Assembly (NCBI GenBank): GCA_965178125.1
Contig: OZ237770.1
Location: 434,001 to 498,000 of the forward strand
Reading direction: 5' to 3'
Source of the DNA: Bilabrum cf. latius
Taxonomy: Eukaryota
DNA: 64,000 nucleotides
The notes beneath the pieces are model-generated. The model was not told the origin of the DNA. It searched no databases and was given only the letters and a program-made list of their open reading frames with translations. Positions within the stretch are counted from its first letter, which is position 1; each line of letters opens with the position of its first letter. A program made the position numbers and the translations under genes. This document shows positions 1-64,000 of this stretch, in pieces.

Positions 1-1
1 A

Positions 2-1509
2 ATGGTAAGCAAAAATGAGTTTTTGAAGAGGCTTGAAGAGACAGTGAGTGGAAAACGCCCCTCCGAGCTCGAAGCTGACCTGGTAGCAGTGCTGGATACG
101 CTGCCCTCGGACTGCCACGACTGGGTAGACTGTTCAATTAGGGGTACGTCAAATGCGCTTGGAGTAGTGTCTGGTACTAGGAACGATAAAGCCGCAAAAG
201 TATTGCTCGATCATGGGGCAGACCCAAATGGACGGCTTGGCCAAGTGAGACAAGTGCTCCATCTGTACGGCCAGTCGAACGATTTTTGCTGAGATTGCTT
301 CCTTTCAATTGAATGCTAGATAATGCAGTGGGACCCACCGCTAGTGCACGGAGTAGTTGGTAGGAATACATCAGCATGCACAGACTTGCTCGTTGCGGGT
401 GCTTCGATCCGCCAGGCGATTCAACATTATCCAGCCTTGGTAAGAACAACAATATCGCAAGAAGCCCCCCTACTCGTGATGCCAACTGACACAATTGATT
501 TGATCGGGATCCTACTCTCCGCCATCACACCCACTTCCAGGTCTCGGACCCTGGCAATCAGCACGTCCTGCAGGTGAGCCTGGCTCAGATGATAGAAGGG
601 AATATGAAGCAATGCCCAGGCCTACTAGCGAGTAAAGATGAATCGGGGCGCGCATCACGCTTCATAGACGTGCTGGGACTCCACGTGAGCGATGCGCCCG
701 TCGATGTGCTCGCATACCTGCTCGTCCGGTCGTTGAGCGACCTCCCGGTTGTAACCGTGCTGCTGGACCTGGCCCAGTCGACACACCCTGGCGTGCTGGC
801 CTGGAGGAAAGCCACAGAGACCAGCCACAGCTTGCTCCACGATATGCTGCTCGTCAGTCCCAAGACCCGGGCCACGTCCACTGCCTGGACAGACAAGGAC
901 CGACATGGACATGCGCTGTGGTACTCGTAGCGACTTGTCAGGACCGTGGATGCGGGCAAATTGGCCTCGGTGTGGACACTGCTCAGGGCGCTTAGAATCA
1001 GCTGCGGGTCCGTGGTGCACTGCATTGCAGCGCTCCCGGAGCACCCCATGGATGAGGTGCGGCGGCACGTGCCTCCGCTGGGAGCGGGGGCCGTGGGGCG
1101 GGCCGTGCGGAGGGCGCAGAGAATCAGGAGATTGCACGATTTAAGGCATTGCGCGGATGCCAAGAGGGATGCTGGCCTGGTGTTTCAGGCGGCCAAAGAG
1201 GGCAGGCCCATGGAGCTGGCCAAGCGTCTGAGGCTGGGCGTGCTGGCGGGCGGGCTGGAGATGAAGGGCGAGGTGGAGGACGGGGCGGGCGGGACCAGGG
1301 TGATGGGTCCGCTGGAGGCGGCTCGGTTGGGAGGACATAACGAGTGCGTGAAGGTGCTGGAGGAATCGGAGAAAACCTCGTCAGTCAGGCGGGCGGATGC
1401 TCGGGCAAGGGTGCTAAAGATTAGGGGTGTGGAAGAGAAGGCAGCTGAGGAGGTGAGATAGCACAGCGAGCATGCCCGGGATCGTCTGGATCAGCCAATG
1501 CCTCGGTGA
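2..1509 (+). CDS. Ankyrin-repeat-containing protein (introns ~245-328 and ~440-573; in-frame TAG at 928 and 1459; TGA stop)
   Basis: Ankyrin-like segments (KVLLDHGADPN, PLEAARLGGHNECVKVL); GT-AG introns join the ORF pieces in phase; TAG read-through joins 574-930, 946-1461 and the tail to TGA 1507-1509. Confidence 0.6.
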
Positions 1510-1826
1510 ATGCACAGCGAGCATGGCTCACGAGCAGGGAGATCGAAAACCGGCAGCACGGTGGACTATGATGGCCATGCGGTGGGGACGAGCAGCGAAA
1601 GAACTTGTATCTGGTGATTGCAGTTCAATGCTTCAATGTACCGGTAAAGGGAGGACGAAACAAATTGGCAGATGCACTGCTCGCCTGTTCGCGCGTTGGC
1701 AATGTAACGTGCGGTATTCTAGTGATGAAGAGCTCCCTTCCTTGGCTTCCCCCGTCCTTACTAGAAACGAAATAGTGTGGTAGCTAGCAGTTTTTTCAAG
1801 CAGTTTGGTAGGTGATTATTTCAAGC

Positions 1827-4392
1827 ATGTCATAGGGAAGCGGCGGAGGCCACCATGGGCAAGGCAAGAAGCTCTCCAGCAGCTTTAGCACCGGCAGGTC
1901 ACACCCAATCGGAAGGGGTGGCGGAAGTGCAAGATTTGGAACCAATATATCCGGGCGGCTGCCATACTGGCGGGACAAATAGGATTCTTTGCCAACCGAA
2001 GCGCAGCAGCGATTCTTGCATGGTTTGCGCTTCGAGGACGGCAGCACGAGCCGAGGCAAACCAGCAGCTGCTTCCATGGTTGCTTTGAAAGGTGTGGAAC
2101 AGCCGCACAATCCGGCTATAAGCTCATTTGCAATTCGCAAGATGCCACTTAGCCCGGTTGGGTTGCTGTATCGAAAAGGGCCCAAGCTTGGGCATGTAGC
2201 GGTGAGTCTCCAGCAACCTCCCGGCAAGTCCGTCCACGGTCGTGTTCCAGGTCGAACTCATTCAGTTTGCTAGACCAAAACAAAGAAACCATTCATTTCC
2301 AAGCCTTCTGAATTTTCAATCATCGCAGAGCAAGCTGGACACGGGGCTGCAGTACGAGGTGCAGCCCCACCCGAACGGCACCGCTGACGTCGTGGCCACA
2401 GCGCGGCGGGTGCGCTCCAAGTCCGTGGGGAGGACCTACACTCCTGACGGATTGTTCTTCCGCACCTCCATCCAGTACGGCTAGTCCGAGACCCAGGACG
2501 AGGCCTCCCTCCGGGCCTCTTTGGGCACACGGGCGTCCTTGCTTGCTCTGGCAAGGAGGCAGCAGCAGTACGATGCCATATAGAGGGCGGGCGACGGGCT
2601 ACAGGCGGCCAACACCATCGGGTGCCCCCCGCCACACGAGGCCACGGAGGGGTACTTCCGGTCTACCGGGCACAAAGGGACGCATGCGACCGACGCGCCG
2701 CTCGCGTCACCCGGCATATCTCGCTCCGAGTTCCCGCCGGAAGGCCCGCTGGGGTCGCTGGGAGGTGCGGAGGCGCGGTCCATCGGTCACTCGCACGGCG
2801 CTTTCAACTCGGAGTGGGAATCCAAGGAACATGAGAATGAACCGATGGTACCGAACCATCGTGCGATGCAACCCGGACCAGTCGCGGGTGGCTTCAGCAC
2901 CTCCCTGCAAGGTGCACCGCACGGTGGTCCTCATGCCAGCAGACCAGGTACGGCGCCCCCATCCTACGGACCCGTGGGCGAAGGAGCATAGAGCTACAGC
3001 TCCGGCGTCGGGCATGGTGTGATGAGTGAATCCCCCGTCCCTCTGGCGCGCGAAGCTTCGTTCAACTAGTCCTCGTCCTCCTCCTCCTCCCCCCTGGATG
3101 CACCCGGGGCCAGGGTGCACCCCCAGCATGGGGTCGTGGCCCCTGCAGTGCTGGCCGGCAGCAACCACGCCCAGGGCAAGCCCGGGTGGATGTCGCTGAC
3201 CAAAGGGCACCAGAGGGGGCTGCTGGCCCACGCGCAGTCTAGGCTGAACAGGTCAGTGGTGCGGCAGGGCGCCGCGCATCCAGTGCATGTTCCGCTGGAG
3301 CACTCGCAGCCCCGTGCCGGGCCCAGCAGAGACGCGGGAGGCAGGCCGGTGAGCACCATGCGGGGCACTCGGGCGGGCAGGGAACAGGCCCAGTGGGAGC
3401 TCCCGCCCCGGGGGAGCAGCAGCCTGGCCGCGGACGGGCCCGGGGTGGACACGCGCCGGCTGCGAGAGGTCCGGGGGAGAGAGATGGCGCGGCTGCACAG
3501 GGAACAACTGAGGGCCGCCAAGGAGGGGCTACTCGGAGCCGAAAATCGGGGAGGAGCCGCGTCCATGGGCGGGGCAGAGCTCGGAGACACGGTGGCGAGC
3601 CTGGGGGCAACGTGGGGGGCTGGTGTGACGAGTGAAGGGTGGAACGGTGGAAGTTCTGCAAATGGATAGCTTGGAGCATATGGCGGCGGCCTCAGCGCGG
3701 CCTCATTGGAGGCCTCGGGACTCGGCAAAGGGAGCGTGATGCTCGAGCCGGCGAGCACTGCCACACTCGTCACACATCAACGGCAGCACACCGTGGCCGT
3801 GCAGGCGGACGGGGCAGCCGCCCCTGGGCCCGGGGTGCAGGCAGGCACTCAGGCGAGCACGATGGGGCAGGGGCAGGGGCAGGGGCAGGGGCAAGGGTAT
3901 GGTGATGCCAAAGCGGACGACTGCATCAGTGGGCGGCAGGACGCGCCTGCCCGGCCAGTGGCGCTGGGTCGTCAGGGGTTGCAGCGACCGGTCGTTGTGG
4001 TGCAGGGAGACGGGTCAGAAGCTGGCGGTGAGCTTGGTAGCGGGAAGGGGGAGGGGGATGGGGATGGTGCACGTGATGGTGCGGGGTTTGTGTCGCTGTC
4101 AACCGGGCCTCTGGGGGCGGGCGGGAGCAGAGGCAGGGGGGTGCCCGTACCGACAGAGAGTGCCCTTTCTGCAGCACCTGCTGTTGTTCCCCAGCGCAGT
4201 GCCCTCGCGGCCTCGATGCGGGGCTCGATCCGGCCGCGGCAGAGCGAGGGCAGGATCATCGGAGGAAGCGGGAGCAGCCAGGGATGGGTAGCGCCAGTGA
4301 GGGGTGGTGTCGGACTAGGAACGCCGCAGGCTAGTTCACCTGCGCCGTCTGCTAAGCCACGGGCGCCCCTGTCGCAGAGCGCGGCCTCATGA
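1827..4392 (+). CDS. Hypothetical low-complexity protein (intron 2202-2328; 7 in-frame TAG)
   Basis: ATG 1827, phase-0 GT-AG intron, then one frame open to TGA 4390-4392 interrupted only by TAG. Confidence 0.65.
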
Positions 4393-4937
4393 ATGCCCCG
4401 GGCCGCCTGTCTTGATTGTTCCGGTTCTGCAAACCAATGCACTTGCACTCTACGTGCCGGGCATTGGAAGAAGTTATATTGAACCGTGAATTTACCTGTG
4501 CTCTATGGCATCCGAGTCGGAGTTTGGAGCATGTAAGGGTCGGATTGGAACTGATCTTTCCCGCTCGTTGTGCATGCAGATACCAAGCAGAATATTCCTG
4601 GCCTACTGGTGCGGTCAACGGCATTTTCGTCCGCCCCATATTTGAATCAAACATTCATTGTACATATTTCTTGCGTCCTGATTCGTGGTATCTTGTCACA
4701 GGCGTATGCTCGGCGGTGCAACCCTCCGCATCTTGACTTGTTCCATCATTTTCTCAATGGTTCGCAGAGAGTCTCGCAAGTGAGAGTAAGGCCAGTATAC
4801 TAAGACCACAAACTCGGCCAGTCCACGGCGAGGCTGAGAAGTCCCGCGGATCGACTGGCTCTTCGACCGAGCAGGCAGCGCAGGGAGCTGCATGTGAAGG
4901 TGCATGCACCTGCAAATCACGAGCCGGAGCTGGTGAC

Positions 4938-5693
4938 ATGGCCGCATCATCGCGGGCTGGATCCAGGCCGAACATCGGTCCAAGCAATGGGTCCGCGAAG
5001 AGTAGTTTGGAGGCCGCTGCAGACGCAATGGCGAGCGCTGATCGGGCTGGAGGCATGCGAGCTCTGGACGCCGAGGGCAGGGCCGGCGTGATGGCGGCTG
5101 CGTGTCGCGTGCTGCTGGAGGGCGTGGGCGAGAACCCGGAGCGAGAAGGTCTTGTCAAGACCCCGATGCGCATGGCCCGGGCGCTCCTCGAGCTCACCGG
5201 GGGCTATGCCAAGGACGCTGGTGCGGTGCTCGGGGGTGCTCTGTTCGACGTGGATGGAGGGGGCGGGCTGGTGGTGGTCAAGGACATGGAGTTTTCCTCT
5301 CTGTGCGAGCACCACGTGCTGCCCTTCAGGGGAGTGGCACACGTGGGGTATGTCCCCGGGAGGAGGGTGGTGGGGCTGTCCAAGCTGGCTAGGGTGCTGG
5401 ACGTGTTCGCCAGGCGGCTGCAGGTGCAGGAGAGGATGACCAGGCAGGTGGCAGAGGCTGTGATGACGAGTGTGGGGGCCCGTGGTGTGATCGTGATGGT
5501 GGAGGCAGAGCACATGTGCATGAGCATGAGGGGGGCCCGCAAGCCGGGAGCCAGCACGGCGACCCTCGTGCGGCTGGGGGTGTGTGACGAGCGCCACGAG
5601 GAGGACAAGGGCGAGGCCGTCCGGCTGATGGAGGAGTTCAGGCTGCAGGTGGGGCGCGGAGGGAGCGGCGCTGGTGGCGGTGGTTTCAGATAA
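4938..5693 (+). CDS. GCH1: GTP cyclohydrolase I
   Basis: Motifs [44 protein letters not shown]. Confidence 0.95.
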
Positions 5694-6105
5694 TCCGAGC
5701 ACTGGCAGCTGCGTGTGCAAGTGCGAGTGCGAGTGGTAGGGGACGCAGCGCTGACATGGCGCGCCCCGGGGATAGAACTGAAAGTATGGTGAGGTCATCG
5801 AAATGATACTCTTTCACAATAAAACAGGATTGGTTATTTTGCAGCAGAATAAGGCATAGCACAGCTCCAAGTAGCAGTTGCCATTCGTCAGTACCGACTT
5901 GTCCCGCAGCAACGGCGTATCCGATTGGACATCGCTACATATATGATGGTGCTCTACTGCAAATGTGCGGCTTTGATCTGGATTTTTGACATGTGCTTTG
6001 GCACTATCGTGGATTGCACCAGGATCGGGATCTGGTGCTGCTTGCAGCCTCTGAATCACCCTTTACCATCGTCACAGAAACGCTACGCGTCTTTCGGTGT
6101 GTCAA

Positions 6106-8613
6106 ATGAAACTAGATCGGTTACTGGTTTCGGCCCGGTTCCGATGGACGGGCGGGCTGTTTCACAGTCTCGCTGTTCTTGCCATGCTTGTGTTTATCAC
6201 GGCAAATGCGCTCAAATCTACCGGGATTTGCAGAGGTTCCGAGCAACAGCATGGAGGAAATAGATGGTCTAATTGTTCCGTGGGGGCAAACGAAATGGGA
6301 ATCACGGCCGACCATACGTTCCCACGATCTCATCGGGGTTCCCAGAGCTGTCTCGTTGGAGCTGTCGGCGGCCCATTTGGTACCTTCTTTGATGCCTATA
6401 CGGACTGCCTACATTCTGAAATGGATGATCATGATGATGAACCTGCATAGGATGTAAATTTTAGGCTGCATGCTTCAACTATAGGTGGAGAATCGAAGCT
6501 TGTTGCGACGTTGCCAGCAACGGTGCCAGTCAACTGGCTCTCCTTCATGGAGAATCCGGGCATTTTAGCAGACGAATTTGTCGCTGACTTGACAGTCAAC
6601 GTAGCAAATGATCGGTCTTACCACGTGCAGCCATTCATCGCGGCTTCTTATTCAACAGGTTCTTTCGAACACTCTAGCCTCGTGGTCTTTGCAGTTGTGT
6701 GTAGTTGGAATGCCGAGCGAGCGCGCGAATGGCAGAACCAGGCTCTGCACTACCAAAGCGATCAGTCACTCCTGCCCGATCATTGCTACGGCGCGTCTTC
6801 CACGATTCCCTCGAGCTCGGAGGGCTCGGCAGAGCTTCAACTTGGCGCCAGCCTCGGGTCTGCGCAGATGCACGTGCATGGCGGCGCCATGTTCAACGAG
6901 ACGCCTCGGTTCAACGTGTCCATCCGGCTGACGCACTTTACCACTGACGGCGGCAATCAGGAGGAAGGTGACTATAACCTCGTCGATTCCAACCTGCTGC
7001 AGCTCCCCGCAGACCCGTCCTACGAAGCCTCGTGGACGCACCTTTTCGGTGCTTTGGATGCTGCACCAGGCCCTGGTAGGACAAGCGTGGCATGCGCCAT
7101 ACCTTGCCTAGACTGCCTTAGCCCAGTACCGAGCGGGAATTCCGTCCTAGTTGCAAAAGCAACGGGCATACAAGACCTTCCGCGCCGCTTTGACGCCGTG
7201 CACGTAGTTGTGGCCGTGCTTGGAACTAACACGCAAGCGGTCCAGGCCCTTGCTCTCATGGCTGATGGATCGCAGCAATGGGAAGGTGCCATATCGTTTC
7301 CACCGTTCGCACCCAACCCATTGCTCGGTGCTCCGCAGTTCTCCATTCTGCAGGCCACTCCTGACTACTTGGTGGGATTTGCTGCTTTGTATCAGTACCC
7401 TTCTCTTGGCGAGCGCACGTACGGCATGGTACCAACTGCGTTCTACATGGGGCCGAACGGGAGCACGGATGGGTGGCAGACGGACGACTTCTTCGTATTT
7501 CCAGTGTCCAAGCTAGGCTACTCGCTACGAAACCAAGTGCTGGCATCGCCTGGCGGTCCCAAAGACGAGGTTCAACACGCCGGCGATGGTAGGTAGATTT
7601 ACCACGATAGCCGCGATCTCCGTTAGAGTAGAGTCGGGCTGGCGCCGCAAGACTCCGACCCCACGGAACACTTTCCCCCACCGTGTGACTAGACAGTGGT
7701 GCTGGTAAACGAAATCAGCGTGATCACGTTGCGCTTGACTTCAATTGCCGGCAAGTACCTATTCAACTACACTCGCACGGATATGCCCACCAACGGTGAC
7801 TCCTGGACGGCATTTGGTTCCGTCCGCGGTGCCATCCTGCAACCTGTAGCGGGTGATTAGCCGGGAGGCACTTGCGGGCCGACTGGGACGTGCCTGCTTA
7901 CGGCCGCAGTGGAGATGTTCGACAACGCTACCCTGGACCAGGACGATGGGTATGCCTACCGCGAGCAAGGGCTGCTCACCGTGAGGATCATAGATGCGCT
8001 TGAGACGCCGCAGATGGTAGTGTCGATTCTGCCGCAGGAATTGAGGGGTCACCCTGCCCCGCTTGTCCCCATCAGCGCTGGGACCAAGCATGACTACTTG
8101 GGTATGGCCTCAGTGGAGGTGACCCAAGCCGGTGCCGGCTCTGACCCGTTCGCTGGTGTGCTCCGGCGGGTACAGGCGACAGCGACGCCCACACCAAGTC
8201 CGTGATACCAGCCTACACCGACTGCGAGCAGCACCCCGAGCCCCACGCCTACCTTCACGTCGGGGCCTTCATTCAATCCGTCGCCTGCATCTCCGCACGC
8301 CTCGCGATGGCCCGTGGGCAAGATCGCGGCCGTGGCAGGTGGGGGCCTGGTGGTGGTCATCATCATCGGATCTGTGTGGGTATGCTGCTGCTGCAGCCGA
8401 TCGCCTTCGAGTCATCCGGCGGAGGAGTGCGGGCTTAGCGATGGGGCCAGTGCACGGCTGTTGCCAGGCGAGTCTGGCAACTCAGTTTCGAAGTCGGCAC
8501 AAGGTTGGCACGGTGCCGTTTAGCCACCTACCGAGAGGAATGCAGTGGCATCATCACACTACCCAAGCAATCATGCAGCTGAAGACTCGCTGCAAGTACA
8601 TGGGCCTGCGTAA
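6106..8613 (+). CDS. Predicted type I membrane protein (signal peptide, S/T/P stalk, TM helix); 6 in-frame TAG and one in-frame TGA at 8203
   Basis: Single frame from ATG 6106 to TAA 8611-8613; hydrophobic N-terminus, TPTPSP stalk, TM segment IAAVAGGGLVVVIIIGSVWV followed by Cys cluster. Confidence 0.6.
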
Positions 8614-8869
8614 GTGCACTATCTACACGTTCTGCTGCCAACGTAGCTGCGGGATTGGCACTCTCGGGTGATGTACTATGCTTGGCTCTGGTTGCATGCC
8701 AAGCGACCCAACCACGACTTGAATGATACACTTGGTTTCTTGTTTGCTTGGTATCCACCCACTTCAATTGACCAATCCTGTAGCAACTCCATGAATAGCC
8801 TGCTTTGTATTTTGGCCCCAATTACGGCACGACTCCAACTCAAAGCGGATGCTACGGAGTGGCAGACTC

Positions 8870-9345
8870 TATTGGAGGGCGAGGGCGAAGGCAAAGACTA
8901 GAACCAGCAGTGATAAGACCCGTTCTAGACCTTTATGCACATGGACCGGATGCTTCTCAAGCTCATGCAGGTGTGCAGTCAGGACGCTGGTGCGGTGCTC
9001 GAGCGCCACGAGGATGACAAGGGGGACGCCTCCCGGCTGGTGGAGGAGCGCAGGCTGGAGGTGGGGCGCGGAGAGAGCGGCGCTGCTGGCGATGGTTTCA
9101 GACAATCCGAGCACTGGCAGCTGCATATGTGCGGGTGCGGGTGCGGGTGCGGGTGCTGGTGCTGGTGCGCGTGAGGGTGCGTGTGCGTGCGAGTGCGAAG
9201 GGACGCAGCCCTGGCTGAAATGGCGTCTCCCGGGGACAACACTGAAAGTATGGTGAATTCGCCACGGTGATGCTCCTTCACATGAACAGGATTGGATATT
9301 TTGCAGCAGAAAAAGGCATCGCACAGCTCCGAGTTGCAGTGGCCA
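8870..9345 (+). pseudogene. Degenerate, internally deleted copy of GCH1 plus its 3' flank
   Basis: Resembles ~5113-5231 joined directly to ~5589-5885; catalytic core missing. Confidence 0.75.
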
Positions 9346-9401
9346 CTTCGTGACAAATTGAATCCTGCATCTGCTTCGCACTCCGCGCTGCTCAGGCAAA
9401 C

Positions 9402-10892
9402 ATGCGTTCACTACTTCTTCTCTTAGCCGGATCTGCAGCAGCGCTAGACAATGGTCTTGCGAGAGTTCCATGTGAGATCATCGTGATGGTCCGGATTTTT
9501 CCAACCCTGTCTGCACCATCAATGCTTGAACTCGCAGCAGTATCAAACCATGCACACGCTTTAACTTGCTCCTAGTATGACGCAGTTGCTGGGTGGAACT
9601 CGTGGAATTCGTGAGAGACATGTACCGCCACGCAAGATCCAACCAAGTCAACTCGGGTTTCGTGTGCAGCTCTGCGTACAGGTACCAAATAGTACGACTA
9701 GTTTGCTTGATATCTGCCATACATCTGCAGTTTTGGAATCAACGCTCACGGACAGCCAAAGCTGCCGGGACAGACCACCCCAATCACGGGAGAGGTTTTC
9801 CTGCAAACGGCCCAGGCTCTCAAGACGAGCGGGCTGGCGGCAGCTGGCTACGAGTACGTCGGCATCGACTGCGGGTATTCCATGGGGACCAGAGACAAAT
9901 CCACAGGCCTCATCCTGGTGAACGAGACGCGCTTCCCCGGCGGTCTCAAGCCCTGGGTGGACCGTGTGCACTCGCTGGGGCTGAAAGCAGGCATCTACCT
10001 GGATGCGGGGCCCTCACAGTGCTGCTCGAGGAATATGCCGGGGGCCAATGACGGCTCTCTGGGGAGGGAGAAGCTGGATGCGCAATGGCTCACCGGGATT
10101 GGCTTTGACTTGCTCAAGTATGACGATTGCGGGAATCAGGGCCAGAGCTACCCCGCCATGCGAGATGCCCTCAACGCCACGGGGAGGCACGTGGTGTACT
10201 CCGTGCACGGCCCGCTGGGGGCCGCGGCCGTGGAGCTGTCCAACTCGTGGCGGTCCACGCACGACATCACCAACACCTGGGCCTCCATCATGGAGAACCT
10301 CCACCTGAACCAGCAGTACCACGCCCTGGCCACCCCCGGGTCCTGGCCCCAGGCGGACATGATCGAGGCCCTGCAGCCCAACGTGACCTGGAACGAGAGC
10401 ACTGCGCACATGGTCCTCTGGGCCGCCGTCAAGTCCCCCCTCCTGCTGGGCTTCGATGTGCGGGGTGTGACGAGTGAGCAGTCCGCCATGCTGACCAACC
10501 CCCGGTTGCTGGCCGTGTCCAGAGACCCGCTCGCTGAGAGTGCCACGGTGGTCGCAAATGCGTCGTCATCTGCATCCATCCGCGCCTCGTCCTCGTCTTC
10601 AACGGCCCCGTCATCGTACCCCGAGTGGGAGGTGTGGGCGGCTCGCATGGACGAGCAAGCCAGCGGGCACGGGGGCGTGGCCATCCCGCTGCACCTGGGG
10701 GATGGACCTGCGCCCGTAGATGTGCCCGTGAAGTTTGAGGCTATTTCATGGCTGGGCAAGTTCGCATGTGCGCGGGTGGTGGACCTTTGGACGGGCGAAG
10801 TGCTGGACGAGAGCGCCAGGGGCGAGTGGACCGCCGAGGGACTGGCGCCGCACAGCGCGACTCCTGTGCTACTCAGCAGGGTAACGTGCTGA
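9402..10892 (+). CDS. Secreted GH27 alpha-galactosidase / alpha-N-acetylgalactosaminidase (introns 9472-9585, 9611-9730)
   Basis: Signal peptide + LDNGLARVP, GWNSWN, GYEYVGID, LKYDDC, SWRSTHDI, DMIE, KSPLLLG; introns restore frame. Confidence 0.92.
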
Positions 10893-11027
10893 GGGAGTTT
10901 GGGGGTTGCATGAATGACTGTAGCATGTCCCCGAGGGCAAAAGCAACTGCTTGGCGTGACGACAGCGTCGAGCGGGACAGCCAGAAAGGTTATCTACAGC
11001 CAGCCGATCTGAATTTGGTACCAATAG

Positions 11028-12491
11028 ATGCATAACCTAGTAGTATTGCTAGACCTCACTGCTATTGTCGTGCTTTCGCTTCCGGCCTCCTCTCACCAAG
11101 ACAGTCTTCCGATGACGGACGCGTGTCCGCAGGAAGGACTGCGCTTGGGATTGCATTGGATGGCACCCTTCTTTAGTGGAGGCGGATACAGCTCGGAATC
11201 GATTGCTTTCATGCTTGGCTTGCGCCAGCAAGGATAGAATTGCACATCAATGCGTGAATTGACAATCTCTATTGATCAGCACGGCGATGCCTTCAAGCAA
11301 AGCATGTACGAAGGCCTGCCGCCCGACGATCGGCGCGTCCTCGTGGGCATGTATCAACTGACTTCATAGCCATCCTTTCAGGCCTCCGTATGTCACAGCG
11401 AGCCGGGCGCCTGGACGTTGGGTCCATCTGTTCCTGGCGGTGGTTTGCCTCGCTCTGCTAGCGGCAGCCCGCTCCCCGCCTGGGAAGACCTCGCCCCGAG
11501 GTACCCAACCACTCGGTGCCCTGCTGCAAGAGCCGTGCTGTCGATCGGCCGCACAATGTTCGAGTCGGACCGCGCCCCGAGGGGCTGGGACCGCCGGCTG
11601 GCTCGCATGGACGCTGTCTGGGCCCCGACTCGGTTCCATGCAGCCGTGTTCGGGCGGGCGATCGACAGGTACGTGTCCGCGCTGCTCATCCGGGCTATGG
11701 GAAGCAAGGCATGGGGCAGGGTCAGGAAGCGCCTGCTGCGTGGCTGGAGGGGGGCTACTACTACTGTTGGAGGTGTAAGTGTAGGTGTGCCAGTGGGTGT
11801 AGATGGCAATCGCAGTGATGCTGCCAGTGGCATAGTCGAGCATGGACACGGGCATGGGCAGGAAGGAACAGGGAGTGCGGTAGCAGAGCAAATAGGCAGT
11901 AGGGGTGGATGGGAGCTCGATGCAGATGTGGTGCGCTGCAATGCACTGCAGCTGGGCGACGGGTGGCACAGCAGCACCAACCGCGGCGAGCCATCTTCCT
12001 CGTTCTCCCCTCGCTCCAGCTCTATGCCGAGCCAGTGCTGCTCGCTGGCCAGGACTCGTGCGGAGGAGCTGGGCCCCGCGGTGCCTCACGGCGACCGGAG
12101 CCCCCTGCTCCCCCCCATGTCCCTGTCCCTGTCCCTGTCCACCCCGCCCCTCTGCCTGGAGGGCCCCTGGCTGTCCTCCCTTGACGCCTCCAGGGCCGAG
12201 ATGCAGTCCAGTAGGGGGGCGATGGAGGCCCTCCGACGGGTGGGCCTGGGGCCGGCCATGGGCGTGCAGGTGCTGGGGGAACCAGTGGACTCGGAGTCGG
12301 TATTCAACGGGGATGCCGTGGCGGCAGCTGACGAGGCCTGGGGCAGGATCGTGGCTGAGGCTCCCTGGGACGTGGGGCGGCTCGAGGTGGTCAATGTGGG
12401 GGACCACGGGGAGGTGGTCAATGTGGGGGGCCTAGGGGAAGGAAGGGGCGCCTCTCGGGGTGCAGGGAGACTCTGGCATCCCCGCCTGCCG

Positions 12492-12550
<59 letters not shown>

Positions 12551-15266
12551 CGATGGTGCTGGGCCTAGGGGCGCCACCGGCATGGGCCCTGTGCCTGACG
12601 CCTCCACACTGCGCCTGATGCGGGGGCAGCCCATGCACTCGTCACACCTGGTAGGGAAAGGGGCCTCCTCGTCCCACCGGTGGGGTCACGGCCCCTGGGT
12701 AGATCGGATCAACGCGGGGGTGCGTGCCACATGGCGGGGCATGGTGGAGGGTGTCATCAGCAGCCGAGAGCAGGTGGAGGCGGCGCTGGAGGCCAGCCGG
12801 CGCCCTCGGGGTGTGACGAGTGCCCATGAGGATGAGAAGGTTCGTTTCTTGTCTGTGTTCAAGTGGGAGAGGAGGAAGGGGTGGGACGTGCTGCTGCGGG
12901 CGGTGCTGGCGGCGGGGGCGGCGCACCCCTTCGCCCCCGTGGAGGGCCCAAGGCTGGCTGCAGGGCTCGAGGGAGAGGAACAAGAGGAAAGGGGATAGGG
13001 TAAAAGGATGAAAGAAGTCCTTGACTAGGGTAGGACGAGCACCCGATCCAGGGAGTCACTGTGGGATCGGATGAAGCGAGCCAAGCTAGCAAAAGCAAAA
13101 GGCAATGCGAAAGCCAAGGACAAGGCCTAGGCCCATGCAACAAACGGCAAGGACGGGCACGGGGATGGAGCAGGCGACCATGGACATGCTGGGTAGCGCG
13201 CAATTTACCCGCCCCCTCTGACCCCCCCATCCTGGCGGCAACCAGAGCTGACTCTGCTGACTTCGTCCTACCACTCGACTGTAGACGAATTCGAGCGGGC
13301 CATACGGGGCTTCTTGCGGGAAGGGATGGCGTGTGGGCCCGGGCCGCTGCCTACCGGTGAACGGAAGGAGATGACACAGATCAAAGCGGATGACGGGGTG
13401 CAGTCCATTGCAGCGGGGATGGATGGGACACCGACGGAGATGAGTGGGACATGGTCTACATCAAAAGCAGGATGGGAGGGGGCTCTCCTCGAGGCCCAGC
13501 GAGTGGCAGGAGAGGAGCAAGAGGAGCAGATAGCAATGGACAGCTAGGCAGCAAAAAGGATGCAGGTGCTATAGGTGCAGGTGGTACCTGATGGACCCAG
13601 TGCGCTTGCAGAGGCAAGTTGGGCCAGCGGGGTGCTTGTTCGCATGGAGGCGGCGATCGATGACTGGGCGAGTGCACTGCAAGGCGGTGCACCCCCATTT
13701 CTTCCCTGGTGGTTGACAGCTCCAGGGGCACCCTCTTGGAAGTCCCTGGCCCAAGGTCGAGTGGGCCGAGCCATCGAGTCAGCCCGGCGCGATTTGCTGG
13801 TGAGAGGCGGGGGAGGGGCCTACATGGGCATCGGGGAACACAGCACGGGAACATGCGGGGTACGGGTGACGAGGCCAGTCGCTGTGTGTGTAGAGGGGGA
13901 TGGCGTAGGTGCACTGCATGGTGGTGCAGGCGCATCAGCTGACGGTATGCCCGGGCGCACGGAGCCAGCAGGCAGCTTGCTCCCACCGGCCCTGCACTTC
14001 GAGGTGGAGAACAAGAGGGGGGCCCTGCTGCAGAGGGCTGAGGAAGTGGCCGTGCGATGGCTTAGAATCACGAAGCAACAACAATGGCGTGGACCAGGGA
14101 ACAGCGCCCATGCACCATGGAACCTTAGCATGGACCAGATGTGCCTGGAGCAGTTCGAGAGGTACAGCACATGGTCGGTGAGAAAGATGGAACTAGGCAT
14201 GGGAGGCACTGCTGTGATGAGCGGTACTGAGCGCAGCTAGGCTCAAAGCAACGTGACGAGTGCGGGCTCCCTGCAGGCGCACCACCTGCCCCGCCTTCCT
14301 CCGCTGCTCCTTGCCCTGCTGCTTCGCCTCTCGGTGCGTAGACTGCATCCCGACCGACTGCCATTGCTGCGAGTCCTCCGCGGCCTGCCCTCTGCCCAGG
14401 TGCCCCGTGTCATGGGGGCCCATCATGCGATGGTGCTCCCCACCAGGGGGGAGGGATGGGGGAGACCACATGCGGAGGCAATGGCTATCGGGCTGCCACT
14501 CGTGGCGGGGGGCTGGTCGGGGCCCAGCGCGTTCGTGAACGACTCGGGGAGGTGGTGGAGGGGAATGCAGGGCGAGAGCGACAGAAATAGACAGAAATTG
14601 AGCGATGGATAGATCTACATGCAGGGCGAGAAAGAGGACGAATAGGAGCGGTGCGAGTGGTGTGACGAGCATCAGACGGGCTTCCTTGTCCCCCCGACCC
14701 ACCTGTCACCAGTGCCTGACGGGCCCTTCGCGGGCCATCGAATGGCCGAGCCTGACCCCGTGCTGCTCGAGGCAGCGCTGGTGCGCGTGTGGTTGCAACC
14801 GGGACAAGCCGCCGAGGTGGGGCGCAGAGGCAGGAACAGCATGAGGGACCTACACTCTCCAGCCCAGTACGCGGGGCGGGTGCTCGGGCAGCTGGGATCC
14901 ATGCAGCGGAGCATAGAGGCGATCGGGGGAGGGCGGGTGCAGGGGTACGAGACTGTCCCGGGGCGGTGTACTAGTAGCGAGGTCAAGGATGGATTCGTGG
15001 AGGACGGTGATGTGACGAGTGCCCAGACGGGGTGTGGATGGCGCAGCCCTTGGGCGCACGGCACTGTAGCGCTACTCGATGCGCTTCGCGAGGAGGCCGA
15101 TTGTGACCGAATCGACCAGTCGAGTGATGAAAGTGGTGCCAGTGAGTGCAAGCACAAAGCGGCAGACATGGCCCGCAAGGTGCTCTCGGAAATTAAAGCA
15201 GCTAGCAAACGCTTGAAGATCCGCTGGGCGCATATTGGCTAGGCGTCGTCGACCAGCAAGAACTGA
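11028..15266 (+). CDS. GT4 (group 1) glycosyltransferase, 1412 codons, 12 in-frame TAG
   Basis: Ordered motifs WMAPFFSGGGYSSE, QHGD, CHSEPGAW, GRTMFESDR, FLSVFKWERRKGWDVLL, VLPTRGEGWGRPHAEAMAIG, GPFAGHRMAEP in one frame; only TAG interrupts; ends TGA. Confidence 0.88.
12495..12548 (+). repeat. (CAG)18 microsatellite encoding poly-Gln
   Basis: Pure CAG run inside the glycosyltransferase CDS. Confidence 0.95.
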
Positions 15267-15463
15267 TGAGTGGTTTTAGTCCAAGTAACAAAAGTACCGC
15301 CCAAGAATCAAAAGGATGGGCGGATCTACCGTGAGCAGCCTAGCAGTGATTTGTATAACTCATAATAACCTTGTTTCAATAACTCGCAATGACCGAATAA
15401 AGGGGCGGGCTATGTATATCCTCACAGGTCCCCTGCCGTCAAAGGGGTGGCAAATCCCATGTA

Positions 15464-18160
15464 TCAAGGTGATTTGTCCCATCCCGCGCCCGTGCCACCA
15501 TTCCTGCCGGAGTTTTTCATCGCCTTGAAATGCTGCAGGTCCCCCACTATCCGTTCAAGGCTCAGTAGACGTCCCGTACTCACGTCTCTGGCCTCCTGTG
15601 AAATCTCCTATCGGGAACATTCAGGACCCATTCCAGCCCCCAAGCCGGAAAACGACCCCCCCGCGCCATCTGCAGCAAACAACAAACCATGGTTCTGTGA
15701 ACTCTGAGACGTGGCCTGCTATACAGCGGCGCGGCGACGGATCGCTGCACCAAGCGCGCCGCCCAGTGCTCGAGCGACCGTTTCATCTTCATCATCCAGC
15801 CTGCTGCTAGATCTAGTGCTGGATCTCCCCCCACTGGCATCGACACCGGTGCTTGCCTCCCTGCCACTCCGCGGGTGCAGGGCTTCAGCATCTGTACCAA
15901 GACCAACGCCGACGCCAACGCCAACATCAACGCCAGCACCATTGCCAGCATCAGCGCCAGCGCTAGTCCGAACTATATTTTGCATCGCTGCGATGCTCTG
16001 CGTTCGGCTGAGTGCGCCAGCCTGCTCGGCCCATGCACTTCGTGGCACGTCGGTCTCGCCCCGCGCGTGTGCATCACTGACTCGGCCGTCAACGAGGCGT
16101 GGACTGCTGGCGGCCCTTGCTCTTCCCCGCGTCCCCGTTGCAGGCACAGTATCATCCCTGGCAGGTTCAGATCCGGAACCGGGACCTTCTTGCCCTGCGG
16201 ACGCACCCGGCCCACCGACCCCAACTGCCGCCCTCGATGCCTACAGAAATGTAACTGTTGTTGCACCTTGAGCTGGAGCACGGTCACGCGGGCCTTGTGC
16301 CTCGTGATCATCTGGCAAATGAACAACCCTACTCTTCCACAAGCGCGGGGTGCTGATCCCCTCCGCGCTGCGTACCCTTTTTCGCCGCACCCCCTGAGTG
16401 TTTGATTGCTTTGCACGGGCACTACCGCTCGTTTGTAGGGATCTGTCGACTGCATCCCGATGTGATGCCGGTAGGAGCCCCCTACCCCGCGAGTTTCCAC
16501 TGGCAAGTAAACCGCCCGTAGCCCCGAGAACCGGCAACCCCCCAGCTACCGGTGACCCCCGCGAGGAGGTCCACATCTCACCACTGGATAGTTCAAGCCG
16601 ATGACGACTCAGGGGTTCGACTGATTCTGCTGCCAGTCTCTTGGACCCACTGGCAGTGCCGGTAGTGGCTTCCACCGCTGCATCTGGGCGAGTATTGGGA
16701 GCGATTTCCTAGTCAAGCCCACCTACACGGGCAGGCTGGATGCTACCCCGTGTCGTCCGCTTCCATCTAAGATCCTTCTGTACAAGTACGGCGGGCGGCT
16801 GTGCGGAAGCTATGCCCGCTATGCCAACGGACGACACATTGCCCTCTGCCGGCAGATCGTGACTCAGTCGGCTCGAAGTCCGGGCTGGCATGCCACCACC
16901 GCTGGGCTTGTGACTCAGTCGGCTCATAGTCCGGGCTGGCATGCCACCACCGCTGGGCTTGCCGCCACGGCCAGCTCCTGTGCCAGCATGGGACCCACGG
17001 AGATTGACCCCAGGTACTCTTCGATCCAATCTCCTAGCACGAGATAGACCTGCAAGCAGGAGAATACGCCGTGCAGCCGAGCCCCGGAACTGGCCCTAGC
17101 CCCTGGGCGGTGGGGGATGCACAGCACTGGGGGATCGTCTAGCAGGTGCCTAATACCTGGCCTATGACCGCCACTTATTCCCGTGCATGCCCCTGATTGG
17201 CACAAGGGAAGCTGCTCGTGGTGGGCTAGCCTAGCTCCTTGCCGACTTAGTGCTTGGCAAACCGCTGCCGCGTGCACTTTCAGCTGACTCGAAGTCTTCA
17301 GCGTGACTTCTCAAGTAGCGTTTGCGATGGCGAGGCAACTTAGCTGCCTACAACGGGCTCTGTGGCGTGCTGCCGAGAGCGACATTCAGAAAAGCCTCTT
17401 CACTGCCGCGCGATGCGTCCAGCAGCTTCCACACGATGCGGGCGGTCTCCTCGAAGCTGTCATCTGCGAATTCGCGCGACAGGGAAATGTGGTGATGGTC
17501 GGCACCAGACCACGAATGGGACCTCTTCCGGCGCTTCCTGCCGCTGCCATCGTCATCAAGACCCATGGCAATCGCACCAGCCTAGCCACTGCCCCCGGCT
17601 ACCGCGGCCTCTCCGCTGCCAACGGCCCCCGACTGGACTTCCGGCAGACCAGTGATGTCTTCTGGAATTTCTCCGCTTGCCAACCAACCGGCAAGTTCCG
17701 GCAATACCAAGGCTTGGGAGTCGAGTTCCCGGAGCTTTCGAAGCAGACGCTTTATGCGACCGAGCATGCCATCGCGCGAAATGCAAGGGTCCGAGTTCGA
17801 TCTGAAACGGCCATGTGAAATATCCAGCCTTTGCTGTCTCAATAGTGTGGCATTCAGCGATATACTGGGAGCTTCGGCTTGCATGTTTGCGTCTGACTGC
17901 ACTTGTTCAACCGATTCTGCTTCGACGTGCCCAGAACTTGAAGGCCTTACCGGAAGCCATGCCTACGGCTCGTTGCTAGGCCCAGAAGCTCGCTCTCCAG
18001 GAGTCTATGCACAAACTGTATTCCGATGTACGGAATTTGAGCTACTGTTACCTCCAGGACTATATAAGTTGCCACTCCTGCTTGCGCGATGCTTCTGATC
18101 TTGCAGGTTTCCGGCCAATTGTTCATTGCTCCAGCATGCGCAACTGTCTGCGAAAAACAG
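15464..18160 (-). CDS. Hypothetical protein, long exon with 12 in-frame TAG; 5' end unresolved
   Basis: ORFs 15719-16147, 16241-16675, 16709-17029, 17348-17566, 17582-17902 share one frame and are separated only by TAG; terminal TGA at 15464. Confidence 0.6.
16859..16961. repeat. 51-bp tandem duplication (in frame within the minus-strand CDS)
   Basis: GTGACTCAGTCGGCTC..GTCCGGGCTGGCATGCCACCACCGCTGGGCTTG occurs twice. Confidence 0.85.
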
Positions 18161-19161
18161 ACTTCAGAAAAATCCGAGTACGACCAGACTGGCATGTGCG
18201 TAGTATGGTAACCTCATTCGGTCCAACGGGAGCCTTGTAGTTGGGCAGCTGATGGACCTTGAGGGGTCGAGGGGTGCTTATTCACCTAGTTTCAACATAC
18301 TAACTTCATGTACTAGATTACCCAAATATGTTAATGAAAGTAGGCAGGCGAATTTAACCGCTGTCACGTGTAAGCCTGGTCGGATGTTGCTCACCACTTC
18401 TACATGTCGGTGCTGGCTCGCCTGCCTCTCTGCCGCAACACAAACCCATTGTTGTTTGTGGCAGAATATTGGGGTAGGAATTATAATATAACGCGGCTGT
18501 CAATGTTGTGTCGCTTTAGGCTGTCACGCTATGGTGGTGGAATCCGACGGCCAATCTGAGGATATGATGATGCCAAACTGATGGGCATTCCGCATCGGGA
18601 ATCCATTCGGGATCTCTGCCAATCTGCTGATGTCCACAAACGTGGCATTCAGCAGCACGAAGCCGATATCCATTGGCAAGACTCCAAGCGGATGCCCGGC
18701 GAGCAGATGTAGGCGCTTGCGCCTCCAGAGGCAAGCATGAGTCGGTAGGAGGCTCATCGTGGGAGAGCGCCACGATGTTCTGAGACTGATGAGAGCGGCT
18801 AGCATGTCAGCTCGCTGTGATGCATGAATGATACACACTATGCTAGTTATTGGAATGCACGTTAACAATGCAATGCACGGTACCACTGGGCACCCTCGCG
18901 TTGGTGCTGCTCCGGCGATGCTGCTTCCGGTGAGATCCGCCCCAGCTCCAAGACCGCAAAGCGATAAAAGAGGCGGGGCAGCACCTGTGCAGCAGCAGGC
19001 CGGGCAATCGCAGCCAAAGCGACGGCCCTGAGGCTGTCACCACGGCGGGAAGCGTCCTCAAAGACAGAGTGTGAGCAGGGGAGCAGAAAGCAAGGAGCAA
19101 GTGCTCCCTCTCACCTCCGCCCCCGCGCTCGCTTCACGCCACTGGCATCGACACGAGCTGC

Positions 19162-20206
19162 TCAGTTCTTCTTGCAGATGTCGGGCACCTCGAAGTCGTG
19201 CTCGTCCACGTGCCTGTCGATGTCGTAGATCTGCTCGTAGTGGAAGCCGGTGTCGTGGTCGAAGTAGTCGGAGCGGACGGGCACGCAGGTCTTCTCGGCG
19301 AAGGTCTGGTAGGTGAAGATGTGCTGGCCATCGATGTCACCCTCGCCCTCGAAGCGGGCCGCGTACAGCACGTTGTCAGAGGCGATCTCGCCGAGCGTCT
19401 CGATGCCCGTGTAGTTGGCGAACTCGAAGGGGCGGTACGGGATGAAGGGACGGCGGATGTCCTCGGTGCGGCACTCCTTGGTGCGAATGTTGATGATGTA
19501 CGCCTTCTTCTCTTCGTACAGCTCGAGCACGTCGATCAGGTCCTCGTGCTGCTCGTCGCCGAAGTGCGCCTCCTCGACCACATGGCGAGCGCGGTACTTG
19601 GCAGAGAAAGCCACGCGGCCGCGGATCTGGTACGTGCTCGTGTGGTTGTGGTAATCACGCTGGTTGGGGTCGAACGCGGTGATGCGGCCGGTCCACTCCT
19701 GCGAAAGCAAAACAGATCGAGTCGGGCGCCAATCACAGGTGAACGGAAGACTAGCTCGACCATAGCCACCGCAGATACAATACATAAAGCTACACCAATC
19801 CCATCCAAGTGATAAATAGAGCTAATATGCTACCAGATTCACTGCTCAATTGCCGCAAATTAGGCCAAGTGATCGCGATTCATGCTGGCTTACGGCTCGC
19901 GACTACGCTTGACGGGCGCTTTCTGAAGTGCAACTCTCCGAACGATGCGTATACGGCACACACAGCGACACACACGGGGTCAGAATGAAACCAAAAACAT
20001 ACTTTAGCCACACAATTGGCTGGGAGCACCCAGGCCTTCATCGCCAGGCGACAGGAGGTCGAAAGGATCCTTCTCAGGCATATCTTGGTGGATCCAAAGC
20101 TTCCGTGCGTTTGATCTTAGCTCACATCGGGGTACTAATCGCAGCGGTGGCTCTGAGCAGCTGCCAGGGTACCGATAGTCGCGAACACAGCGGCGAGGGC
20201 GTACAT
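19162..20206 (-). CDS. Ependymin-related (EPDR-like) secreted/lysosomal protein (intron 19699-20125; TAG at 20135)
   Basis: Exon 1 MYALAAVFATIGTLAAAQSHRCD*YPD spliced to EWTGR...; Cys pattern, CVPV and terminal FEVPDIC resemble the ependymin family. Confidence 0.75.
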
Positions 20207-20489
20207 TTTCTTCTCTGTGGCTCCTAAATGTGTCCGTGAATGGGAATCGCCGCAGCCCTAGGCTTGTCGATCCTTTGGAATTGTTTGTCGCGGCACAGAA
20301 CTTCACCGAACCGAACCGAACCTCTTGCTCCTGAACCATCATCTGTCACAGTGAATGACATACGCACACCAAAAAATGGACGTATTCAAAGAAAACTTTA
20401 GTTTTGCCTGCTAGCTATGGGCAGCCAACCGGTGCTCGGTGCAACCTTGCGGACCCAGCCCAGCGGACACCGTACAACAAACATTTTTT

Positions 20490-21367
20490 TCACCCGAGCC
20501 CCGCCGCCGCGATCCTGAACAGGTCAAAGTGCATGGGTTCATCCGCCAGCTTCTTGTTAAATCGCTCCACCCTCTCCCTGTGGCTGCTCCCCGCCGCGCG
20601 TGCCACCGCCCGCGCCTCGCTGGCGGCCTGGTACTTGGCGTGCTTGCGCTCGGCCTCGGTCATTCCATCGTCTATTTCTTCTTCGACCTATGTCTCGCCA
20701 ATCGCCTGCAGCTCTGATCCCCTTCCACCGGCCACTGCTGCGCCAGCGCGCCCCTCCCCCTCGCCTGCAACCCCTGTTTCTCGGCGTCGACTAGCGGCAG
20801 CCAGTGCGCTTTCCAGCTGAGCATCCTTTACCCCTGCAGCTAGTGCACGCTCTCTAGCGGCTTTGCCGGCATCTACGGCGCTCTGCAGCTCCCGCCGGCG
20901 CCTCTTGCTCAGAGGACGGTCGATGCCATCGTCGGAGCGAGCCAACCGAGCAGCCGCAACGCGCTCTTCGCGAAGCGCCTTGATATCGGACGCCGATACT
21001 ACAGGTGAAGAAGGCTTCTAAGAAGATGACGACACCGATGAAGATGATGTTAATCTCGATGATGATGTTGCAGCAAAAGACTTGCCCTCTTCAATTGGGA
21101 CGGGCACCGGCAGCTCAGGTGGCACGGTCTCTCGCGGGCGCCTGCGGGACGAGACAGGCACGCACGTGGCACGCCGAACATTATGAAATCATACTAGTAA
21201 TGCATGCGCAGTTGTTGAGAATCACGTGCTCACTTGGACCCAATGTTCGATTTTCCGTCCGACTTCCCAGATTTCTTGTGTTTCTTTTTCGACTTCTTGT
21301 CCTTCTTTGTCAACTTGGTAAGATTGACACCTTTTAGTTTCAATGAACCACCCATAAAGCTGGACAT
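20490..21367 (-). CDS. FAM32A: FAM32A (DUF1754) family protein (intron 21142-21233; TAG at 21018 and 20688)
   Basis: N-terminal GGSLKLKG plus Lys-rich tract; C-terminal TEAERKH...SHRERVERFNKKL...HFDLFRI, reachable only through TAG. Confidence 0.8.
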
Positions 21368-21579
21368 ACCTTTATCTAGGGCTGTTCCAAGTATGCAGTC
21401 GAAAATTTCGAATTATTTCGAATTCTGCCAAACCATTCGCAACAAAACACGAAATAATGTGCAGGTTTGGAAACAATTAAGATTGCAATTGGCGGCGTGC
21501 CACACAAGTTTGAACGGCGACATGCAGCGACAAACGTGAAGCTCGTTTCCGGAGTACAGCGCACCTCATTTGTGTACTT

Positions 21580-24500
21580 ATGATTGGATCTAGTGCAGGC
21601 GATAGCCGCCGCAGAGGGGGGAGATCGGTGCACAATCCGTATCTTTCCTTCGAGGATGTGGCAAAGGGCGTGCTGTCCTCGGAGGCGAGGGCTCAGAGGC
21701 AAACCTTAGGCGCAGGGTCTAGCATGTGCCAGTAGTTGAAGGTACTATCTAGCTTGCGCGCAGACGAACTGACCGGAAGCAAGGTAGTCTCTGAGGCAAG
21801 CCTTGTTGGTCGTCTGCTTGCGAGACCGCAGGTGTTGCGAGCTAACAAAGGCGCCGTCCCGGGACTGCTCGCACCACCTCCTAGCCGATTTTCTCCATCT
21901 GAAGTAGCAGCTGCGCTCGGTGGAGATCGCGTCGTGGTCGCGCACGACAGCGCTAGGGCTGCTTCGAGCGATGGCGAGTGGACACTTGACGACCTGGCTG
22001 AGTACTTCGCGGCGAGGCAGAGAGACGTTGCGGCTGCAAGTGAGACTATCATGAATATCATCTCGCTAGAAGTGTCTGGCACGCCCCTGGAGCGGTTCAT
22101 TCGACCACCGGAAGCGGTGCTGCGGCACGACTGGCTGCACCGCCCCGGGCTGTGGCCCTCCTGGCGCAGGGCCCGGGGGCAGTTCCCCAGGGCAACAAAG
22201 TACTGCATCATGTCGGCCAGGGGTAGCTTCACTGATTTCCACTGCGACTTTGGGGGTTCCTCTGTGTGGTACAGGGTGCTCCGGGGGTGCAAGCGGTTCT
22301 TCCTGCTGGCACCGCCGGAGATGCCTCGCCGATCGGAGCTTGACGAGGGGGTTCCGGGGGCCAGCGGGACCTCTGCCGTGTCTCGGCTGGCGTTTCTGGC
22401 CGCGGTCCACCGGTGGACCACGCGCTCGCGGGCAACCGCCAGCGCAGGGGCAGGAGGGGGGTCCGATCCGCTGGCGGGATGGCTGCCCGTCTCGATCCGC
22501 CGTGCAATGCACCTGGATCCCGAGGGCAAAGGAGGCCCCCAGGACGACTCTGGTGGTGTGACGAGTGGCTCCACTCTGGTGGTGGACCTGCGGGCCGGGG
22601 ACACGCTGCTGCTACCCGCGGGGTGGGCACACGCGGTGTGGACGGAGCAGGTGAGAATCTGTCGAATATGTTGTCGTGATGCCTTATGGTTTTGTTCTCG
22701 CTTGCTTGCTTGATTGTGTGTGTGTGCATCGGCATGGGGCCGATGTCCGGATCCTATCGCTGATGCGCACCATGCGCCCGCTAGAGCCCGCCCTGACCAC
22801 CTGTTCGGTCTAGGAGGGTATTTGAACGGCGCTACAGCAGCCCACCCCTGACATTCTTCCAGGGAGGCGTACCACGGCGCCCTCCTCCTCGAGGGGAGGG
22901 GCCGACGGGGTCCAACAAGCGGGGGCGGCCGACTCTACCCACGGCCCCCTCGTGGGTCTTCGCTCTGAACATTTGAATGCGAATGCGAATGCTCCGTGTG
23001 TACAATGCGTTTGCACGATTCTGAATCCTCTTCGCGCGATTCGTGTTCCTCTTCAACCTGGATCGCCGCAGGACTCGCTCGTGGTGGGCGGCAACTTCCT
23101 ATGCGGGGCGGCTGCCAGGGAACAAGCGGTGGCATCGAGGGCCGAGCAGGCAGCGCGCGCCATGGACGCCCGCGACAGGGCCAGGGCCGGACTGGCCCCG
23201 CTCGCACCCAGGGAGGCGGAGCAGTTCCGGTTTCCCATGGAAGAGCCGCTGCTCTGGTACGCCCTCTCGTGGTGCGTCCGTGCGGCGACCGGGGGCATCC
23301 CCGAGGGGACAGAGGGGCCGGGGGGTGTCCCCTGGGTGGGGGGTCTCCCCCCCTCCGAGCACGCGGGGCTGGGTGCCCTGGTGCAGTGGCTGCTGCGGGC
23401 CCGTGGCAAGCACGGGTGGAGGGCCAGGCAGCGGGCGGCGGCATCGCTGGCTGAGCGGCAGGCGCAGGCCCAGCAGGAGGAGGAGGCAGCGGCTGTATCC
23501 GGCTCCGGGTCCGAGTGGCTCCCCAGCGGCGGCGGGGCGGTGGGGGAGGGCCTGGATCCGCTTGCAGTGGAGGAGGCGGCGCTGGAAGCGGCCCACCTGG
23601 CTGGGCTGGAGGGGGGCGAGTGCGAGCTGCTGCTGCTGCTGGTGGGGGCAAGGCTGGCAGGTGCTGGGCTGCGGGAGGAGGCGGCGGCAGGGAGCGTGCT
23701 GATGAGTCGGCTGCTGGTGGGACCGGGGGATCCACCGGGTTCTAGACTGTCTGTCTCCTCTGCGTCATCTTCTGCAGCTGTAGCAGGAGCAGGGGATGGA
23801 GACCGCGAGCATGGGGAGGAGGAGGAGGATCCCTTGGCTCAGCTGGTGCTGGACAAGACGAAGCAGTGGCTAGAGGAGGAGGAGAGGCAGAGAGCAGAGG
23901 CCGAGCGGCAGCCCAGGATCAAGCTCACGCTCGCTGGTGCTGGTGCTGGTGCTGGTGCTGGTGCCAGCTCTTCGGCACCTTCCTCCGCCCCACGGACCTC
24001 GTCATCTTCATCGAGGGTGTCTGAGTCTGCTCGTGTTCGGCCCCTGCGGTTCGACGGAGCCTACGACGCGCCCAAGCTGGGTGACGAGTGCGGTGGGGAG
24101 ACCTGGTTCGAAGAGGAGATGCGACGCCTAGCGGGGGTGTCTCCGGGCAGGTATGACGAGTCTGGAGCGCCTGTGGGTGTGACGAGTGCAGTGGTGCTGG
24201 AAGACGCAGAGGGGCCATCGGGTGGCGACGAGGAAGTGGGGGATGTATCTCCATCGGCGCACGGGCAGATGGGGGTGCAGAACAGCAAGAAGAAGAAGAA
24301 GAAGAAGGCTGTCAAGCGGGGATCGGCCTAGGACGACGCCTGGTCTGAAGGTGAGGAGGAGGACGGCATGGATTCGGCCGATGAGGCGGACGCGCAGGCA
24401 GAACGAGAGCTGGAGATGCAGGCCGTTGAGGAGGAAGAGGAGGACTGGGTGCTGGATGAGGAGGAGGAGGAAGACAACGGAAGGGTTGCTGGGGCTGGGC

Positions 24501-24811
24501 GCAAGCGGAAGGGGCGCGGGCAGCAGCAGCGGGGGACAGGTGGGGCCAAGCGCCGCAGGACCGCTGCATCATCGTCCTCGTCCTCGTCCTCATCCTCGTC
24601 CTAGAGAGTGTCTGTGCAGGCCGTGGGTGGATCCGGGGGAGGCACGACCATCCGACTGCAGCTGGGGCGCATCCGTCCGCAGGGGCAAGGCGGGGCGGGG
24701 CGGGGCGCTGGGAGGGGCAGGGGTCGAGGGGGTGGACGGGGCGGCAAGCGGGGCGGCGGCCTGTCTGCACTCAAGAAGCGGCTTGGCGCTCTGAGGCGTG
24801 GAGGGCGGTGA
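21580..24811 (+). CDS. JmjC-domain histone demethylase (KDM2/KDM7-like; intron 22651-23071; TAG at 21733, 24329, 24602)
   Basis: NIISLEVS, KYCIMS..GSFTDFHCDFGGSSVWY, PAGWAHAVWT|DSLVVGGNFL joined across the intron; ends TGA. Confidence 0.88.
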
Positions 24812-25060
24812 TGCGGGTTCACCAGAGAGGCGGGTAGGGCTCGCGTGGGGCCTATTATATTGATTAATAATGCGTGCATAATCGGTGAGTAATGAGAACC
24901 GCTCCGGATGCCGGTCTCGCCTGTTCTCAAGTGTGGTTGCAACTCTAGTGCTACTGGTAAAACAGGTTGCAACCGGCGAAGAAGATTAAAACCGGCGAGG
25001 TGCCCTCTGGACAGTCCCATTCCCCAGTCACAACTGCCAAGCAAACAAGAACCTAATAAG

Positions 25061-27192
25061 ATGCTAAGAACGCCGTGCAACCAATTCGAGTATAATCCTC
25101 ACAACAAGCTGGGAGAGGGCGGAGAGGCGACTGTCTATAAGGGCCGAAGCCTGAAGGACGGGCTACCTGTAGCAGTCAAGGTCACCAGACGCCCTGCACG
25201 GGCTGAGCTACGTGCAATGCAAGTAATGGGTAGAATCCCCAATGCAGCTTCTAGTGTGCTTGCAAGTGGTTCTACGTGCCACGGCTCGTACGCTGTAATG
25301 GTGAGCTAGGCACACTCCCGAGCAGTTGCAGGTGGGCAATCTGCCCTGCAGCATTAATGTTGGCTATTGGTGACATCTGCCTGCCAGTTAGCCTAATTTG
25401 AATGCTATTATGTCAATGCCCCGCCAACGAGACTTAAATCGGGTAGCCCCATGGGCTAGGGCTCTCATGGACACAGTGGCAGTGGCAAACCAGAGCTCTT
25501 TCCCCGGGTGGTCGTCGCCAGCCCAGCGTGGCATGACACACGTGTCTGCGCCAGCGCGCAGCATCCGGACCAATGCAGCCAAGATGCTTCATAGGATCAA
25601 ATACTAATGAAAGTTTCCATCAGCATCGCCTCATTCACACCTGCCAAGCCATGCCCTTTACTCCGCAGGAGCTGTGCAACGGCGGCGACATGCTTGACTT
25701 TGTAGAGGCACGCACCAGGACCATCCCCATCCCAGGCGAGCATCATGCCACTAGTAGTAGCAGCAGCAACTGCATGATGGTGGCCCTTCCCGAGGAGCAG
25801 GTGGCGGTGCTAGCCGTCCGACTGGCCCGCACCCTGCTGGTGGCACACGCACTGGGGCTGGCACACGGGGACTGCAAGCTAGAGAACGTCTTCGTGAAGG
25901 GAGACCCAGAGGCAGCCAGCAGCACCACCCGCGCTGTGGATGGCTGGAGACGGCAGGCGAAGCCGCATGCATTCGACAAGACCGCAGGCGCCAGACTGGG
26001 AGTGGACGCAGCGGGCTGGGAGCGAGCGGCTAGTGCCCCTACCGTGGTGCTGGGTGACTGGGGATTCGCGAGAGACGTGTCACCCCGCATGCAGCGAGTG
26101 AGCGCGGACGTGTGCAAGAGCAGCGGGTGGACCATGCCTGCCGGTGCCGACAGTGAGGGATGCGGCGCGGGTGCATCGCATGGTGGGGCAGGCGTGCCGC
26201 AGCACCGACTGGCCATCGGCCACTTCATCGCGCCCGAGTCGGACCGGGTGGCGAGGACGCTGGGCTCGTGCCCGCTGGCGCACAGGGGGGTGGCCGACAG
26301 GATCTGCGCTGCCACCGCCGATGCATTCTCTCTGGGGGTGTGCCTCAGCAGCATGGCAACCTGCACCTGCGTGATGTCTGACCCGGCCACAGGCCGAGTG
26401 CAGGCGGGCGATGCGCTGGAGATGGAGGGCGGGCCTTTCTCGCGGGGGCTGCTGCGGGCCGTGCACAGGCTGTGCCACCCGAACCCAAGGCTCCGCTGGA
26501 GCGTGCAGAAGGCGTGGGAGGATGACGAGTGGTTCCGCTACGCGCGGCGCCTAGAGGAGGCGGTGTTCGCCCCAACAATGCGCGCTTCAGCTTGCGCGCC
26601 TGTGGCTAAGCTGGTGCTAGCGCCAGCAGCGGCAGCAGCCTCGCCCGCAATGTCGAAGGGGGCACTAGTCGTGTCGAAGACTGGGGCAGAGGCAGGCAAA
26701 GCCGCCTGCTCGTGCGCCTCACCGAAAGGAGCCGCATGCAGCAAACAAGTGCCATTAGATGCGGGAACTGACAAAGTCGTAGGCACAGGTGCGAGGGCTA
26801 CTGATGGGAGCACCCCCATGCAGTGCAGCCGGCAAGAGTCCTGCATGTCCATGCGGAGCGCTGGCTCCGATAGCACGATGTGTGACTAGTGCAGCCCATC
26901 CGTCCCAGTCACGCGCGGGGCCGAGGAGGAGGTCGAGGACGGAGGCTGCGGGCACAACAGGTCAACTGCCAGCCAGGTATCTGTGGGCGCATGCCGGGCG
27001 GGTGATCGAACCTGCGAGAGGCCTCGCATCGATGGGAAGGCTGGCTCCGGGTATGAATCCTTCGAGGGCGTATAGGAAGTGACTAGCCGATTCGGGGAGG
27101 CTGCAGCTCCGAGACCGGGCCGAGCCGCATCGGGAGCATGGGACTGTGCACCATTGGGCAATTCGGGGCAGGCTGCCATGAGTGACTTCTAA
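25061..27192 (+). CDS. Ser/Thr protein kinase (intron 25301-25668; TAG at 26887 and 27073)
   Basis: LGEGGEATVYKG, AVKV, ELCNGGD, HGDCKLENV, DWG, APE; ends TAA followed by AT-rich sequence with AATAAA. Confidence 0.88.
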
Positions 27193-29032
27193 ATTTTGAA
27201 CAAGCACTACGTTTCACATGAAATAAAGCAAGGAGCGTGATTGGCATCAAGATCCTCACAAAATAGGATGATCGAATGAGCACCTTGGTACCCCTGGCGC
27301 GCGCAACTCGGGCTCGGGCTTGGAGAGGATGCGCGGCACGCACGCTGGGTGCCCAGCCCGCGTATCGGTTGGCGCAGCTTCCCCGTGATGTTCCCCCGTA
27401 CACCCCCTTTGGGAACCGTCCACCGTGGACGCATCTACCCCCGCTACCCTTGCGGGTCGGGCAGTGTGTGTAGCGGAACTTCCAAACAAATGCGGATCAA
27501 TAATTGCGCGGCGCCGATTCTATTTCGACCTGATTTCGACGCTTGCGCTTCTCCTGATACCTTCCTCGGCTCCATGGCGCAGCTACCGAGGAGCGAAAAC
27601 CAAATTCGAATCGGAGGCCCCTGGCGACCCGGCAGGAGTTCTGTCTGCGAGGCGCTGAATTCAAATGATGAATGCCGCTAGGCAGGTATTTGTGTGCCGA
27701 ATATTAGCATCCGTCAAATAGTATGAACCAATTATTGCGATGAATGATACTAATGCTTCAACAGTGTGGCCTAGCAGCAGGATGTTTCTCGATATCATCC
27801 AAAGTGCTGCAAGCCTCCTGCATGGCGCACCTTGCCATCATCTTCACTGAGCTTCTGGCAAAGCCTCATAATACCGTCCCGCATGCTTAGCTTGCTATAT
27901 ACGCTGTGACTGATCAAAATCGGCGGGCATGCTGCTGGCTGCTGAGTCACAGAGCTGCAGCAGGTGCTGCCGGTCTCCGCCTGACAGCCCACCTCGACTG
28001 CAGCTGCCGGCTCTGCTGGACCAAGCAGGTTAGCCTCGAGTGCCAGTACAACTTCATCATATTCTGTAGATGCCGCGAGGCAATCGATCGTTGCCCAAGT
28101 CATTGTCCGCGATCGCTTTGCCGATGGTATGCTGCCGTCTTCGCCGCTGTCCTCCTTGGACCCTCCACCCAGCGGTATAATGGCCTAGGCAAAATCACTG
28201 GTCATACCTGATGCTTCCACTGTCAATTCTGCTTGTGGCGCGCTGCTTCTGCTTGACGATGAAGTCGCTGCCCTGAGCACATCGGAGGACCCGATGTCGT
28301 GGTGTCTCGTGGGGAGCAGGTGCGGTCGTTGGATTTGACCAGCGCCTACCACAGGCATGGAAATCAGCTAGCAGATGGTGTCGATACCGCTTTTTAATTA
28401 TGCTATTGATTGCATGGTACGTTGAGTATAGTCTATATTGTCGACACCATTAACGCCCCTATTCTAGCACTCATGGCTATCGTGCAAGTGAAGAGGCGCC
28501 TGGGCGCCGTGAACCGCACCCACCCGCATGTATCACTTAATCATAGTCTCATGTGTTGTAGGGGCATTCAATGTGTATAGACCAGTGCTAAGCTGGTATA
28601 ATGAAGCCAGCAAGCAAAATACGTCGTGTATTTACATATTCTCGATAAAATTTGAGACATAAATACCTGGGCATACACTGCAAAACAAACTAGGGCGAAG
28701 AGGTGAGCTCATAGGGCCAAAGATGAGCTCATAGGGCCAAAGTATGGGGGCGAACGCAACCTGCAGAAATTTGACAGTTTGCGGTCATCCTGCTGCATGC
28801 ACATTGACTGAACGCATAAAATCCCAACAATCTGTTGAGAGATATTTCTACAACCACAGAATCCCAGAACGGTGGGACTGGAGGCGCTAGGACGAGCCAA
28901 ACTTCTTGCGACCAGGCAGGTACCACTGGCAGTGGCCGAGTCGCCAGGCCGCCGGATATTCCGCTGGTAACGAGCACCTTTCTGTGCCGATAAAACATAA
29001 CGACACAATTCCACTCGACCACAAAGATTAAC

Positions 29033-30243
29033 ATGGGCGTCCAGATTTCCATGGTAGCAGTGACTGCAACCTCGGGAATACTTGAATCAGCTTATAAGGA
29101 CTCCAACAATGAAGGCCTTGTAGTGATTGGACGGCCACTCAACCCAGGCGCGCCTGGAACCGCCTACGACACTGGCTTCGCGTGCGACTTGGACGGTGGG
29201 GCCGCCTTCGACGAGACGACGACTGAGAAGGCATGCACACGGATGGGCAAGAATATAAGGGGAGGTTACACCCTTTCCGGCCAGAGCGTAAACGGTGGCT
29301 CCTTCTCTGCGCGAGACGTCGTATGCGCAGCGAACCAGGGCTTCAATCCATCGCAAAGTGATACGAGCCGGCACTGCCAGTTGAATTCGGACGTATCGTC
29401 ATGCTCCAACACAAATGGCATTTTCATTTCGTGCCTCCCAAACTTTTCCGGGGCAGCGGCCGACTTCCTCCAGTTCAGGCTGGCAAACGCAGCGGGAGGC
29501 ACCACTGACCAAACGACCACGACCGGGACGGGCGTGCTTTAGGTGAGCGCAGCAGGCACGGACTACGCCCCCGTTTGCGATCAAGGTATCACACAAGCCA
29601 CGGTGACGAAACTCTGCAGCTTCATGGGAGTCCCGGACACTGGCACCTTCAGCACTGGCGTGACGACGGGCGGGTCATCCTCCTACGCTCTCAAAGACCT
29701 GGACTGCAGCGCGGCGAACAACGGCGGGGAGTGCGACTTCGATCGGAGACCGGGGTGCGGAGCAGATCAGGCCGTGACAATCACGTGCGCGCTGCCCAGT
29801 CCGAGTCCCAGCCCATCCGCGTCGGTGAGCGCCAGCCCGTCCACGTCGCTGAGCGCCAGCCCGTCCACGACGGTGAGCGCCAGCCCGTCCACGTCGGTGA
29901 GCGCCAGCCCGTCCACGTCGGTGAGCGCCAGCCCAACCACGTCGGTGAGTCCCAGCCCGTCCACGTCGGTGAGCGCCAGCCCAACCACGTCGGTGAGCGC
30001 CAGCCCATCCACCTCGGTGAGCGCCAGCCCGTCCACGTCAGTGAGCCCCAGCCCGTCCACGTCGGTGAGCGCCAGCCCATCCACGTCGGTGAGCCCCAGC
30101 CCGTCCACGTCGGTGAGCGCCAGCCCATCTTCATCCCCAGATGCAGCCGCGGCATCCCCCTCGCCCTCGGCTTCCAGCCTGCCCCTTCCCGCCCTCGCAC
30201 GGCGGGAGGAGCTGCCGGTGGACAGCCCCGCTCGGGCGACCAC
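29033..30243 (+). CDS. 5' part of host SRCR-like domain / mucin-stalk membrane protein, interrupted by the virophage (start uncertain)
   Basis: Two Cys-rich SRCR-like units (FRL...GVL*V...PVCD...KLC..MG...LKDLDC...C...C...AVTITC) followed by (SPSTSVSA)n; TAG at 29540 in frame. Confidence 0.75.
29798..30130 (+). repeat. 24-bp coding minisatellite (SPSTSVSA)n
   Basis: Tandem AGCCCGTCCACGTCGGTGAGCGCC-like units. Confidence 0.9.
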
Positions 30244-30273
30244 TGACGTAGTCCGAAAATAAAATAGGAATAT

Positions 30274-31246
30274 AATGTCATTATATTCCTATTTTATTTT
30301 CGGACTACGTCACGCATGCTTCACTTTTTTAATGTGTCCATATATTCACTTTTATTTTTTTATTTATTTATATTTTTTTGTATAATTAAATTTTTTATAA
30401 AATAATAATTTTGTTGTAATATATTGAATAATTATAATTCGTTACATGCTATACTTTTTATTTTTTTATAATATTTTCGCGGATTAAGATTAAATCAATT
30501 TATTGATTTTTATCAAAATTTATTTTTATTCGATAGAATGAAAATAATTAAATTCGAAGAATTTAATTTATAAATGGATCATCAAATAATATTTATTATA
30601 TTTCTATAATTTGTACAATTTGGCGGATGGCTCACATTTTAAAAAAAGTTCGCCAGAAAGCAGAAAATAAATTTATTTATTTTTTGTTTTCGTTTTTAAG
30701 AAATGGAAAAAGCATATTTATTTTATTATGGGAATTTTTAAGGGGTTAATCATTAAAATATTTTATTGCTTTATTTATGGCTCTATAATTTGAGTTCATG
30801 CATTGGGTCGCTCTCTTCGTTCGCTTAAAAGTGATATAGTAATAAAAGTTAGAAATAATATTATAATAATTTATTTTAATTAATTTACTGAGAAAGACAA
30901 TAAAATATTTTTTTTAAATTCTGTCACCAATTGAAAAAGTAATACAGATAACTAATAATATTAAATATTAATATATTAATGGAATATAGTAATATTTTCA
31001 GAATACTTGCCTATTATACTTTTTTTTAGAAGGGTGACAAAAGCGGTGACAAAACGTGATTTTCGAGGTCTCAGGAAATTTTTATTTTTAAAATCATATT
31101 TTCTGTAGAGTTCAGAATATTAATTTTGTCATCGGTTTTGTCATCAAAAAATTACAATTTATTAAAGGTGATGCTTAATTTTAAATTGGAGCTGTAATTT
31201 TGCATTTAACTCTTCGAATGTGTCATAAACATATATTTGAGAGGGT
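30274..31246 (+). repeat. Left terminal inverted repeat (~970 bp)
   Basis: Near-identical reverse complement of 56889-57855; the differences I noticed were homopolymer lengths and one substitution. Confidence 0.95.
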
Positions 31247-31549
31247 AAAATAAAAATATAAAATCAGGAACAAATCGCGACAAATTATATATTTTCTGAA
31301 TTGTCACGAGCTGGAGAACACAAAAATCATATTTATAAGTTACGTGCATTTTTATTTTAAAAGTTAAAAATTAAAAGCTATATAGATACACACTCAAAAG
31401 CATGTAGATATATATAAAACAATGTCTGGCTAACATGAACAACTCAAAAACAATTGACACATACACTCCAAGGCTATTAAATCCCTATATCGTATCTATA
31501 TAATTATACACAAGAAAAAAAAAAGCGAAAATAAAAACTATATATTTTT

Positions 31550-31553
31550 TCTA
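31550..31553 (+). promoter_or_regulatory. TCTA late-promoter motif (also at 32511, 34371, 49413, 50879, 52961, 53594, 56329 and before several minus-strand genes)
   Basis: AT-flanked TCTA 13-15 nt upstream of the ATG in eight plus-strand virophage genes; same core as the CroV/mavirus late promoter. Confidence 0.8.
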
Positions 31554-31566
31554 ACTATATAATATT

Positions 31567-32457
31567 ATGAGTCGTAATATTTATTTAACTGGACAATCCA
31601 GTGGAGCAAATGGGGCAGCTTCAATTGCTCGTGTAAATGTAAATAGACAAACAGATATTATAAGTGATACTACGGGATGGTTAATTTCAGTAGAACGCTT
31701 AATTATGAATAAAATTCTTCTACCCTTATTTGATCCAAACGCAAATAAACCCACTATATCATTTCAAAATATTAGTTCTGGTGTCGTAACTTCTGAGGTT
31801 GTTGATTTTTCGGCATTTGATGACCAAGACGGATATATTTATGATTATAGAGATGTCGCCTCGGCAATATCAAATACATTTAGTTCTTTATGTTCAACTT
31901 TAAGTATTGCAGATGTTCCCATAATGACATTTAATGTATCAACAAATAAATTTGAAATTGTTTCGGTTGGTGCTTTTAGATCTGCTTGGAAAATTGGATT
32001 TAATAATGATCTATTTACTTACATGCCATCTTTTAATTATGAATCTGTTTTATCATCTCCTTATTATATTGAACTGGCAGAAGACAGAGAAACACAATAT
32101 ACAAGCACACTTGAGCTTATGTCCCCTGTTTCTAGAATTGTAATTAAATCGAATCTACCAACTGAAAACGAACTTTTACCTCCCCCAATTAACCAATCTG
32201 ATGCAATCGCTGGATCTTCAGACAGTGCGGGTTTTCTAGTCGACTTTGATGTCCAACAGTCGAATAATCAGTCTGTTTCACTTATAAAATATAGTGCAAG
32301 AGATACTGACCATATATGGCACAATTTTAAAGAGTCTAGAAATATTAATTCATTCTATCTAGATTTTTATTGGTTTGACTATAATAATGTTGGTCATCCA
32401 ATCGCATTAAATAAAAATTCACAAATTGATATAAAATTATATTTTGTACAACAATAA
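31567..32457 (+). CDS. Virophage minor capsid (penton) protein
   Basis: 296-aa beta-rich protein directly upstream of MCP, mavirus-like order; C-terminal DFYWFD...IKLYF. Confidence 0.75.
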   Translation: MSRNIYLTGQSSGANGAASIARVNVNRQTDIISDTTGWLISVERLIMNKILLPLFDPNANKPTISFQNISSGVVTSEVVDFSAFDDQDGYIYDYRDVASAISNTFSSLCSTLSIADVPIMTFNVSTNKFEIVSVGAFRSAWKIGFNNDLFTYMPSFNYESVLSSPYYIELAEDRETQYTSTLELMSPVSRIVIKSNLPTENELLPPPINQSDAIAGSSDSAGFLVDFDVQQSNNQSVSLIKYSARDTDHIWHNFKESRNINSFYLDFYWFDYNNVGHPIALNKNSQIDIKLYFVQQ

Positions 32458-32527
32458 TAAAAATAATATAAGTTTTAATAATCAATTAGACAAAAATATA
32501 ATAATTTTTTTCTAATGTTAATTTATT

Positions 32528-34321
32528 ATGTCAAAATACTATAAAGATGTGGTCGTTATGATGCCATCAAACGAGAAATTTAAAGAGCCAAAAGACGTGA
32601 TGTTAGGGGCAAGAGCCTCTAATTCTGAGTCTATAAGACGTGTTATTCCAGCCAGTAATGGCTCACCTGATAAAGGTCAAGCAGGAACAATTGAATTTAA
32701 TTATAATTTCCCTAAGGGCAATGTGCAATCTGTGCCACAACTTCAGGCAGAGCTCACATTGACATTAAGAAAAATTAATAGCGAGGTGATTGCCGATAAT
32801 AAAGCGTTATTTGGTAAATTCGGAATTAGACAATTCGCATTAAATAGACTTATTGATAATGCCAAGGTAGAAATGAATGGGCACGAGTTCAGCTCCAGAC
32901 CATCACAAACAACAGAGTGTTTTGTAAATTCTCAACCATTGTCTCAATTGATGCGTTTGTCTGATGCTCCAGCTGGTCAATTTATGACTACCTACACAGA
33001 TAAATTTATTAATAACTCATTGCGTGAGGGTGCAAATGCTGTTGATACCGTTTCATCTAACGGGCTCGGGAATAACTGGACTTTCTCAGATGTTGCAGTT
33101 ACTGCAGATGGTGCAGGTTTTGTAAAAGTTGCATTAAAAGTTATCTATAGAGAGGTTATATTAGCTCAACCTTTCCAATACCATAACCCCAATCCAGTAC
33201 CCTTTAGAAACCTAAAGGACTTCAAGTGTCAATTTGACATTAAGGCATTGACTGGCTTGGTTGGTGACTTTTTAGTTGCTGACACAACAGCAGTTGACGC
33301 TACAACCACCGTTGAATGTACATCTTCTAAATATAGTTTACTTGTGCACACATGGAATCCAAGCTTAAACCCAATCATTCCTGAAGAAATCGTATATAAT
33401 GCACCCGAAGTAACTAAGTTGGTTTCTCAATCTCAAAATATTGTATCTGGTGGTACTGTTACCCAAAGAACAATAGAAACAAGCACATTTGTACTTAATA
33501 GTGTACCTACTGCACTTTTCATATATGCTAAAAGAGAAAAACTAACCGATGGTTTAAGTTATGGACAACCTGATGAATACGCATCAATTAAAAACCTTTC
33601 TATCGGAACAGCCCAGAAAGAAGACATCTTTAGTAACTACACGCAAAGCCAACTTTATGAAATGTCAGCGTCCAACGGATACAACGAAAGGTACGCAAAA
33701 TTTTCCCAGCAACAAGTGGGTGATGGTATATTCGGGCTTGGTTCAGTGCTAATTATTAAGCCTTCAGACATTCCTGCGGCATCTCAACAAGCCTTTATTA
33801 GTCACGCAAACGAGACATTTACTATGAAAGTTAAAACTCTATTGGATTGTCCAGTAACTGGAAATTATACACTTAATGTTCTAGCATATTATGACGATCT
33901 TGTTTTATTCAATGAAGGTGACAATGGCACTTATAAATCTATGAGACCTCTCATTTCTGGTGAAGTATTATCTAAAGCACCCGTTGTATACTCTGAAAAT
34001 ACCGCTCAAGATAACCATATTGTCGGTGGTTTCTCCTTTAGAGACCTAGGAAACAGCGTTTGGTCAGGCCTTACATGGCTTGGTCGTCAATTACAAAGAC
34101 CAGAGGTTAAAGCAGTATCTAGAACCCTAAGAAATTCAGGTCTTGCCCCTCAGGTAGCCGACGGCTCAGCAATTGGCGATTTTGTTTCTAGATTTGGTTA
34201 TGGAAAAGGTAAGAAAACCACAAAGAAAGGGGGTGATTTACTAAACATTGGTTCAGGCAAAAGCAAAGGAGGTAAAAAGCTAAGCAAAGCCCAATTAAAA
34301 AAAATGCTTGACCAAATGTAA
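32528..34321 (+). CDS. Virophage major capsid protein
   Basis: 597 aa, beta-rich, size and position as mavirus MCP; diglycine site IVGG followed by a basic C-terminal tail. Confidence 0.85.
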   Translation: MSKYYKDVVVMMPSNEKFKEPKDVMLGARASNSESIRRVIPASNGSPDKGQAGTIEFNYNFPKGNVQSVPQLQAELTLTLRKINSEVIADNKALFGKFGIRQFALNRLIDNAKVEMNGHEFSSRPSQTTECFVNSQPLSQLMRLSDAPAGQFMTTYTDKFINNSLREGANAVDTVSSNGLGNNWTFSDVAVTADGAGFVKVALKVIYREVILAQPFQYHNPNPVPFRNLKDFKCQFDIKALTGLVGDFLVADTTAVDATTTVECTSSKYSLLVHTWNPSLNPIIPEEIVYNAPEVTKLVSQSQNIVSGGTVTQRTIETSTFVLNSVPTALFIYAKREKLTDGLSYGQPDEYASIKNLSIGTAQKEDIFSNYTQSQLYEMSASNGYNERYAKFSQQQVGDGIFGLGSVLIIKPSDIPAASQQAFISHANETFTMKVKTLLDCPVTGNYTLNVLAYYDDLVLFNEGDNGTYKSMRPLISGEVLSKAPVVYSENTAQDNHIVGGFSFRDLGNSVWSGLTWLGRQLQRPEVKAVSRTLRNSGLAPQVADGSAIGDFVSRFGYGKGKKTTKKGGDLLNIGSGKSKGGKKLSKAQLKKMLDQM

Positions 34322-34387
34322 ATAGATTAATTTTATTGTATTAATTAAAAGATTTTAATTTAGATTTATTTCTAAACTAAAATTATT

Positions 34388-35566
34388 ATGACTCCTCCAC
34401 TTTCGAAAGAACAAAGGGAAATTTTAAGTAATATATATTATGATGAACATTTTTTATTTGGTCGTGATAAATTATATGAATTAGTTAAATCAAGAGGTTA
34501 CGATATAAGCAGACGACAAATAATGAACTGGTTAAAATCTCAAGAAAACTATCAATTATACAAACCAATTAAACAAAAGAAAACAGTTCAAGCAACAGTA
34601 TTAAAAAGACCTTATGAGCAGTTCGCCGTGGATTTAGTAAATGTCCAAGATATCGAAAAAAATAATAAAAAGTACTTGTTAACTGGCATAGACCTTTTTA
34701 GTAAAGAGGGTTTCGCATTTCCTATTAACAATAAGAAAAAAGAAACCGTATCAAAAGCATTAAAATTAATGATTGGACAATTAAATAAAAAACCATCAAT
34801 TATTAGATCTGATAATGGGAGTGAATTTAAAAATTCGGTTATGACTAAAATGTTAAAAAAAGAAGGAATAAAACAAGTATTCAGTAATCCCTATTCACCC
34901 GAGTCAAACGGTGGTATTGAACGTTTTAATGGTACTCTAAAACGCATGATCAATAAGTCTTTACAGCTTAATAAAGATTGGGTTAATCTTATTTGGGATC
35001 TTGTAGATGCTTATAATAATTCTAAATCAAGAATAACTAAATTTACGCCAAATGAAATTATTAAAAATAAAAAGTTATGGGAACAGGTTTATAAAAATAC
35101 TAGAAAAGAAGCAAAAAATAAATTAGTGAATGAAAGTCATATATTAAAAAAAGGGGATAAAGTAAGAATGGCAAACCTTGAGGATAATTTAAACAGAGGT
35201 CAAAATTTCAGTAAAAAAATATATGAAATTCAAGAAGTATACAAACCAAAGAAAACTTATAGTGTGCCTTCATATAAAATTAAAGGATTAAAAGGTAGAT
35301 ATTATAATGAAGATCTGCAAAAAATTAAATATGTAATGAATGAGCAAAAAGAAGAACAAAAATGGGTTATTTCAAAATTACTTAAACCTACATACAGAGA
35401 TGGCGAACCTAGTTATTATGTTCTATGGAAGGGTTATAAAACGCCTACAATAGAGCCAAGAAAGAATTTAATGGAAGATGTACCAAAATTAGTTAGAAAT
35501 TATGAACGCCTTTATAACGTTAAATGGTATCCAAAAACTGAAACCTTTGACTTTGATTTAAGATGA
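34388..35566 (+). CDS. rve (retroviral-type) integrase with C-terminal chromodomain-like region
   Basis: DDE motifs FAVDL, RSDNGSEF, NGGIERFNGTLK; C-terminal YYVLWKGY..PTIEP..NL. Confidence 0.93.
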   Translation: MTPPLSKEQREILSNIYYDEHFLFGRDKLYELVKSRGYDISRRQIMNWLKSQENYQLYKPIKQKKTVQATVLKRPYEQFAVDLVNVQDIEKNNKKYLLTGIDLFSKEGFAFPINNKKKETVSKALKLMIGQLNKKPSIIRSDNGSEFKNSVMTKMLKKEGIKQVFSNPYSPESNGGIERFNGTLKRMINKSLQLNKDWVNLIWDLVDAYNNSKSRITKFTPNEIIKNKKLWEQVYKNTRKEAKNKLVNESHILKKGDKVRMANLEDNLNRGQNFSKKIYEIQEVYKPKKTYSVPSYKIKGLKGRYYNEDLQKIKYVMNEQKEEQKWVISKLLKPTYRDGEPSYYVLWKGYKTPTIEPRKNLMEDVPKLVRNYERLYNVKWYPKTETFDFDLR

Positions 35567-36499
35567 ATTCAATTTATTCATGCAATTTAATAATATTTTT
35601 ATTTGTTCCTGTTTTGACTTATCATTAATCATTGATAATATGGCGTCTTCTGGTTTTTTATCATTATTATTAGATTGACAATATTTAGTATATGTTAACA
35701 TTTGAGTGCTTGGTGAATTTCCCATAACACGGGCTAAGTCTTCTCTTTCATCATTAGTAAATAATGTTCCTTTATTCATTTTCTCACTAATATAAACATT
35801 TCTAAAATCATTAATAGAAACTTTATTTTTAAAAATCTTGTTTAATATTTTTGTTATACTGGATTGGTCATTTTTTTTATTTGGATTCTTAAATGGAGAT
35901 AAAACATATTCACATTTATATTTTTCTTTAAAATGCTTACAGTAATATATTATACTATCTGGAACTTTAATATATTTGACACCATTTGACTTTTTAGTTT
36001 TATGATCGTATATGTGGAGCTCTTTTTCATCTAGTAATAATTTATTTTCTTCTTCGTGGTTGTCAGTATCTAATATTTTCGTTGTTAACCATTCCGTGAC
36101 TCTAAGAGGTGGCATATATGCGTAAAGAGATAAAAGCCATGCTCTATATTCATTCATTTTATTATTATTGCCTCCTTCAATTTCTTTTAATTTCTTTTCA
36201 ATATCAAAATATTTAAAACCTTTGATATGTTCCTTGGCATTTTTATTATAATATTTGTTGTTTTTTTTCAATTCAATTAATTGTTTATTTAATGTTTCAT
36301 CATAATGTTTATTTATTGCCTTACAAACTGTTATATATTTATGTAAAAAACTAGATTGGTTACTTTGTGGTACATCTTTTAAGTATTCCATTATTGGTTT
36401 ATCTTGTTTCTCTATTTTTTCATAGATTCTAATATAATCATTTATGCTTTTTTCGGCAAGATTGGGCTTTATATTTTGTATTTTTTCATAAAAAGACAT
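35558..36499 (-). CDS. Virophage tyrosine recombinase
   Basis: PPLR, HKTKK, INDFRNVYIS, LARVMGNS...TY in catalytic order. Confidence 0.8.
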   Translation of the reverse strand: MSFYEKIQNIKPNLAEKSINDYIRIYEKIEKQDKPIMEYLKDVPQSNQSSFLHKYITVCKAINKHYDETLNKQLIELKKNNKYYNKNAKEHIKGFKYFDIEKKLKEIEGGNNNKMNEYRAWLLSLYAYMPPLRVTEWLTTKILDTDNHEEENKLLLDEKELHIYDHKTKKSNGVKYIKVPDSIIYYCKHFKEKYKCEYVLSPFKNPNKKNDQSSITKILNKIFKNKVSINDFRNVYISEKMNKGTLFTNDEREDLARVMGNSPSTQMLTYTKYCQSNNNDKKPEDAILSMINDKSKQEQIKILLNCMNKLNSS

Positions 36500-37023
36500 T
36501 CTTTATATAATATATGCTTATTGATGCCAGAGTGTACGCGCAACCTAGTCTCGTTAACAATCAGACATGGCAAGACCTGACAAAGCTGTGCCTGTGCGCG
36601 ACCCTTGACCGGACTGACCGGGGCTGGGAAGAGCACGTGCACTACTCCGCCGAGGAGGAGGGGGTTGGGAGGGTGGGCAAAAATTACCCAATCTCCGCCC
36701 CTCTCCTGAACACAGAGAGGGTATGCGCGTCATCGCAAGCAATCCGTTGGCTTGGTCGCACCTTCCCGGTCGCAACCGCCATCGGAACCCAACGAGACGT
36801 TCACGCGCTCCCACTCTGGCATCAACACCGAACCCCATCCGGCGTTAGGATCATGATGCCAGAGTGTACGCGCAACCTAGTCTCGTTAACAATCAGACAT
36901 GGCAAGACCTGACAAAGCTGTGCCTGTGCGCGACCCTTGACCGGACTGACCGGGGCTGGGAAGAGCACGTGCACTACTCCGCCAAATCTTACCGCCATGT
37001 CTTGTACGCTGCGGCTGTGTGGC

Positions 37024-38082
37024 TCACTCCAAGTTCAGCCGCAGCGCGCTGGCCAGCACCCACACTGGCCTGTTCAAATCGAGGCTCCTGCCGCCGAGCT
37101 CCAGAGGAGGCAAACCTTCCCTGACGCTCCGCAAGTACACCTCGCATGCAGATGCCGACTTCCATCTGCCAAATCGCCTAATGACCTCGAAGGCGACCCC
37201 AGCACGGTCCAAACACATCACTGCCGCGATGCGGATGGAATGTCCGTGCACCGCTCCTGCAACTTCTCGTGAGCAGAAGCTGCGGAGCGCCCGTACTACC
37301 TGCGCCTTGACGATCGGCTTCGTGTTCGCCACGAAGACTGGCCCTGACGTGGGGCAGCTGAGCGCCAGCTACCGGGCGTAGTCTTCGTCTGCGCCTGCAG
37401 TTGGGGCGTGGCTCGCTGCTGCCCACGCCACGAAGGCTCGCACGCCGCAGAACCTGCTGCCTGTGACTGCCCATCGTCCGGCTCTGCAATGGACTGCGAT
37501 GGGCTCTGCGGCTTGGATGGAGAACTTGGCTGGGCCGTCGGCTTTGTGGAGGCCCAGGCGGATGGCAACACCATGGATGCGTCCGTCTCGCGTGATGAAC
37601 TGCACTTGCTGCCATTGGAGGCCGGCTTGTCGTCTGGACGCACCGACGAGCTCTCCCAGCCGGAGGCCCCCACAGAAGCAGAGACAGACAGCTGTCCGAG
37701 CAGCCTACTCTGTTGTGCTGCAACCGGCTGTCGAGAAGCACCGTCGGATTGCGCGGAGTGGGGCTGAAGATCGACGCAACGGGTGCGCCGATGGCGATGC
37801 TTTGTGGTAGTACCGGAGGATGCTGTCGAGCTAGCTTGACCGTGGGACGCCGCACGCACCTGTGGACTCGATGACGACTCGCTAGGCATTTCTGGTGTAT
37901 GTAGCGATGGTGCCGCCACTGAGAGGCGAACATTCCCCTAAGAAGACTGCGAATCTCGAGAGCGCTGCATTGAGCCTGAACGCGAAGAGTCTGCGAGCTG
38001 CTGGAAGATGCCCGTCCATGAAACTGCGGTCGATGTCGTACCACGTGAGGAAGTTGTCGAAGTGCCCCCACGCCGTGCGCAA
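37024..38082 (-). CDS. Retrotransposon tyrosine recombinase (4 in-frame TAG; start uncertain, overlaps the pol frame)
   Basis: CFCGGLRLGEL, HSIRIAA, RFGRWKS...VY in one frame via TAG at 37882, 37831, 37705, 37369; ends TGA. Confidence 0.88.
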
Positions 38083-41000
38083 CCCACTGAGTCCAGAGTG
38101 GCCACCAGCGTGAAATGGTCGTGCTTGTACAAGGTGTTCCAGATCGGCGTGGGACAGTCGACCTGATACACCGCGTCCAGGTGCGTGTATGCCTCCTGTG
38201 AGCCGCGGCTCAAAGCGTCCGCAACGACGTTGTCCTCGCCAGGAATGTGTTTCACGTGAATCTGCACATCTTGCGTTGTCTGCAGTACGAAGATAGGGCG
38301 AAGTAAGGCTGCCATGATGTGGCTCTTGGGTCTGCCGTAGCGTATCAGCTACACGGAAGCATCATTATCACACCACAAACGCACCACACGTCCACGCAGG
38401 TGCTGTCGCCAATGCGCCAGTGCCAACAAACATGTTGCAAGTTCTGCCGCCGCTACATCCTTCGCCTCTAGGCGATGCGGCCAAGTGCCCTGGATGCCGG
38501 TGTGCGAAGTGATGTTGCCGTCCTTGTCGTGGAGAAGCAGCTCGGCGCCGTAGCCTGTCACCGACGCATCAGTGCGAAGGATGGGACAGTCAATGGTGCC
38601 CCGCATCGGAAAGCTGCGCCCGCCTTTGCGCTGGATAGCCACCTGGAATCCCTCGAGGATTTCCCCAACTGTGAAGCCACCCTTGGACACAAAGGAGGTG
38701 GGGACCCACACCTCACCTGGTCGTGACCGGCTGGCCTACTTGTGAAGGGCCCAGCCCTTGGCGTCATACAGGGGACGTAGAGCACCGCGCATACCATAAA
38801 GTGCGCCCGACAGGAAGGACAACTTGCCGACCAAGGTCTCAAAGCTAGACAGCAGCATCCCCTTCGTCGTGAGTGCCTCGTGCAGTCTGCGCAGGACGTC
38901 GTTGGCCTTGTCCTTAGGGCACCGCACCTCGTGTTTGATCAAGTCGTAGGTGAGGCCCAAGTACTCGAACACCGGGGCTGGGGCCCCTTGCTTCAATGCT
39001 TTCGAGATGCTGACGGGGAAGTTTGTGGAGTCCAGCTGCCCCATGGCTCGAATTGCCCATGCATCGACTTCGTGATCTCCGCCGAGGCAGGCAAAGTCAT
39101 CTACAAACACCTCATTTTCGACCTACCAATGGCGGGACTAGTCTTGGGCCGTCTTGACATGTCCCGTTGTCGTGCTAGCGGCAGGCGGGGTGGACGTTGC
39201 TGACGAGTTCGCCTGGGGCGCCTGGTCCGTCGTGCTGGATTGGGCGTTGGCGTGCTGCTGCTTCCGGCGTCGTTGCTTCTGCTTGTGTCTCCGTCCGGGT
39301 CGCATGGCCCTGCCAATGGACTGCTCCTCGAGGGCTTGGGCCAAAGCCGAACTGATCGTAGTTGCGAAGGCGGGAGATGATGAGCTGCCCATAGAGAGCC
39401 TGAAATCTTGCACGATGCGCCCGTCGGGCAGCTTGATCAGGTTGTATTGGAGATCCTCCACTGCCACCGGCAGGACCCGAAAGTACGAGGAAATGTCGAC
39501 GACGTATCCGCTGGCACGCTTGGGGCAGGATCGAACTGCTGCGGCTGCCGAGCGCAGCACGTCCATGCTGCTCGTCTGCTGCACAGGCGTGGCTGCACTG
39601 TAGTCGATGGCCTTGTTCAGACCGGTACGCTGGCCGTTCACCTTGAGTGAGGAGTCCTGAAGGAACCGTAGCTTTGTCGAGTCCTTCTTGGGGATCACCA
39701 GCGGCCGGGCCCGGGCTGTGTCGAAATCTTTGGGTGACACGAAGTCACGCTCGCCAGCCCGCATGGAGCGCCCGATCTCGCAGGCGATCTCCCACTTTTC
39801 TTCCGGAGACAGCTTACGGTCCTTGTAGTCTAGATCGTGCTCTTTGGGCACCTCGTCCACGATGGCTAGGGGGCAACCATAGTTCAGTGCTGCCAGTACA
39901 CGCTCGACTCGTGGGAGGGCTTTAAACTCGGCAAGGGACGGGGCCTTCCTCGGTGTGCGGCCGCCAAACAGAACCTCCCGCCGGGTCCGCAGTGTTGCAG
40001 TCTAGCGAGGCACCTTGTCGAAGTACTTGCGTGGCGTGAATGCCAGCGGGTCGTCGTGAACCTTCAGGTGGAGCCGCTCACGGTCCCACGTCGCAGCTGG
40101 AGCCTCCACGAATTCGCCGGGACAGTCTCTGGTACGCTGGTGATCGTCCTTTCGCTGTATGAAGTCCTCGACGGAGGGTGCTGTCGTCCCTGCCCACTCA
40201 TGGCTTGGATCCGGAGCTGGATATGCCCAGTCAACGAATGCTGGAGAGATGTCCGTCCTACCTGGCAGCCTCGTGGATGACGCCGTGGGCGGCCGCTGCG
40301 GTCGCTTAGGGCGCGCTAGGGCCACCAGGACTGGGTGAAGCGCGGGCGTTGACGTGACAGGTGGTGTGGAAGCAGCACACGCGTCCGATGTGGTGGTAGT
40401 CTGCGTACGCCCCTGCGGCAGTGTTGGTGTTGGAGTGCTGGGCTGGCTCTGACGTGACGTACCTCGTGGGGGGGGGTCAGGTGAAGGCTCCTTGGACTTC
40501 CTGGTGGAACCCCCGTCCTGCCGGTCCGCACGCTGGTGCTGGCCACCTTGCTGGCCTGCGCCGCCACGTCCACGGCCTCGACGGTGTCGACCTCCGCCAC
40601 GATCGGCACTGGGCTGGTCGCTGTCACCCCCGCTGCGCCTGGAGCCTCCACTGCCCCCGCCTCCACTGCCCCGGCCTCCACTGCCCCCGCGAGGGTCGAA
40701 GTGACGGGACAGTGCTGCTCGACGGGACGGCGCCTGCATGTCAGCCTGGACTCCCTGTAGCAGTCCGCGCACGAGGCCAGGTTCGCCTGATCTGCATGCC
40801 TCAGTGGCCCACGGATGCAGCAATTGTAGGAGACGCATGCAGTCGCCAGAAGAGCACGAAGGAATCTCATTCCCAACAAGGTCACGAATCTCAACGTCAC
40901 AGCGTTCGCCTGTATGGCGCCAAGCATGGGAGGAGAGCATCTCAAAGGCTGAACTTCCGCGTGGTATCACACACACAGCGGCAAACACCACCTCTAGTCG

Positions 41001-42929
41001 GGACGCCGATGCAGATGATGCCCCGGAAGCACTAACCAAACGAAGAAAATCATTGCGAACCTGCCCCAGGGTTTTCCAATCGGGCACTAGTGATGCTGGA
41101 CACGACCACGAGCTGCTGCCCTGCGGCAACCAGGCCGGCAAGGACGCCGTCGAATGCGCGCAAGCAGCGCGCACGAGCACACAGCCTAAAGCAAAGGAAA
41201 TAGCCGAGTAAATAGTGCATAGTAACTCGCTAGATGGCACCTACTTTTCTCGTCCGCCTGCAGCAGACGACTCCGAGTTGGACGCATCAAACTTCCCAAA
41301 ACTGGCATTGCTCATCGGCAGAGCTGCATGAAGCCGGCTCGTGAACGAGAAAATAGCCGATTCAATCTTGGCTCTCGTCACGGCCTGACCAAACAGGGCA
41401 CGGGCCAGTTCTGCAGCGAAATCGCGGCCGCTAGCGTCCAAATGAAGCGCGTCAGCCTAGCAAAACCGCGGCATGAACGCGGATTGGCGAAAGATCGAGG
41501 TCAACGTTGCCAAGAAATCATCAGAAAACCAATTCTGCATTCGAATTGCAGCGATTGAAGGTGCAGAGGCCTCACGCTACAAAATCTCCACTGGTTGCGA
41601 GCGAACGACCGCGGAGTCCACTGCCGTGCCTGCGCCCGGTGAAACTGGGTCAATTGAAGACGCAGGCTGCGGTGAGGCAGAAGATGACACAGGAGGTTCA
41701 CGGGGTGGCTGATGAGCGGGTGTAGCGTCGACCGGTGGCGGGGATGAGTGCATCGAGGCTGCTAGTCGGTGCGAGAAGTACCATTGCAATTCCACGTGGG
41801 CGGAGAGGTGCGACAGCAGCTCTTCCTGGCGCAGAGTCGGAATGCTGTGCCACAGCGCAAACAGGCGTAGATGCAGAATTGTCGCTGGGTCGGCCGTTCC
41901 CCGCAGCGTCGTGGAGTGCAACACTGCCCGTTGGAGATCCCCAGGAAGGCGGCCCCAGACCGCGTCAAGCTAGCGGCTGGTGCCCGGAGTCACGCCGGGG
42001 GAGTCGTAAGCCGGAGACACACGAGGAAGAAGAAGCTGAGGGCCTGCCGGGCCCGTTGACCGTGATGCTGCACTGCTGAGCGCCTCCGCGAGCACTGTCG
42101 GATCGCCGAAGTCCCGAGTGCCTGGCCTACCGGGGAGCCTGCCCGAGGCAGGTGGAGGTTGGTGCCGCGGGGGTGAAGACGTTGAGAAGTTGGGCTGTCC
42201 GCTGCGCTGGGTATCTGCTGCTGTCCCCGGGGGCCCTCGGTTCGGGGACTCGTGCAGGTGGGCCCGCCCGCCTCGCGCGAGCGGGGCCTGCCGCGTCGTC
42301 GAAGAGCCTGGCCGCGCCCGCAAGGGCGAAATTCCGCGGCTTGTCCTGGTGGCACTCTACGCCGCTCGGTCGCGTCCAGGTGAAGCATGGATGGCGGCGC
42401 CGAAGTCGAGGCGTCCGGGTGGCCGATGCTGTCCGCGAAGAGGAGCGGTCCGCCGGCCCGTCGGTAGTGAACTCAGGGACCATGGAGACTCGATTGAAGA
42501 AGGAGCCTCTGGAGATTGCTGAACAGGATGAAGATGTACTTGTCCTGCGAGTCGCTCAGGCTGTTGCCGTCGAGGAGAGCTCGGCGACGCCGGCAGAAGC
42601 AGCCGTGCACCGAGAGTCGTTAGCGTCCCATTTGACACGAACTTGGCGAGAGCGGTGCTCTTGACAGCATTAATGGACCGTGATGCCGTGAAGGACTGCT
42701 TTGATGAGTACCTGTCGAGCAAGTAGCACAGGAACCCCGCATCGTGTGCACGTTGAAGATCGGGATCGCAAAAATTACCCAATCTCCGCCCCTCTCCTGA
42801 ACACAGAGAGGGTATGCGCGTCATCGCAAGCAATCCGTTGGCTTGGTCGCACCTTCCCGGTCGCAACCGCCATCGGAACCCAACGAGACGTTCACGCGCT
42901 CCCACTCTGGCATCAACACCGAACCCCAT
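37218..42929 (-). CDS. Retrotransposon gag-like/RT/RNase H polyprotein frame (12 in-frame TAG; exact ends uncertain)
   Basis: One frame from ATG 42929 to TGA 37218 with only TAG; RT motifs VIPKKDS.KLRFLQD, VDISSYF, LSMGSSSSP, FVDDF, YLG; RNase H motifs TDAS..GYG, AEL, CDN, HIPGEDNVVADALSR. Confidence 0.85.
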
Positions 42930-42984
42930 CCGGCGTTAGGATCAATAAAAAATATTGTTTAAATGCGTTTTAAACTGTTAATAT

Positions 42985-43641
42985 TTATGTTTTTTTTGTG
43001 TGGCAAGAATAACAGCGATAATAATTAGAATCCTTTTTTATTGTGTACTTATTACAATCAATGCATTTTTCTTTTCCTGTTTTCTTTGTCATGTAACAAT
43101 CAAAACATCTTAATTTATATTGACTTTTCGGTATCCAATCCCTACAATCTAGACATTTTTGGTTATATTTAAACATCATATTATTTTCTTGGTGTTTATC
43201 ACTTTGACAATGTGTCACATATGAACCTCTTTTTAATACAGAATCGCATTTTTCACATTTTACGAGCATGGTGTTTTTGTGCACTGATGAATTCATTGGA
43301 AATAGCCCAGTTATGCATGTACTACCAATCATAAAATATTTTTCTGGTTTTTGCTTTTCAAATACTAAATAAGGATATTTTAATTGCTTACCACATACAC
43401 AAAAATATGTGGTCTCCATTCCTTGCTCATTTTTTTTTGATAAAACCAAGTTTCGTTTGTAATTATAGCATTGCTTGTAAAGTTTTTTAGCCATGCTCTT
43501 AATTTCTTTTTCAGATGTCATATTATTGTAATTAATAGAATCGAAATTTTCAGTATCAAATTTTTTATCTGAATTTTTCTCAATATAATCTAAACACTTT
43601 TTGAGACAAATAGTTTTATTATCTTTTGCTTTTTTACACAT
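42985..43641 (-). CDS. Cys-rich zinc-ribbon protein
   Basis: CVCGK, IGSTCI and multiple CxxC pairs. Confidence 0.65.
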   Translation of the reverse strand: MCKKAKDNKTICLKKCLDYIEKNSDKKFDTENFDSINYNNMTSEKEIKSMAKKLYKQCYNYKRNLVLSKKNEQGMETTYFCVCGKQLKYPYLVFEKQKPEKYFMIGSTCITGLFPMNSSVHKNTMLVKCEKCDSVLKRGSYVTHCQSDKHQENNMMFKYNQKCLDCRDWIPKSQYKLRCFDCYMTKKTGKEKCIDCNKYTIKKDSNYYRCYSCHTKKT

Positions 43642-43668
43642 GTATATTGATACATACGAAAAAAATGT

Positions 43669-43890
43669 TTAAGTGGTTTCAGTATTTTTTATACCTTTTT
43701 TCCTTCTAGTTTGTGCGTTTTCTCTATTGATTTTTCTTAATTTTTCTTTATGTGCTTCATAATAACGTTTATTCTGTATCCTTTTTAGTTCCTGTTTACT
43801 TGGTGAATATTCAAACTCTTTTAATTGTTCCAGAGTAATGTTAAGTTTTTTTAAAATATCACTATCAAGATCTATAATGAACTTTTTCAT
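43669..43890 (-). CDS. Small basic hypothetical protein
   Basis: 73-aa ORF with upstream TCTA motif. Confidence 0.6.
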   Translation of the reverse strand: MKKFIIDLDSDILKKLNITLEQLKEFEYSPSKQELKRIQNKRYYEAHKEKLRKINRENAQTRRKKGIKNTETT

Positions 43891-43930
43891 ATAAATTTAG
43901 TATAGATAATTTTTTAAGTATATTAAGTAT

Positions 43931-46432
43931 TTAAAAATCTAATGCGTTCTTTTTGTTTCTAATGATTGTTTTCTTTTTTGCTACTATTTCTTCACCATGA
44001 TATTCTAACAACCAATTTTTATTTTTGCATATCTTCATTATCTCACTGGGGATAAATGATAATTGTCTTGATGTCTTGGTTCTCTTTTCAACAATTCCAA
44101 AATGTGTTTCAAGATCATTATAAAATTCTGATTTATTTAATTTCTTATTGCTTAGATTATATTCTTCCTCAATGTATTCTTTAAATTTCTCGAATAAACT
44201 AGTTTTATTTGTAATGTATTTTTTAGTGTAACTTGTTGATTTCCAATATTCGGGGTAATCTTCATCAACAACATCAACTTCATCATCAGCTTCAAACTGG
44301 CAAGTTTCAACAAAATTAATAAGAAATTGAATTTTTTTATTTACACATCTCATCATTAACTTACGGTATGCTTTGGTAATTGGTCTTTCTTTCTGGAAAT
44401 TATTTATTTGAATATCATAAGTGCCTAGATGATAATATACAGCATCACAAAATGATTTATGATGTTCTTTATTTGAACCATATGCCTCATAAAAATTCTC
44501 AAAGAAATATTCAGTTTTTTCATTTGGTTTAAAAGAATCAAAAACAACAAATCGACGTTCTCCAGTCATTGAATCAATATAAACGGGTACTTTTTTATTT
44601 GATACAAATAATAACCTTGTATAATTTAATGCTGACACTTTATTTTTGTTTTTAAATTCATAATGCCATGTGTTGGATGTTGTAAATTGTTTAATTCTTC
44701 CTGTTAAGTCACTTCCTTCTTCTGATTCTTCAAGATTGAATAATAATTTACCCATTAAGTAACCATTAAAGCCGTCATATAATACACGACCCGATGCCTC
44801 ACTTAAAATTTTATCTTTACTAAATATCCATGTTAATATTTCGGTTATACTTGATTTACCGCTTCCTTGGTCACCTGTTACAATAACGGAGGTTGACGTT
44901 TCTTTTTTGGTTGGGTTTTGTATCATATCAGCTAACCACTGAATCATATAACTAACAAATCCCTTATTATTGTTATCATCACCAAGAGCATAACCAATTA
45001 ATTTATATAAATGTTTTATGTATGTGTCATAATTTTCTGGTTTCTTTGGTATTTCTGGTAGAGGAACATGCATATTAAAATTATTTTCTTCAATGCTCTT
45101 TTCAATATCATTACCAAGATATACTCCAACGCTGTCATAAATATGTCTATTAGTATCAAATGCATATTTCTTAAGAAAGGGTAGCCATACTTCAATATCA
45201 TTCCCATCTTCATCTTTTTGATTGTTTCCCAATTTATCTTTTTTAATAATTTTATAGTTAGCACCATTAATAAGTGTTGCTAGTTTAGAAGGTTCATAAG
45301 AATAACAATATTTATAAGATTTTTCATAATAGCAGTTTGCAGATTTAACATATCCAAAAAACATTTCAAAATATGTTTTCATTGTTTCGTAATTCTCAAG
45401 TTTCGACATAAATTTAAGGTCGAATTGTTTCATTGCTTTATTGTTTACTGAATAACTAGAAAGATCGACCCCGAAGGTTTCCATTTCCTTACAAATATAT
45501 TTTATATCTAAATCAAGATTGGTTTTAATGTCATGCTCAACCTTCTTAATTAATTTAGTTAATTCTTTTTCAATATTAGAATCTTTACTAAAAGAAGAAT
45601 GATAAACATTTAACCCATCGTGCACAATTGCATTAACCTTAAATTCAGATTCTTTGATATGTCTTTCAAGTGTATCTATGCATTTTCTTTCATATTTGAA
45701 TAAAAGTTTACATAAAAATGCTCCTTTCTTGTTCTTCTTATCACCTTTTTCAATTGATTTTTTTAATTCTTCACCATCGAACAACTCCGCATTTTTCCAT
45801 ACATAATTTTGAATCTTGCGAGATTCTAAAGCAAAATCAATTATAAAATCTAACATTTCACCATCAAGTTCTTTTTTATCTTTTTTGAATTTCAAGTTAT
45901 CAAAATCAATTTTATCAAAATCATTATCTTCAATCCATGTTTGAATAGAACCGCCAAATAATAGACATTGAAAGACTTGTTTTACTTGACCCCTGTTTAA
46001 TGTTACATCATTTTTTTTGAATTCTTCAATGATGCTTTTAATAACATCTTTACGGTTCTTGCAGTAATGGGATAATTTAGGGGTTTTTAATTTCTTCAAT
46101 AGAGAATTAAGAATTGAAGGGCATGAGTTGACAATATCAACGTCATAGCAAAAATCAGCAATTAATATATTTCTAATGGTTGCATCAATAGTTTGTAATG
46201 AAATACCTTTTGTGTATCTTCGGCCTTCTGATTCTGTGTAAGTTGTTGGAATTTTTCCATATTTGTCATTGTATATTAAACACTTACTAAGCATTTTTCC
46301 AACTTTACCATAACATTCTTTTAAATATTCCTTTCTTGACTTCATCCATTCATTTTTAGATAAGGCAGAGGTAAAGGCTAATTTTACGAGGTTGTCATAA
46401 TTGACTAATTCGGATCTTACGAAAGCAGACAT
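43931..46432 (-). CDS. PolA-like (TV-Pol type) primase-polymerase fused to SF3/D5-like helicase
   Basis: N-terminal GRRY...SLQ, DVDIVNSCP, IVHDGL; C-terminal Walker A GDQGSGKS, LEE, FVSN, ERRF. Confidence 0.8.
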   Translation of the reverse strand: MSAFVRSELVNYDNLVKLAFTSALSKNEWMKSRKEYLKECYGKVGKMLSKCLIYNDKYGKIPTTYTESEGRRYTKGISLQTIDATIRNILIADFCYDVDIVNSCPSILNSLLKKLKTPKLSHYCKNRKDVIKSIIEEFKKNDVTLNRGQVKQVFQCLLFGGSIQTWIEDNDFDKIDFDNLKFKKDKKELDGEMLDFIIDFALESRKIQNYVWKNAELFDGEELKKSIEKGDKKNKKGAFLCKLLFKYERKCIDTLERHIKESEFKVNAIVHDGLNVYHSSFSKDSNIEKELTKLIKKVEHDIKTNLDLDIKYICKEMETFGVDLSSYSVNNKAMKQFDLKFMSKLENYETMKTYFEMFFGYVKSANCYYEKSYKYCYSYEPSKLATLINGANYKIIKKDKLGNNQKDEDGNDIEVWLPFLKKYAFDTNRHIYDSVGVYLGNDIEKSIEENNFNMHVPLPEIPKKPENYDTYIKHLYKLIGYALGDDNNNKGFVSYMIQWLADMIQNPTKKETSTSVIVTGDQGSGKSSITEILTWIFSKDKILSEASGRVLYDGFNGYLMGKLLFNLEESEEGSDLTGRIKQFTTSNTWHYEFKNKNKVSALNYTRLLFVSNKKVPVYIDSMTGERRFVVFDSFKPNEKTEYFFENFYEAYGSNKEHHKSFCDAVYYHLGTYDIQINNFQKERPITKAYRKLMMRCVNKKIQFLINFVETCQFEADDEVDVVDEDYPEYWKSTSYTKKYITNKTSLFEKFKEYIEEEYNLSNKKLNKSEFYNDLETHFGIVEKRTKTSRQLSFIPSEIMKICKNKNWLLEYHGEEIVAKKKTIIRNKKNALDF

Positions 46433-46631
46433 AATATATTATATAATTCTATATTATTTTTATTATTTTAAGTGCGTTTTTTCTTAAAAATACACTTAAA
46501 AAACTTAAAAGGTGACATTGAATATTTGAATTAAAAAATTTGTCATTCATAAAAAAAGTATAATAGTATCCTAATAATGGTTATTATATAAAATATTTAG
46601 TATTAATATTAATTTAATTTTAATTATCCCT

Positions 46632-46769
46632 CTATATTACTTTTTTTTGGAAAGGGTGACAAAAGCGGTGACAAAACGTGATTTTTGAGGTCTCAGAAAA
46701 TTTTATTTTTTGAAATCATATTTTTATTGGACTTGGAAATTCTGATTTTGTCACCGCTTTTGTCACCCT
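46632..46769. repeat. Internal copy of a TIR sub-segment with perfect 24-bp inverted arms
   Basis: AGGGTGACAAAAGCGGTGACAAAA (46653-46676) and its reverse complement (46746-46769); resembles TIR segment ~31011-31145. Confidence 0.9.
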
Positions 46770-46777
46770 AAAATATT

Positions 46778-47341
46778 TTAATGAAAAGCCATTGTGACGA
46801 TTTCATCTATTGAATGTCTATTTTTAAGTTTCTTTTTTGCCTCTTGCATTAGTTGATTATATTGATCGTTTGTAAGATCGGCATAGTGTACGCGGTTTAA
46901 TGAGTGCCTTCCACAACTCGCAATATGAGAACCTTCTCCTTGATGCTTATATGGTGAATAATCCACGTCATAACCGCTATCGAGTAAACGCCTAATTAAT
47001 GTATTATTAGATTCTTGATATAAATTCAAATCTGCATATTTTTTTTGCCCAACATCGGGGAGTCCGCCGTAACTATCATAAAAATATATTGTATTTCCCT
47101 TTTTTGTTAAAGCTACATAATGCCCCGATGTTGCATTTCCTTGTTTAATCATTGGATAAAATACAATTAATTTATTATCTCCTTGAAATAATGATTCAAT
47201 TGATGGAGAATTTATAATATCGTCATATAATACAACACGAGGAGGTGGACCTTTAGTGTGTGGGTGTTTATTCCATAGTTCTTTTAATTCTTGAGGACTA
47301 AGATATGTCCCAACAAGTTGTTTTAATTTTTCTCTATTCAT
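46778..47341 (-). CDS. Virion maturation cysteine protease (adenain-like)
   Basis: SGHYV, FYDSYG, HQ...SCGRH catalytic H/D/Q/C order. Confidence 0.88.
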   Translation of the reverse strand: MNREKLKQLVGTYLSPQELKELWNKHPHTKGPPPRVVLYDDIINSPSIESLFQGDNKLIVFYPMIKQGNATSGHYVALTKKGNTIYFYDSYGGLPDVGQKKYADLNLYQESNNTLIRRLLDSGYDVDYSPYKHQGEGSHIASCGRHSLNRVHYADLTNDQYNQLMQEAKKKLKNRHSIDEIVTMAFH

Positions 47342-47379
47342 TAATATAAATAATGACTAGAAAATTATTCAAACTTTAT

Positions 47380-48441
47380 TTAAATTTTTATCGCTTCCTT
47401 TTGACTTATCATATAGCCTATATCTGGGTTTATACTAATCCATCTAGATTTTTTCAATGCTAGTTTAACCCTTTTAATTTGTTCTTTATTGAATCCTAAA
47501 TAAGTTCTTAATAAATAATTACGTTCATGGTCTGTACCTTTACTAAAAAATACATAATCGGTCGTTTCAATTTTAATTAACTTCATATGTGCACCATCTG
47601 ACCCTTTGTGATTACATATAATTAAATTAGTCTTAGTGTGTCTCCCCTTGGTTAATAGGGTGTCCCTTAAAAATTCAATCTTTCCAATATCTGGGTTATT
47701 TTCGTAATCATCAAATAAAACTAATGAATCTTGAAATATAGCATCTCTTGCTTCTTGATCTATTTTAAACTCAAATTTATCTTTGCCTTTTCCGTCTGGT
47801 TTCATATCATGTAACATTAATTCTAACTTCATTAGCATTTCTGGGTCATCTGCATACATTTTCTTTTTGTATTTAAATTTAATCTTTGCTTTTTCATACT
47901 CTTTTTTTGCGTCTTCATGACTCACATTTTCACCAACTAATGAATTAATATCTAAATATTTTACTTTTCCAAATTTAGAATCTTTGACATCCGTGATCAC
48001 ATAAATCTTTTTAATTCCAAATTTTCGTGACATTTCCATTATTTCGGTTGAAAAATATGACTTTCCAGAACCAGACTTACCATTTAAAAAGAATACGAAT
48101 CTATTAAATGAGTCATCTTCAGTATGACCTAGTGAATACGGAATAACTCTAAACATTGATTTGTCTTTTATCTCTTCACTGTTGAATTTTTGGGCTTCTT
48201 CTGTTCCATTATATAAATTTATTAATTCTTGCTTTTTCTGTTCTTTAGCTTTCTTTGATCTTACCGCATGAGTTCCAAAGATTGCGTATAATTGGTCATC
48301 CGTTATATCTTCGGGCTCTAATTCTTTATTTTTACATTCATTGTCATAATATAATACTTTATTTTTGCTTTGCTGGTTATTACCTGTATATTTACGGTAT
48401 GCAATGGGTATTGAATCATCTCCTCCGCTGTAACTAAACAT
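47380..48441 (-). CDS. FtsK/HerA-type (A32-like) genome packaging ATPase
   Basis: Walker A GKSGSGKS, Walker B LVLFDD, KGRH...IICNH. Confidence 0.9.
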   Translation of the reverse strand: MFSYSGGDDSIPIAYRKYTGNNQQSKNKVLYYDNECKNKELEPEDITDDQLYAIFGTHAVRSKKAKEQKKQELINLYNGTEEAQKFNSEEIKDKSMFRVIPYSLGHTEDDSFNRFVFFLNGKSGSGKSYFSTEIMEMSRKFGIKKIYVITDVKDSKFGKVKYLDINSLVGENVSHEDAKKEYEKAKIKFKYKKKMYADDPEMLMKLELMLHDMKPDGKGKDKFEFKIDQEARDAIFQDSLVLFDDYENNPDIGKIEFLRDTLLTKGRHTKTNLIICNHKGSDGAHMKLIKIETTDYVFFSKGTDHERNYLLRTYLGFNKEQIKRVKLALKKSRWISINPDIGYMISQKEAIKI

Positions 48442-48534
48442 ATTATAATTTAGTATAGATAATATTTATATAATAGAAAATATTTTTTGAATTTGACAAA
48501 AAAAGAAAGGTAGTCATGCAACAATTTTAAAATG

Positions 48535-49383
48535 TTATTTAATTAAACGCTTGAATGCCTTAATTTCGTTTTTAACGTCATTTGTGATATAAGAATGTAA
48601 TTTTTTCATAACTTCTTTTTGTATTTTACTAATATTTTTCATTTTAAAATCTGATTTCTTAAGATCCAAATGAAACATATTCTTTAATCTGACCATTAAA
48701 TCCTCCTTTATGTTGTTCATCACAAAGTTTTTAGTTGCCGTTGTATCTCGTACATTTTTAAGTGCTTCAAGTCTGGCATTAGTAAGATATAAAAAACCCA
48801 CATTGTCAGAACTTAACAAACTATTAATTTCTTCCATTTTATCGTCGTATCCTGTTCTTCGGTATATCTCACGCAATCTCTTAAGGGCTTTATAATATTT
48901 TCCTTCTTTTTCCAATTTCATGGCGTCTTCTATTAAATCTTCTGTTATTTCATCTTTAGTTTTTCCCATAATTGAATCACCAAAATCATAAATTATCGTA
49001 ACCTCTTCATAATACCCATTAGTAAATACTATTAAATCAAGTTTAACCCATTTTTTATCTTGTTTAATATACTTTGGGTTTTCTAGTTCATCAGCAAGTA
49101 ATTTGATAGCTTTTCTTTGTGTTCCTGCTTTCTTTTTACCTATTTTAAGTTCACTAACATCTATGTGATCACCAATGTCAATTAGAAAGCTGAATAGTTC
49201 ACGTAAAAGCAGTTTATATTGTTTCATTTCTAATTTCATATATAAATCGAGATCAGAAGCAAAAAATGAAATAGGGAAAGAACCATTTAATAACATATCT
49301 GCATCTTTTATTAACATAAGATCTTTAAACAATGCGGAATGGTCAGTATTAAATAGTTTGATGGTTTTATTGTTAATTTCCAT
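48535..49383 (-). CDS. Putative Pol-beta-superfamily nucleotidyltransferase-fold protein
   Basis: LNGSF...ASDLDL and later KLDL; start placed at ATG 49383, downstream of a TCTA motif. Confidence 0.5.
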   Translation of the reverse strand: MEINNKTIKLFNTDHSALFKDLMLIKDADMLLNGSFPISFFASDLDLYMKLEMKQYKLLLRELFSFLIDIGDHIDVSELKIGKKKAGTQRKAIKLLADELENPKYIKQDKKWVKLDLIVFTNGYYEEVTIIYDFGDSIMGKTKDEITEDLIEDAMKLEKEGKYYKALKRLREIYRRTGYDDKMEEINSLLSSDNVGFLYLTNARLEALKNVRDTTATKNFVMNNIKEDLMVRLKNMFHLDLKKSDFKMKNISKIQKEVMKKLHSYITNDVKNEIKAFKRLIK

Positions 49384-49431
49384 TATATAGAATAACATTA
49401 GATTAATTTTTTTCTAGTGTAAATATATTAT

Positions 49432-50826
49432 ATGTCAACTGAATTAAGAAATATACTAAGACAGCAAAATATAAGACGTCAAGAATCCAATAAAGGAGTA
49501 GAAAATAGAAATTTAAGTTTAAGGAATGAAAGACAATCTATTTTAGAAGCTTTAAAGAATCAACAAAGACAAGATGATATCGTATTAAGCACACAATTTC
49601 AACCCCTAGAGCTAAGAAGAAGAGAAAAAAGAATGGATGGTATTCTAAGAAATTTAGTTACTGAATTGGTTGATGGTCTAAATAAAGACGATGATACTAA
49701 AATTAAGGTAAATTTAGAAAGAATGAAGGAAATAATAGTAAAGGAAAACCCAAGCATATCAATGTTAGGGCAATTGGGAAAATTTTTAGATCAATATCAA
49801 AATAAAATAGATTTATTGGGATTGTCTAAATCTAAAAAAACATCACTTAAAAGAACTGCACAGGAAACGGAAAACCTCGCAATATCTAGTTTGACAAGTG
49901 ATGAAGATTTTAAAAAAATGATTAAAAGCCTAGACACACCTAATATTGATAAATTTTCAAATGATGATCTCGAGGTGTTTAGAGATTTATTTAATTTAGA
50001 TCCTGCAATAAATAAAACAGATTTAAAAAACCTTATAAAAACAATCTTGGGTGATGATGTGTCTAAATATCTAGAGGGCGAGGTTCAAATTGATCGTGAG
50101 ATAGTCAGTGCAACAAGAAATTTAAGAAATGTATTAGAACAATTTACCAAAGAACAGTTATTAGAACAATACTTTAATGAAGATGCAGTAGAAACATTTA
50201 AAGCAGATTATAAGGAAGATTATATAAAACAAGCACTAAAAAGTAAAAAAGGCATGATTGATTTTCTTGTTAGAGAATTTTATAATATTAATGAAATTGG
50301 AGAACCTCCAATTTTAGAAAATATAGACGACATTGATTCACTTCCAACGGGTGAATTTATGACAATGAAAAAGGTGTTTAATGATTTCCTGTCTATGTTA
50401 ATGACTGATGAAGCCCTAGAAGAGAAAGGATTATCAAGACAAACAGTGTCACGCATGACAAAAAAAAGATTTAAGGATCTATACGAAGAATATGTAGAAA
50501 AGTCACCTATTAAACGATTATATAATGTTCTTCTTTCCGTTGAGAATGATACTGTAACGAAAGAAGCACGAGAAACATTAGAAGCTATCAAGGAAGAAGC
50601 TCGAAAATTAAGAGAAGCACAGGATGCCCTTACAAAGAGAGTTGCAATAAGAAAAATAACGGAGGCACTGGAAAATTATGGATTAACTAAAAGAGAAGCA
50701 AGAAGAAGAAGAAGAATGGAAGAACTAGAAGATGAAGATGAACGAAGAGAAGATGAAGAAGGTGATTCTACAGATGATGAAGAATCTGACGGAATCGCTG
50801 TTGGTTTCGATAATGTTGATGAATAA
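49432..50826 (+). CDS. Helical/coiled-coil hypothetical protein with acidic tail
   Basis: 464-aa ORF with TCTA motif. Confidence 0.7.
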   Translation: MSTELRNILRQQNIRRQESNKGVENRNLSLRNERQSILEALKNQQRQDDIVLSTQFQPLELRRREKRMDGILRNLVTELVDGLNKDDDTKIKVNLERMKEIIVKENPSISMLGQLGKFLDQYQNKIDLLGLSKSKKTSLKRTAQETENLAISSLTSDEDFKKMIKSLDTPNIDKFSNDDLEVFRDLFNLDPAINKTDLKNLIKTILGDDVSKYLEGEVQIDREIVSATRNLRNVLEQFTKEQLLEQYFNEDAVETFKADYKEDYIKQALKSKKGMIDFLVREFYNINEIGEPPILENIDDIDSLPTGEFMTMKKVFNDFLSMLMTDEALEEKGLSRQTVSRMTKKRFKDLYEEYVEKSPIKRLYNVLLSVENDTVTKEARETLEAIKEEARKLREAQDALTKRVAIRKITEALENYGLTKREARRRRRMEELEDEDERREDEEGDSTDDEESDGIAVGFDNVDE

Positions 50827-50897
50827 AATTAAAAATATAATTGTAAAATAATATATTAAATTAAAGTTAGAATAAATTTCTAATCTTAATTTATAAA

Positions 50898-52946
50898 ATG
50901 AGTATATCTAATTTACTATCAAATAATAATTTGGATCTTAGAGCTAGTCGTGTCATTGTTTCAAATACAAGAATAACAGAAAATACCCAACTAGCAACGA
51001 AGGAATATGTCGACGCAGCTATAGCAGGGGATGGTGCAAATATCGATCAAGTTTTGACCATTGGAGACAATGCAAACGGTCGTAACATTCAAAATGTTGG
51101 AACTATTGGAACTACTGGAAATGCAAATATTGGAGGTAATGTAAATGCCAATGCTTTAACTTTAGAAGGTTTTAGTTCTGCACATGACAGCGGATGGGGT
51201 ACAACCATGACAATCCCAGAAGGTGCATTATTGATTGAAGGAGGAGACCCAACAGCTAACTGGAAACCTGCTATGGGTGTTTATTCCGATGAAAGAAATG
51301 GAGAAAGAAATATATATTTTTGGACAGGTAATAAGTCAGGAAATCAAAGAACTACAGGATGGGAAAATTACAATTTATATTTAGGTTCAACTGTTGACTC
51401 AAAAGTACAAATAAATGTAGATGACACTACAGATTCAAGTGATCACACAAATGGTTCTATTGTTTCCGCTGGTGGTGTTGGTATTGCCAAAAATTTAAAT
51501 GTTAATGGTGATATTAGTACAAATGGTAGTGTACATGTAAATGATATTCAGACAATTTTACCAAATAAGGTTTTAAATTTGAACACCAATAATCCCAACA
51601 CAAACGAAGGTATATGGATAACTGGATATAATCAAAATGGGGCGATGTTTGGGGGTGGTTGCTTTCCTGCAGGACCTAGACAAACAGATTATACACATAT
51701 TGGATATAATATAAAGTATGATTTATCAAATCAAGTATTTGACCCAACGACGCCCAACACTAATTCAAGAAATGGCATGTATATGTCCGTTGGATATGAA
51801 GGATTCAGTGTTACAAAAATCCCAAATACTAATATTTCAGGTGACCCTAATAAAGAATTATTTAGGGTTGATGTGGGGTTAAATGATTCAGCACCAGAAA
51901 CAATTATTTCGAAAGTAGATCATTCATTTGAACAAAACGCAGACGTTAAAGGTGATTTGTCCGTAACTGGATCATCTTCATTATCCAACGTGTCCGTTTC
52001 TGGAACTCATGGAGTCACTGGAACATCCACACTAGGAGCATTAGAAGTTAACGGATTAGTTAATTTTAATAATACAGATAATGAAAGCGTTGTATTTGAC
52101 GGAGGAGTTAGAATAAATAAAAGTATCATTGTTAATCAAAACTTTTTAGTTCAAGGGGACGGCAATTTTACAGGTAATGTTGCTATGGGTTCTAATCTTG
52201 CAGTCACTGGAACTTTAAACGTCACAGATGCAACAACATTAAACGATTTAGATATGAATAATACTAAAATTACAAATTTGGCAACTCCTACATTGTCAAC
52301 TGATGCAGTAACTAAAGCTTATGTGGATAATTTACCATCAACACAATCTAATTTATCTTCAGTGTTAACAACTGGTAATGATGCTAATAATAATTCTATC
52401 ATTGGATTAGAGAGTATTACATTTGGTAATACTAATGTAGACGCTAAAATTCAAACTTCAGAAATACTAATTAATGGATCATATCATACTAAATATGATA
52501 CACAAGATGGAAAAGAAACAAGTAACTCTATATTTCCAAGACGGGGACTAAGAAATCAAGAAATTATCGATCCTAATACTAACACGTTCACAATTCAACC
52601 TGGAATAAAAGATACTTTTAGATACATAGGAGTTATGACAAGAACTAATCTATTAGAAATAACAATTAAACTGGCAGTATTTAAAAGTACAAATAATGAT
52701 CCAGCGGTAGTTCATAGAATACTAATAGAGAATTCACCATTAGTATCTATTCGCTATGAAACAAGTAATGTATCGAATGGGAATTCAATTGCGACAACCG
52801 CAGGGATTTACGAATTTAACAGACAGACAAATACAACAACAATAATGAATACCCCAGTTAATCGTAATTATAATTTACAAACTATGGAAATAGAATTATG
52901 GTCAACAGGTAATGTTAATGGTGCTTGGTGTTCTAGAATACAATAA
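50898..52946 (+). CDS. Putative capsid fiber / receptor-binding protein
   Basis: G/N/T-rich beta repeats; duplicated TKxYVD...VLTxGxxAN modules. Confidence 0.65.
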   Translation: MSISNLLSNNNLDLRASRVIVSNTRITENTQLATKEYVDAAIAGDGANIDQVLTIGDNANGRNIQNVGTIGTTGNANIGGNVNANALTLEGFSSAHDSGWGTTMTIPEGALLIEGGDPTANWKPAMGVYSDERNGERNIYFWTGNKSGNQRTTGWENYNLYLGSTVDSKVQINVDDTTDSSDHTNGSIVSAGGVGIAKNLNVNGDISTNGSVHVNDIQTILPNKVLNLNTNNPNTNEGIWITGYNQNGAMFGGGCFPAGPRQTDYTHIGYNIKYDLSNQVFDPTTPNTNSRNGMYMSVGYEGFSVTKIPNTNISGDPNKELFRVDVGLNDSAPETIISKVDHSFEQNADVKGDLSVTGSSSLSNVSVSGTHGVTGTSTLGALEVNGLVNFNNTDNESVVFDGGVRINKSIIVNQNFLVQGDGNFTGNVAMGSNLAVTGTLNVTDATTLNDLDMNNTKITNLATPTLSTDAVTKAYVDNLPSTQSNLSSVLTTGNDANNNSIIGLESITFGNTNVDAKIQTSEILINGSYHTKYDTQDGKETSNSIFPRRGLRNQEIIDPNTNTFTIQPGIKDTFRYIGVMTRTNLLEITIKLAVFKSTNNDPAVVHRILIENSPLVSIRYETSNVSNGNSIATTAGIYEFNRQTNTTTIMNTPVNRNYNLQTMEIELWSTGNVNGAWCSRIQ

Positions 52947-52977
52947 ATATAAATTTTTTTTCTAATAATATAGTATT

Positions 52978-53550
52978 ATGAGTATAAGCAATTTATTAAC
53001 TTCAAATAACCTAGACTTAAAAGCTAATTCTATTGATGCAATAGATGTTAAAAAGAAAGGTCAAGCTTTGACATTTAATGGATATCACTTTGTCCAAAAT
53101 AGAGGAAATGGAACTACTCCTATAACTTTAAATGCTCCAGGAAATATTTTCGATGGATCAACTTTTACCGTTGCAGATACGGCATTATCTATCATGGGTG
53201 GAACGTACAATATGCCAATAGACAACACTTATAATTGTATCATTAAATGTAATATGTCATTTATTAATACGAATACTTCAGCTGTCAGATCTGCAGGTAT
53301 TGCCTTTCAATTTCAGAATGCCTCAGATGATACATGGGATATTAACCCTTCTAATTGTCCCGTGATGTGGCATGTTATAAATCCTGAATCTGCCCAAACA
53401 ATACAATTAGTACATTCATTAGATTCAGATCATGGATATAAAGCAGTACGTTTAATGTTTGCTGGTGAGAATTCAATTGATATTGATTATAGCTCAAATA
53501 ATCCAACTAGAATATGTTATTGCACTTTAGAACGTTTCTATAGTTTGTAA
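52978..53550 (+). CDS. Putative short fiber/spike protein
   Basis: Shares N-terminal MSISNLLxxNNLDLxA with the upstream protein. Confidence 0.55.
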   Translation: MSISNLLTSNNLDLKANSIDAIDVKKKGQALTFNGYHFVQNRGNGTTPITLNAPGNIFDGSTFTVADTALSIMGGTYNMPIDNTYNCIIKCNMSFINTNTSAVRSAGIAFQFQNASDDTWDINPSNCPVMWHVINPESAQTIQLVHSLDSDHGYKAVRLMFAGENSIDIDYSSNNPTRICYCTLERFYSL

Positions 53551-53610
53551 TTAAATATTAGTTATAGATAGAACAATAAATTAATATTTTTTTTCTAATA
53601 TTAATTTATT

Positions 53611-54279
53611 ATGAAATATACAGTTAACGAATATTTGGACCTTATAGGTTCTGGAAAACCTAAACGTAAAAACTCTAAGGGAAAACAAACCAATGAACAT
53701 AAAGAACATGTACAAGCTGTAATGGAACTTTTCGGAATGGGTAAATCTCAAGCTGATAAATTATGTTATGAATGCGAAGAGAATGCAAGAGTAAAAGGTG
53801 GCTCATTTTGGAAAAACTTGCGTAGGGGTCTTTCCAGAGTTGGTAATACCGTAAAACGTGGAGTTTCTAAAGTTGGCGATGCAGTAAAAAGGGGCGTAAG
53901 AGATCTTAAAAATATGGATACTGATGATGTTCTTTATTCTTTGGGTAAAGTAGCAACGAGTCAGATACCATACGTAGGAGCTTATGCTACGGAAGGCTTA
54001 GATGCATTACAACATCACAGAAAATACAATGCTAAAAAGGCAAGTAAAAACGCTTTAATTGATGTTGGTACTTCCTTTTTACCTCCAGGTGTTAGACAAG
54101 TTAGTAATTTTGCATTAAAGAAAGCCACGAAAGGTATGGGCAAAAAAGCTACAGGAGGTAAGAAACGTAAGGTATCACAAAAGATGAAAGAACGTGGAGC
54201 TATGATAAAAAAGATTATGAAAAATACTGGAATGAAACTAGGAGAAGCATCTAAATTTTTAAAGGAGCAAGGATATTAA
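53611..54279 (+). CDS. Basic putative virion core protein with diglycine sites
   Basis: K/R-rich; VKGG followed by an amphipathic segment; TCTA motif. Confidence 0.55.
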   Translation: MKYTVNEYLDLIGSGKPKRKNSKGKQTNEHKEHVQAVMELFGMGKSQADKLCYECEENARVKGGSFWKNLRRGLSRVGNTVKRGVSKVGDAVKRGVRDLKNMDTDDVLYSLGKVATSQIPYVGAYATEGLDALQHHRKYNAKKASKNALIDVGTSFLPPGVRQVSNFALKKATKGMGKKATGGKKRKVSQKMKERGAMIKKIMKNTGMKLGEASKFLKEQGY

Positions 54280-54337
54280 ATAAATACGAATGAATTTTAT
54301 TCTATTTTTATTAAAGAATAGATTAAAACTATTTGGA

Positions 54338-54619
54338 TCAATTCAAAACATCAGTTTTATAAACTGGAATAACTCCATATTTTTCTTTATATTTTGTTTC
54401 AAGATTATTTAGTCTTTTTTCTAAATTGACCCTTGCATATCTTAGATTATCTTGTAATCGGTTATGATGTCCCATGGAATCAGAAGGTAGATACATAAAT
54501 TTTAAACCACCACGTATGAAATCACTTAGATCATTTAATTCGTTATGTATATTTTTTAATTTTAATATTAGTCTTCGTGCTCTTTGAATTTTTCCGTCTA
54601 AACATTTTCTATGGTTCAT
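54338..54619 (-). CDS. Hypothetical protein
   Basis: 93-aa ORF filling the intergenic space. Confidence 0.5.
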   Translation of the reverse strand: MNHRKCLDGKIQRARRLILKLKNIHNELNDLSDFIRGGLKFMYLPSDSMGHHNRLQDNLRYARVNLEKRLNNLETKYKEKYGVIPVYKTDVLN

Positions 54620-54629
54620 ATATATTCAT

Positions 54630-54941
54630 ATGGATATTAAATTATTAAATATTAAACCATCTACAAGAAAGAATAAAAGATTAATGGCAACATTTAAATT
54701 AACTAAAAAAGGTTATGAACCAAAACAATATATTGTGCATTTTGGGGCTAGAAATGGAAAAACATACATAGACCATCAAGATAATAAAAAAAAAGTCAAC
54801 TGGCTAAAAAGACACAAATACTATATAGAAAAAGCTGATTATGTCCCTTGGTCTGCTCCTGTGTTAAGCTGGAGAATATTATGGTCAAAGGACAATTTAA
54901 AGGATGCAATAGATAATTATAGAAAGACTTATAATTTATGA
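54630..54941 (+). CDS. Tlr6F-like small protein of virophages/Polinton-like viruses
   Basis: STRKNK...VHFG...YIDH.D..KK..W..RH...LSWRILW pattern. Confidence 0.7.
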   Translation: MDIKLLNIKPSTRKNKRLMATFKLTKKGYEPKQYIVHFGARNGKTYIDHQDNKKKVNWLKRHKYYIEKADYVPWSAPVLSWRILWSKDNLKDAIDNYRKTYNL

Positions 54942-54971
54942 GAAACAAACTTTAAGAAAAATCTTATTGAA

Positions 54972-55592
54972 ATGTATATGTCAATGTTGAGTGATCTCCT
55001 CGATAAAAACACAAAAGATAGACAACAGGATCAAATATTTGTAGAATGTTATATAGGTTCAAAAATTACCCCACTATTAAGACTTCGTAAGTTTTTAATG
55101 GAACGTTATCCTCCTGAATTCTTTAAAAATGGAATTATTAAAAAAGACTTATTAAATTTACATAACACAATAAATCGTATCAAGAAAGAGAGAACCGAAT
55201 TATTATCAATCATATATGAAAAATATAATAAACTAACCAAAAATGAAAAAAGGAAATTAAGATGTCAAATGCCACTAGATTATAAAAAAATATTCAAAAA
55301 TGAACCAATACTCGTAAATCGAAAGTTTACAAGTTTTAGAAAACCATTAATTGATTATATTCAAGAATATGTAAATATGGATTTTATAATGAGACTTGAA
55401 GACGATATCGATGAATATCTATGGGGAAAACCCCTTGATGAGGTTATTGACCATTTAAATGAGAAATCTAATAAACATCTAGAAAAGTTATATTTATGGC
55501 AACTGAATAAAAAAGAGATAACGGACTTTATGAAAGTTGAAATAGAATTTAGAAGAATGCAAGAAGAAATTTATATAACCACTCATTTATAA
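54972..55592 (+). CDS. Hypothetical protein
   Basis: 206-aa ORF. Confidence 0.6.
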   Translation: MYMSMLSDLLDKNTKDRQQDQIFVECYIGSKITPLLRLRKFLMERYPPEFFKNGIIKKDLLNLHNTINRIKKERTELLSIIYEKYNKLTKNEKRKLRCQMPLDYKKIFKNEPILVNRKFTSFRKPLIDYIQEYVNMDFIMRLEDDIDEYLWGKPLDEVIDHLNEKSNKHLEKLYLWQLNKKEITDFMKVEIEFRRMQEEIYITTHL

Positions 55593-56300
55593 ATCCGTAA
55601 AGTTCTTTAAAGCATGTACATTAAAATAATTATTCTTTTTATGAGGGCTGGTATAAAATGTCACTTGATCAGGATTCATAAATTGGGCTAAATTATGACT
55701 TACAGGGTCGCCATCTACAACATGATATTTAATATTACCAATGTTAAATTTAGGGTCTCTTATCATTTCAAAATTTAAAGCTGGATTAAATGAATGTCCT
55801 TTAATTTCTTTACCGTATTTTTTAGTAAGATATGCAACCATCCCAGAACCCAGTGAGTGAGAAGCAAAAGAAATATTATGATCTGGAAAAGCTTGTTTGA
55901 CAGCTTCATAAATATCAACTAGATCTTTAAAGTTTTCACTTTTATCTAGTGTGCCTTGTGCTATCTTTAAATCATCCATAACGTCCGATCCGTCAACTGT
56001 ACCCCTAACTCCAATAATGATATTTTTATTTTTAATATAAATTTTTCTTCTATCATCTTTAAAGATTACACGATAACCGTCTATTATATCCCTTTGTTTA
56101 GTCTTTGGGTATGTTTGACGTGCAATTTTAGCGTGTAATTTAGCTTCCTTACTTAATTGCTGTAGTTTCTTATTTCTTCTTGTTAAAAATCTATAAGTTC
56201 CCACGGGTACATCTTTAATAAATTCCCAGACATTCCCGCCCTTTACTCGTTTTTTTAAAATTTGTATAATTTCTTTTTTTGTCAATTTATTTTTTGGCAT
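55587..56300 (-). CDS. Alpha/beta hydrolase (class 3 lipase-like)
   Basis: GVRGT, SHSLG nucleophile elbow, FNP, GDPVS, C-terminal His. Confidence 0.85.
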   Translation of the reverse strand: MPKNKLTKKEIIQILKKRVKGGNVWEFIKDVPVGTYRFLTRRNKKLQQLSKEAKLHAKIARQTYPKTKQRDIIDGYRVIFKDDRRKIYIKNKNIIIGVRGTVDGSDVMDDLKIAQGTLDKSENFKDLVDIYEAVKQAFPDHNISFASHSLGSGMVAYLTKKYGKEIKGHSFNPALNFEMIRDPKFNIGNIKYHVVDGDPVSHNLAQFMNPDQVTFYTSPHKKNNYFNVHALKNFTDL

Positions 56301-56346
56301 ATATAAGTTAACATAATAAAAAAAAATATCTAATGTTATATATATA

Positions 56347-56973
56347 ATGGCTTTAGAAATAGCTATTTCATCAGTAAGCGGAGCTTCGGCTCTAGTAGCA
56401 TTAGGCTATTATGGGGTGTCCTGCATGGGCAAGGTAAAAAAAGCATTTGACATTAAGAAGGCATGTCTTGTAATTCCCAAGGGATGCGGAAAGACTACAT
56501 TGTGTAAGAAATTTGAAGGAAATGACACGAATCTTTTAGTCGTAGACCTTGACGAATTGGTATCAAAGCATCCAGATACGGACAAATCTTTTTTAGAAGG
56601 ATTAGAAAAAGCTAGGGAGTCAGGCGATGACTCAACATATAGGGTATTATATCAAGAACTGGCAAAGAAAGTATACGAATCATTAAAAAAATCATGGTTA
56701 ACAAAAAAAGAAAAAAGAATGTTGTGTTTGACTGGATCATTAGAACTAGCCCAAGAATTATTTAAAAAAACTAGTATTTTCGTTGCCTCACCATCAAATA
56801 AATTATTTAAGGATCTTGTATATGAAGCAACAAATGAAGTACAAGAAGTAATGAGAAGAGAAAGAACAAATTTAATATCCGAACTGCAACCCTCTCAAAT
56901 ATATGTTTATGACACATTCGAAGAGTTAAATGCAAAATTACAGCTCCAATTTAAAATTAAGCATCACCTTTAA
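56347..56973 (+). CDS. P-loop NTPase/kinase-like protein with hydrophobic N-terminus
   Basis: IPKGCGKTT and VVDLDE; last 85 nt lie inside the right TIR. Confidence 0.65.
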   Translation: MALEIAISSVSGASALVALGYYGVSCMGKVKKAFDIKKACLVIPKGCGKTTLCKKFEGNDTNLLVVDLDELVSKHPDTDKSFLEGLEKARESGDDSTYRVLYQELAKKVYESLKKSWLTKKEKRMLCLTGSLELAQELFKKTSIFVASPSNKLFKDLVYEATNEVQEVMRRERTNLISELQPSQIYVYDTFEELNAKLQLQFKIKHHL

Positions 56974-57855
56974 TAAATTGTAATTTTTTGATGACAAAAC
57001 CGATGACAAAATTAATATTCTGAACTCTACAGAAAATATGATTTTAAAAATAAAAATTTCCTGAGACCTCGAAAATCACGTTTTGTCACCGCTTTTGTCA
57101 CCCTTCTAAAAAAAAGTATAATAGGCAAGTATTCTGAAAATATTATTATATTCCATTAATATATTAATATTTAATATTATTAGTTATCTGTATTACTTTT
57201 TCAATTGGTGACAGAATTTAAAAAAAATATTTTATTGTCTTTCTCAGTAAATTAATTAAAATAAATTATTATAATATTATTTCTAACTTTTATTACTATA
57301 TCACTTTTAAGCGAACGAAGAGAGCGACCCAATGCATGAACTCAAATTATAGAGCCATAAATAAAGCAATAAAATATTTTAATGATTAACCCCTTAAAAA
57401 TTCCCATAATAAAATAAATATGCTTTTTCCATTTCTTAAAAACGAAAACAAAAAAATAAATTTATTTTCTGCTTTCTGGCGAACTTTTTTTAAAATGTGA
57501 GCCATCCGCCAAATTGTACAAATTATAGAAATATAATAAATATTATTTGATGATCCATTTATAAATTAAATTCTTCGAATTTAATTATTTTCATTCTATC
57601 GAATAAAAATAAATTTTGATAAAAATCAATAAATTGATTTAATCTTAATCCGCGAAAATATTATAAAAAAATAAAAAGTATAGCATGTAACGAATTATAA
57701 TTATTCAATATATTACAACAAAATTATTATTTTATAAAAAATTTAATTATACAAAAAAATATAAATAAATAAAAAAAAAGTGAATATATGGACACATTAA
57801 AAAAGTGAAGCATGCGTGACGTAGTCCGAAAATAAAATAGGAATATAATGACATT
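56889..57855 (-). repeat. Right terminal inverted repeat
   Basis: Reverse complement of 30274-31246. Confidence 0.95.
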
Positions 57856-57862
57856 CAACCAC

Positions 57863-58499
57863 CTCGGTGGATGAAGCCGACCCCGACTCCACGGTCACCT
57901 GCAGCGCTGGCTCCGGGTCGGGCACCCTGGCCTCGGCCGATCGCCTGCTGCAGACCGAGGTGCGAGTGGTGGGTCTTGCACCCGAGCAGATCAGCTGCAT
58001 GGACGTGCAGCAGCTAGTGGACGAGCTGGCGCAGGCCGCAGGGGTGGACGCGGCTGACATCGTGCTGTGGCTGCAGGACCTGAGCGGGACCCAGAGCTCC
58101 ACCGAGACGGCCGTGGTGATCCAGGTGCCTGCCGACTCCCACGAGGCGGCGCAGGTGGCGCTGGGCGCGATCACGGCCGTGCTGCAGAGCGAGCGTTCCC
58201 TGGCCCCGCTGCTGGCAGGAGCCCCTGTGGCCGGTGAGGAGGGCCAGGCGCTTGCGGTGTGGGCGGGTGCGAACGATCAGACGGCCACCTTCTCGGCGAC
58301 CAACCCCTACTCCGAGGGCCGGACCACCCGCGGGGATGGTGACGACGAGGACGTGGCGCCTGCCGGGGTGGCCATCTTCGCGCTGGGGGGGCTGGCCATG
58401 GTGGCCGTAGCCGCCTTCGCATACTTCGCGTGCTACAGTGGAAGGACGGAAGCTCCGGCCAAGACTAGCAACAAGGAGGCCGTGGCTGAGGAAGTATGA
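57863..58499 (+). CDS. 3' part of the interrupted host membrane protein (TM helix, short tail)
   Basis: Joins in frame to 29033-30243 once the element and one TSD are removed (RATT-SVDEAD); TM segment GVAIFALGGLAMVAVAAFAYFAC; ends TGA. Confidence 0.8.
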
Positions 58500-59070
58500 G
58501 TCCGGGCATCTTGGCGCACGATCGATCCCTATCAGGTGAAGAGTAATGGTCGGATTTGGACCCACTTCCCTGCATCCGTAGGCCAGCGACTCGCTAGTTT
58601 AGATCCACTTGTGGGACACGGTAGGTTACGCAGTAGATCTACCTCGCGAGTGTCCTTGTGTGCAGTGGAGCACCCCTTGCGTTTTGGTCATCACATGGCT
58701 GTTGCTGGTTTCCACGTCTCGAACTGCCTCAATGTCAATCGCAAGCATTCATTTCAGCCACGGCACACCCAGGATCCAGGATAGCGGTCATGCCACCTCA
58801 TGCTTGCCCCGGCACGCCACCGCCCACCCGTCTAGAGCTCCGGTCACTTCCACTGCCGGTGGAGCCCCAACACCCTCCCCATACTGCTCTTGCGACTATT
58901 CCTCGCCGCTGCCTGCCAGCGCGGGCCGCTCGAAGATCTACCCCAACGCAGGGTCCATCCAGTAGACGACCCCTCTGTCCCGATCTGCGATGCGCACTCG
59001 GCCCATAGCGAGGAAGGCAGCCTCCGCCGCTACCTACCACTGCCGCTGCCCCCATCCCGTCACGTCGATG

Positions 59071-59274
59071 TTATTCCACGGGAAATGGACTGCACAACCG
59101 TTTCCTCATCCTAAGCGCAGACCTGGCCGCCCCTCCGATCCTGTAGTACCCCTGCACCTCCTCCAGCACTCTGTACCCTTCCGAGTCGTACAGCCGCACG
59201 GCCGGGGTGTTGTCCGGCAGGCAGTGCAGTTCGATGCATCGACAATGCACCCCGCTTGTCCCCAGGTCTCCCAC
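59071..59274 (-). CDS. C-terminal part of a GNAT N-acetyltransferase (NAA50/NAA60-like); upstream exons unresolved
   Basis: IELHCLPDNTPAVRLYDSEGY...GYYRIGG...ALRM. Confidence 0.6.
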   Translation of the reverse strand: MGDLGTSGVHCRCIELHCLPDNTPAVRLYDSEGYRVLEEVQGYYRIGGAARSALRMRKRLCSPFPVE

Positions 59275-60785
59275 TTCGATGATCGCAGGAGAGGCACTGC
59301 CCCGACCGTACAGAGTTGATGGATCTGTGGCATACTTAATCGTTATCTACCCTGCCGGGTACAGTTGCTGAGAAAGACGGCGACAGTGATGGTGTGGGCT
59401 GGCCCTCCGCCAGCACCACCACAGGGCGGCCGCCCTCGGCCCGCCCTCACCACTTTGATTTGTTGTCGATCGGGCGTGTGTTGGTCGATCGGGTGTTGCC
59501 AGTCTGACTCAGGTGATCGTGTACGCTCGGTCTGTTGCGCGGAACGCGTATTGACGCCGATGGCCAGGTGGCGTGGTCCTCGCCACTGCAGTAGGCCTAG
59601 TCGTCGGGCTCGATCTGCTTCCAATTTATGTTGCCTGTCTCCGCATGTCCTCCACGGCACCTCGCGTGCAGTGCTGCTGAGCCATCCAAGCGTAATTTGT
59701 GCGCGTCATGATGCGCTCCGCTTCAGTCCTGTGGGGTCACGCTCCGGTACTATTCTCCGGATCCTAGCCCAATCTTCGGGTGCCAGCTCAACCATCCCAC
59801 ACTCGTACCCGAACGGATCTACAGATGCAAAGTTAGGCATCCGACTGGCCAACTTGTGCGGAACGTGCAAATTCGCTCGTGGGCTCTGTTTGGGCATGAA
59901 TGCCCTTGGGGCGTGGCGGTTCAATTTGGGCTGATGGGCGCCCGGAGTGGATCCGGTGCCCGTTTAGTTGCTGCCGTTGTCGCAGGTGCCCTAAGGTACA
60001 GGGTGTACTACAGTTGCACGTAAACAGACAATGCGCCTTGACTCCGATGAGGTGGTGAAGAAACTGACTAGGAACGTCGGGAAAGAAACACCTGCCCTCC
60101 GACCCGCCCTTCTCAACCGTAGTTGAGGTGACGAGTATTCGGGTGCATAGACTATGACCAGGAGTGCTGGCTACAGCAGTCTGATTGCAGCTTGACGCGT
60201 CATCTCGGTCCCATGTTCGATAGCGGTGGAAATCTTGAAGAACATGACGTCGTCGGTCGGAAGGAAGGGAGCACCGTCCACCTATCCTATCCTGGGCGCT
60301 GTGCCTGCCACGAGAATACGGCACGTGCCGGGTCAGCAGGCCGTTGTTGATGAATGTTGGCGCGGTGGAATCCTCTCCTGCGGCATCACCCCCGTCGGTG
60401 TCAGCTGATACCTCGCCGTGTGATTGAAGTAGTATGTCCGTTGTAACGGTCCCCGAAGCGCCAAACCTAGCCGCCGCCGATCCCCCCTCCATTCGTGATG
60501 AAGGGGTCAGAGTCGGAGCAACCGGGAGAGGGGCATACGAGCCACCTGGGCCATACAGCAACAATCTATCACGACGAGCCGGTACAAATGACTGATGTCG
60601 ATCTGCCCTCTCGGCTACGGCAGAAACCACTTCGTCGACAGAGAGCGGGGTCGAGGCCTCTCGCTTCCTTTCTGCCCGGTGGGCCGCGCTCGGAACTGAG
60701 CTGACTAACGATGATGATGAGACATGGTGAAGACTCCTCGTCGCGCCACAAAATACCCGGTGGATGCGTCCGCGTAAACGACGTC

Positions 60786-61787
60786 CAGGCGGCCAGGACC
60801 AGCAGCAGTCTCACTGCGAGCCCAGCCTGCCTCTTGGTCATCCAAGCCGGCGCAAGCCAGAGACACGTGCACAGCATTGTGTCCCTAATATCACCAAGGC
60901 AAGCACCAGCGAGACTCAGGCGGCCAGGACAAGCAGCAGTCTCACTGCGAGCCCAGCCTGCCTCTTGGTCATCCAAGCCGGCGCAAGCCAGAGACACGTG
61001 CACAGCATTGTGTCCCTAATATCACCAAGGCAAGCACCAGCGAGACTCAGGCGGCCAGGACCAGCAGCAGTCTCACTGCGAGCCCAGCCTGCCTCTTGGT
61101 CATCCAAGCCGGCGCAAGCCAGAGACACGTGCACAGCATTGTGTCCCTAATATCACCAAGGCAAGCACCAGCGAGACTCAGGCGGCCAGGACAAGCAGCA
61201 GTCTCACTGCGAGCCCAGCCTGCCTCTTGGTCATCCAAGCCGGCGCAAGCCAGAGACACGTGCACAGCATTGTGTCCCTAATATCACCAAGGCAAGCACC
61301 AGCGAGACTCAGGCGGCCAGGACAAGCAGCAGTCTCACTGCGAGCCCAGCCTGCCTCTTGGTCATCCAAGCCGGCGCAAGCCAGAGACACGTGCACAGCA
61401 TTGTGTCCCTAATATCACCAAGGCAAGCACCAGCGAGACTCAGGCGGCCAGGACAAGCAGCAGTCTCACTGCGAGCCCAGCCTGCCTCTTGGTCATCCAA
61501 GCCGGCGCAAGCCAGAGACACGTGCACAGCGTGTGTCCCAATCTACCAAGGCAAGCACCAGCGAGACTCAGGCGGCCAGGACCAGCAGCAGTCTCACTGC
61601 GAGCCCAGCCTGCCTCTTGGTCATCCAAGCCGGCGCAAGCCAGAGACACGTGCACAGCATTGTGTCCCTAATATCACCAAGGCAAGCACCAGCGAGACTC
61701 AGGCGGCCAGGACAAGCAGCAGTCTCACTGCGAGCCCAGCCTGCCTCTTGGTCATCCAAGCCGGCGCAAGCCAGAGACACGTGCACA
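60786..61787. repeat. 131-bp tandem repeat, ~7.7 copies
   Basis: Units start at 60786, 60917, 61048, 61179, 61310, 61441 (128-bp variant), 61569, 61700. Confidence 0.95.
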
Positions 61788-62906
61788 CTGTTGTGTACCC
61801 GCCTCGTTTCTGCATTCTGTGAGAGACTGAATTCATAAATTGTTTATTTTTCGTGTGAAAGTAAGGCTGCGAGGCATCAAGTGCATATCATGGGAGTGCC
61901 CAAACGGTTGTGCGCAATGACCGGGCTGGACTACTTGTGCGGAGCCCGCTGGTCGGCAAGTCGCTTGGCAGCCCGCCTAGAAGTTTTCAATATATAGTCT
62001 AATCGATGGGGTGGTCTGTTTGATGTTCATCTCGTGGGGCTTGACGTGCATCAGGGACAGTTGGCACGTTGACAACAACTGTGGACCTCAGTAACCTGCA
62101 ATCGGGCCTCTTGGCGCGCCTTCTGAGCATAAAACTGTCGGATGGACCCAGTGTGCGTTTCAGTGGAGGAGCGTTGCGAGGTTGTGTTCGCATAGCAAGA
62201 GTCGTGCTGCAGGTATCGTACACTGCACTTGGTGGCTTCAACTTTAGCTATAACATCCGTTGTGCGCCTCGTGCACTAGGTATCAGTTACCTTGTACCGC
62301 AGATTTATATCTTTTGCGCTACTTATTGCGCGTGCTCCCAAAAGGGTGCCAGATTCCAGGGCCACTCTCCACGGTCCGATCAAACCGGAAGTCTCCGCGC
62401 GCTCCGACTCCCAATTTGAAACACACACTCCCTGCTAGCCCCCCCTACCCCTTCCCCCGGTCCTGCTTGCCCATCCCCTGCTGCAACCCCTGCACCATCC
62501 CCTGCTTGCTTGGCAGGTAGACTACTCTAAAATAAGAAATCTCATTTTATCTGCACGCAACCCAATTCGGCGCTTGTCACCCTGCTACAGCTGCGAGTTG
62601 CTGCCCATTTCCCACTCATTTCTCTCACGTTCTCGTGCGGATGTGTCTAATCTAGGCCCAAGTATAATTTAATGATACATCAATGTACTCATTCTCAGTC
62701 AGGTTCCTTACGGTTCAACGTAATTAGACTGTATTTCCAGATCTAAGTATGGAAGCAATCCAAGTGAATATAGTACGGCACATCTTCCCGCGAAACACAT
62801 CCTGAAGCCAGTCTGTCAGATAATAAAACAGATTTAACAGTTCATCATAGTAAGCACGCCAATAAGGTATCGATTAACGACAAAACCAACGTCTAGTGGA
62901 TTGGGC

Positions 62907-64000
62907 CCGGAGGGCCTTGGGCGTGAGAGGCAGTGGGGTCTCAGTGGGGCTGTTGGTTGCCGGCATGCTGTTGTGGCTGTGGAGGGTCTGGAGGGCCTTG
63001 GGAGGGGCGTGAGAGGCAGTGGGGGCTCAGTGGGGCTGTTGGTTGCCGGCGAGCTGTTGTGGCTGTGGCGGGTCTGGAGGGCCTTGGGAGGGGCGTGAGA
63101 GGCAGTGGGGGCTCAGTGGGGCTGTTGGTTGCCGGCGAGCTGTTGTGGCTGTGGAGGGTCTGGAGGGCCTTGGGAGGGGCGTGAGAGGCAGTGGGGGCTC
63201 AGTGGGGCTGTTGGTTACCGGCGAGCTGGTGTGGCTGTGGAGGGTCCGGAGGGCCTTGGGAGGGGCGTGAGAGGCAGTGGGGGCTCAGTGGGGCTGTTGG
63301 TTGCCGGCGAGCTGTTGTGGCTGTGGCGGGTCTGGAGGGCCTTGGGAGGGGCGTGAGAGGCAGTGGGGGCTCAGTGGGGCTGTTGGTTGCCGGTGAGCTG
63401 GTGTGGCTGTGGAAGGTCCGGAGGGCCTTGGGAGGGGCGTGAGAGGCAGTGGGGGCTCAGTGGGGCTGTTGGTTGCCGGTGAGCTGGGATGGCTGTGGAG
63501 GGTCCGGAGGGCCTTAAGAGGGGCGTGAGAGGCAGTGGGGGCTCAGTGGGGCTGTTGGTTGCCGGCGAGCTGGTGTGGCTGTGGAGGGTCCGGAGGGCCT
63601 TGGGAGGGGCGTGAGAGGCAGTGGGGGCTCAGTGGGGCTGTTGGTTGCCGGCGAGCTGTTGTGGCTGTGGAGGGTCCGGAGGGCCTTGGGAGGGGCGTGA
63701 GAGGCAGTGGGGGCTCAGTGGGGCTGTTGGTTGCCGGCGAGCTGGTGTGGCTGTGTAGGGTCCGGAGGGCCTTGGGAGGGGCGTGAGAGGCAGTGGGGGC
63801 TCAGTGGGGCTGTTGGTTGCCGGCGAGCTGGTGTAGCTGTGGAGGGTCCGGAGGGCCTTGGGAGGGGCGTGAGAGGCAGTGGGGGCTCAGTGGGGCTGTT
63901 GGTTGCCGGCATGCTGTTGTGGCTGTGGAGGGTCCGGAGGGCCTTGGGAGGGGCGTGAGAGGCAATGGGGGCTCAGTGGGGCTGTTGGTTGCCGGCGAGC
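62907..64000. repeat. 86-bp G-rich tandem repeat, >12 copies, runs off the window
   Basis: Unit GGAGGGCCTTGGGAGGGGCGTGAGAGGCAGTGGGGGCTCAGTGGGGCTGTTGGTTGCCGG... repeated with few substitutions. Confidence 0.95.

Follow-up and report, generated by a model that had tools for sequence, protein, structure and literature searches.

Evidence that UAG is a sense codon, most likely for glutamine, in a GC-rich unicellular eukaryote carrying a virophage-like element

Reassignment of UAG without UAA is described for few nuclear lineages, three of them outside the ciliates (accessible text of PMC11687900). In Iotanema spirale (Fornicata), Protocruzia tuzeti and two phyllopharyngean ciliate lineages, UAG specifies glutamine, with UAA and UGA as the stops (accessible text of PMC11687900 and PMC5304391). 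The rhizarian exLh and some ciliates use UAG for leucine and Scotinosphaera uses it for serine, while both UAR codons mean glutamine in many ciliates, Ulvophyceae, hexamitid diplomonads, Streblomastix and Amoeboaphelidium (same text of PMC11687900). The window analysed here, a 64,000-nucleotide stretch of DNA, resembles the Iotanema and Protocruzia codes, as far as those texts describe them, in that UAG alone appears to stand for glutamine and UAA and UGA terminate. It is unlike Iotanema and the ciliates in being GC-rich (~0.60) and having few introns, an endogenous virophage and Ngaro-type retroelements. With the UAR=Gln codes, as outlined there, it shares the apparent reading as glutamine of a stop codon that is one transition away from CAG or CAA; unlike them, it never has TAA inside a frame (8545 codons) and uses it as the stop of 3 of 12 frames. 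The uncoupling of UAG from UAA is also a feature of the exLh and Scotinosphaera codes in the text available, but the residues opposite TAG in our well-aligned contexts are Q ten times, S three times and L only once.

The closest described genomic setting is that of Cafeteria burkhardae, which has endogenous mavirus-like elements and Ngaro retrotransposons (Hackl et al. 2021, PMC8547959). Within the accessible part of that paper, the likeness extends to a virophage element that is AT-rich, has inverted terminal repeats and lies in a GC-rich host, and to the interruption of the virophage by a GC-rich retroelement of ~6 kb with the layout A1-[ORFs]-B1A2B2. The same part of the paper does not contain the term 'genetic code', and stop codons come up there once, in connection with fragmented ORFs. 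A full-text literature search, without supplements, found no report of UAG used as a sense codon by a virophage host or by any stramenopile, bicosoecids included; the code paper on Phaeocystales deals with plastid UGA=Trp. We consider it likely that the nuclear code of this GC-rich unicellular eukaryote reads UAG as sense, most probably as glutamine, and terminates with UAA and UGA only. The code type itself is already known (Iotanema, some ciliates), NCBI table 15 having the same codon assignments; it is unreported for this kind of organism in the literature searched.

Table 1. Positions of the annotated features in the window.
Feature	Position	Strand	Details
GTP cyclohydrolase I	4938..5693	+	no TAG; TAA stop; Pfam E=1.2e-61
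Alpha-galactosidase-like ORF	9882..10892	+	336 codons; no TAG; TGA stop; identity by eye only
GT4-family glycosyltransferase gene	11028..15266	+	1412 codons; 12 in-frame TAG; closes with TGA
Low-complexity ORF	15464..18163	-	900 codons; 12 in-frame TAG; TGA stop; no family match
Ependymin-domain gene, last exon	18844..19697	-	TGA stop 19162-19164; poly(A) site 18844
Ependymin-domain gene, exon 1	20125..20216	-	ATG 20206; in-frame TAG 20137-20135
FAM32A-like gene	20490..21161	-	TAGs 21020, 20690; TGA stop
JmjC/cupin gene, exon 1	21580..22646	+	TAG 21733; Pfam Cupin_8 E=1.7e-7
JmjC/cupin gene, exon 2	23068..24811	+	TAGs 24329, 24602; TGA stop
Protein-kinase gene, last exon	25668..27192	+	TAGs 26887, 27073; TAA stop; weak Pkinase match
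SRCR-domain protein with Ser/Pro repeats	29033..30262	+	TAG 29540; TAA stop; Pfam SRCR
Endogenous virophage-like element	30355..57777	.	GC ~0.29; inverted repeats at both ends
Ngaro-type retroelement	36522..42944	-	inserted in virophage element
Retroelement recombinase ORF	37024..38361	-	4 in-frame TAG
Retroelement main ORF	37218..42935	-	1905 codons; 12 in-frame TAG; TGA stop

An earlier note, made from the letters alone, had described the GT4 gene as a single frame interrupted by TAG only. Retranslation gave the identical places (11235, 11367, 12996, 13026, 13128, 13194, 13545, 13572, 14238, 14610, 14643 and 15240) and no internal TAA or TGA; a thirteenth TAG, at 11025, precedes the ATG. In its two other frames this stretch contains 49 TGA, 4 TAA and 32 TAG, and on the TGA and TAA count of those frames about 26 in-frame TGA or TAA would be expected by chance, against none observed. 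The protein matches Pfam Glyco_trans_1_4 (27.4 bits) and its N-terminal block can be aligned with 17 homologues. Conserved GT4 blocks flank the TAGs on either side, as the note had said; both N-terminal TAG columns of the homologue alignment are variable and uninformative on the residue. Depth of sequencing run X5 covers the gene in 7 of 7 bins (11000 to 15507), and this depth is the only such support for GT4, none of the RNA contig pieces listed lying over it. Its last TAG stands 8 codons ahead of the TGA, and at that place we cannot exclude that TAG serves as the stop.

The same pattern holds across 13 host frames totalling 8545 codons, which contain 55 in-frame TAGs and no internal TGA or TAA. 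Two of the frames counted, 499-1509 and 2206-4392, match no family, and their status as genes is unverified. The two other frames of these stretches hold 290 TGA, 33 TAA and 144 TAG; from their 323 TGA and TAA, about 161 would be expected in frame. TAG density is 0.64% in frame and 0.84% out of frame, and because the two are close we infer that TAG is not avoided in frame; among the trinucleotides of host region 1, TGA (765) is more frequent than TAG (509). Of the 12 frame ends, 9 are TGA and 3 are TAA, in agreement with the claim that every reconstructed gene ends in one of these two codons. The FAM32A frame closes with TGA at the end point of its human homologue, and the GTP cyclohydrolase and ependymin genes have TGA or TAA at the expected C-termini.

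RNA-like contigs come from runs X5, X6 and X7, which belong to two studies other than that of X1. They have a GT..AG joint, poly(A) ends and uneven depth, whereas X1 contigs read straight through the intron. X5 carries the tool label 'probably DNA' and no run among those listed is recorded as RNA; that X5–X7 are RNA is our inference from the splice joints and poly(A) ends. In their contigs 19 TAGs are unchanged, with no other letter at any of them, including one in the first exon of the transcript with the deepest coverage and all 12 of the low-complexity ORF, which two X5 contigs (15347-16906 and 16932-18147) span. TAG is present in mature, spliced, polyadenylated transcripts, given that inference. 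The RNA-like contigs keep these TAGs unchanged, which excludes splicing, editing and assembly error at the 19 sites; the possibility, allowed for in the earlier note, that TAGs are spliced out of or edited in mRNA does not hold there.

The transcripts also revise some gene structures. In the ependymin-domain gene (Pfam Ependymin, E=5.6e-18), a joint from 19697 to 20125 (CT..AC) is carried by contigs of X5 (depth 1117) and X7, with 92-95 letters on the exon 1 side, and poly-T loose ends occur at 18844 in X5 and X6. The TAG at 19824 that had been counted as coding is therefore intronic; the true exon 1 has a TAG of its own and its frame continues into exon 2. The JmjC gene, previously drawn as one frame, is spliced by a GT..AG joint (22646 to 23068) present in X5, X6 and X7, which gives a frame of 937 positions with 3 TAGs and a single terminal stop. 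Read on in the exon-1 frame, its intron (22647-23067) has TGAs at 22711, 22849 and 22966. These may explain the 'one internal TGA' that had been reported and that we do not find in any of the 13 frames. Contigs of X5 and X6 span both TAGs of the FAM32A-like gene, whose protein matches PDB FAM32A over the C-terminus (E=0.011). X5 contig 25668-27204 covers the kinase last exon, at which an X6 contig also starts, with 269 of its letters lying elsewhere. In PDB searches with the SRCR part and FAM32A, the TAGs fell in unaligned or unconserved stretches.

The host genes are followed by an element with a GC content of 0.29 (host, 0.60), bounded by inverted repeats of ~900 nt (30355-31246 and 56889-57777, 99-100% complementary). 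Pfam matches comprise MCP_V20_C (E=1.7e-13), rve (E=2.8e-16) with a weak chromo match, and DUF5906; a virophage capsid gene and an rve integrase within terminal inverted repeats bear out the idea of a host of mavirus-like virophages. No polymerase, ATPase or protease was recognised; a Pfam scan of five further ORFs of the element gave no family. The capsid gene had no close relative in IMG/VR or a phage collection, and IMG/VR had no match to the window. TAG occurs in the virophage ORFs neither in frame nor as a stop (19 stops: 16 TAA, 3 TGA), so the element can be read identically under either code.

The retroelement inside it contains RVT_3 (24.1 bits, over its cut-off) and a weak Phage_integrase match in the recombinase ORF (22.4 bits, cut-off 27.1). 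Split direct repeats (42768-42944 identical to 36677-36853, 177 nt; 36854-36983 identical to 36522-36651, 130 nt) reproduce the A1-[ORFs]-B1A2B2 arrangement given for Ngaro in the accessible text of PMC8547959, and as both pairs are 100% identical we infer that the insertion is young. Besides their 12 and 4 TAGs, the two ORFs contain no TGA or TAA, and in the retroelement, as in the host genes, TAG is about as frequent in frame as out of it. A search recovered 2720 relatives at E<=0.001; IMG/VR contained no relative of the retroelement. Public protein fragments of other copies (97-100% identical) stop exactly at four of the TAG places. A homologue search across four TAGs of the retroelement, limited to 176-562 aa, gave no hits and so no read-through copies of such length. 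The same TAG pattern recurs in four environmental contigs that carry related retroelements; one of them (L002) has 7 TAGs and no TGA or TAA in 1841 codons. Frame statistics, RNA-like contigs and a young TAG-bearing retroelement together support the earlier proposal that TAG is sense, with TAA and TGA as stops.

Pseudogenes, C-to-T hypermutation, introns, RNA editing or assembly errors could each place TAGs in reading frames. A C-to-T change does turn CAG into TAG, many of the TAGs lie within insertions relative to homologues, and introns do occur in these genes. However, decay or deamination would also yield TGA (from CGA) and TAA, both absent from the interior of the host frames; transcripts of two other studies, spliced or polyadenylated, retain nineteen TAGs intact; the introns found contain TGAs whereas the TAG-bearing stretches do not; and the retroelement, with its identical repeats, is young. 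Damage as an explanation is already contradicted, and we give it negligible weight. We also think it very unlikely that the code is ambiguous, with UAG read through internally yet serving as a context-dependent stop at some gene ends, as in some ciliates and Blastocrithidia. Context-dependent stop/sense codes do exist in karyorelict ciliates, only 12 gene ends were examined here, and the short distance from the last GT4 TAG to its TGA would suit such a code. Against it, no examined frame requires a TAG end, FAM32A, GTP cyclohydrolase and the ependymin gene close with TGA or TAA where their C-termini are expected, and TAG ends none of the 19 virophage ORFs.

The identity of the residue rests on fewer sites, since the stretches around most TAGs are of low complexity or poorly conserved; the informative ones come nearly all from one retroelement family. 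Gln is the conserved counterpart of TAG in one strong column and is among the counterparts at five more sites. The strong column, retroelement site X978, falls in a PR-Q-TP motif with Q in 7 rows of 5 families; Q also stands at X1400 in P0197 (a ~94-95% identical copy) and P0036, and at X453 in P0199. Summed BLOSUM62 scores over the well-aligned contexts are 26 half-bits for Q and 4 for E (16 and 4 in a first tally of 11 sites). In environmental contig L001, 7 TAGs are interspersed in a CAG tract within an 846-codon frame open at both contig ends. A different residue, Glu before Ala, Arg or an aromatic one, is unlikely but has some points in its favour. The Pfam SRCR profile at TAG 29540 scores E above Q (28.6 and 26.4, 2.2 bits apart), E stands opposite TAG in two retroelement columns (1360 and 1651), and several TAGs lie within acidic stretches. 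At one TAG column of the L002 family, 5 other families have F, and for the window's retroelement A stands opposite X1529 in 3 families and opposite X1271 in the closest relative. But Q leads E by 22 half-bits in the well-aligned contexts and by 12 in the first tally, 5 families have Q in the sole TAG column that is strongly conserved, TAG sits inside the L001 CAG tract, two close variants have CAG for TAG, and no residue other than Q recurs across sites. The earlier inference of Gln from local contexts such as GVL*V was weak in view of the SRCR profile, although variant contigs of X1 and X7 have C at 29540, giving CAG there. TAG-CAG changes in close copies are weak evidence alone, because this is also the commonest transition. 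Glutamine is the most likely residue, on the few conserved sites that inform on it, and Glu is the runner-up, as had been proposed.

If UAG is read as glutamine, the decoder would be a tRNA-Gln with a CUA anticodon that probably arose from tRNA-Gln(CUG), and eRF1 would be blind to UAG, as in other UAG=Gln or UAR=Gln lineages. Both steps are inferred, neither the tRNA nor eRF1 having been seen; ARAGORN found no tRNA within the window, which does not contain the eRF1 gene either. In a GT4 tree the window gene groups weakly with Cafeteria, from which we infer that the host is not a ciliate and not an obvious metamonad. It may be Cafeteria-like, a suggestion resting on the tree of one gene with a long branch; an Atlas look-up of the GTP cyclohydrolase was uninformative on taxonomy.

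A broader reading, which we hold only tentatively, is that an independent and unreported UAG-to-Gln change occurred in free-living Cafeteria-like (possibly bicosoecid) flagellates and their relatives, the latter represented by the four metagenome contigs, and that the virophage has been kept TAG-free. If so, the code difference could shape which giant viruses and virophages replicate in these cells. Another independent UAG-only case in a GC-rich genome would bear on how UAG and UAA become uncoupled, and the rarity of UAA in the window argues against simple 'codon capture under AT pressure'. Standard-code gene calling shreds TAG-bearing genes, and public protein fragments accordingly end exactly at TAG. 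The locus is a natural system in which one translation apparatus serves host, retroelement, virophage and presumably giant virus, and under this shared translation the retroelement uses TAG freely whereas the virophage keeps clear of it, within frames and at their ends alike.

The window is nuclear eukaryotic DNA: it carries Pfam matches to a GT4 glycosyltransferase, ependymin, JmjC/cupin, a kinase, SRCR and GTP cyclohydrolase I, and FAM32A was recognised by comparison with solved structures. GC content is about 0.60 in the host parts (1-30300, 36600-43000 and 57800-64000), and in host region 1 the stop trinucleotides on both strands rank TGA (765), TAG (509) and TAA (200). Translation of the GT4 frame (11028-15266, plus strand) gave 1,412 codons closed by TGA, with 12 TAG, no TAA and no internal TGA. 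A script reproduced exactly the twelve TAG coordinates of an earlier note, which had read TAG as a sense codon, probably for Gln, with TAA and TGA as stops. The two other frames of this stretch hold 49 TGA, 4 TAA and 32 TAG, from which about 26 TGA or TAA would be expected in frame against none observed, so the open frame is far from chance. Across 13 host frames (8,545 codons) we counted 55 in-frame TAG and no internal TGA or TAA; nine of the frames close with TGA, three with TAA, and the remaining one runs to a splice site. Out of frame, the same stretches contain 290 TGA, 33 TAA and 144 TAG. TAG is thus about equally common in frame (0.64%) and out of frame (0.84%), with the other two stops excluded. 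Two of the counted frames (499-1509 and 2206-4392) matched no family, and their status as genes is unverified. TAG is absent from two frames with high third-position GC, the well-conserved GTP cyclohydrolase I (4938-5693; 0.79) and 9882-10892 (0.83), as though genes of this type disfavoured it.

Contigs from seven public sequencing runs match the window (X1-X4 from one study, X5 and X6 from a second, X7 from a third), and those of X1, X5, X6 and X7 were compared with 11000-30300. X1 is identical to the window letter for letter and may be its own source. X5-X7 behave as RNA, which we infer from spliced joints, poly-T ends and uneven depth; no run is on record as RNA. A joint from 22646 to 23068 with GT..AG ends is present in all three, where X1 contigs cross uninterrupted; one from 19697 to 20125 (CT..AC, a minus-strand intron) is present in X5 and X7; poly-T loose ends occur at 18844 in X5 and X6; and neighbouring genes range in depth from below 10 to above 900. 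These RNA-like contigs retain 19 TAGs, with no other letters at these sites. The GT4 gene is covered in X5 in seven of seven depth bins, evidence that consists of bin depths only, without contig pieces.

TAG codons present unchanged in the RNA-like contigs
Gene or frame	TAG positions
15464-18163	all 12
FAM32A	20690, 21020
JmjC gene	21733, 24329
Kinase gene	26887, 27073
Ependymin gene, exon 1	20137-20135

The joints also revise gene structure. The TAG at 19824, previously taken as coding, is intronic; the true first exon of the ependymin gene, the most deeply covered transcript within 11000-30300, is 20216-20125, with ATG at 20206, one in-frame TAG and an apparent signal peptide; past the splice, its frame leads on into the ependymin domain. 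The JmjC intron has three TGAs in the exon frame, showing how non-coding sequence looks here. They may account for the single internal TGA of the earlier note.

Several repeats were noted. Stretches 5588-5883 and 9000-9345, on either side of an unknown gene (6097-8205), share three direct repeats in collinear order (130, 69 and 61 nt, with 75-90% identity), as if the gene lay between duplicated segments. In the right-hand host flank (about 60570-61840), near-identical stop-to-stop frames of 129-130 amino acids start every 131 nt, indicating a tandem repeat of that approximate period. At 24524-25167 the summed contig depth rises sharply, to 16775 in X1 and 700-1900 in X5-X7, and loose ends made of GAC/GAG-type repeats are numerous; an acidic low-complexity tract is common to many loci. 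The Ser/Pro/Thr-rich tail of the SRCR protein is specified by 14 overlapping copies of a 24-nt tandem repeat (29731-30201); variant contigs of the SRCR gene in X1 may reflect heterozygosity or a small gene family.

The observation is confirmed, and its interpretation as a sense codon is supported by the frame counts, the RNA-like contigs and a young retroelement. Decay or C-to-T hypermutation could be invoked for the TAGs, but either would also yield TGA (from CGA) and TAA, and none was seen. The Ngaro-type retroelement is a further argument against decay, because its identical repeats mark it as young, yet its 1,905-codon ORF contains 12 TAG and its recombinase ORF another 4, without TGA or TAA. 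Four of its TAGs coincide exactly with the ends of public protein fragments that share 97-100% identity with it (P0037, P0039, P0040 and cluster mates), apparently products of standard-code gene prediction truncated at TAG in other copies. Removal by introns or editing, which the earlier note regarded as fatal to a sense reading, and assembly error are excluded at the 19 sites; the TAG at 19824 proved intronic. Context-dependent termination at UAG cannot be excluded, since few frame ends were examined and the final GT4 TAG lies just 8 codons upstream of TGA. Against it, every examined frame ends in TGA or TAA, with FAM32A, GTP cyclohydrolase I and the ependymin gene doing so at plausible C-termini; in this small sample from the window we found no conserved gene ending at TAG, an outcome that, if genome-wide, would refute the proposal. 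By analogy with other lineages, a tRNA-Gln(CUA) together with an altered eRF1 would read UAG as sense.

If UAG is a sense codon, we hold with considerable confidence that it encodes Gln, with Glu next. The sequence around most TAGs is variable or of low complexity; the two in the conserved N-terminal block of the GT4 gene fall in variable columns and give no residue signal, and PDB alignments gave no information on the residue. More could be learned from the retroelement, since relatives at 36-61% identity turned up among 1.84 billion representatives searched. Its TAG codon 978, within a conserved P-R-Q-T-P motif, is matched by Q in seven rows from five families (P0036, P0041, P0047, P0192 and metagenome loci), codon 1400 by Q in P0036 and P0197 (a copy about 94-95% identical), and codon 453 by Q in P0199 (59% identical), which terminates exactly before codon 493. 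Place 29540 of the SRCR gene is C in variant contigs of X1 and X7, giving CAG. BLOSUM62 sums opposite TAGs were Q 16, E 4 and R 1 half-bits in a first tally of 11 sites, and Q 26, E 4 and A -3 in well-aligned contexts of a 15-row alignment. Evidence against Gln, which the earlier note had preferred, also exists: the Pfam SRCR model at 29540 scores E (28.6) above Q (26.4), A faces retroelement codon 1529 in three families and codon 1271 in the closest relative, and a TAG of the L002 family (alignment column 1221) stands opposite F in five families. L002 (1,841 codons, 7 TAG, no TGA or TAA) is one of four metagenome loci with related elements (42-43% identity) and the same TAG signature. Another, L001 (GC 0.68), has 846 open codons with 9 TAG, a frame open at both contig ends and, at 1195-1260, a CAG tract interspersed with seven TAG. 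Both the signature and the tract count in favour of Gln, and the TAG-sense code may extend to other organisms.

The retroelement, with relatives in these four contigs and among public protein fragments cut at TAG, is a GC-rich insertion (36522-42944) that splits a low-GC island (about 30355-57777; GC about 0.29; about 27.4 kb including the insertion). The insertion shows the split-repeat layout A1-[ORFs]-B1A2B2, with direct repeats that are 100% identical, an RNase H-type match and a weak tyrosine-recombinase match (22.4 bits, below cut-off). The island's genes include those for a virophage capsid protein (MCP_V20_C, E=1.7e-13), a DUF5906 protein and an rve integrase that also matches, weakly, a chromodomain. 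The island's inverted terminal repeats (about 900 nt, 99-100% complementary) suggest recent integration of a virophage-like element. Its 19 ORFs of at least 80 codons end in TAA (16) or TGA (3), never TAG. The 18 non-nested ORFs (5,899 codons) contain no in-frame TAG, against 26 CAG, 173 CAA and 229 out-of-frame TAG; about 5 would be expected at the host TAG:CAG ratio (55:260). Although TAG served as a stop in defining these ORFs, no in-frame break interrupts their tiling of the element, so the element would read identically under either code.

The same arrangement, Ngaro retrotransposons inside endogenous mavirus-like elements, is described for Cafeteria burkhardae in PMC8547959. The closest named relative of the GT4 gene is also from Cafeteria (44-52% identity), and a 36-row tree joins the two with one unnamed protein (support 81/94, long branch), which hints at host kinship with Cafeteria but provides no placement. 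According to PMC11687900, UAG alone is reassigned to Gln in Iotanema spirale, Protocruzia tuzeti and two phyllopharyngean ciliate lineages, to Leu in a rhizarian and some ciliates, and to Ser in Scotinosphaera. The code here is the same as the first of these and hence a known variant. The full-text literature searched gave no report of a UAG sense codon in any bicosoecid, other stramenopile or virophage host (supplements and subscription journals were outside its scope), and a description may be in preparation, as the runs date from 2025. The novelty would lie in the lineage and setting, not in the code itself, and the case is of clear interest for specialists in genetic-code evolution and protist virology.

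Follow-up and report, generated by a model that had tools for sequence, protein, structure and literature searches.

A perfect terminal palindrome at one end of a virophage provirus in Bilabrum cf. latius and its possible origin in a fold-back genome end

The provirus, its genes and a nested retrotransposon

The window analysed here is a stretch of 64,000 nt from Bilabrum cf. latius (GCA_965178125.1, contig OZ237770.1, positions 434,001 to 498,000, forward strand), and all positions given below are counted within it. Its GC content is about 55 to 67%, except at 30.2 to 36.5 kb and at 43 to 57.9 kb, where it is about 27 to 35%. An AT-rich virophage provirus occupies positions 30244 to 57857. 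It measures 27.6 kb, or about 21.2 kb without an insert that is nested in it. The features of an integrated virophage, namely a virophage-type double jelly-roll major capsid protein (MCP), an rve integrase, terminal inverted repeats (TIRs) and a short target-site duplication (TSD), are present. Their coordinates are collected in Table 1.

Table 1. Features of the provirus and of its junctions with the host, in order along the window
Feature	Position	Strand	Basis or remark
Left TSD copy, ACCAC	30239-30243		Same pentamer abuts both element ends
Left TIR including the palindromic extension	30244-31246	+	Inverted-repeat pairs, TIR alignment
Palindrome, outer arm	30244-30277	+	Begins with TG; extra relative to the right end, without a partner there (TIR alignment)
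Palindrome, centre base T	30278		Also the centre of the natural palindrome AATG-T-CATT
Palindrome, inner arm	30279-30312	+	First 34 nt common to both TIRs
Iteron-like module, left TIR	31033-31145		Two direct and two inverted G[G/A]TGACAAAA copies around an AT-rich spacer
Virophage major capsid protein, 597 aa	32528-34321	+	PF22031 MCP_V20_C, E 1.7e-13, above the curated cut-off
rve-family integrase, 392 aa	34388-35566	+	PF00665, E 2.8e-16; PF13683, E 3.6e-6
Element's own tyrosine recombinase, 313 aa, Cre/Xer type	35558-36499	-	Relatives, conserved residues, fold
GC-rich Ngaro-like retrotransposon, 6.4 kb, nested in the virophage	36522-42944	-	Split direct repeats, RT/RNase H traces
D5-type primase-helicase, 833 aa	43931-46432	-	DUF5906, E 3.2e-14
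Iteron-like module, third copy	46655-46767		Just upstream of the primase-helicase gene
Right TIR	56889-57857	-	Inverted-repeat pairs, TIR alignment
Iteron-like module, right TIR	56990-57102		Motif matches
Single arm, right end	57817-57850	+	Sequence equals the left outer arm (k-mer table)
Right-end terminal 7 nt, ACATTCA	57851-57857	+	A-CATT matches the palindrome, the final CA does not
Right TSD copy, ACCAC	57858-57862		Directly abuts the right element end

Seventeen ORFs of at least 100 aa were scanned against Pfam at E ≤ 0.01, and 11 of those without a firm match were rescanned at E ≤ 5. Clear family matches were obtained in four ORFs, which encode the virophage capsid protein, the rve integrase, the D5-type primase-helicase and a DUF5754 protein. 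The capsid protein has four relatives in a large protein collection (best identity 63%) and the primase-helicase has six (best 73%). The integrase, whose tail is weakly chromodomain-like (Chromo, E 0.0012, below the Pfam cut-off), is presumed to have catalysed the joining of both CA-3′ ends to host DNA. The profile of the primase-helicase matches the PDB ‘Primase’ chains 6k9e and 6k9c (E 6.2e-14, residues 475 to 628), and the model of the full-length protein is poor (pLDDT 47.6). This D5-type protein is the only replication protein recognised among the 17 ORFs.

A DNA polymerase B domain, as expected of a protein-primed polymerase (pPolB), was found in none of the 17 ORFs of at least 100 aa at E ≤ 0.01. 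For 16 of them either the scan at E ≤ 5 gave the same result or a family match is present; the other, a 208-aa ORF at 56347-56973 covered by the scan at E ≤ 0.01 only, has a weak AAA_14 match (E 0.0022, below the Pfam cut-off). None of the non-coding gaps is long enough for a pPolB gene. Likewise, the 17 ORFs gave no family match to a Rep/HUH nickase and, in Pfam, none to a hairpin resolvase. No Pfam family above cut-off identified a penton, a packaging ATPase or a maturation protease. Position 31567-32457 may encode the penton, judging from its place before the MCP gene, and 46778-47341 a putative protease, judging from an H...C pattern; a 353-aa ORF at 47380-48441 has weak P-loop matches (E 0.02 to 0.1). 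Searches of the PDB by phmmer with the ORFs at 37178-38209 (minus strand), 48535-49398 (minus strand) and 50898-52946 (plus strand) returned nothing below E 0.03. Besides, an iteron-like motif has 16 matches where 4.1 are expected, a number reached by 0 of 100 shuffles, and the modules composed of it are candidates for an origin or a promoter.

The tyrosine recombinase has no Pfam match of its own. A search of 1.84 billion representatives gave 389 relatives at E ≤ 0.001, and an alignment of 64 sequences shows no variation at R133, K167 and R233 and next to none at columns 261 (mostly H) and 270 (Y). PF00589 is matched by 15 of these 64 family members, and the recombinase profile finds the XerC-like entry 4a8e in the PDB (E 1.8e-5). 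An AlphaFold model computed from the 64-sequence alignment reached a pLDDT of 92.7 and a pTM of 0.83. The top Foldseek matches of this model were XerA (E 1.1e-5), Tre/Cre (TMq 0.58 to 0.60), XerD, Tn1549 Int and lambda Int; the protelomerase TelA (4e10) stood at rank 49 (E 0.04, TMq 0.37). VIA-align gave Z scores of 14.8 for Cre/Tre (268 residues aligned, 1 to 294), 13.4 for XerA, 12.9 for Tn1549 Int and about 10 for type IB topoisomerases, with XerH and lambda Int also among the fold matches and no protelomerase among the 50 entries listed. Protelomerases belong to the tyrosine recombinase superfamily, and those that are known have extra domains, for which 313 aa leave no room. Going by the model, the protein is a compact two-domain enzyme of the Cre/Xer type; hairpin formation by it would be possible, but nothing points there.

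The GC-rich insert has split direct repeats that are 100% identical (36522-36651 with 36854-36983, and 36677-36853 with 42768-42944). The layout A1-[ORFs]-B1-A2-B2 and an RT/RNase H ORF, which are features of Ngaro elements of the DIRS order, are present. Its long minus-strand frame matches RVT_3 (E 6.8e-6) when TAG is read through and contains an FVDD motif, and no tyrosine recombinase of the insert's own was recognised by Pfam at E ≤ 5 or by phmmer against the PDB. The insert lies 22 nt upstream of the start codon of the virophage recombinase, is a separate element and plays no part in the end structure. In the host DNA, 16 long frames with TAG read as Q contain one short glycosyltransferase match and no other Pfam domain.

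A perfect palindrome at the left tip and an unlike right end

The left tip of the provirus (30244-30312) is a perfect 34-1-34 palindrome of 69 bp, with arms that are complementary at 34 of 34 positions and separated by 1 nt. Folded as single-stranded DNA it reaches −35.9 kcal/mol, against −6.05 ± 2.06 kcal/mol in shuffles (z = −14.5; equalled by 0 of 200 shuffles). Within the 64-kb window it is the longest perfect palindrome with a short loop, the runner-up having arms of 10 bp, and in the shuffled element (n = 30) the longest perfect-palindrome arms measure 8 to 10 bp.

Besides the terminal difference, the two TIRs of about 970 bp are set apart by 1 substitution and two 3-nt indels in their alignment, which also makes the left end longer than the right by a net 28 nt. 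Read from the outside inward, the right end consists of TG followed by AATGTCATTAT..., and the left end of 30 extra bases followed by the same AATGTCATTAT.... A palindrome inside the TIR tip with an adjoining TSD is true of the left end only. Both termini read 5′-TG...CA-3′ (TGA...TCA) and adjoin a perfect 5-bp TSD. TG...CA is the classical terminus of rve-type elements. The presence of TG...CA at both ends together with the perfect 5-bp TSD implies the concerted, rve-type insertion of a single linear molecule whose two tips were unlike.

The right end finishes with CA, where a shortened palindrome would give AT. Because of this mismatch the right end is something other than the left end cut short, and both ends cannot stem from one perfect hairpin. 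The right end keeps a natural 4-1-4 palindrome, AATG-T-CATT, and the centre of this small palindrome is the centre of the 69-bp palindrome. A different boundary was also considered, with a 7-bp TSD containing one mismatch (CGACCAC and CAACCAC), which would place the end of the right tip at ...CATT, in agreement with the palindrome; single-mismatch TSDs have been recorded for EMALEs. We ranked this reading below the 5-bp one, since only the latter gives TG..CA at both ends.

These results agree with a preceding sequence-only reading of the locus, which had described a perfect 69-bp hairpin with 34-bp arms around a T at the left end, a right end composed of one arm plus ACATTCA, TGA...TCA beside the TSD at both ends, and a left end longer by 28 nt. 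[quoted passage not shown]

Copies in the reads and relatives elsewhere

Four public runs were used, all from one sample and one study; they are perhaps the assembly's own source and are therefore not independent of it. They contain 80 to 83% of the sampled words of 29244-32244. Contigs built from each run with a k=31 graph were compared with the window at 30100-33100, and the results below hold among the contigs listed. The arms, the TIR and a palindromic centre are covered by run contigs. The inner arm in the window's version lies in a contig that matches 30284-30520 with no differences in four of four runs. The mean word depth in the bin 30201-30301 is above that of the host flank in three of the four runs and about equal to it in X3.

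One contig, present in runs X2 and X3, spans the centre and agrees with the window from 30257 to 30299; a loose end of 9 nt extends it on either side, TTGTAGTCC before 30257 and GGACTACAA behind 30299. Each loose end is the reverse complement of the other, and neither agrees with the arms in the window. The contig forms a second perfect palindrome, which shares the centre of the first and shows its differences in both arms in mirror image; its 61 nt are the maximum for a palindrome in a k=31 graph. Copying of one arm from the other would be expected to mirror differences in this way. This observation suggests that another copy of the element also has a terminal palindrome. Furthermore, variant TIR contigs with other letters and with loose ends at 30452, 30825 and 31031 show that the sample contains diverged copies of the element.

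The host-flank contig, of 144 nt, stops exactly at 30243 in all four runs, where the k-mers of the window would extend it to 30273. We infer from this that the sequence also continues in another way beyond the TSD, for which an empty allele is the simplest explanation; filled and empty alleles would then occur side by side. Considering the near-identity of the TIRs and these apparent filled and empty alleles, the insertion looks young and its ends are probably original.

The arm, the inner arm and the centre of the palindrome have 0 exact matches in the viral contigs scanned and 0 in the genome contigs. A search of the viral contigs with the single capsid protein found no relatives; the capsid alignment led to 3 distant viral loci (28 to 30% identity) and to 7 short metagenome contigs of 1.2 to 6.8 kb. 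Inverted repeats at the contig ends were present in none of six of these capsid-relative loci (L001, L002, L003, L008, L009 and L010); L004 to L007 are too short. The primase-helicase gave no relatives in the viral contigs, either as a single protein or as an alignment, and neither the capsid nor the primase-helicase searches found relatives with readable genome ends.

Possible origin of the palindrome and comparison with known systems

How virophages and PLVs without pPolB replicate their ends is an open question, on which only a hypothesis is in print (10.64898/2026.07.28.741278). Since the present element has no pPolB and only a D5-type primase-helicase, its genome tips could not be completed by protein priming. 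We find it plausible, though by no means assured, that the integrase captured one end, folded back and self-primed, in its extended form and the other end in a short form. The 69-bp palindrome would then record, as duplex DNA, a genome end that had folded back into a hairpin. The small palindrome AATG-T-CATT, two bases from the 3′ end, would allow a single-stranded 3′ tail to snap back. At the short end, CATT in the 3′ strand ...AATATAATGACATTCA would pair with AATG, and the CA left unpaired would be shed; this terminal CA lies outside the palindrome, and the need to remove it as a 2-nt flap before extension tells against this reading. Extension along the strand itself would yield ...CATTATATTCC..., which is exactly the left end, centred on T30278. 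In this family the snap-back may occur regularly, whether it is part of end replication or often arises as a by-product of it.

The rve integrase would have joined a CA-3′ near each tip to host cuts staggered by 5 bp. On the left this would be the CA 34 nt beyond the fold-back axis, in the extended form, and on the right the short end's own CA. In another version, in which a site-specific nick 34 nt from the axis and transfer of the hairpin would take place as a rule, the palindromic end would be regular and the right end exceptional. The snap-back, its extension, its regular occurrence, the choice of CA and the decision as to which end is normal are all steps that we infer. A related idea had been put forward in the sequence-only reading, in which a fold-back terminus was opened asymmetrically before rve integration. 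That idea fits the anatomy and is supported by the second mirrored palindrome and by the Halocafeteria preprint discussed below; it is unsupported in one part, as the right end is not simply a shortened palindrome (CA instead of AT). More broadly, and held only tentatively, virophages without pPolB may complete their linear genomes by self-priming hairpin ends, in the manner of a rolling hairpin or of a poxvirus, and the provirus may have kept both end states, extended on the left and short and opened on the right, the integrase taking whichever CA-3′ was at hand.

The palindrome might instead be the scar of a one-off accident without a role in replication, left when, at or shortly before this one integration, a resected left end folded on a 4-nt microhomology or the template was switched during repair. 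Fold-back events at broken ends generally sit on microhomology, and the axis here lies on one of 4+1+4; moreover, the right end resembles a normal short terminus with its own CA. The palindrome is found at only one end of this copy, which suits an accident and counts against a regularly folded-back end. We nevertheless consider an accident rather unlikely, because the reads contain a second, diverged perfect palindrome with the same centre, and because the intact 5-bp TSD and the TG..CA ends argue for ordinary gap repair at the junction. In its accessible part, a preprint of 2026 on Halocafeteria seosinensis names accidental annealing at single-strand breaks as the alternative to its own proposal, but there, in another protist, terminal palindromes recur across several subtypes of virophages and PLVs and track the absence of pPolB (10.64898/2026.07.28.741278).

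Covalently closed hairpin telomeres, made on the palindrome by the tyrosine recombinase acting as a protelomerase, appear far less probable than an accident. The element does encode its own member of the superfamily that includes the protelomerases, and a closed hairpin that received a nick at the CA, 34 nt away from its tip, and was then joined to the host would give exactly the left end. The sequence-only reading had accordingly assigned the recombinase a possible role as telomere resolvase, a role that finds no echo in the predicted structure, with its matches to Cre/Tre, XerA, Tn1549 Int, XerH and lambda Int and with TelA so far down the Foldseek ranking. The small size of the protein tells against such a role too, and a right end reading ...CATTCA is not obtainable from a perfect hairpin. 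In the virophages of C. burkhardae and Halocafeteria, as far as the accessible parts of these sources describe it, the role ascribed to a recombinase that accompanies an rve integrase is insertion into the genomes of giant viruses (PMC8547959; 10.64898/2026.07.28.741278). An assembly artefact, in which the assembler or chimeric reads would have created a false inverted duplication, is hardly credible. Palindromes are a known artefact of long reads, and among the contigs listed the window's outer arm joined to the centre is absent, as is the right-end junction, an absence from which nothing is drawn. Against an artefact, the palindrome is internal to its contig, between host DNA and the TIR and beside a perfect TSD, contigs built independently of the assembler cover the arms, one of them crossing a palindromic centre, and the word depth around the tip exceeds that of the host flank in three of the four runs.

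The provirus belongs with the recently described pPolB-less endogenous virophages that bear terminal palindromes and does not represent a new principle. In the accessible text of the Halocafeteria preprint, terminal palindromes are reported beside TSDs in pPolB-less endogenous virophages and PLVs, preferentially accompany replication genes other than pPolB, and are proposed to reflect hairpin-primed replication by analogy with parvoviruses and poxviruses (10.64898/2026.07.28.741278). The element studied here shares with the elements described in that text its integrated virophage type, TIRs, rve integrase, palindromes at the TIR tip by the TSD and non-pPolB replication genes; some Halocafeteria virophages also have a tyrosine recombinase. 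The host here has about 60% GC and a Ngaro-like retrotransposon, whereas the same text gives 47% GC and no Ngaro for Halocafeteria. The example depicted there has 52 nt and is drawn flanking both TIRs, in contrast to 69 bp at one end here; one-ended cases may exist there too. Furthermore, unlike the elements presented in that text, the opposite end here is short, its last 2 nt are off the palindrome, and the axis is pinned to the natural 9-bp palindrome. The provirus is a clean and apparently young example in a different host, in which a base-perfect fold-back end lies beside an intact TSD and the unlike opposite end fixes the axis on that 9-bp palindrome; the reads hint that a diverged copy shares the structure with mirrored changes. 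With the ends of this provirus, the hairpin-priming hypothesis becomes concretely testable.

The Cafeteria burkhardae EMALEs, as far as the accessible part of their description goes, resemble the present element in being AT-rich proviruses in a GC-rich genome with nested Ngaro elements (PMC8547959). Their TIRs, of about 0.2 to 2.3 kb, and their short TSDs, predominantly of 3 to 5 bp, are comparable with those found here. An rve integrase, a tyrosine recombinase and a long primase-helicase without pPolB are combined in the mid-GC EMALE types and in the element here; the low-GC types described there have pPolB, in contrast to the low-GC element here (PMC8547959). The main text of the EMALE paper (PMC8547959) makes no mention of a hairpin or palindrome, and a preprint on a Tetraselmis PLV (10.1101/2025.10.09.676808) none of a hairpin, palindrome, termini, concatemer or telomere. 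Judged by titles and abstracts, none of the papers listed in full-text searches, apart from the Halocafeteria preprint, links virophage or polinton termini with hairpins and palindromes. In the accessible parts of two further studies, new primase-helicase versions always come with changed TIRs (PMC10945749, 2024 PNAS), and inverted repeats, primase-helicase and tyrosine recombinase form an ‘end module’ of PLVs, for which dimer resolution by the recombinase has been suggested (PMC11296320).

The resemblance to the rolling-hairpin ends of parvoviruses and to poxvirus telomeres is one of logic only. In the rolling-hairpin scheme a terminal palindrome has arms that are copies of each other, with turn-around or extended forms and mirrored mutations; the arms are perfect here, and the second palindrome in the reads has mirrored differences. 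Parvoviruses, in contrast, have single-stranded DNA genomes and an HUH Rep nickase, whereas no such protein was found in the 17 ORFs here and the palindrome is at one end only. With the telomeres of poxviruses, asfarviruses and chloroviruses the element shares a linear double-stranded DNA genome, a D5-type primase-helicase and, in the reading favoured here, fold-back ends that would become palindromic junctions during replication. The hairpins of these viruses, closed covalently and paired incompletely, are resolved by a RuvC-like resolvase at defined sequences, whereas the end described here is seen in its integrated form. A giant-virus helper could supply the resolution enzymes.

Protelomerase systems (TelN/TelK, TelA and ResT) are similar in combining an enzyme of the tyrosine recombinase superfamily with a palindromic target. 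In contrast to them, the recombinase here is compact and Cre/Xer-like, and the palindrome lies at the tip of the provirus instead of at an internal site of resolution. Off-centre opening of a hairpin leaves P nucleotides at the joint in V(D)J recombination and in hAT and Transib transposition. Such additions comprise a few nucleotides on flanking or coding DNA and involve a RAG- or hAT-type transposase, whereas the extension here comprises 34 nt of the element's own end, next to a retroviral-type integrase.

The insertion site and its host flank

Contigs from four public read runs, all from one sample and perhaps the source of the assembly, were compared with window positions 30100-33100. In all four runs, the contig of the left host flank (30100-30243) stopped at exactly the last base of the ACCAC TSD. 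The k-mers of the window itself would carry this contig 30 nt further, into the AT-rich virophage provirus (30244-57857). Probably, an empty allele is also present in the sample; in that case, the virophage insertion would be young or polymorphic.

The virophage directly follows a 24-bp tandem array (29731-30201), whose 14 in-register copies are 62 to 92% identical to the reference copy. Since this array lies within open frames, the virophage has probably inserted into a host coding region that is repetitive.

Other repeats occur in the host DNA of the window. Tandem arrays with periods of 131 bp and 86 bp occupy 60655-61868 and 62833-63992, and a sequence of roughly 300 bp is present in two dispersed copies (5588-5883 and 9000-9345) that are 75 to 90% identical.

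TAG codons in the nested retrotransposon

The long frame of the Ngaro-like element, a GC-rich retrotransposon nested in the virophage, spans 1666 codons on the minus strand (37938-42935) and holds 11 in-frame stops, every one of them TAG; neither a TGA or TAA stop nor a frameshift was found in it. The split direct repeats of the element are 100% identical. Among the 17 virophage ORFs, the stop codon is TAA in 15, TGA in 2, and TAG in none. TAG may be a sense codon in the host, or the TAG codons may have been produced by mutation bias. A Pfam scan of 16 long host frames, with TAG read as Q, found no domains except one short glycosyltransferase match, which may or may not span a TAG.

A repeated iteron-like module

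The virophage carries three copies of an iteron-like module. In each, the motif G[G/A]TGACAAAA occurs twice in direct and twice in inverted orientation, 12 bp apart, on either side of a spacer that is AT-rich and some 70 bp long. The motif has 16 matches against 4.1 expected, and none of 100 shuffles gave at least 16.

Positions of the iteron-like module in the virophage
Location	Window position
Left terminal inverted repeat (TIR)	31033-31145
Just upstream of the primase-helicase gene	46655-46767
Right TIR	56990-57102

The module may serve as a replication origin or as a shared promoter. It is consistent with the observation in PMC10945749 that a new version of the primase-helicase is always accompanied by an altered TIR.

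Further virophage ORFs

Two neighboring ORFs, 50898-52946 (682 aa) and 52978-53550 (190 aa), share near-identical first 16 residues (MSISNLL..NNLDL.A). The 682-aa product, with many N, T, S, and G residues, looks fibre-like and has a weak PDB match to a phage tail fibre (E 0.039). Between the primase-helicase and recombinase genes lies a cysteine-rich ORF of 218 aa (42985-43641, minus strand), which had no family match; its product has many CxxC pairs and probably binds zinc.

What the first reader, a model, noticed from the sequence alone, without database searches (positions are those of the whole stretch)
31567..56973. Virophage is code-neutral: no TAG as stop or as sense in 19 genes
Seen: 16 virophage ORFs end in TAA and 3 in TGA (35566, 54338, 54941); none ends in TAG and all look full length without read-through. 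Inference: the genome translates identically in standard-code and TAG-reassigned hosts, which could reflect recent arrival, host range across codes, or constraint from the helper giant virus. Caveat: AT-rich genes favour TAA anyway, so lack of TAG stops alone is weak; the lack of sense TAG in an AT-rich genome is the more informative half.
Basis: partly seen in the sequence, partly recalled or inferred. Interest (0 to 1): 0.75.

Follow-up and report, generated by a model that had tools for sequence, protein, structure and literature searches.

The report
Code-neutral virophage in recoded protist host
This single-celled host reads the stop codon TAG as glutamine and most of the small viruses integrated in its genome have adopted that reading, but this one never uses TAG, most likely because its lineage came from hosts with the ordinary genetic code.

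Summary
Observation confirmed: 19 genes, 5,954 codons, no in-frame TAG; 16 TAA and 3 TGA stops. The host reads TAG as Gln (tRNA-CUA gene; 11 of 18 conserved TAG columns are Gln).

Sense half: strong. 56 of 61 virophage capsid matches in this genome contain TAG. An equally AT-rich sister element has 48 TAG among 209 Gln codons, against 0 of 203 here (P=4e-16). Three variants of this lineage and two other element types are also TAG-free.

Stop half: uninformative. AT-rich environmental relatives end in TAG in only 2 of 52 genes, so 0 of 19 has P≈0.47.

Best reading (0.6): repeated immigrants from standard-code hosts, compatible with both codes as a by-product of AT-richness, living beside naturalised TAG-using residents. 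Selected dual-code host range (0.22) or a helper-virus constraint (0.12) are not excluded; no standard-code host was identified. Ten paper searches found neither this pattern nor a stramenopile-type UAG=Gln code; the scan's notes held only a phage analogue.

The parts
30244..30312 (.). Perfect terminal palindrome (34-bp arms, 1-nt centre) at the left end of the element
   Evidence: I6; z -13; similar palindromes at both ends of the C1, C21 and C40 copies
30274..31246 (+). Left terminal inverted repeat
   Evidence: 99.3% identical over 973 nt to the right TIR
31567..32457 (+). Penton (minor capsid)-like gene, 296 aa, TAA
   Evidence: 33-49% identity to a capsid-module gene lying beside MCP in 7 environmental contigs; no Pfam hit; name inferred
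32528..34321 (+). Major capsid protein, mavirus-like, 597 aa, 30 Gln codons, no TAG, TAA
   Evidence: PF22031 E 1.7e-13; PDB 6G45 E 6e-56 over residues 7-592
34388..35566 (+). rve integrase with chromodomain-like end, 392 aa, TGA
   Evidence: PF00665 E 2.8e-16; Chromo below cut-off
35558..36499 (-). Tyrosine-recombinase-fold protein, 313 aa, TAA
   Evidence: model pLDDT 62; Foldseek XerA E 2e-4; VIA Z about 10 to integrases and Cre; invariant R133, K167, R233, Y270 in 4 homologues
36522..42944 (-). Ngaro retrotransposon inserted between virophage genes; host code: 12 TAG in the gag-pol frame 37218-42935, 4 in the YR frame 37024-38361
   Evidence: split direct repeats 42768-42944=36677-36853 and 36854-36983=36522-36651; RVT_3 and Phage_integrase hits; 98.9-99.9% identical copies elsewhere
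42985..43641 (-). Cys-rich ORF, 218 aa, TAA
   Evidence: no Pfam hit
43669..43890 (-). Small ORF, 73 aa, TAA
   Evidence: TCTA motif upstream
43931..46432 (-). Primase-helicase-like gene, 833 aa, TAA (no pPolB gene in the element)
   Evidence: DUF5906 E 3e-14; name inferred
46778..47341 (-). Cysteine-protease-like gene, 187 aa, TAA
   Evidence: 42-51% identity to syntenic genes of environmental virophages; no Pfam or PDB hit; name inferred
47380..48441 (-). Packaging-ATPase-like gene, 353 aa, TAA
   Evidence: Walker A/B visible in the sequence; 2,058 profile hits; 42-48% to syntenic genes
48535..49398 (-). Conserved gene preceding the ATPase (position of mavirus MV14), 287 aa, TAA
   Evidence: 25-32% identity to the gene before the ATPase in 5 environmental contigs
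49432..50826 (+). ORF, 464 aa, TAA
50898..52946 (+). Fibre-like ORF, 682 aa, TAA
   Evidence: name inferred from composition
52978..53550 (+). ORF, 190 aa, TAA
53611..54279 (+). Basic ORF, 222 aa, TAA
54338..54619 (-). ORF, 93 aa, TGA
54630..54941 (+). DUF5754 gene, 103 aa, TGA
   Evidence: PF19058 E 1.5e-11
54972..55592 (+). ORF, 206 aa, TAA
55587..56300 (-). Alpha/beta-hydrolase (lipase-like) gene, 237 aa, TAA
   Evidence: Hydrolase_4 E 0.005, below cut-off
56347..56973 (+). P-loop ORF, 208 aa, TAA
   Evidence: AAA_14 E 0.002, below cut-off
56889..57855 (-). Right terminal inverted repeat, ending in a half palindrome
11013..15266 (+). Host glycosyltransferase-like frame open only with TAG as sense (13 TAG): local evidence of the host code

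Best explanation
The element is an integrated mavirus-like virophage in a flagellate whose ribosomes read UAG as Gln. Virophage mRNAs are translated by host ribosomes (established), so a lineage that stays in this host drifts into using TAG through CAG-to-TAG changes, as most virophage types here have done. This lineage has not, because it did its evolving where TAG was a stop: in standard-code hosts. It reached this host several times as distinct variants. It can be read correctly here because such AT-rich virophages almost never end genes in TAG anyway. Code neutrality is thus mostly a mark of origin plus a by-product of base composition, perhaps with a weak filter against TAG stops. Once sense TAGs accumulate (as in the sister element on C37) the way back to standard-code hosts would close. 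Shown: host code, the TAG counts, the failure of neutral evolution in a TAG=Gln host, the stop-codon control. Inferred: the standard-code reservoir, the direction of movement, the one-way ratchet.
For: Residents use TAG for 19-43% of Gln codons in 24 of 24 ten-kb loci with low-GC ORFs from other elements (automatic ORF calls), and the sister element on C37 with the same GC3 (0.21) for 23%, or 29 of 117 at aligned positions. With rates taken from Leu, Lys and Glu codons, 7.7 TAG are expected over the split between this copy and the C40 variant if TAG were free; 0 seen, P about 5e-4, while 18 CAA/CAG changes occurred. Three variants have different TIRs (74-75% identity) and replication modules, all TAG-free, so there were several arrivals. 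The C1 copy differs by only 8 synonymous changes in 4,255 codons: too little time here for TAG to appear. The wider family includes members that end genes in TAG: 4 of 5 genes in L112, 6 of 17 in L135. AT-rich relatives have no sense TAG and 2 of 52 TAG stops. TAG-free capsids (L116, L117) are the outgroup of the clade in the tree.
Against: No standard-code host carrying this lineage was found. The one dataset under another organism label holds the virophage gene but also the end of the host-code Ngaro, which points to the same kind of host. The closest environmental clade (54-60% capsid identity: L115, L118, L119, L121) uses sense TAG, so a recoded common ancestor followed by loss of TAG is about as parsimonious as two gains. 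The two TAG stops in the control set are followed by TAA within 3-4 codons, and the hosts of those contigs are unknown, so the control may itself be near-neutral. Pooled over 34 distinct genes of two TAG-free types there are 5 TGA and 0 TAG stops, a slight hint of filtering (P 0.26 against the control). The data exclude free use of TAG but do not say where the constraint acted.
Confidence: 0.6

Rival explanations
1. True dual-code generalist: the lineage keeps cycling between standard-code and TAG=Gln hosts, and selection removes TAG both as sense and as stop.
For: Repeated presence of mosaic TAG-free variants and of two further TAG-free types in a recoded host; no TAG-bearing gene from co-resident types is seen in them; 0 TAG against 5 TGA stops in 34 distinct genes; nested among TAG-using relatives in the tree.
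Against: Lack of TAG stops is matched by AT-rich relatives (P 0.47); nothing here shows replication in this host or return to a standard-code host.
Confidence: 0.22
2. Helper constraint: the giant virus that this virophage needs makes UAG unreliable in the infected cell (its own release factor, or depletion of the single tRNA-CUA), so TAG is avoided within the recoded host.
For: Giant viruses can encode eRF1-type factors (search listing and abstract start of PMC6582330; otherwise recalled). Both TAG-free types with capsid genes carry the TCTA late motif (12 of 19 and 8 of 12 genes). One tRNA-CUA gene was found.
Against: The TAG-using sister has TCTA at the same spacing before 5 of 17 genes including MCP, as do TAG-using L029, L115, L119 and L121, so the promoter class does not separate the groups. 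No helper sequence was examined.
Confidence: 0.12
3. Translational optimisation inside this host: TAG is a slow codon and highly expressed viral genes avoid it.
For: Host HSP70 genes use TAG for 3 of 129 Gln codons and dynein/Prp8 for 72 of 811; single tRNA-CUA gene found.
Against: Resident virophage capsid genes carry 4-15 TAG each; avoidance here is total in all 19 genes.
Confidence: 0.04
4. Chance or circular ORF calling.
For: Standard-code ORF calls cannot contain TAG by definition; CAG, the direct precursor of TAG, is rare (28 codons).
Against: ORFs are unchanged with TAG as sense, cover 93% of the element and are full length; P 4e-16 against the sister.
Confidence: 0.02

Closest known systems
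Mavirus and the endogenous mavirus-like elements (EMALEs) of Cafeteria burkhardae (PMC8547959; passages read)
   Same: AT-rich element of about 20 genes with TIRs in a GC-rich host; mavirus-like MCP; penton before MCP; rve integrase; TCTA motif; Ngaro inserted between genes.
   Different: Low GC yet no pPolB, with a long primase-helicase and a tyrosine recombinase, the gene set that paper gives for mid-GC EMALEs. Palindromic ends. The host is recoded; the passages read do not treat stop-codon reassignment (C. burkhardae's standard nuclear code is recalled).
Scheffersomyces segobiensis virus L in CUG-Ser yeast (PMC3628385; abstract and passages read)
   Same: A eukaryotic virus that all but lacks its host's reassigned codon; framed by the idea that variant codes are antiviral barriers.
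   Different: There an RNA virus and a sense-to-sense change, read as adaptation. Here a DNA virophage and a stop-to-sense change, with code-adopting and code-neutral relatives side by side in one genome.
Endogenous viruses of Streblomastix strix (PMC10120064; passages read)
   Same: Integrated protist DNA viruses that use the host's Gln-recoded stops, taken as a sign of long association; matches the resident types here.
   Different: UAA and UAG are both Gln there, and no code-neutral subset is mentioned in the passages read.
UAG-only to Gln nuclear codes: Iotanema spirale, Hartmannula sinica, Trochilia petrani, Protocruzia tuzeti (PMC11687900; passages read)
   Same: UAG=Gln with UAA and UGA kept as stops, and a tRNA with CUA anticodon.
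   Different: The word stramenopile does not occur in that paper; this host looks like a non-photosynthetic stramenopile (inferred, not firmly placed).

Membership tests
Virophage, mavirus-like endogenous element | Virophage major capsid protein | tested here: met
   PF22031 over cut-off; full-length match to mavirus MCP 6G45, E 6e-56
Virophage, mavirus-like endogenous element | Penton, packaging ATPase and Cys protease genes | tested here: inconclusive
   Candidates are conserved and syntenic in 6-7 environmental contigs and the ATPase has Walker motifs, but no named Pfam or PDB match was obtained
Virophage, mavirus-like endogenous element | Terminal inverted repeats | tested here: met
   973 nt, 99.3%
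Virophage, mavirus-like endogenous element | rve integrase | tested here: met
   PF00665 E 2.8e-16
Virophage, mavirus-like endogenous element | Target-site duplication | tested here: inconclusive
   No clean duplication at the window's ends; the right end is a half palindrome; empty allele not available
Virophage, mavirus-like endogenous element | Dependence on a giant virus | not testable with these tools
   Only the TCTA motif, 12 of 19 genes, which PMC8547959 equates with the CroV late promoter
Low-GC mavirus-type EMALE | Protein-primed DNA polymerase B gene | tested here: not met
   None among the 19 ORFs, which fill 93% of the element
Ngaro retrotransposon | Split direct repeats A1-ORFs-B1A2B2 | tested here: met
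   (D4, D6); layout as in PMC8547959
Ngaro retrotransposon | RT/RNase H and tyrosine recombinase ORFs | tested here: met
   RVT_3 over cut-off; Phage_integrase E 1e-4, under cut-off
UAG-only to Gln nuclear code (host) | In-frame TAG aligns with Gln | tested here: met
   11 of 18 TAG codons in conserved dynein columns; 14 of 29 opposite Gln, like 44 of 88 for CAA/CAG
UAG-only to Gln nuclear code (host) | tRNA with CUA anticodon | tested here: met
   G000:C23:907607-907679; anticodon arm resembles the host's tRNA-Gln(CTG); one copy found
UAG-only to Gln nuclear code (host) | UAA and UGA remain stops | tested here: met
   5 of 5 host frames checked end in TAA or TGA; four have recognisable C-termini
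UAG-only to Gln nuclear code (host) | Gln shown at UAG by peptides | not testable with these tools
   needs mass spectrometry
Virus adapted by avoiding the reassigned codon (SsV-L type) | Avoidance is derived and kept by selection in the recoded host | tested here: inconclusive
   Free use of TAG is rejected over the C36-C40 split, but where the constraint acted is unknown; tree equivocal; stop half not significant
Protelomerase (for the 313-aa protein) | Fold closer to TelA/TelK than to ordinary tyrosine recombinases | tested here: inconclusive
   Z 6.2-6.6 to TelA/TelK against about 10 to integrases, on a model of pLDDT 62

The most novel reading that the evidence does not exclude
A virophage lineage that actively straddles two genetic codes, cycling between standard-code and UAG=Gln flagellates and kept free of TAG by selection in both roles, while its neighbours in the same genome have been locked into the recoded host; the TAG share of Gln codons would then serve as a residence-time clock and a direct test of variant codes as barriers to virus host jumps.
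Probability: 0.25. Interest if true: 0.82.

Novelty: new variant of a known kind. Interest (0 to 1): 0.6.

Why it matters
The idea that variant genetic codes block virus movement between hosts has had few eukaryotic test cases (PMC3628385 states it). This genome holds both outcomes in one virus family: many types that adopted the host's UAG=Gln code and three that never use TAG, with a sister pair at 58-80% identity in core proteins differing only in this state. It suggests that a stop-to-sense change is a leaky barrier inward for AT-rich viruses and a hard one outward. TAG share gives an assay for residence time and for assigning environmental virophages to recoded hosts. The host code may itself be an unreported UAG=Gln case, and standard-code gene calling would miss or fragment most of its virophages.

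Tried and rejected
Single-protein scans of viral and metagenome contigs with MCP, integrase and the C9 MCP found nothing; alignments found 16 loci in all. A 46-row ATPase alignment was too diverse to search with.

Rows dropped before the stop count: L112 and L135 (45-47% GC, composition mismatch; TAG stops 4 of 5 and 6 of 17), L113 and L114 (same genome as L135), L115 and L118-L121 (sense-TAG users, fragments), L117 (only two closed ORFs, both non-TAG). L120 was read in one frame across an apparent frameshift, so its branch in the tree is an artefact.

Sequencing runs: no RNA holder listed. Laying 4 of 7 runs on L052 was inconclusive about the second organism's code: host genes were uncovered even in the control run.

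Rejected: virophage-borne suppressor tRNA (tRNAs inside other elements are Met and Pro); Ngaro insertion as a mark of TAG-free elements (TAG-using elements have Ngaro pieces too); TCTA promoter as separator. A single-sequence fold of the 313-aa protein was unusable (pLDDT 41). Host placement by mtHSP70 was weak: best full-length hits 69-75% identity, with one unnamed environmental protein at 96% over 85%; a look-up in PMC5447177 gave no matches for the terms.

Paper searches without a report of this pattern or of such a host code: (open-licence library only; supplements not read, and those of PMC8547959 hold EMALE codon tables that bear on the stop control).
Full report
What is there. Window 30244-57855 is an AT-rich element with 973-nt terminal inverted repeats (99.3%) in a host background of about 60% GC. 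It holds 19 genes. The capsid protein matches mavirus MCP over its whole length (PDB 6G45, E 6e-56); there is an rve integrase, a tyrosine-recombinase-fold protein, a long primase-helicase-like gene and no pPolB. A Ngaro retrotransposon (36522-42944) sits between two genes. This is the arrangement described for EMALEs of Cafeteria burkhardae (PMC8547959, passages read).

The observation. The 19 ORFs end in 16 TAA and 3 TGA at the stated positions and contain no in-frame TAG in 5,954 codons (CAA 175, CAG 28). This is not circular: allowing TAG as sense changes none of them, they fill 93% of the element, and the core genes are full length against homologues.

The host code. Long host and Ngaro frames open only with TAG as sense. 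Among 12 dynein paralogues, 11 of 18 TAG codons in conserved columns face Gln. A tRNA gene with anticodon CUA and a Gln-like anticodon arm is present, one copy found. Five of five host frames checked end in TAA or TGA. So UAG=Gln with UAA kept as stop. Known cases are Iotanema and three ciliates (PMC11687900, passages). The host looks like a Cafeteria-like stramenopile from its viruses, its Ngaros, its probable UGA=Trp mitochondrion and weak HSP70 evidence; this placement is inference.

The sense half is strong. Of 61 capsid matches in the genome, 56 contain in-frame TAG; the five without are this copy, its relatives on C1, C21 and C40, and one distant type on C9. In 24 ten-kb loci from other elements TAG makes up 19-43% of Gln codons (automatic ORF calls, so slightly inflated). 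The sister element on C37 has the same GC3 (0.21) and 58-80% identity in core proteins, with 48 TAG among 209 Gln codons against 0 of 203 here (P=4e-16). Its TAGs face Gln in 14 of 29 cases, like its CAA/CAG codons (44 of 88). The C40 variant (20 genes, 0 of 204), the C9 type (12 genes, 0 of 139) and a capsid-less element on C14 (9 ORFs, 0 of 83) are TAG-free too. The three TAGs seen in C1 and C21 ORFs lie in Ngaro DNA.

A neutral test. Between this copy and C40, 18 Gln sites changed between CAA and CAG and 34 Leu sites between C and T at first position, but no CAG became TAG. A three-state model with those rates expects 7.7 TAG even from a TAG-free ancestor (P about 5e-4). The lineage therefore did not diverge with TAG freely available. 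The near-identical C1 copy differs by 8 synonymous changes in 4,255 codons, too few to test selection inside this host.

The stop half is ordinary. Five AT-rich (27-36% GC) environmental relatives have no sense TAG and end 2 of 52 genes in TAG, so 0 of 19 has P about 0.47 and 0 of 34 pooled genes P about 0.26. Two GC-richer relatives use TAG stops freely (4 of 5, 6 of 17) and were left out of that count. Against this control: the hosts are unknown, and both TAG stops have a TAA 3-4 codons later.

History. In the capsid tree, relatives with TAG stops (L112, L114) are basal, TAG-free L116 and L117 come next, and then a clade holds this lineage, TAG-free P0004, TAG-using C37, and an environmental group with low sense TAG use. 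Two gains from a TAG-free ancestor, or one gain with later loss, fit about equally; the inner node is open. P0004 being full length may reflect bias toward standard-code gene calls.

Mechanism. Most likely (0.6) these are immigrants from standard-code hosts. Several variants with different TIRs and helicase modules arrived, readable here because AT-rich virophages seldom stop on TAG. Residents show the later state, from which return to a standard-code host would be blocked. A selected dual-code life cycle (0.22) predicts the same counts plus TAG-stop avoidance, for which there is only a hint. A helper-virus constraint (0.12) is weakened because the CroV-type TCTA motif precedes genes in both TAG-free (12 of 19, 8 of 12) and TAG-using elements (5 of 17 in C37; L029, L115, L119, L121). 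Codon optimisation (0.04) fails against resident capsids with 4-15 TAG. A dataset under another organism label shares 57% of the words of the element, but it also holds the host-code Ngaro end, and host genes were uncovered even in the control run, so it gives no standard-code host.

Comparison and novelty. Code-adopting endogenous viruses are known in Streblomastix (PMC10120064, passages) and a codon-avoiding totivirus in CUG-Ser yeast (PMC3628385, abstract and passages). Ten searches of the open library found no report of both states within one virophage family in one genome, nor of this host code; supplements were not read. The scan's own notes held nothing on this genome and one phage analogue. 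Verdict: a real feature, a new variant of a known kind. The neutrality is probably partly incidental, but the contrast with the residents makes the code-as-barrier idea testable. Interest 0.6.

Noticed in passing
G000:C23:907607-907679 (L058) and host genes genome-wide: The host uses a UAG-only to Gln nuclear code with one tRNA-CUA gene found; its eRF1 gene (C35, L087) itself contains an in-frame TAG. No such code was found reported for a stramenopile in the searches run.
   Followed up: yes
window 30244-30312; L039, L049, L052, L053, L055, L056, L090, L093, L095, L100, L101: Several virophage types carry perfect palindromes of 56-71 bp, at the element ends where these were located; their sequences differ between variants yet stay perfectly paired. 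With no pPolB and a tyrosine-recombinase-fold gene present, they could be hairpin-end or resolution sites. None was found at the ends of the C37 element.
   Followed up: partly
G000:C9:380828-391226 with 373284-374300 (L045-L047): A second, unrelated TAG-free virophage type (capsid closer to Sputnik V20): 12 genes, 0 of 139 Gln codons TAG, next to a TAG-using element.
   Followed up: yes
G000:C14:1122253-1131841 (L160, L161): A third TAG-free element (9 ORFs, 0 of 83 Gln codons) with integrase and recombinase homologues but no capsid gene seen, among several Ngaro copies.
   Followed up: partly
L090:6678-7064, L094, L097, L098, L102, L103: Some TAG-using virophage types carry their own tRNA-Met gene, one also a tRNA-Pro.
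   Followed up: no
L115, L118, L119, L121 (metagenome contigs): Environmental virophages at 54-60% capsid identity use sense TAG at a low rate (1-3 per capsid gene), implying recoded hosts in the wild.
   Followed up: partly
G000:C95:6099-7900 (L110): A second 18S rRNA gene, only 77-83% identical to the main rDNA array on C12: probably a second eukaryote in the assembly.
   Followed up: no
G000:C111: Contig with clustered tRNAs including anticodon TCA and an SSU rRNA match: likely the mitochondrion with UGA as Trp.
   Followed up: no
window 46642-46774: Internal copy (82%) of part of the TIR with its own inverted repeat, between the helicase and protease genes; the C1 copy has a Ngaro repeat remnant just beside it.
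   Followed up: no
C1, C21, C40, C37 copies (L037-L056): Breaks in other copies: C1 integrase split in two ORFs and lipase-like gene hit by Ngaro at its start; C21 464-aa gene and C40 helicase interrupted by Ngaro; C37 capsid has an internal TGA.
   Followed up: partly
window 29731-30201, 60655-61868, 62833-63992: Host tandem repeats of 24, 131 and 86 bp on either side of the element.
   Followed up: no

Follow-up and report, generated by a model that had tools for sequence, protein, structure and literature searches.

The window (the whole stretch of 64,000 nucleotides analysed here) contains an AT-rich element, 30244-57857, in host DNA of ~60% GC, and this element is itself split by a GC-rich block of 6.4 kb on the reverse strand (36522-42944). 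By its sequence, the outer element is a mavirus-like virophage, flanked by a 5-bp target duplication, ACCAC. Its major capsid protein, most similar to that of mavirus, also matched Sputnik (3J26) with an E-value of 4e-8. A protein-primed polymerase was not recognised among the virophage ORFs in the window. The features outside the GC-rich block are as follows:

11013-15266, forward strand: host glycosyltransferase-like frame, 13 in-frame TAG; Pfam GT1, E 4e-6
30244-57857: mavirus-like endogenous virophage with TG...CA ends, terminal inverted repeats of ~1 kb and 19 genes
31567-32457, forward strand: minor capsid (penton) protein, E 2e-45 to 6G41
32528-34321, forward strand: major capsid protein, E 6e-56 to mavirus MCP 6G45; CAA 26, CAG 4, TAG 0
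34388-35566, forward strand: rve integrase, Pfam rve E 3e-16
46778-47341: cysteine protease candidate, no Pfam or PDB match
47380-48441, reverse strand: putative packaging ATPase (P-loop), weak Pfam P-loop matches only

In the host frame, the GT1 match lies near the C-terminus, past several of the TAGs.

The GC-rich block is bounded by split direct repeats in the order A1-ORFs-B1-A2-B2, which is the Ngaro layout:

42768-42944, reverse strand: repeat A1, 177 nt, 5' end TGATCC
42766-42770, reverse strand: deletion junction with 2-nt microhomology; 237 nt missing (5' leader, ORF1 ATG and ~70 codons)
38070-42767, reverse strand: fused ORF1 (Gag-like)-RT-RNase H frame, 10 in-frame TAG; native start absent in the window copy
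37024-38361, reverse strand: tyrosine recombinase (YR) frame, open for 445 codons, 4 TAG
37218-38069, reverse strand: unconstrained C-terminal run-on of the polyprotein frame over the YR gene, 2 TAG
36854-36983, reverse strand: repeat B1, 130 nt; the B1-A2 junction reproduces the joined element ends
36677-36853, reverse strand: repeat A2, 177 nt
36522-36651, reverse strand: repeat B2, 130 nt, 3' end GGCATCA

As the original prediction had it, the members of each repeat pair are identical (A1/A2 100% over 177 nt, B1/B2 100% over 130 nt), the frame 42929-37218 is interrupted by TAG only (1904 codons, 12 TAG, no TAA or TGA), and so is the YR frame (4 TAG, no TAA or TGA). The catalytic motifs, also claimed to be kept, are all visible in the translations: VVDISSYF, LSMG..SP and FVDD in the reverse transcriptase (RT), TDAS, E, DN and ADALSR in the RNase H, and R, HSIR, W and Y in the YR. 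Pfam matches were clear for RNase H (RVT_3, E 1.9e-6; RT_RNaseH, E 0.0046), modest for the YR (Phage_integrase, E 6.8e-5, below the family cut-off) and weak for the RT (RVT_1, E 0.06 only), the RT motifs nonetheless being present. The methyltransferase domain found in DIRS and PAT elements gave no Pfam match on either frame. Upstream of the RT lies a long coding region under selection, the Gag-like ORF1, which gave no Pfam match, and its low-confidence single-sequence model (pLDDT 44) gave no fold match. The split repeats, the RT, RNase H and YR and the mavirus-like surroundings bear out the view of a tyrosine-recombinase retrotransposon nested in a virophage. As far as its sequence can tell, the element is a real Ngaro-type retrotransposon, a further member of an already known type.

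The nuclear code of the host

Comparison of host genes showed that UAG reads as glutamine and that UAA and UGA remain stops. The 28 dynein AAA_6 matches in the genome gave 20 in-frame TAG and no TAA or TGA. Across 19 aligned paralogous dynein stretches, Q faced TAG in 25% of cells, a value close to those for CAG (24%) and CAA (20%), and the dynein columns with TAG had Q as the majority residue in 18 cases, the next residue being E with 5. When aligned with human dynein-2, ~7 of the ~15 TAG positions listed faced Q, as read by eye. The host Prp8 has 4 TAG in 2791 codons, an RNA polymerase subunit carries in-frame TAG and no other stop, and the release factor eRF1 has two in-frame TAG and a terminal TAA. 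One of these TAGs encodes position 69 of eRF1 itself, where Q is found in PDB chain 8ip8_bl and L in two other listed chains. The host eRF1 retains the GTS motif and has TAVNIKS for TASNIKS, motifs whose role in stop decoding we took from the available part of PMC5304391.

Rfam scoring, which covered 63 of the 780 tRNA candidates, identified a nuclear tRNA gene with a CUA anticodon (G000:C23:907607-907679, 69.8 bits), and this tRNA presumably decodes UAG. A pattern search of the genome did not find a tRNA-Gln(CUG). The D-arm and discriminator of the CUA tRNA resemble tRNA-Gln(UUG), and the acceptor stem matches tRNA-Tyr at 6 of 7 positions. Because the identity elements are thus mixed, the amino acid charged was derived from the proteins and not from the tRNA.

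The mitochondrial contig of the host has a UCA-anticodon tRNA and an atp8-like ORF-atp1-atp6 cluster, and tRNA-Thr is absent among the ten mitochondrial tRNAs found. The same three characters are described for Cafeteria and Cafileria mitochondria in the part of PMC6723347 available to us. There were no Cafeteria proteins among the best 120 Prp8 or Cox1 matches, and the sole named Cox1 match among those listed was from Saprolegnia (78%). The host is likely a bicosoecid-like stramenopile.

TAG codons and 5' deletions in the Ngaro family

The genomic copy count gave at least 58 matches, with 31 of 113 candidates scored, including eight full-length copies besides that in the window. Across these nine copies, 15 of the 16 TAGs of the window Ngaro are fixed: 11 of 12 in the polyprotein frame and all 4 in the YR frame are identical in 9/9 copies, and the 4 YR TAGs are also present in 18 of 20 full-length genomic matches. 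The random, copy-specific TAGs that had been named beforehand as the mark of decay were not what we found. Three sites vary between TCG and TAG (the twelfth polyprotein TAG and two more sites in two copies), and none varies between CAG and TAG among the nine. Contigs of four public sequencing runs cover the family at about 98-99% identity, and none of the 40 variants listed, out of 85, fell on a fixed TAG site.

Up to the YR overlap, the polyprotein frame has 70 synonymous and 64 non-synonymous polymorphisms (expected share 0.265, p 2e-10), and the YR frame has 8 and 5 (p 0.007). The last ~290 polyprotein codons, which overlap the YR gene, show no constraint, with 2 synonymous and 11 non-synonymous changes. 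Substitution analysis of the copies led us to reject the idea that ORF1 conceals another frame. The Ngaro TAGs are sense codons, and both frames are under purifying selection. The proposed reading of the residue at each TAG from a homologue was borne out in part. A search with the Ngaro protein found one match, with no named Ngaro protein among the results; this 57%-identical protein covers 4 of the TAG sites and has the expected Q at 2 of them, but A at 1 and a gap at 1. The TAG share of glutamine codons in the window Ngaro (14/90) resembles that in the host dyneins (103/1145), and therefore host and retrotransposon share one codon regime. With its TAGs fixed and the host reading TAG as Gln, the element follows the variant code of its host, as had been proposed. 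The family, which has amplified recently, has long resided in TAG=Gln hosts, with TAG serving as a third, ordinary codon for glutamine.

The eight other full-length copies are 98.8-99.9% identical. Two of the full copies, at separate loci, differ at 0/6660 sites and the window copy differs from them at 7, identities possibly inflated by assembly polishing. These near-identical copies agree with the description of the element as young: by its sequences the family is young and probably active. A virophage on contig C1, 99.7% identical to that in the window, is empty at the window insertion site and holds its own Ngaro where the window virophage is empty. At both sites tested, insertion was exact, with no target duplication and no loss. 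Of 29 copies for which an end could be seen, 28 had flanks of ≤43% GC, and a capsid match was located no more than 20 kb from 22 of 32 copies. Ngaro thus appears to integrate with no duplication of its target, AT-rich endogenous virophages being the usual site, presumably through recombinase-mediated integration of an intermediate in which the B and A ends are joined.

The element was predicted to be probably intact, which did not hold for the window copy. Alignment of this copy (6423 bp) with the eight other full-length copies (6651-6660 bp) defined a deletion of 237 nt right after A1, with loss of the ORF1 ATG and ~70 codons. The ATG at 42929, from which the frame had been taken to start, sits within repeat A and is in frame because of the deletion alone; in all seven 6660-bp copies, the repeat-A frame ends at TGA. 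Six of the eight sister copies have both frames open and are undeleted after A1, one lacks 9 nt of the leader and one is frameshifted.

The window deletion is one of 16 distinct 5' deletions among the 30 loci examined. All 16 begin at nt 173-178 of repeat A and rejoin at scattered internal points, with mostly 0-3 nt of microhomology at the junctions. The junction bases were A2-type in 7 cases, A1-type in 1 and uninformative in 8 (p 0.07, so that this signature of an A2 template is weak alone). According to the available part of PMC7192593, the left repeat of DIRS-1 is located ahead of the point where transcription begins, and an internal copy serves to restore it. We infer a similar origin of the deletions: with A2 as the template for A1, an unfinished cDNA would jump to where repeat A2 ends. 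In all likelihood the window copy arose in this way during reverse transcription and was defective from the outset.

Two other readings of the window element have to be considered. If the host used the standard code, the Ngaro would be decayed, and its TAGs would have arisen by nonsense mutation or through errors of sequencing. Decay is present in the family, in the form of the frameshifted full copy and of a diverged copy with 2 TAA. However, the TAGs are fixed between copies, TAA and TGA are absent and the frames are under purifying selection, and the host dyneins, Prp8, RNA polymerase subunit and eRF1 likewise hold TAG only. On the fixed TAGs and the TAG-only host genes, we rejected a decayed standard-code element, to which we give a probability close to nil. 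It is less far-fetched, if still improbable, that the window copy is autonomous and translated from the repeat-A ATG fused in frame by the deletion, since the deletion removes exactly 79 codons and leaves a fused frame that stays open for 1904 codons. Against this, the ~70 N-terminal codons that it has lost are subject to selection in the sister copies (10 synonymous and 11 non-synonymous polymorphisms in ORF1 residues 1-130). Furthermore, the constant breakpoints at the end of repeat A suggest that transcription begins close to where A1 ends, as in DIRS-1 (PMC7192593, in the part available), and hence downstream of the repeat-A ATG. We thus consider the window copy, as assembled, to be defective and non-autonomous, most likely left so by an early stop of the cDNA and a jump; having kept all four repeats, it could perhaps be mobilised in trans.

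Virophages with and without TAG codons

The 19 virophage genes in the window have 203 glutamine codons (CAA 175, CAG 28, TAG 0) and end in 16 TAA, 3 TGA and no TAG. Out of frame, TAG is common (130 and 91 triplets), and a general avoidance of the triplet was rejected on this ground. Without TAG codons, the virophage is readable in either code; it is TAG-free by its sequence, but not demonstrably standard-code. Three codon regimes had been proposed for host, virophage and retrotransposon, of which we find two only, the Ngaro and host having theirs in common.

Across the genome as a whole, in-frame TAG is present in 56 out of 61 matches to the capsid gene and in 65 out of 74 to the putative ATPase. 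In alignments, a viral TAG faces another TAG 394 times, Q 193 times and the next most common residue 41 times. Several of the recoded capsid genes occur as identical multi-copy sets, with 4-15 TAG each. These comparisons of viral genes show most endogenous virophage families in the genome to be written in TAG=Gln, which therefore ties them to TAG=Gln hosts. The five TAG-free capsids belong to four copies of the window virophage family and one unrelated element on C9, and a further TAG-free stretch of 5 genes was found on C14.

The capsid protein of a sister virophage on C37 is 60% identical to that in the window. Ten orthologous genes have 26 TAG among 113 glutamine codons in the C37 sister vs. 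0/107 in the window (p 7e-9); the C37 capsid gene carries one TGA break. The capsids of the window and C40 virophages, both TAG-free, are 74% identical. In a quick tree of 58 capsids, made without bootstrap and with 48 environmental rows, each of ≥500 aa or a close fragment and picked from the best 55 of the 150 listed, C37 nests between the two TAG-free relatives, and neither label forms a clade. IMG/VR and metagenome scans returned no relatives of the capsid genes. A motif scan gave five contigs, one of which (L172) is a virophage; the other four were dropped, having no match to the virophage proteins of the host genome. One environmental virophage with a layout like that in the window lacks internal TAGs, and no more than one of its 15 genes ends in TAG. 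The absence of TAG stops is therefore expected of standard-code virophages too, and the TAG-free state is accounted for equally well by a standard-code origin and by selection. In the simplest view, standard-code hosts are where the TAG-free lineage circulates or from which it has recently arrived.

A less probable alternative is that the TAG-free virophages have long been resident and that selection keeps TAG out of their genes. Such selection could arise if infection by a helper giant virus left TAG unreliable, a viral release factor being one conceivable cause (eRF1 is encoded by some giant viruses), or if UAG is decoded slowly and these genes are highly expressed. This would be consistent with the position of the TAG-using sister, flanked in the quick tree by the window and C40 virophages, and with the lack of a TAG stop in any TAG-free gene examined. 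However, the capsid genes of other families tolerate their 4-15 TAG in identical multi-copy form, and the environmental virophage makes a lack of TAG stops expected in standard-code virophages as well. A further, rather unlikely explanation is that UAG is ambiguous in the host and read as Gln within genes and as a stop near transcript ends. Host gene ends were read for five genes only, but all five are TGA or TAA. Where TAGs lie 1-2 codons before capsid stops, the sister genes have Q or TAG at that place, or Q adjoins. Circulation in, or immigration from, standard-code hosts is the origin that we tentatively prefer for the TAG-free lineage, as the simplest. Taken as a whole, the account of a UAG=Gln host, a recoded Ngaro with a defective window copy, mostly recoded virophages and a TAG-free lineage from standard-code hosts seems to us quite probably correct.

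Comparison with known systems and implications

Ngaros nested in EMALEs are known from Cafeteria burkhardae, and in the available text of that study (PMC8547959) they have much in common with those described here: the A1-ORFs-B1A2B2 layout, a length of ~6 kb, RT, RH and YR, solo AB repeats and 5'-deleted variants, as well as a GC-rich insert in an AT-rich virophage and a preference for virophage DNA. They differ in having ORF1 and ORF2 separate, whereas Gag-like and RT regions share one frame here. The ORF1-less C. burkhardae copies are in host DNA, whereas 15 of the 16 deleted copies here have AT-rich flanks. TAG is a sense codon here, whereas the main text of the C. burkhardae study does not mention a variant code. 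Nor is a variant nuclear code mentioned in the accessible part of the C. burkhardae genome paper (PMC6972860), or a code change in that of the Halocafeteria genome preprint (10.64898/2026.06.25.734631); Halocafeteria has no Ngaros according to the accessible part of 10.64898/2026.07.28.741278. It had been suggested that the virophage could carry the Ngaro to a new host. Reactivated C. burkhardae virophages are without Ngaro inserts in the available text of PMC10945749, which weighs against routine carriage.

Reassignment of UAG to Gln with UAA and UGA as stops is reported, in the parts of the sources at hand, for Iotanema spirale and the ciliates Hartmannula sinica, Trochilia petrani and Protocruzia tuzeti (PMC5304391, PMC9161772, PMC11687900). 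The present host, by contrast, is a flagellate apparently not related to these, and its mitochondrion is bicosoecid-like. It has a gene for a CUA tRNA, which was not found in Hartmannula or Trochilia according to the available text, and the GTS motif of eRF1 is kept, whereas Iotanema has T32G (PMC5304391, in part). The endogenous viral elements of Streblomastix strix use host table 6 and are thus likewise integrated DNA viruses in the variant code of their host, but as described in the accessible part of PMC10120064 they have a Trichomonas-type capsid grouping, with both TAA and TAG recoded. Here, mavirus-like virophages have TAG alone recoded, with recoded and TAG-free sisters in one genome. 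Taking the four virophage marker genes as given in PMC9952930, the elements resemble mavirus and EMALEs in their MCP, penton, rve integrase, terminal inverted repeats and short target duplication (PMC9952930, PMC10945749, both in part), and differ in that no protein-primed polymerase was recognised and in their diverse, mostly recoded capsid lineages. A literature search of freely accessible main texts found neither a recoded virophage nor any stramenopile, bicosoecids included, in which nuclear UAG is reassigned, and supplements may bear on both points. A TAG=Gln host with recoded Ngaros and most virophages recoded, alongside a TAG-free minority, is apparently undescribed.

Reassignment of UAG only is rare, and variant codes as a barrier to viruses are well studied in bacteria and their phages, but barely in eukaryotes. 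How elements with split direct repeats rebuild their ends can be approached through the series of deletions that all start where repeat A ends. Since standard-code gene calling would shatter such virophages and Ngaros, they are possibly undercounted. The co-occurrence of recoded and TAG-free sister virophages in one genome makes codon use a readout of residence time or host range, and a TAG-free virophage may perhaps move between hosts of different codes. We put forward, as a tentative view that may well be wrong, that an undescribed UAG=Gln code of a stramenopile partitions the mobilome, such that Ngaros and at least seven capsid lineages are locked to the code and the TAG-free virophages are code-neutral generalists that shuttle between hosts. 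If true, this would predict that the helper giant viruses are either recoded or TAG-free.

Virophage capsid genes and neighbouring retrotransposon copies

In the host genome assembly, TAG is used as Gln in at least seven divergent lineages among the virophage capsid matches (loci L101, L109, L110, L134–L136 and L143–L168), several of which are represented by many identical copies each. A copy of the window's retrotransposon lies within 20 kb of all five TAG-free capsid genes, compared with 17 of the 56 TAG-using ones (p 0.004), and within 15 kb of 4/5 and 13/56, respectively, in a comparison that involves few genes and related copies and counts the window itself among the five TAG-free cases.

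On contig C9 (G000:C9:365000-391000, L113/L114), TAG-free and TAG-using virophage segments adjoin, with an Ngaro copy nearby; the adjoining segments are probably nested virophages. In the window virophage's TAG-using sister, which lies on contig C37, the ATPase gene is interrupted by a solo AB repeat (G000:C37:154504-155888, L143/L169), and the capsid gene carries a TGA break as well.

Two features were located in the window virophage itself:

window 30244-30312: perfect 34-nt hairpin, which starts the left end of the virophage
window 46642-46774: 133-nt segment inside the virophage; matches a portion of its terminal repeats with 82% similarity

The right end (window 57817-57855) carries one arm of the hairpin again, as a direct repeat. 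The internal segment has a palindromic core and is possibly a promoter or an origin.

Deleted copies, distant relatives and occurrence of the element in sequencing runs

In C. burkhardae, Ngaro elements lacking ORF1 have been reported in host DNA, whereas 15 of the 16 ORF1-deleted copies found here, among the 30 retrotransposon loci L001–L030, have AT-rich flanks. Two deleted copies at separate loci (L012 on contig C15 and L013 on contig C12) resume at a nearly identical internal base, which suggests that a deleted copy was re-copied in trans. The genome also holds at least four further, more distant YR-retrotransposon families, with 31–64% identity in the YR and 0–4 in-frame TAG codons. Sequencing runs containing 69–84% of the words of the element came from four studies under four different organism labels, which may reflect either related strains or transfer between species.

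Host DNA, mitochondrial contig and UAG decoding

The host DNA of the window contains two tandem arrays:

window 60655-61868: tandem array, 131-nt period
window 62833-63992: tandem array, 86-nt period

The mitochondrial contig (G000:C111, L119–L122) is 38.4 kb long, and just ten tRNAs were found on it. Its atp1 gene contains an insertion, a 1063-codon ORF downstream of rps2 was judged by reading to be rps4-like, and the ORFs in its first 38 kb include none that was recognised as nad11 or nad9.

A nuclear tRNA could read UAG:

G000:C23:907607-907679, minus strand (L035/L042): tRNA with a CUA anticodon

Its D-arm and discriminator are Gln-like, and its acceptor stem is Tyr-like. The eRF1 gene (L096; G000:C35, about 455870-457420) has two in-frame TAG codons, at position 69 and at an exon end, and the synthesis of eRF1 itself therefore needs UAG read-through.
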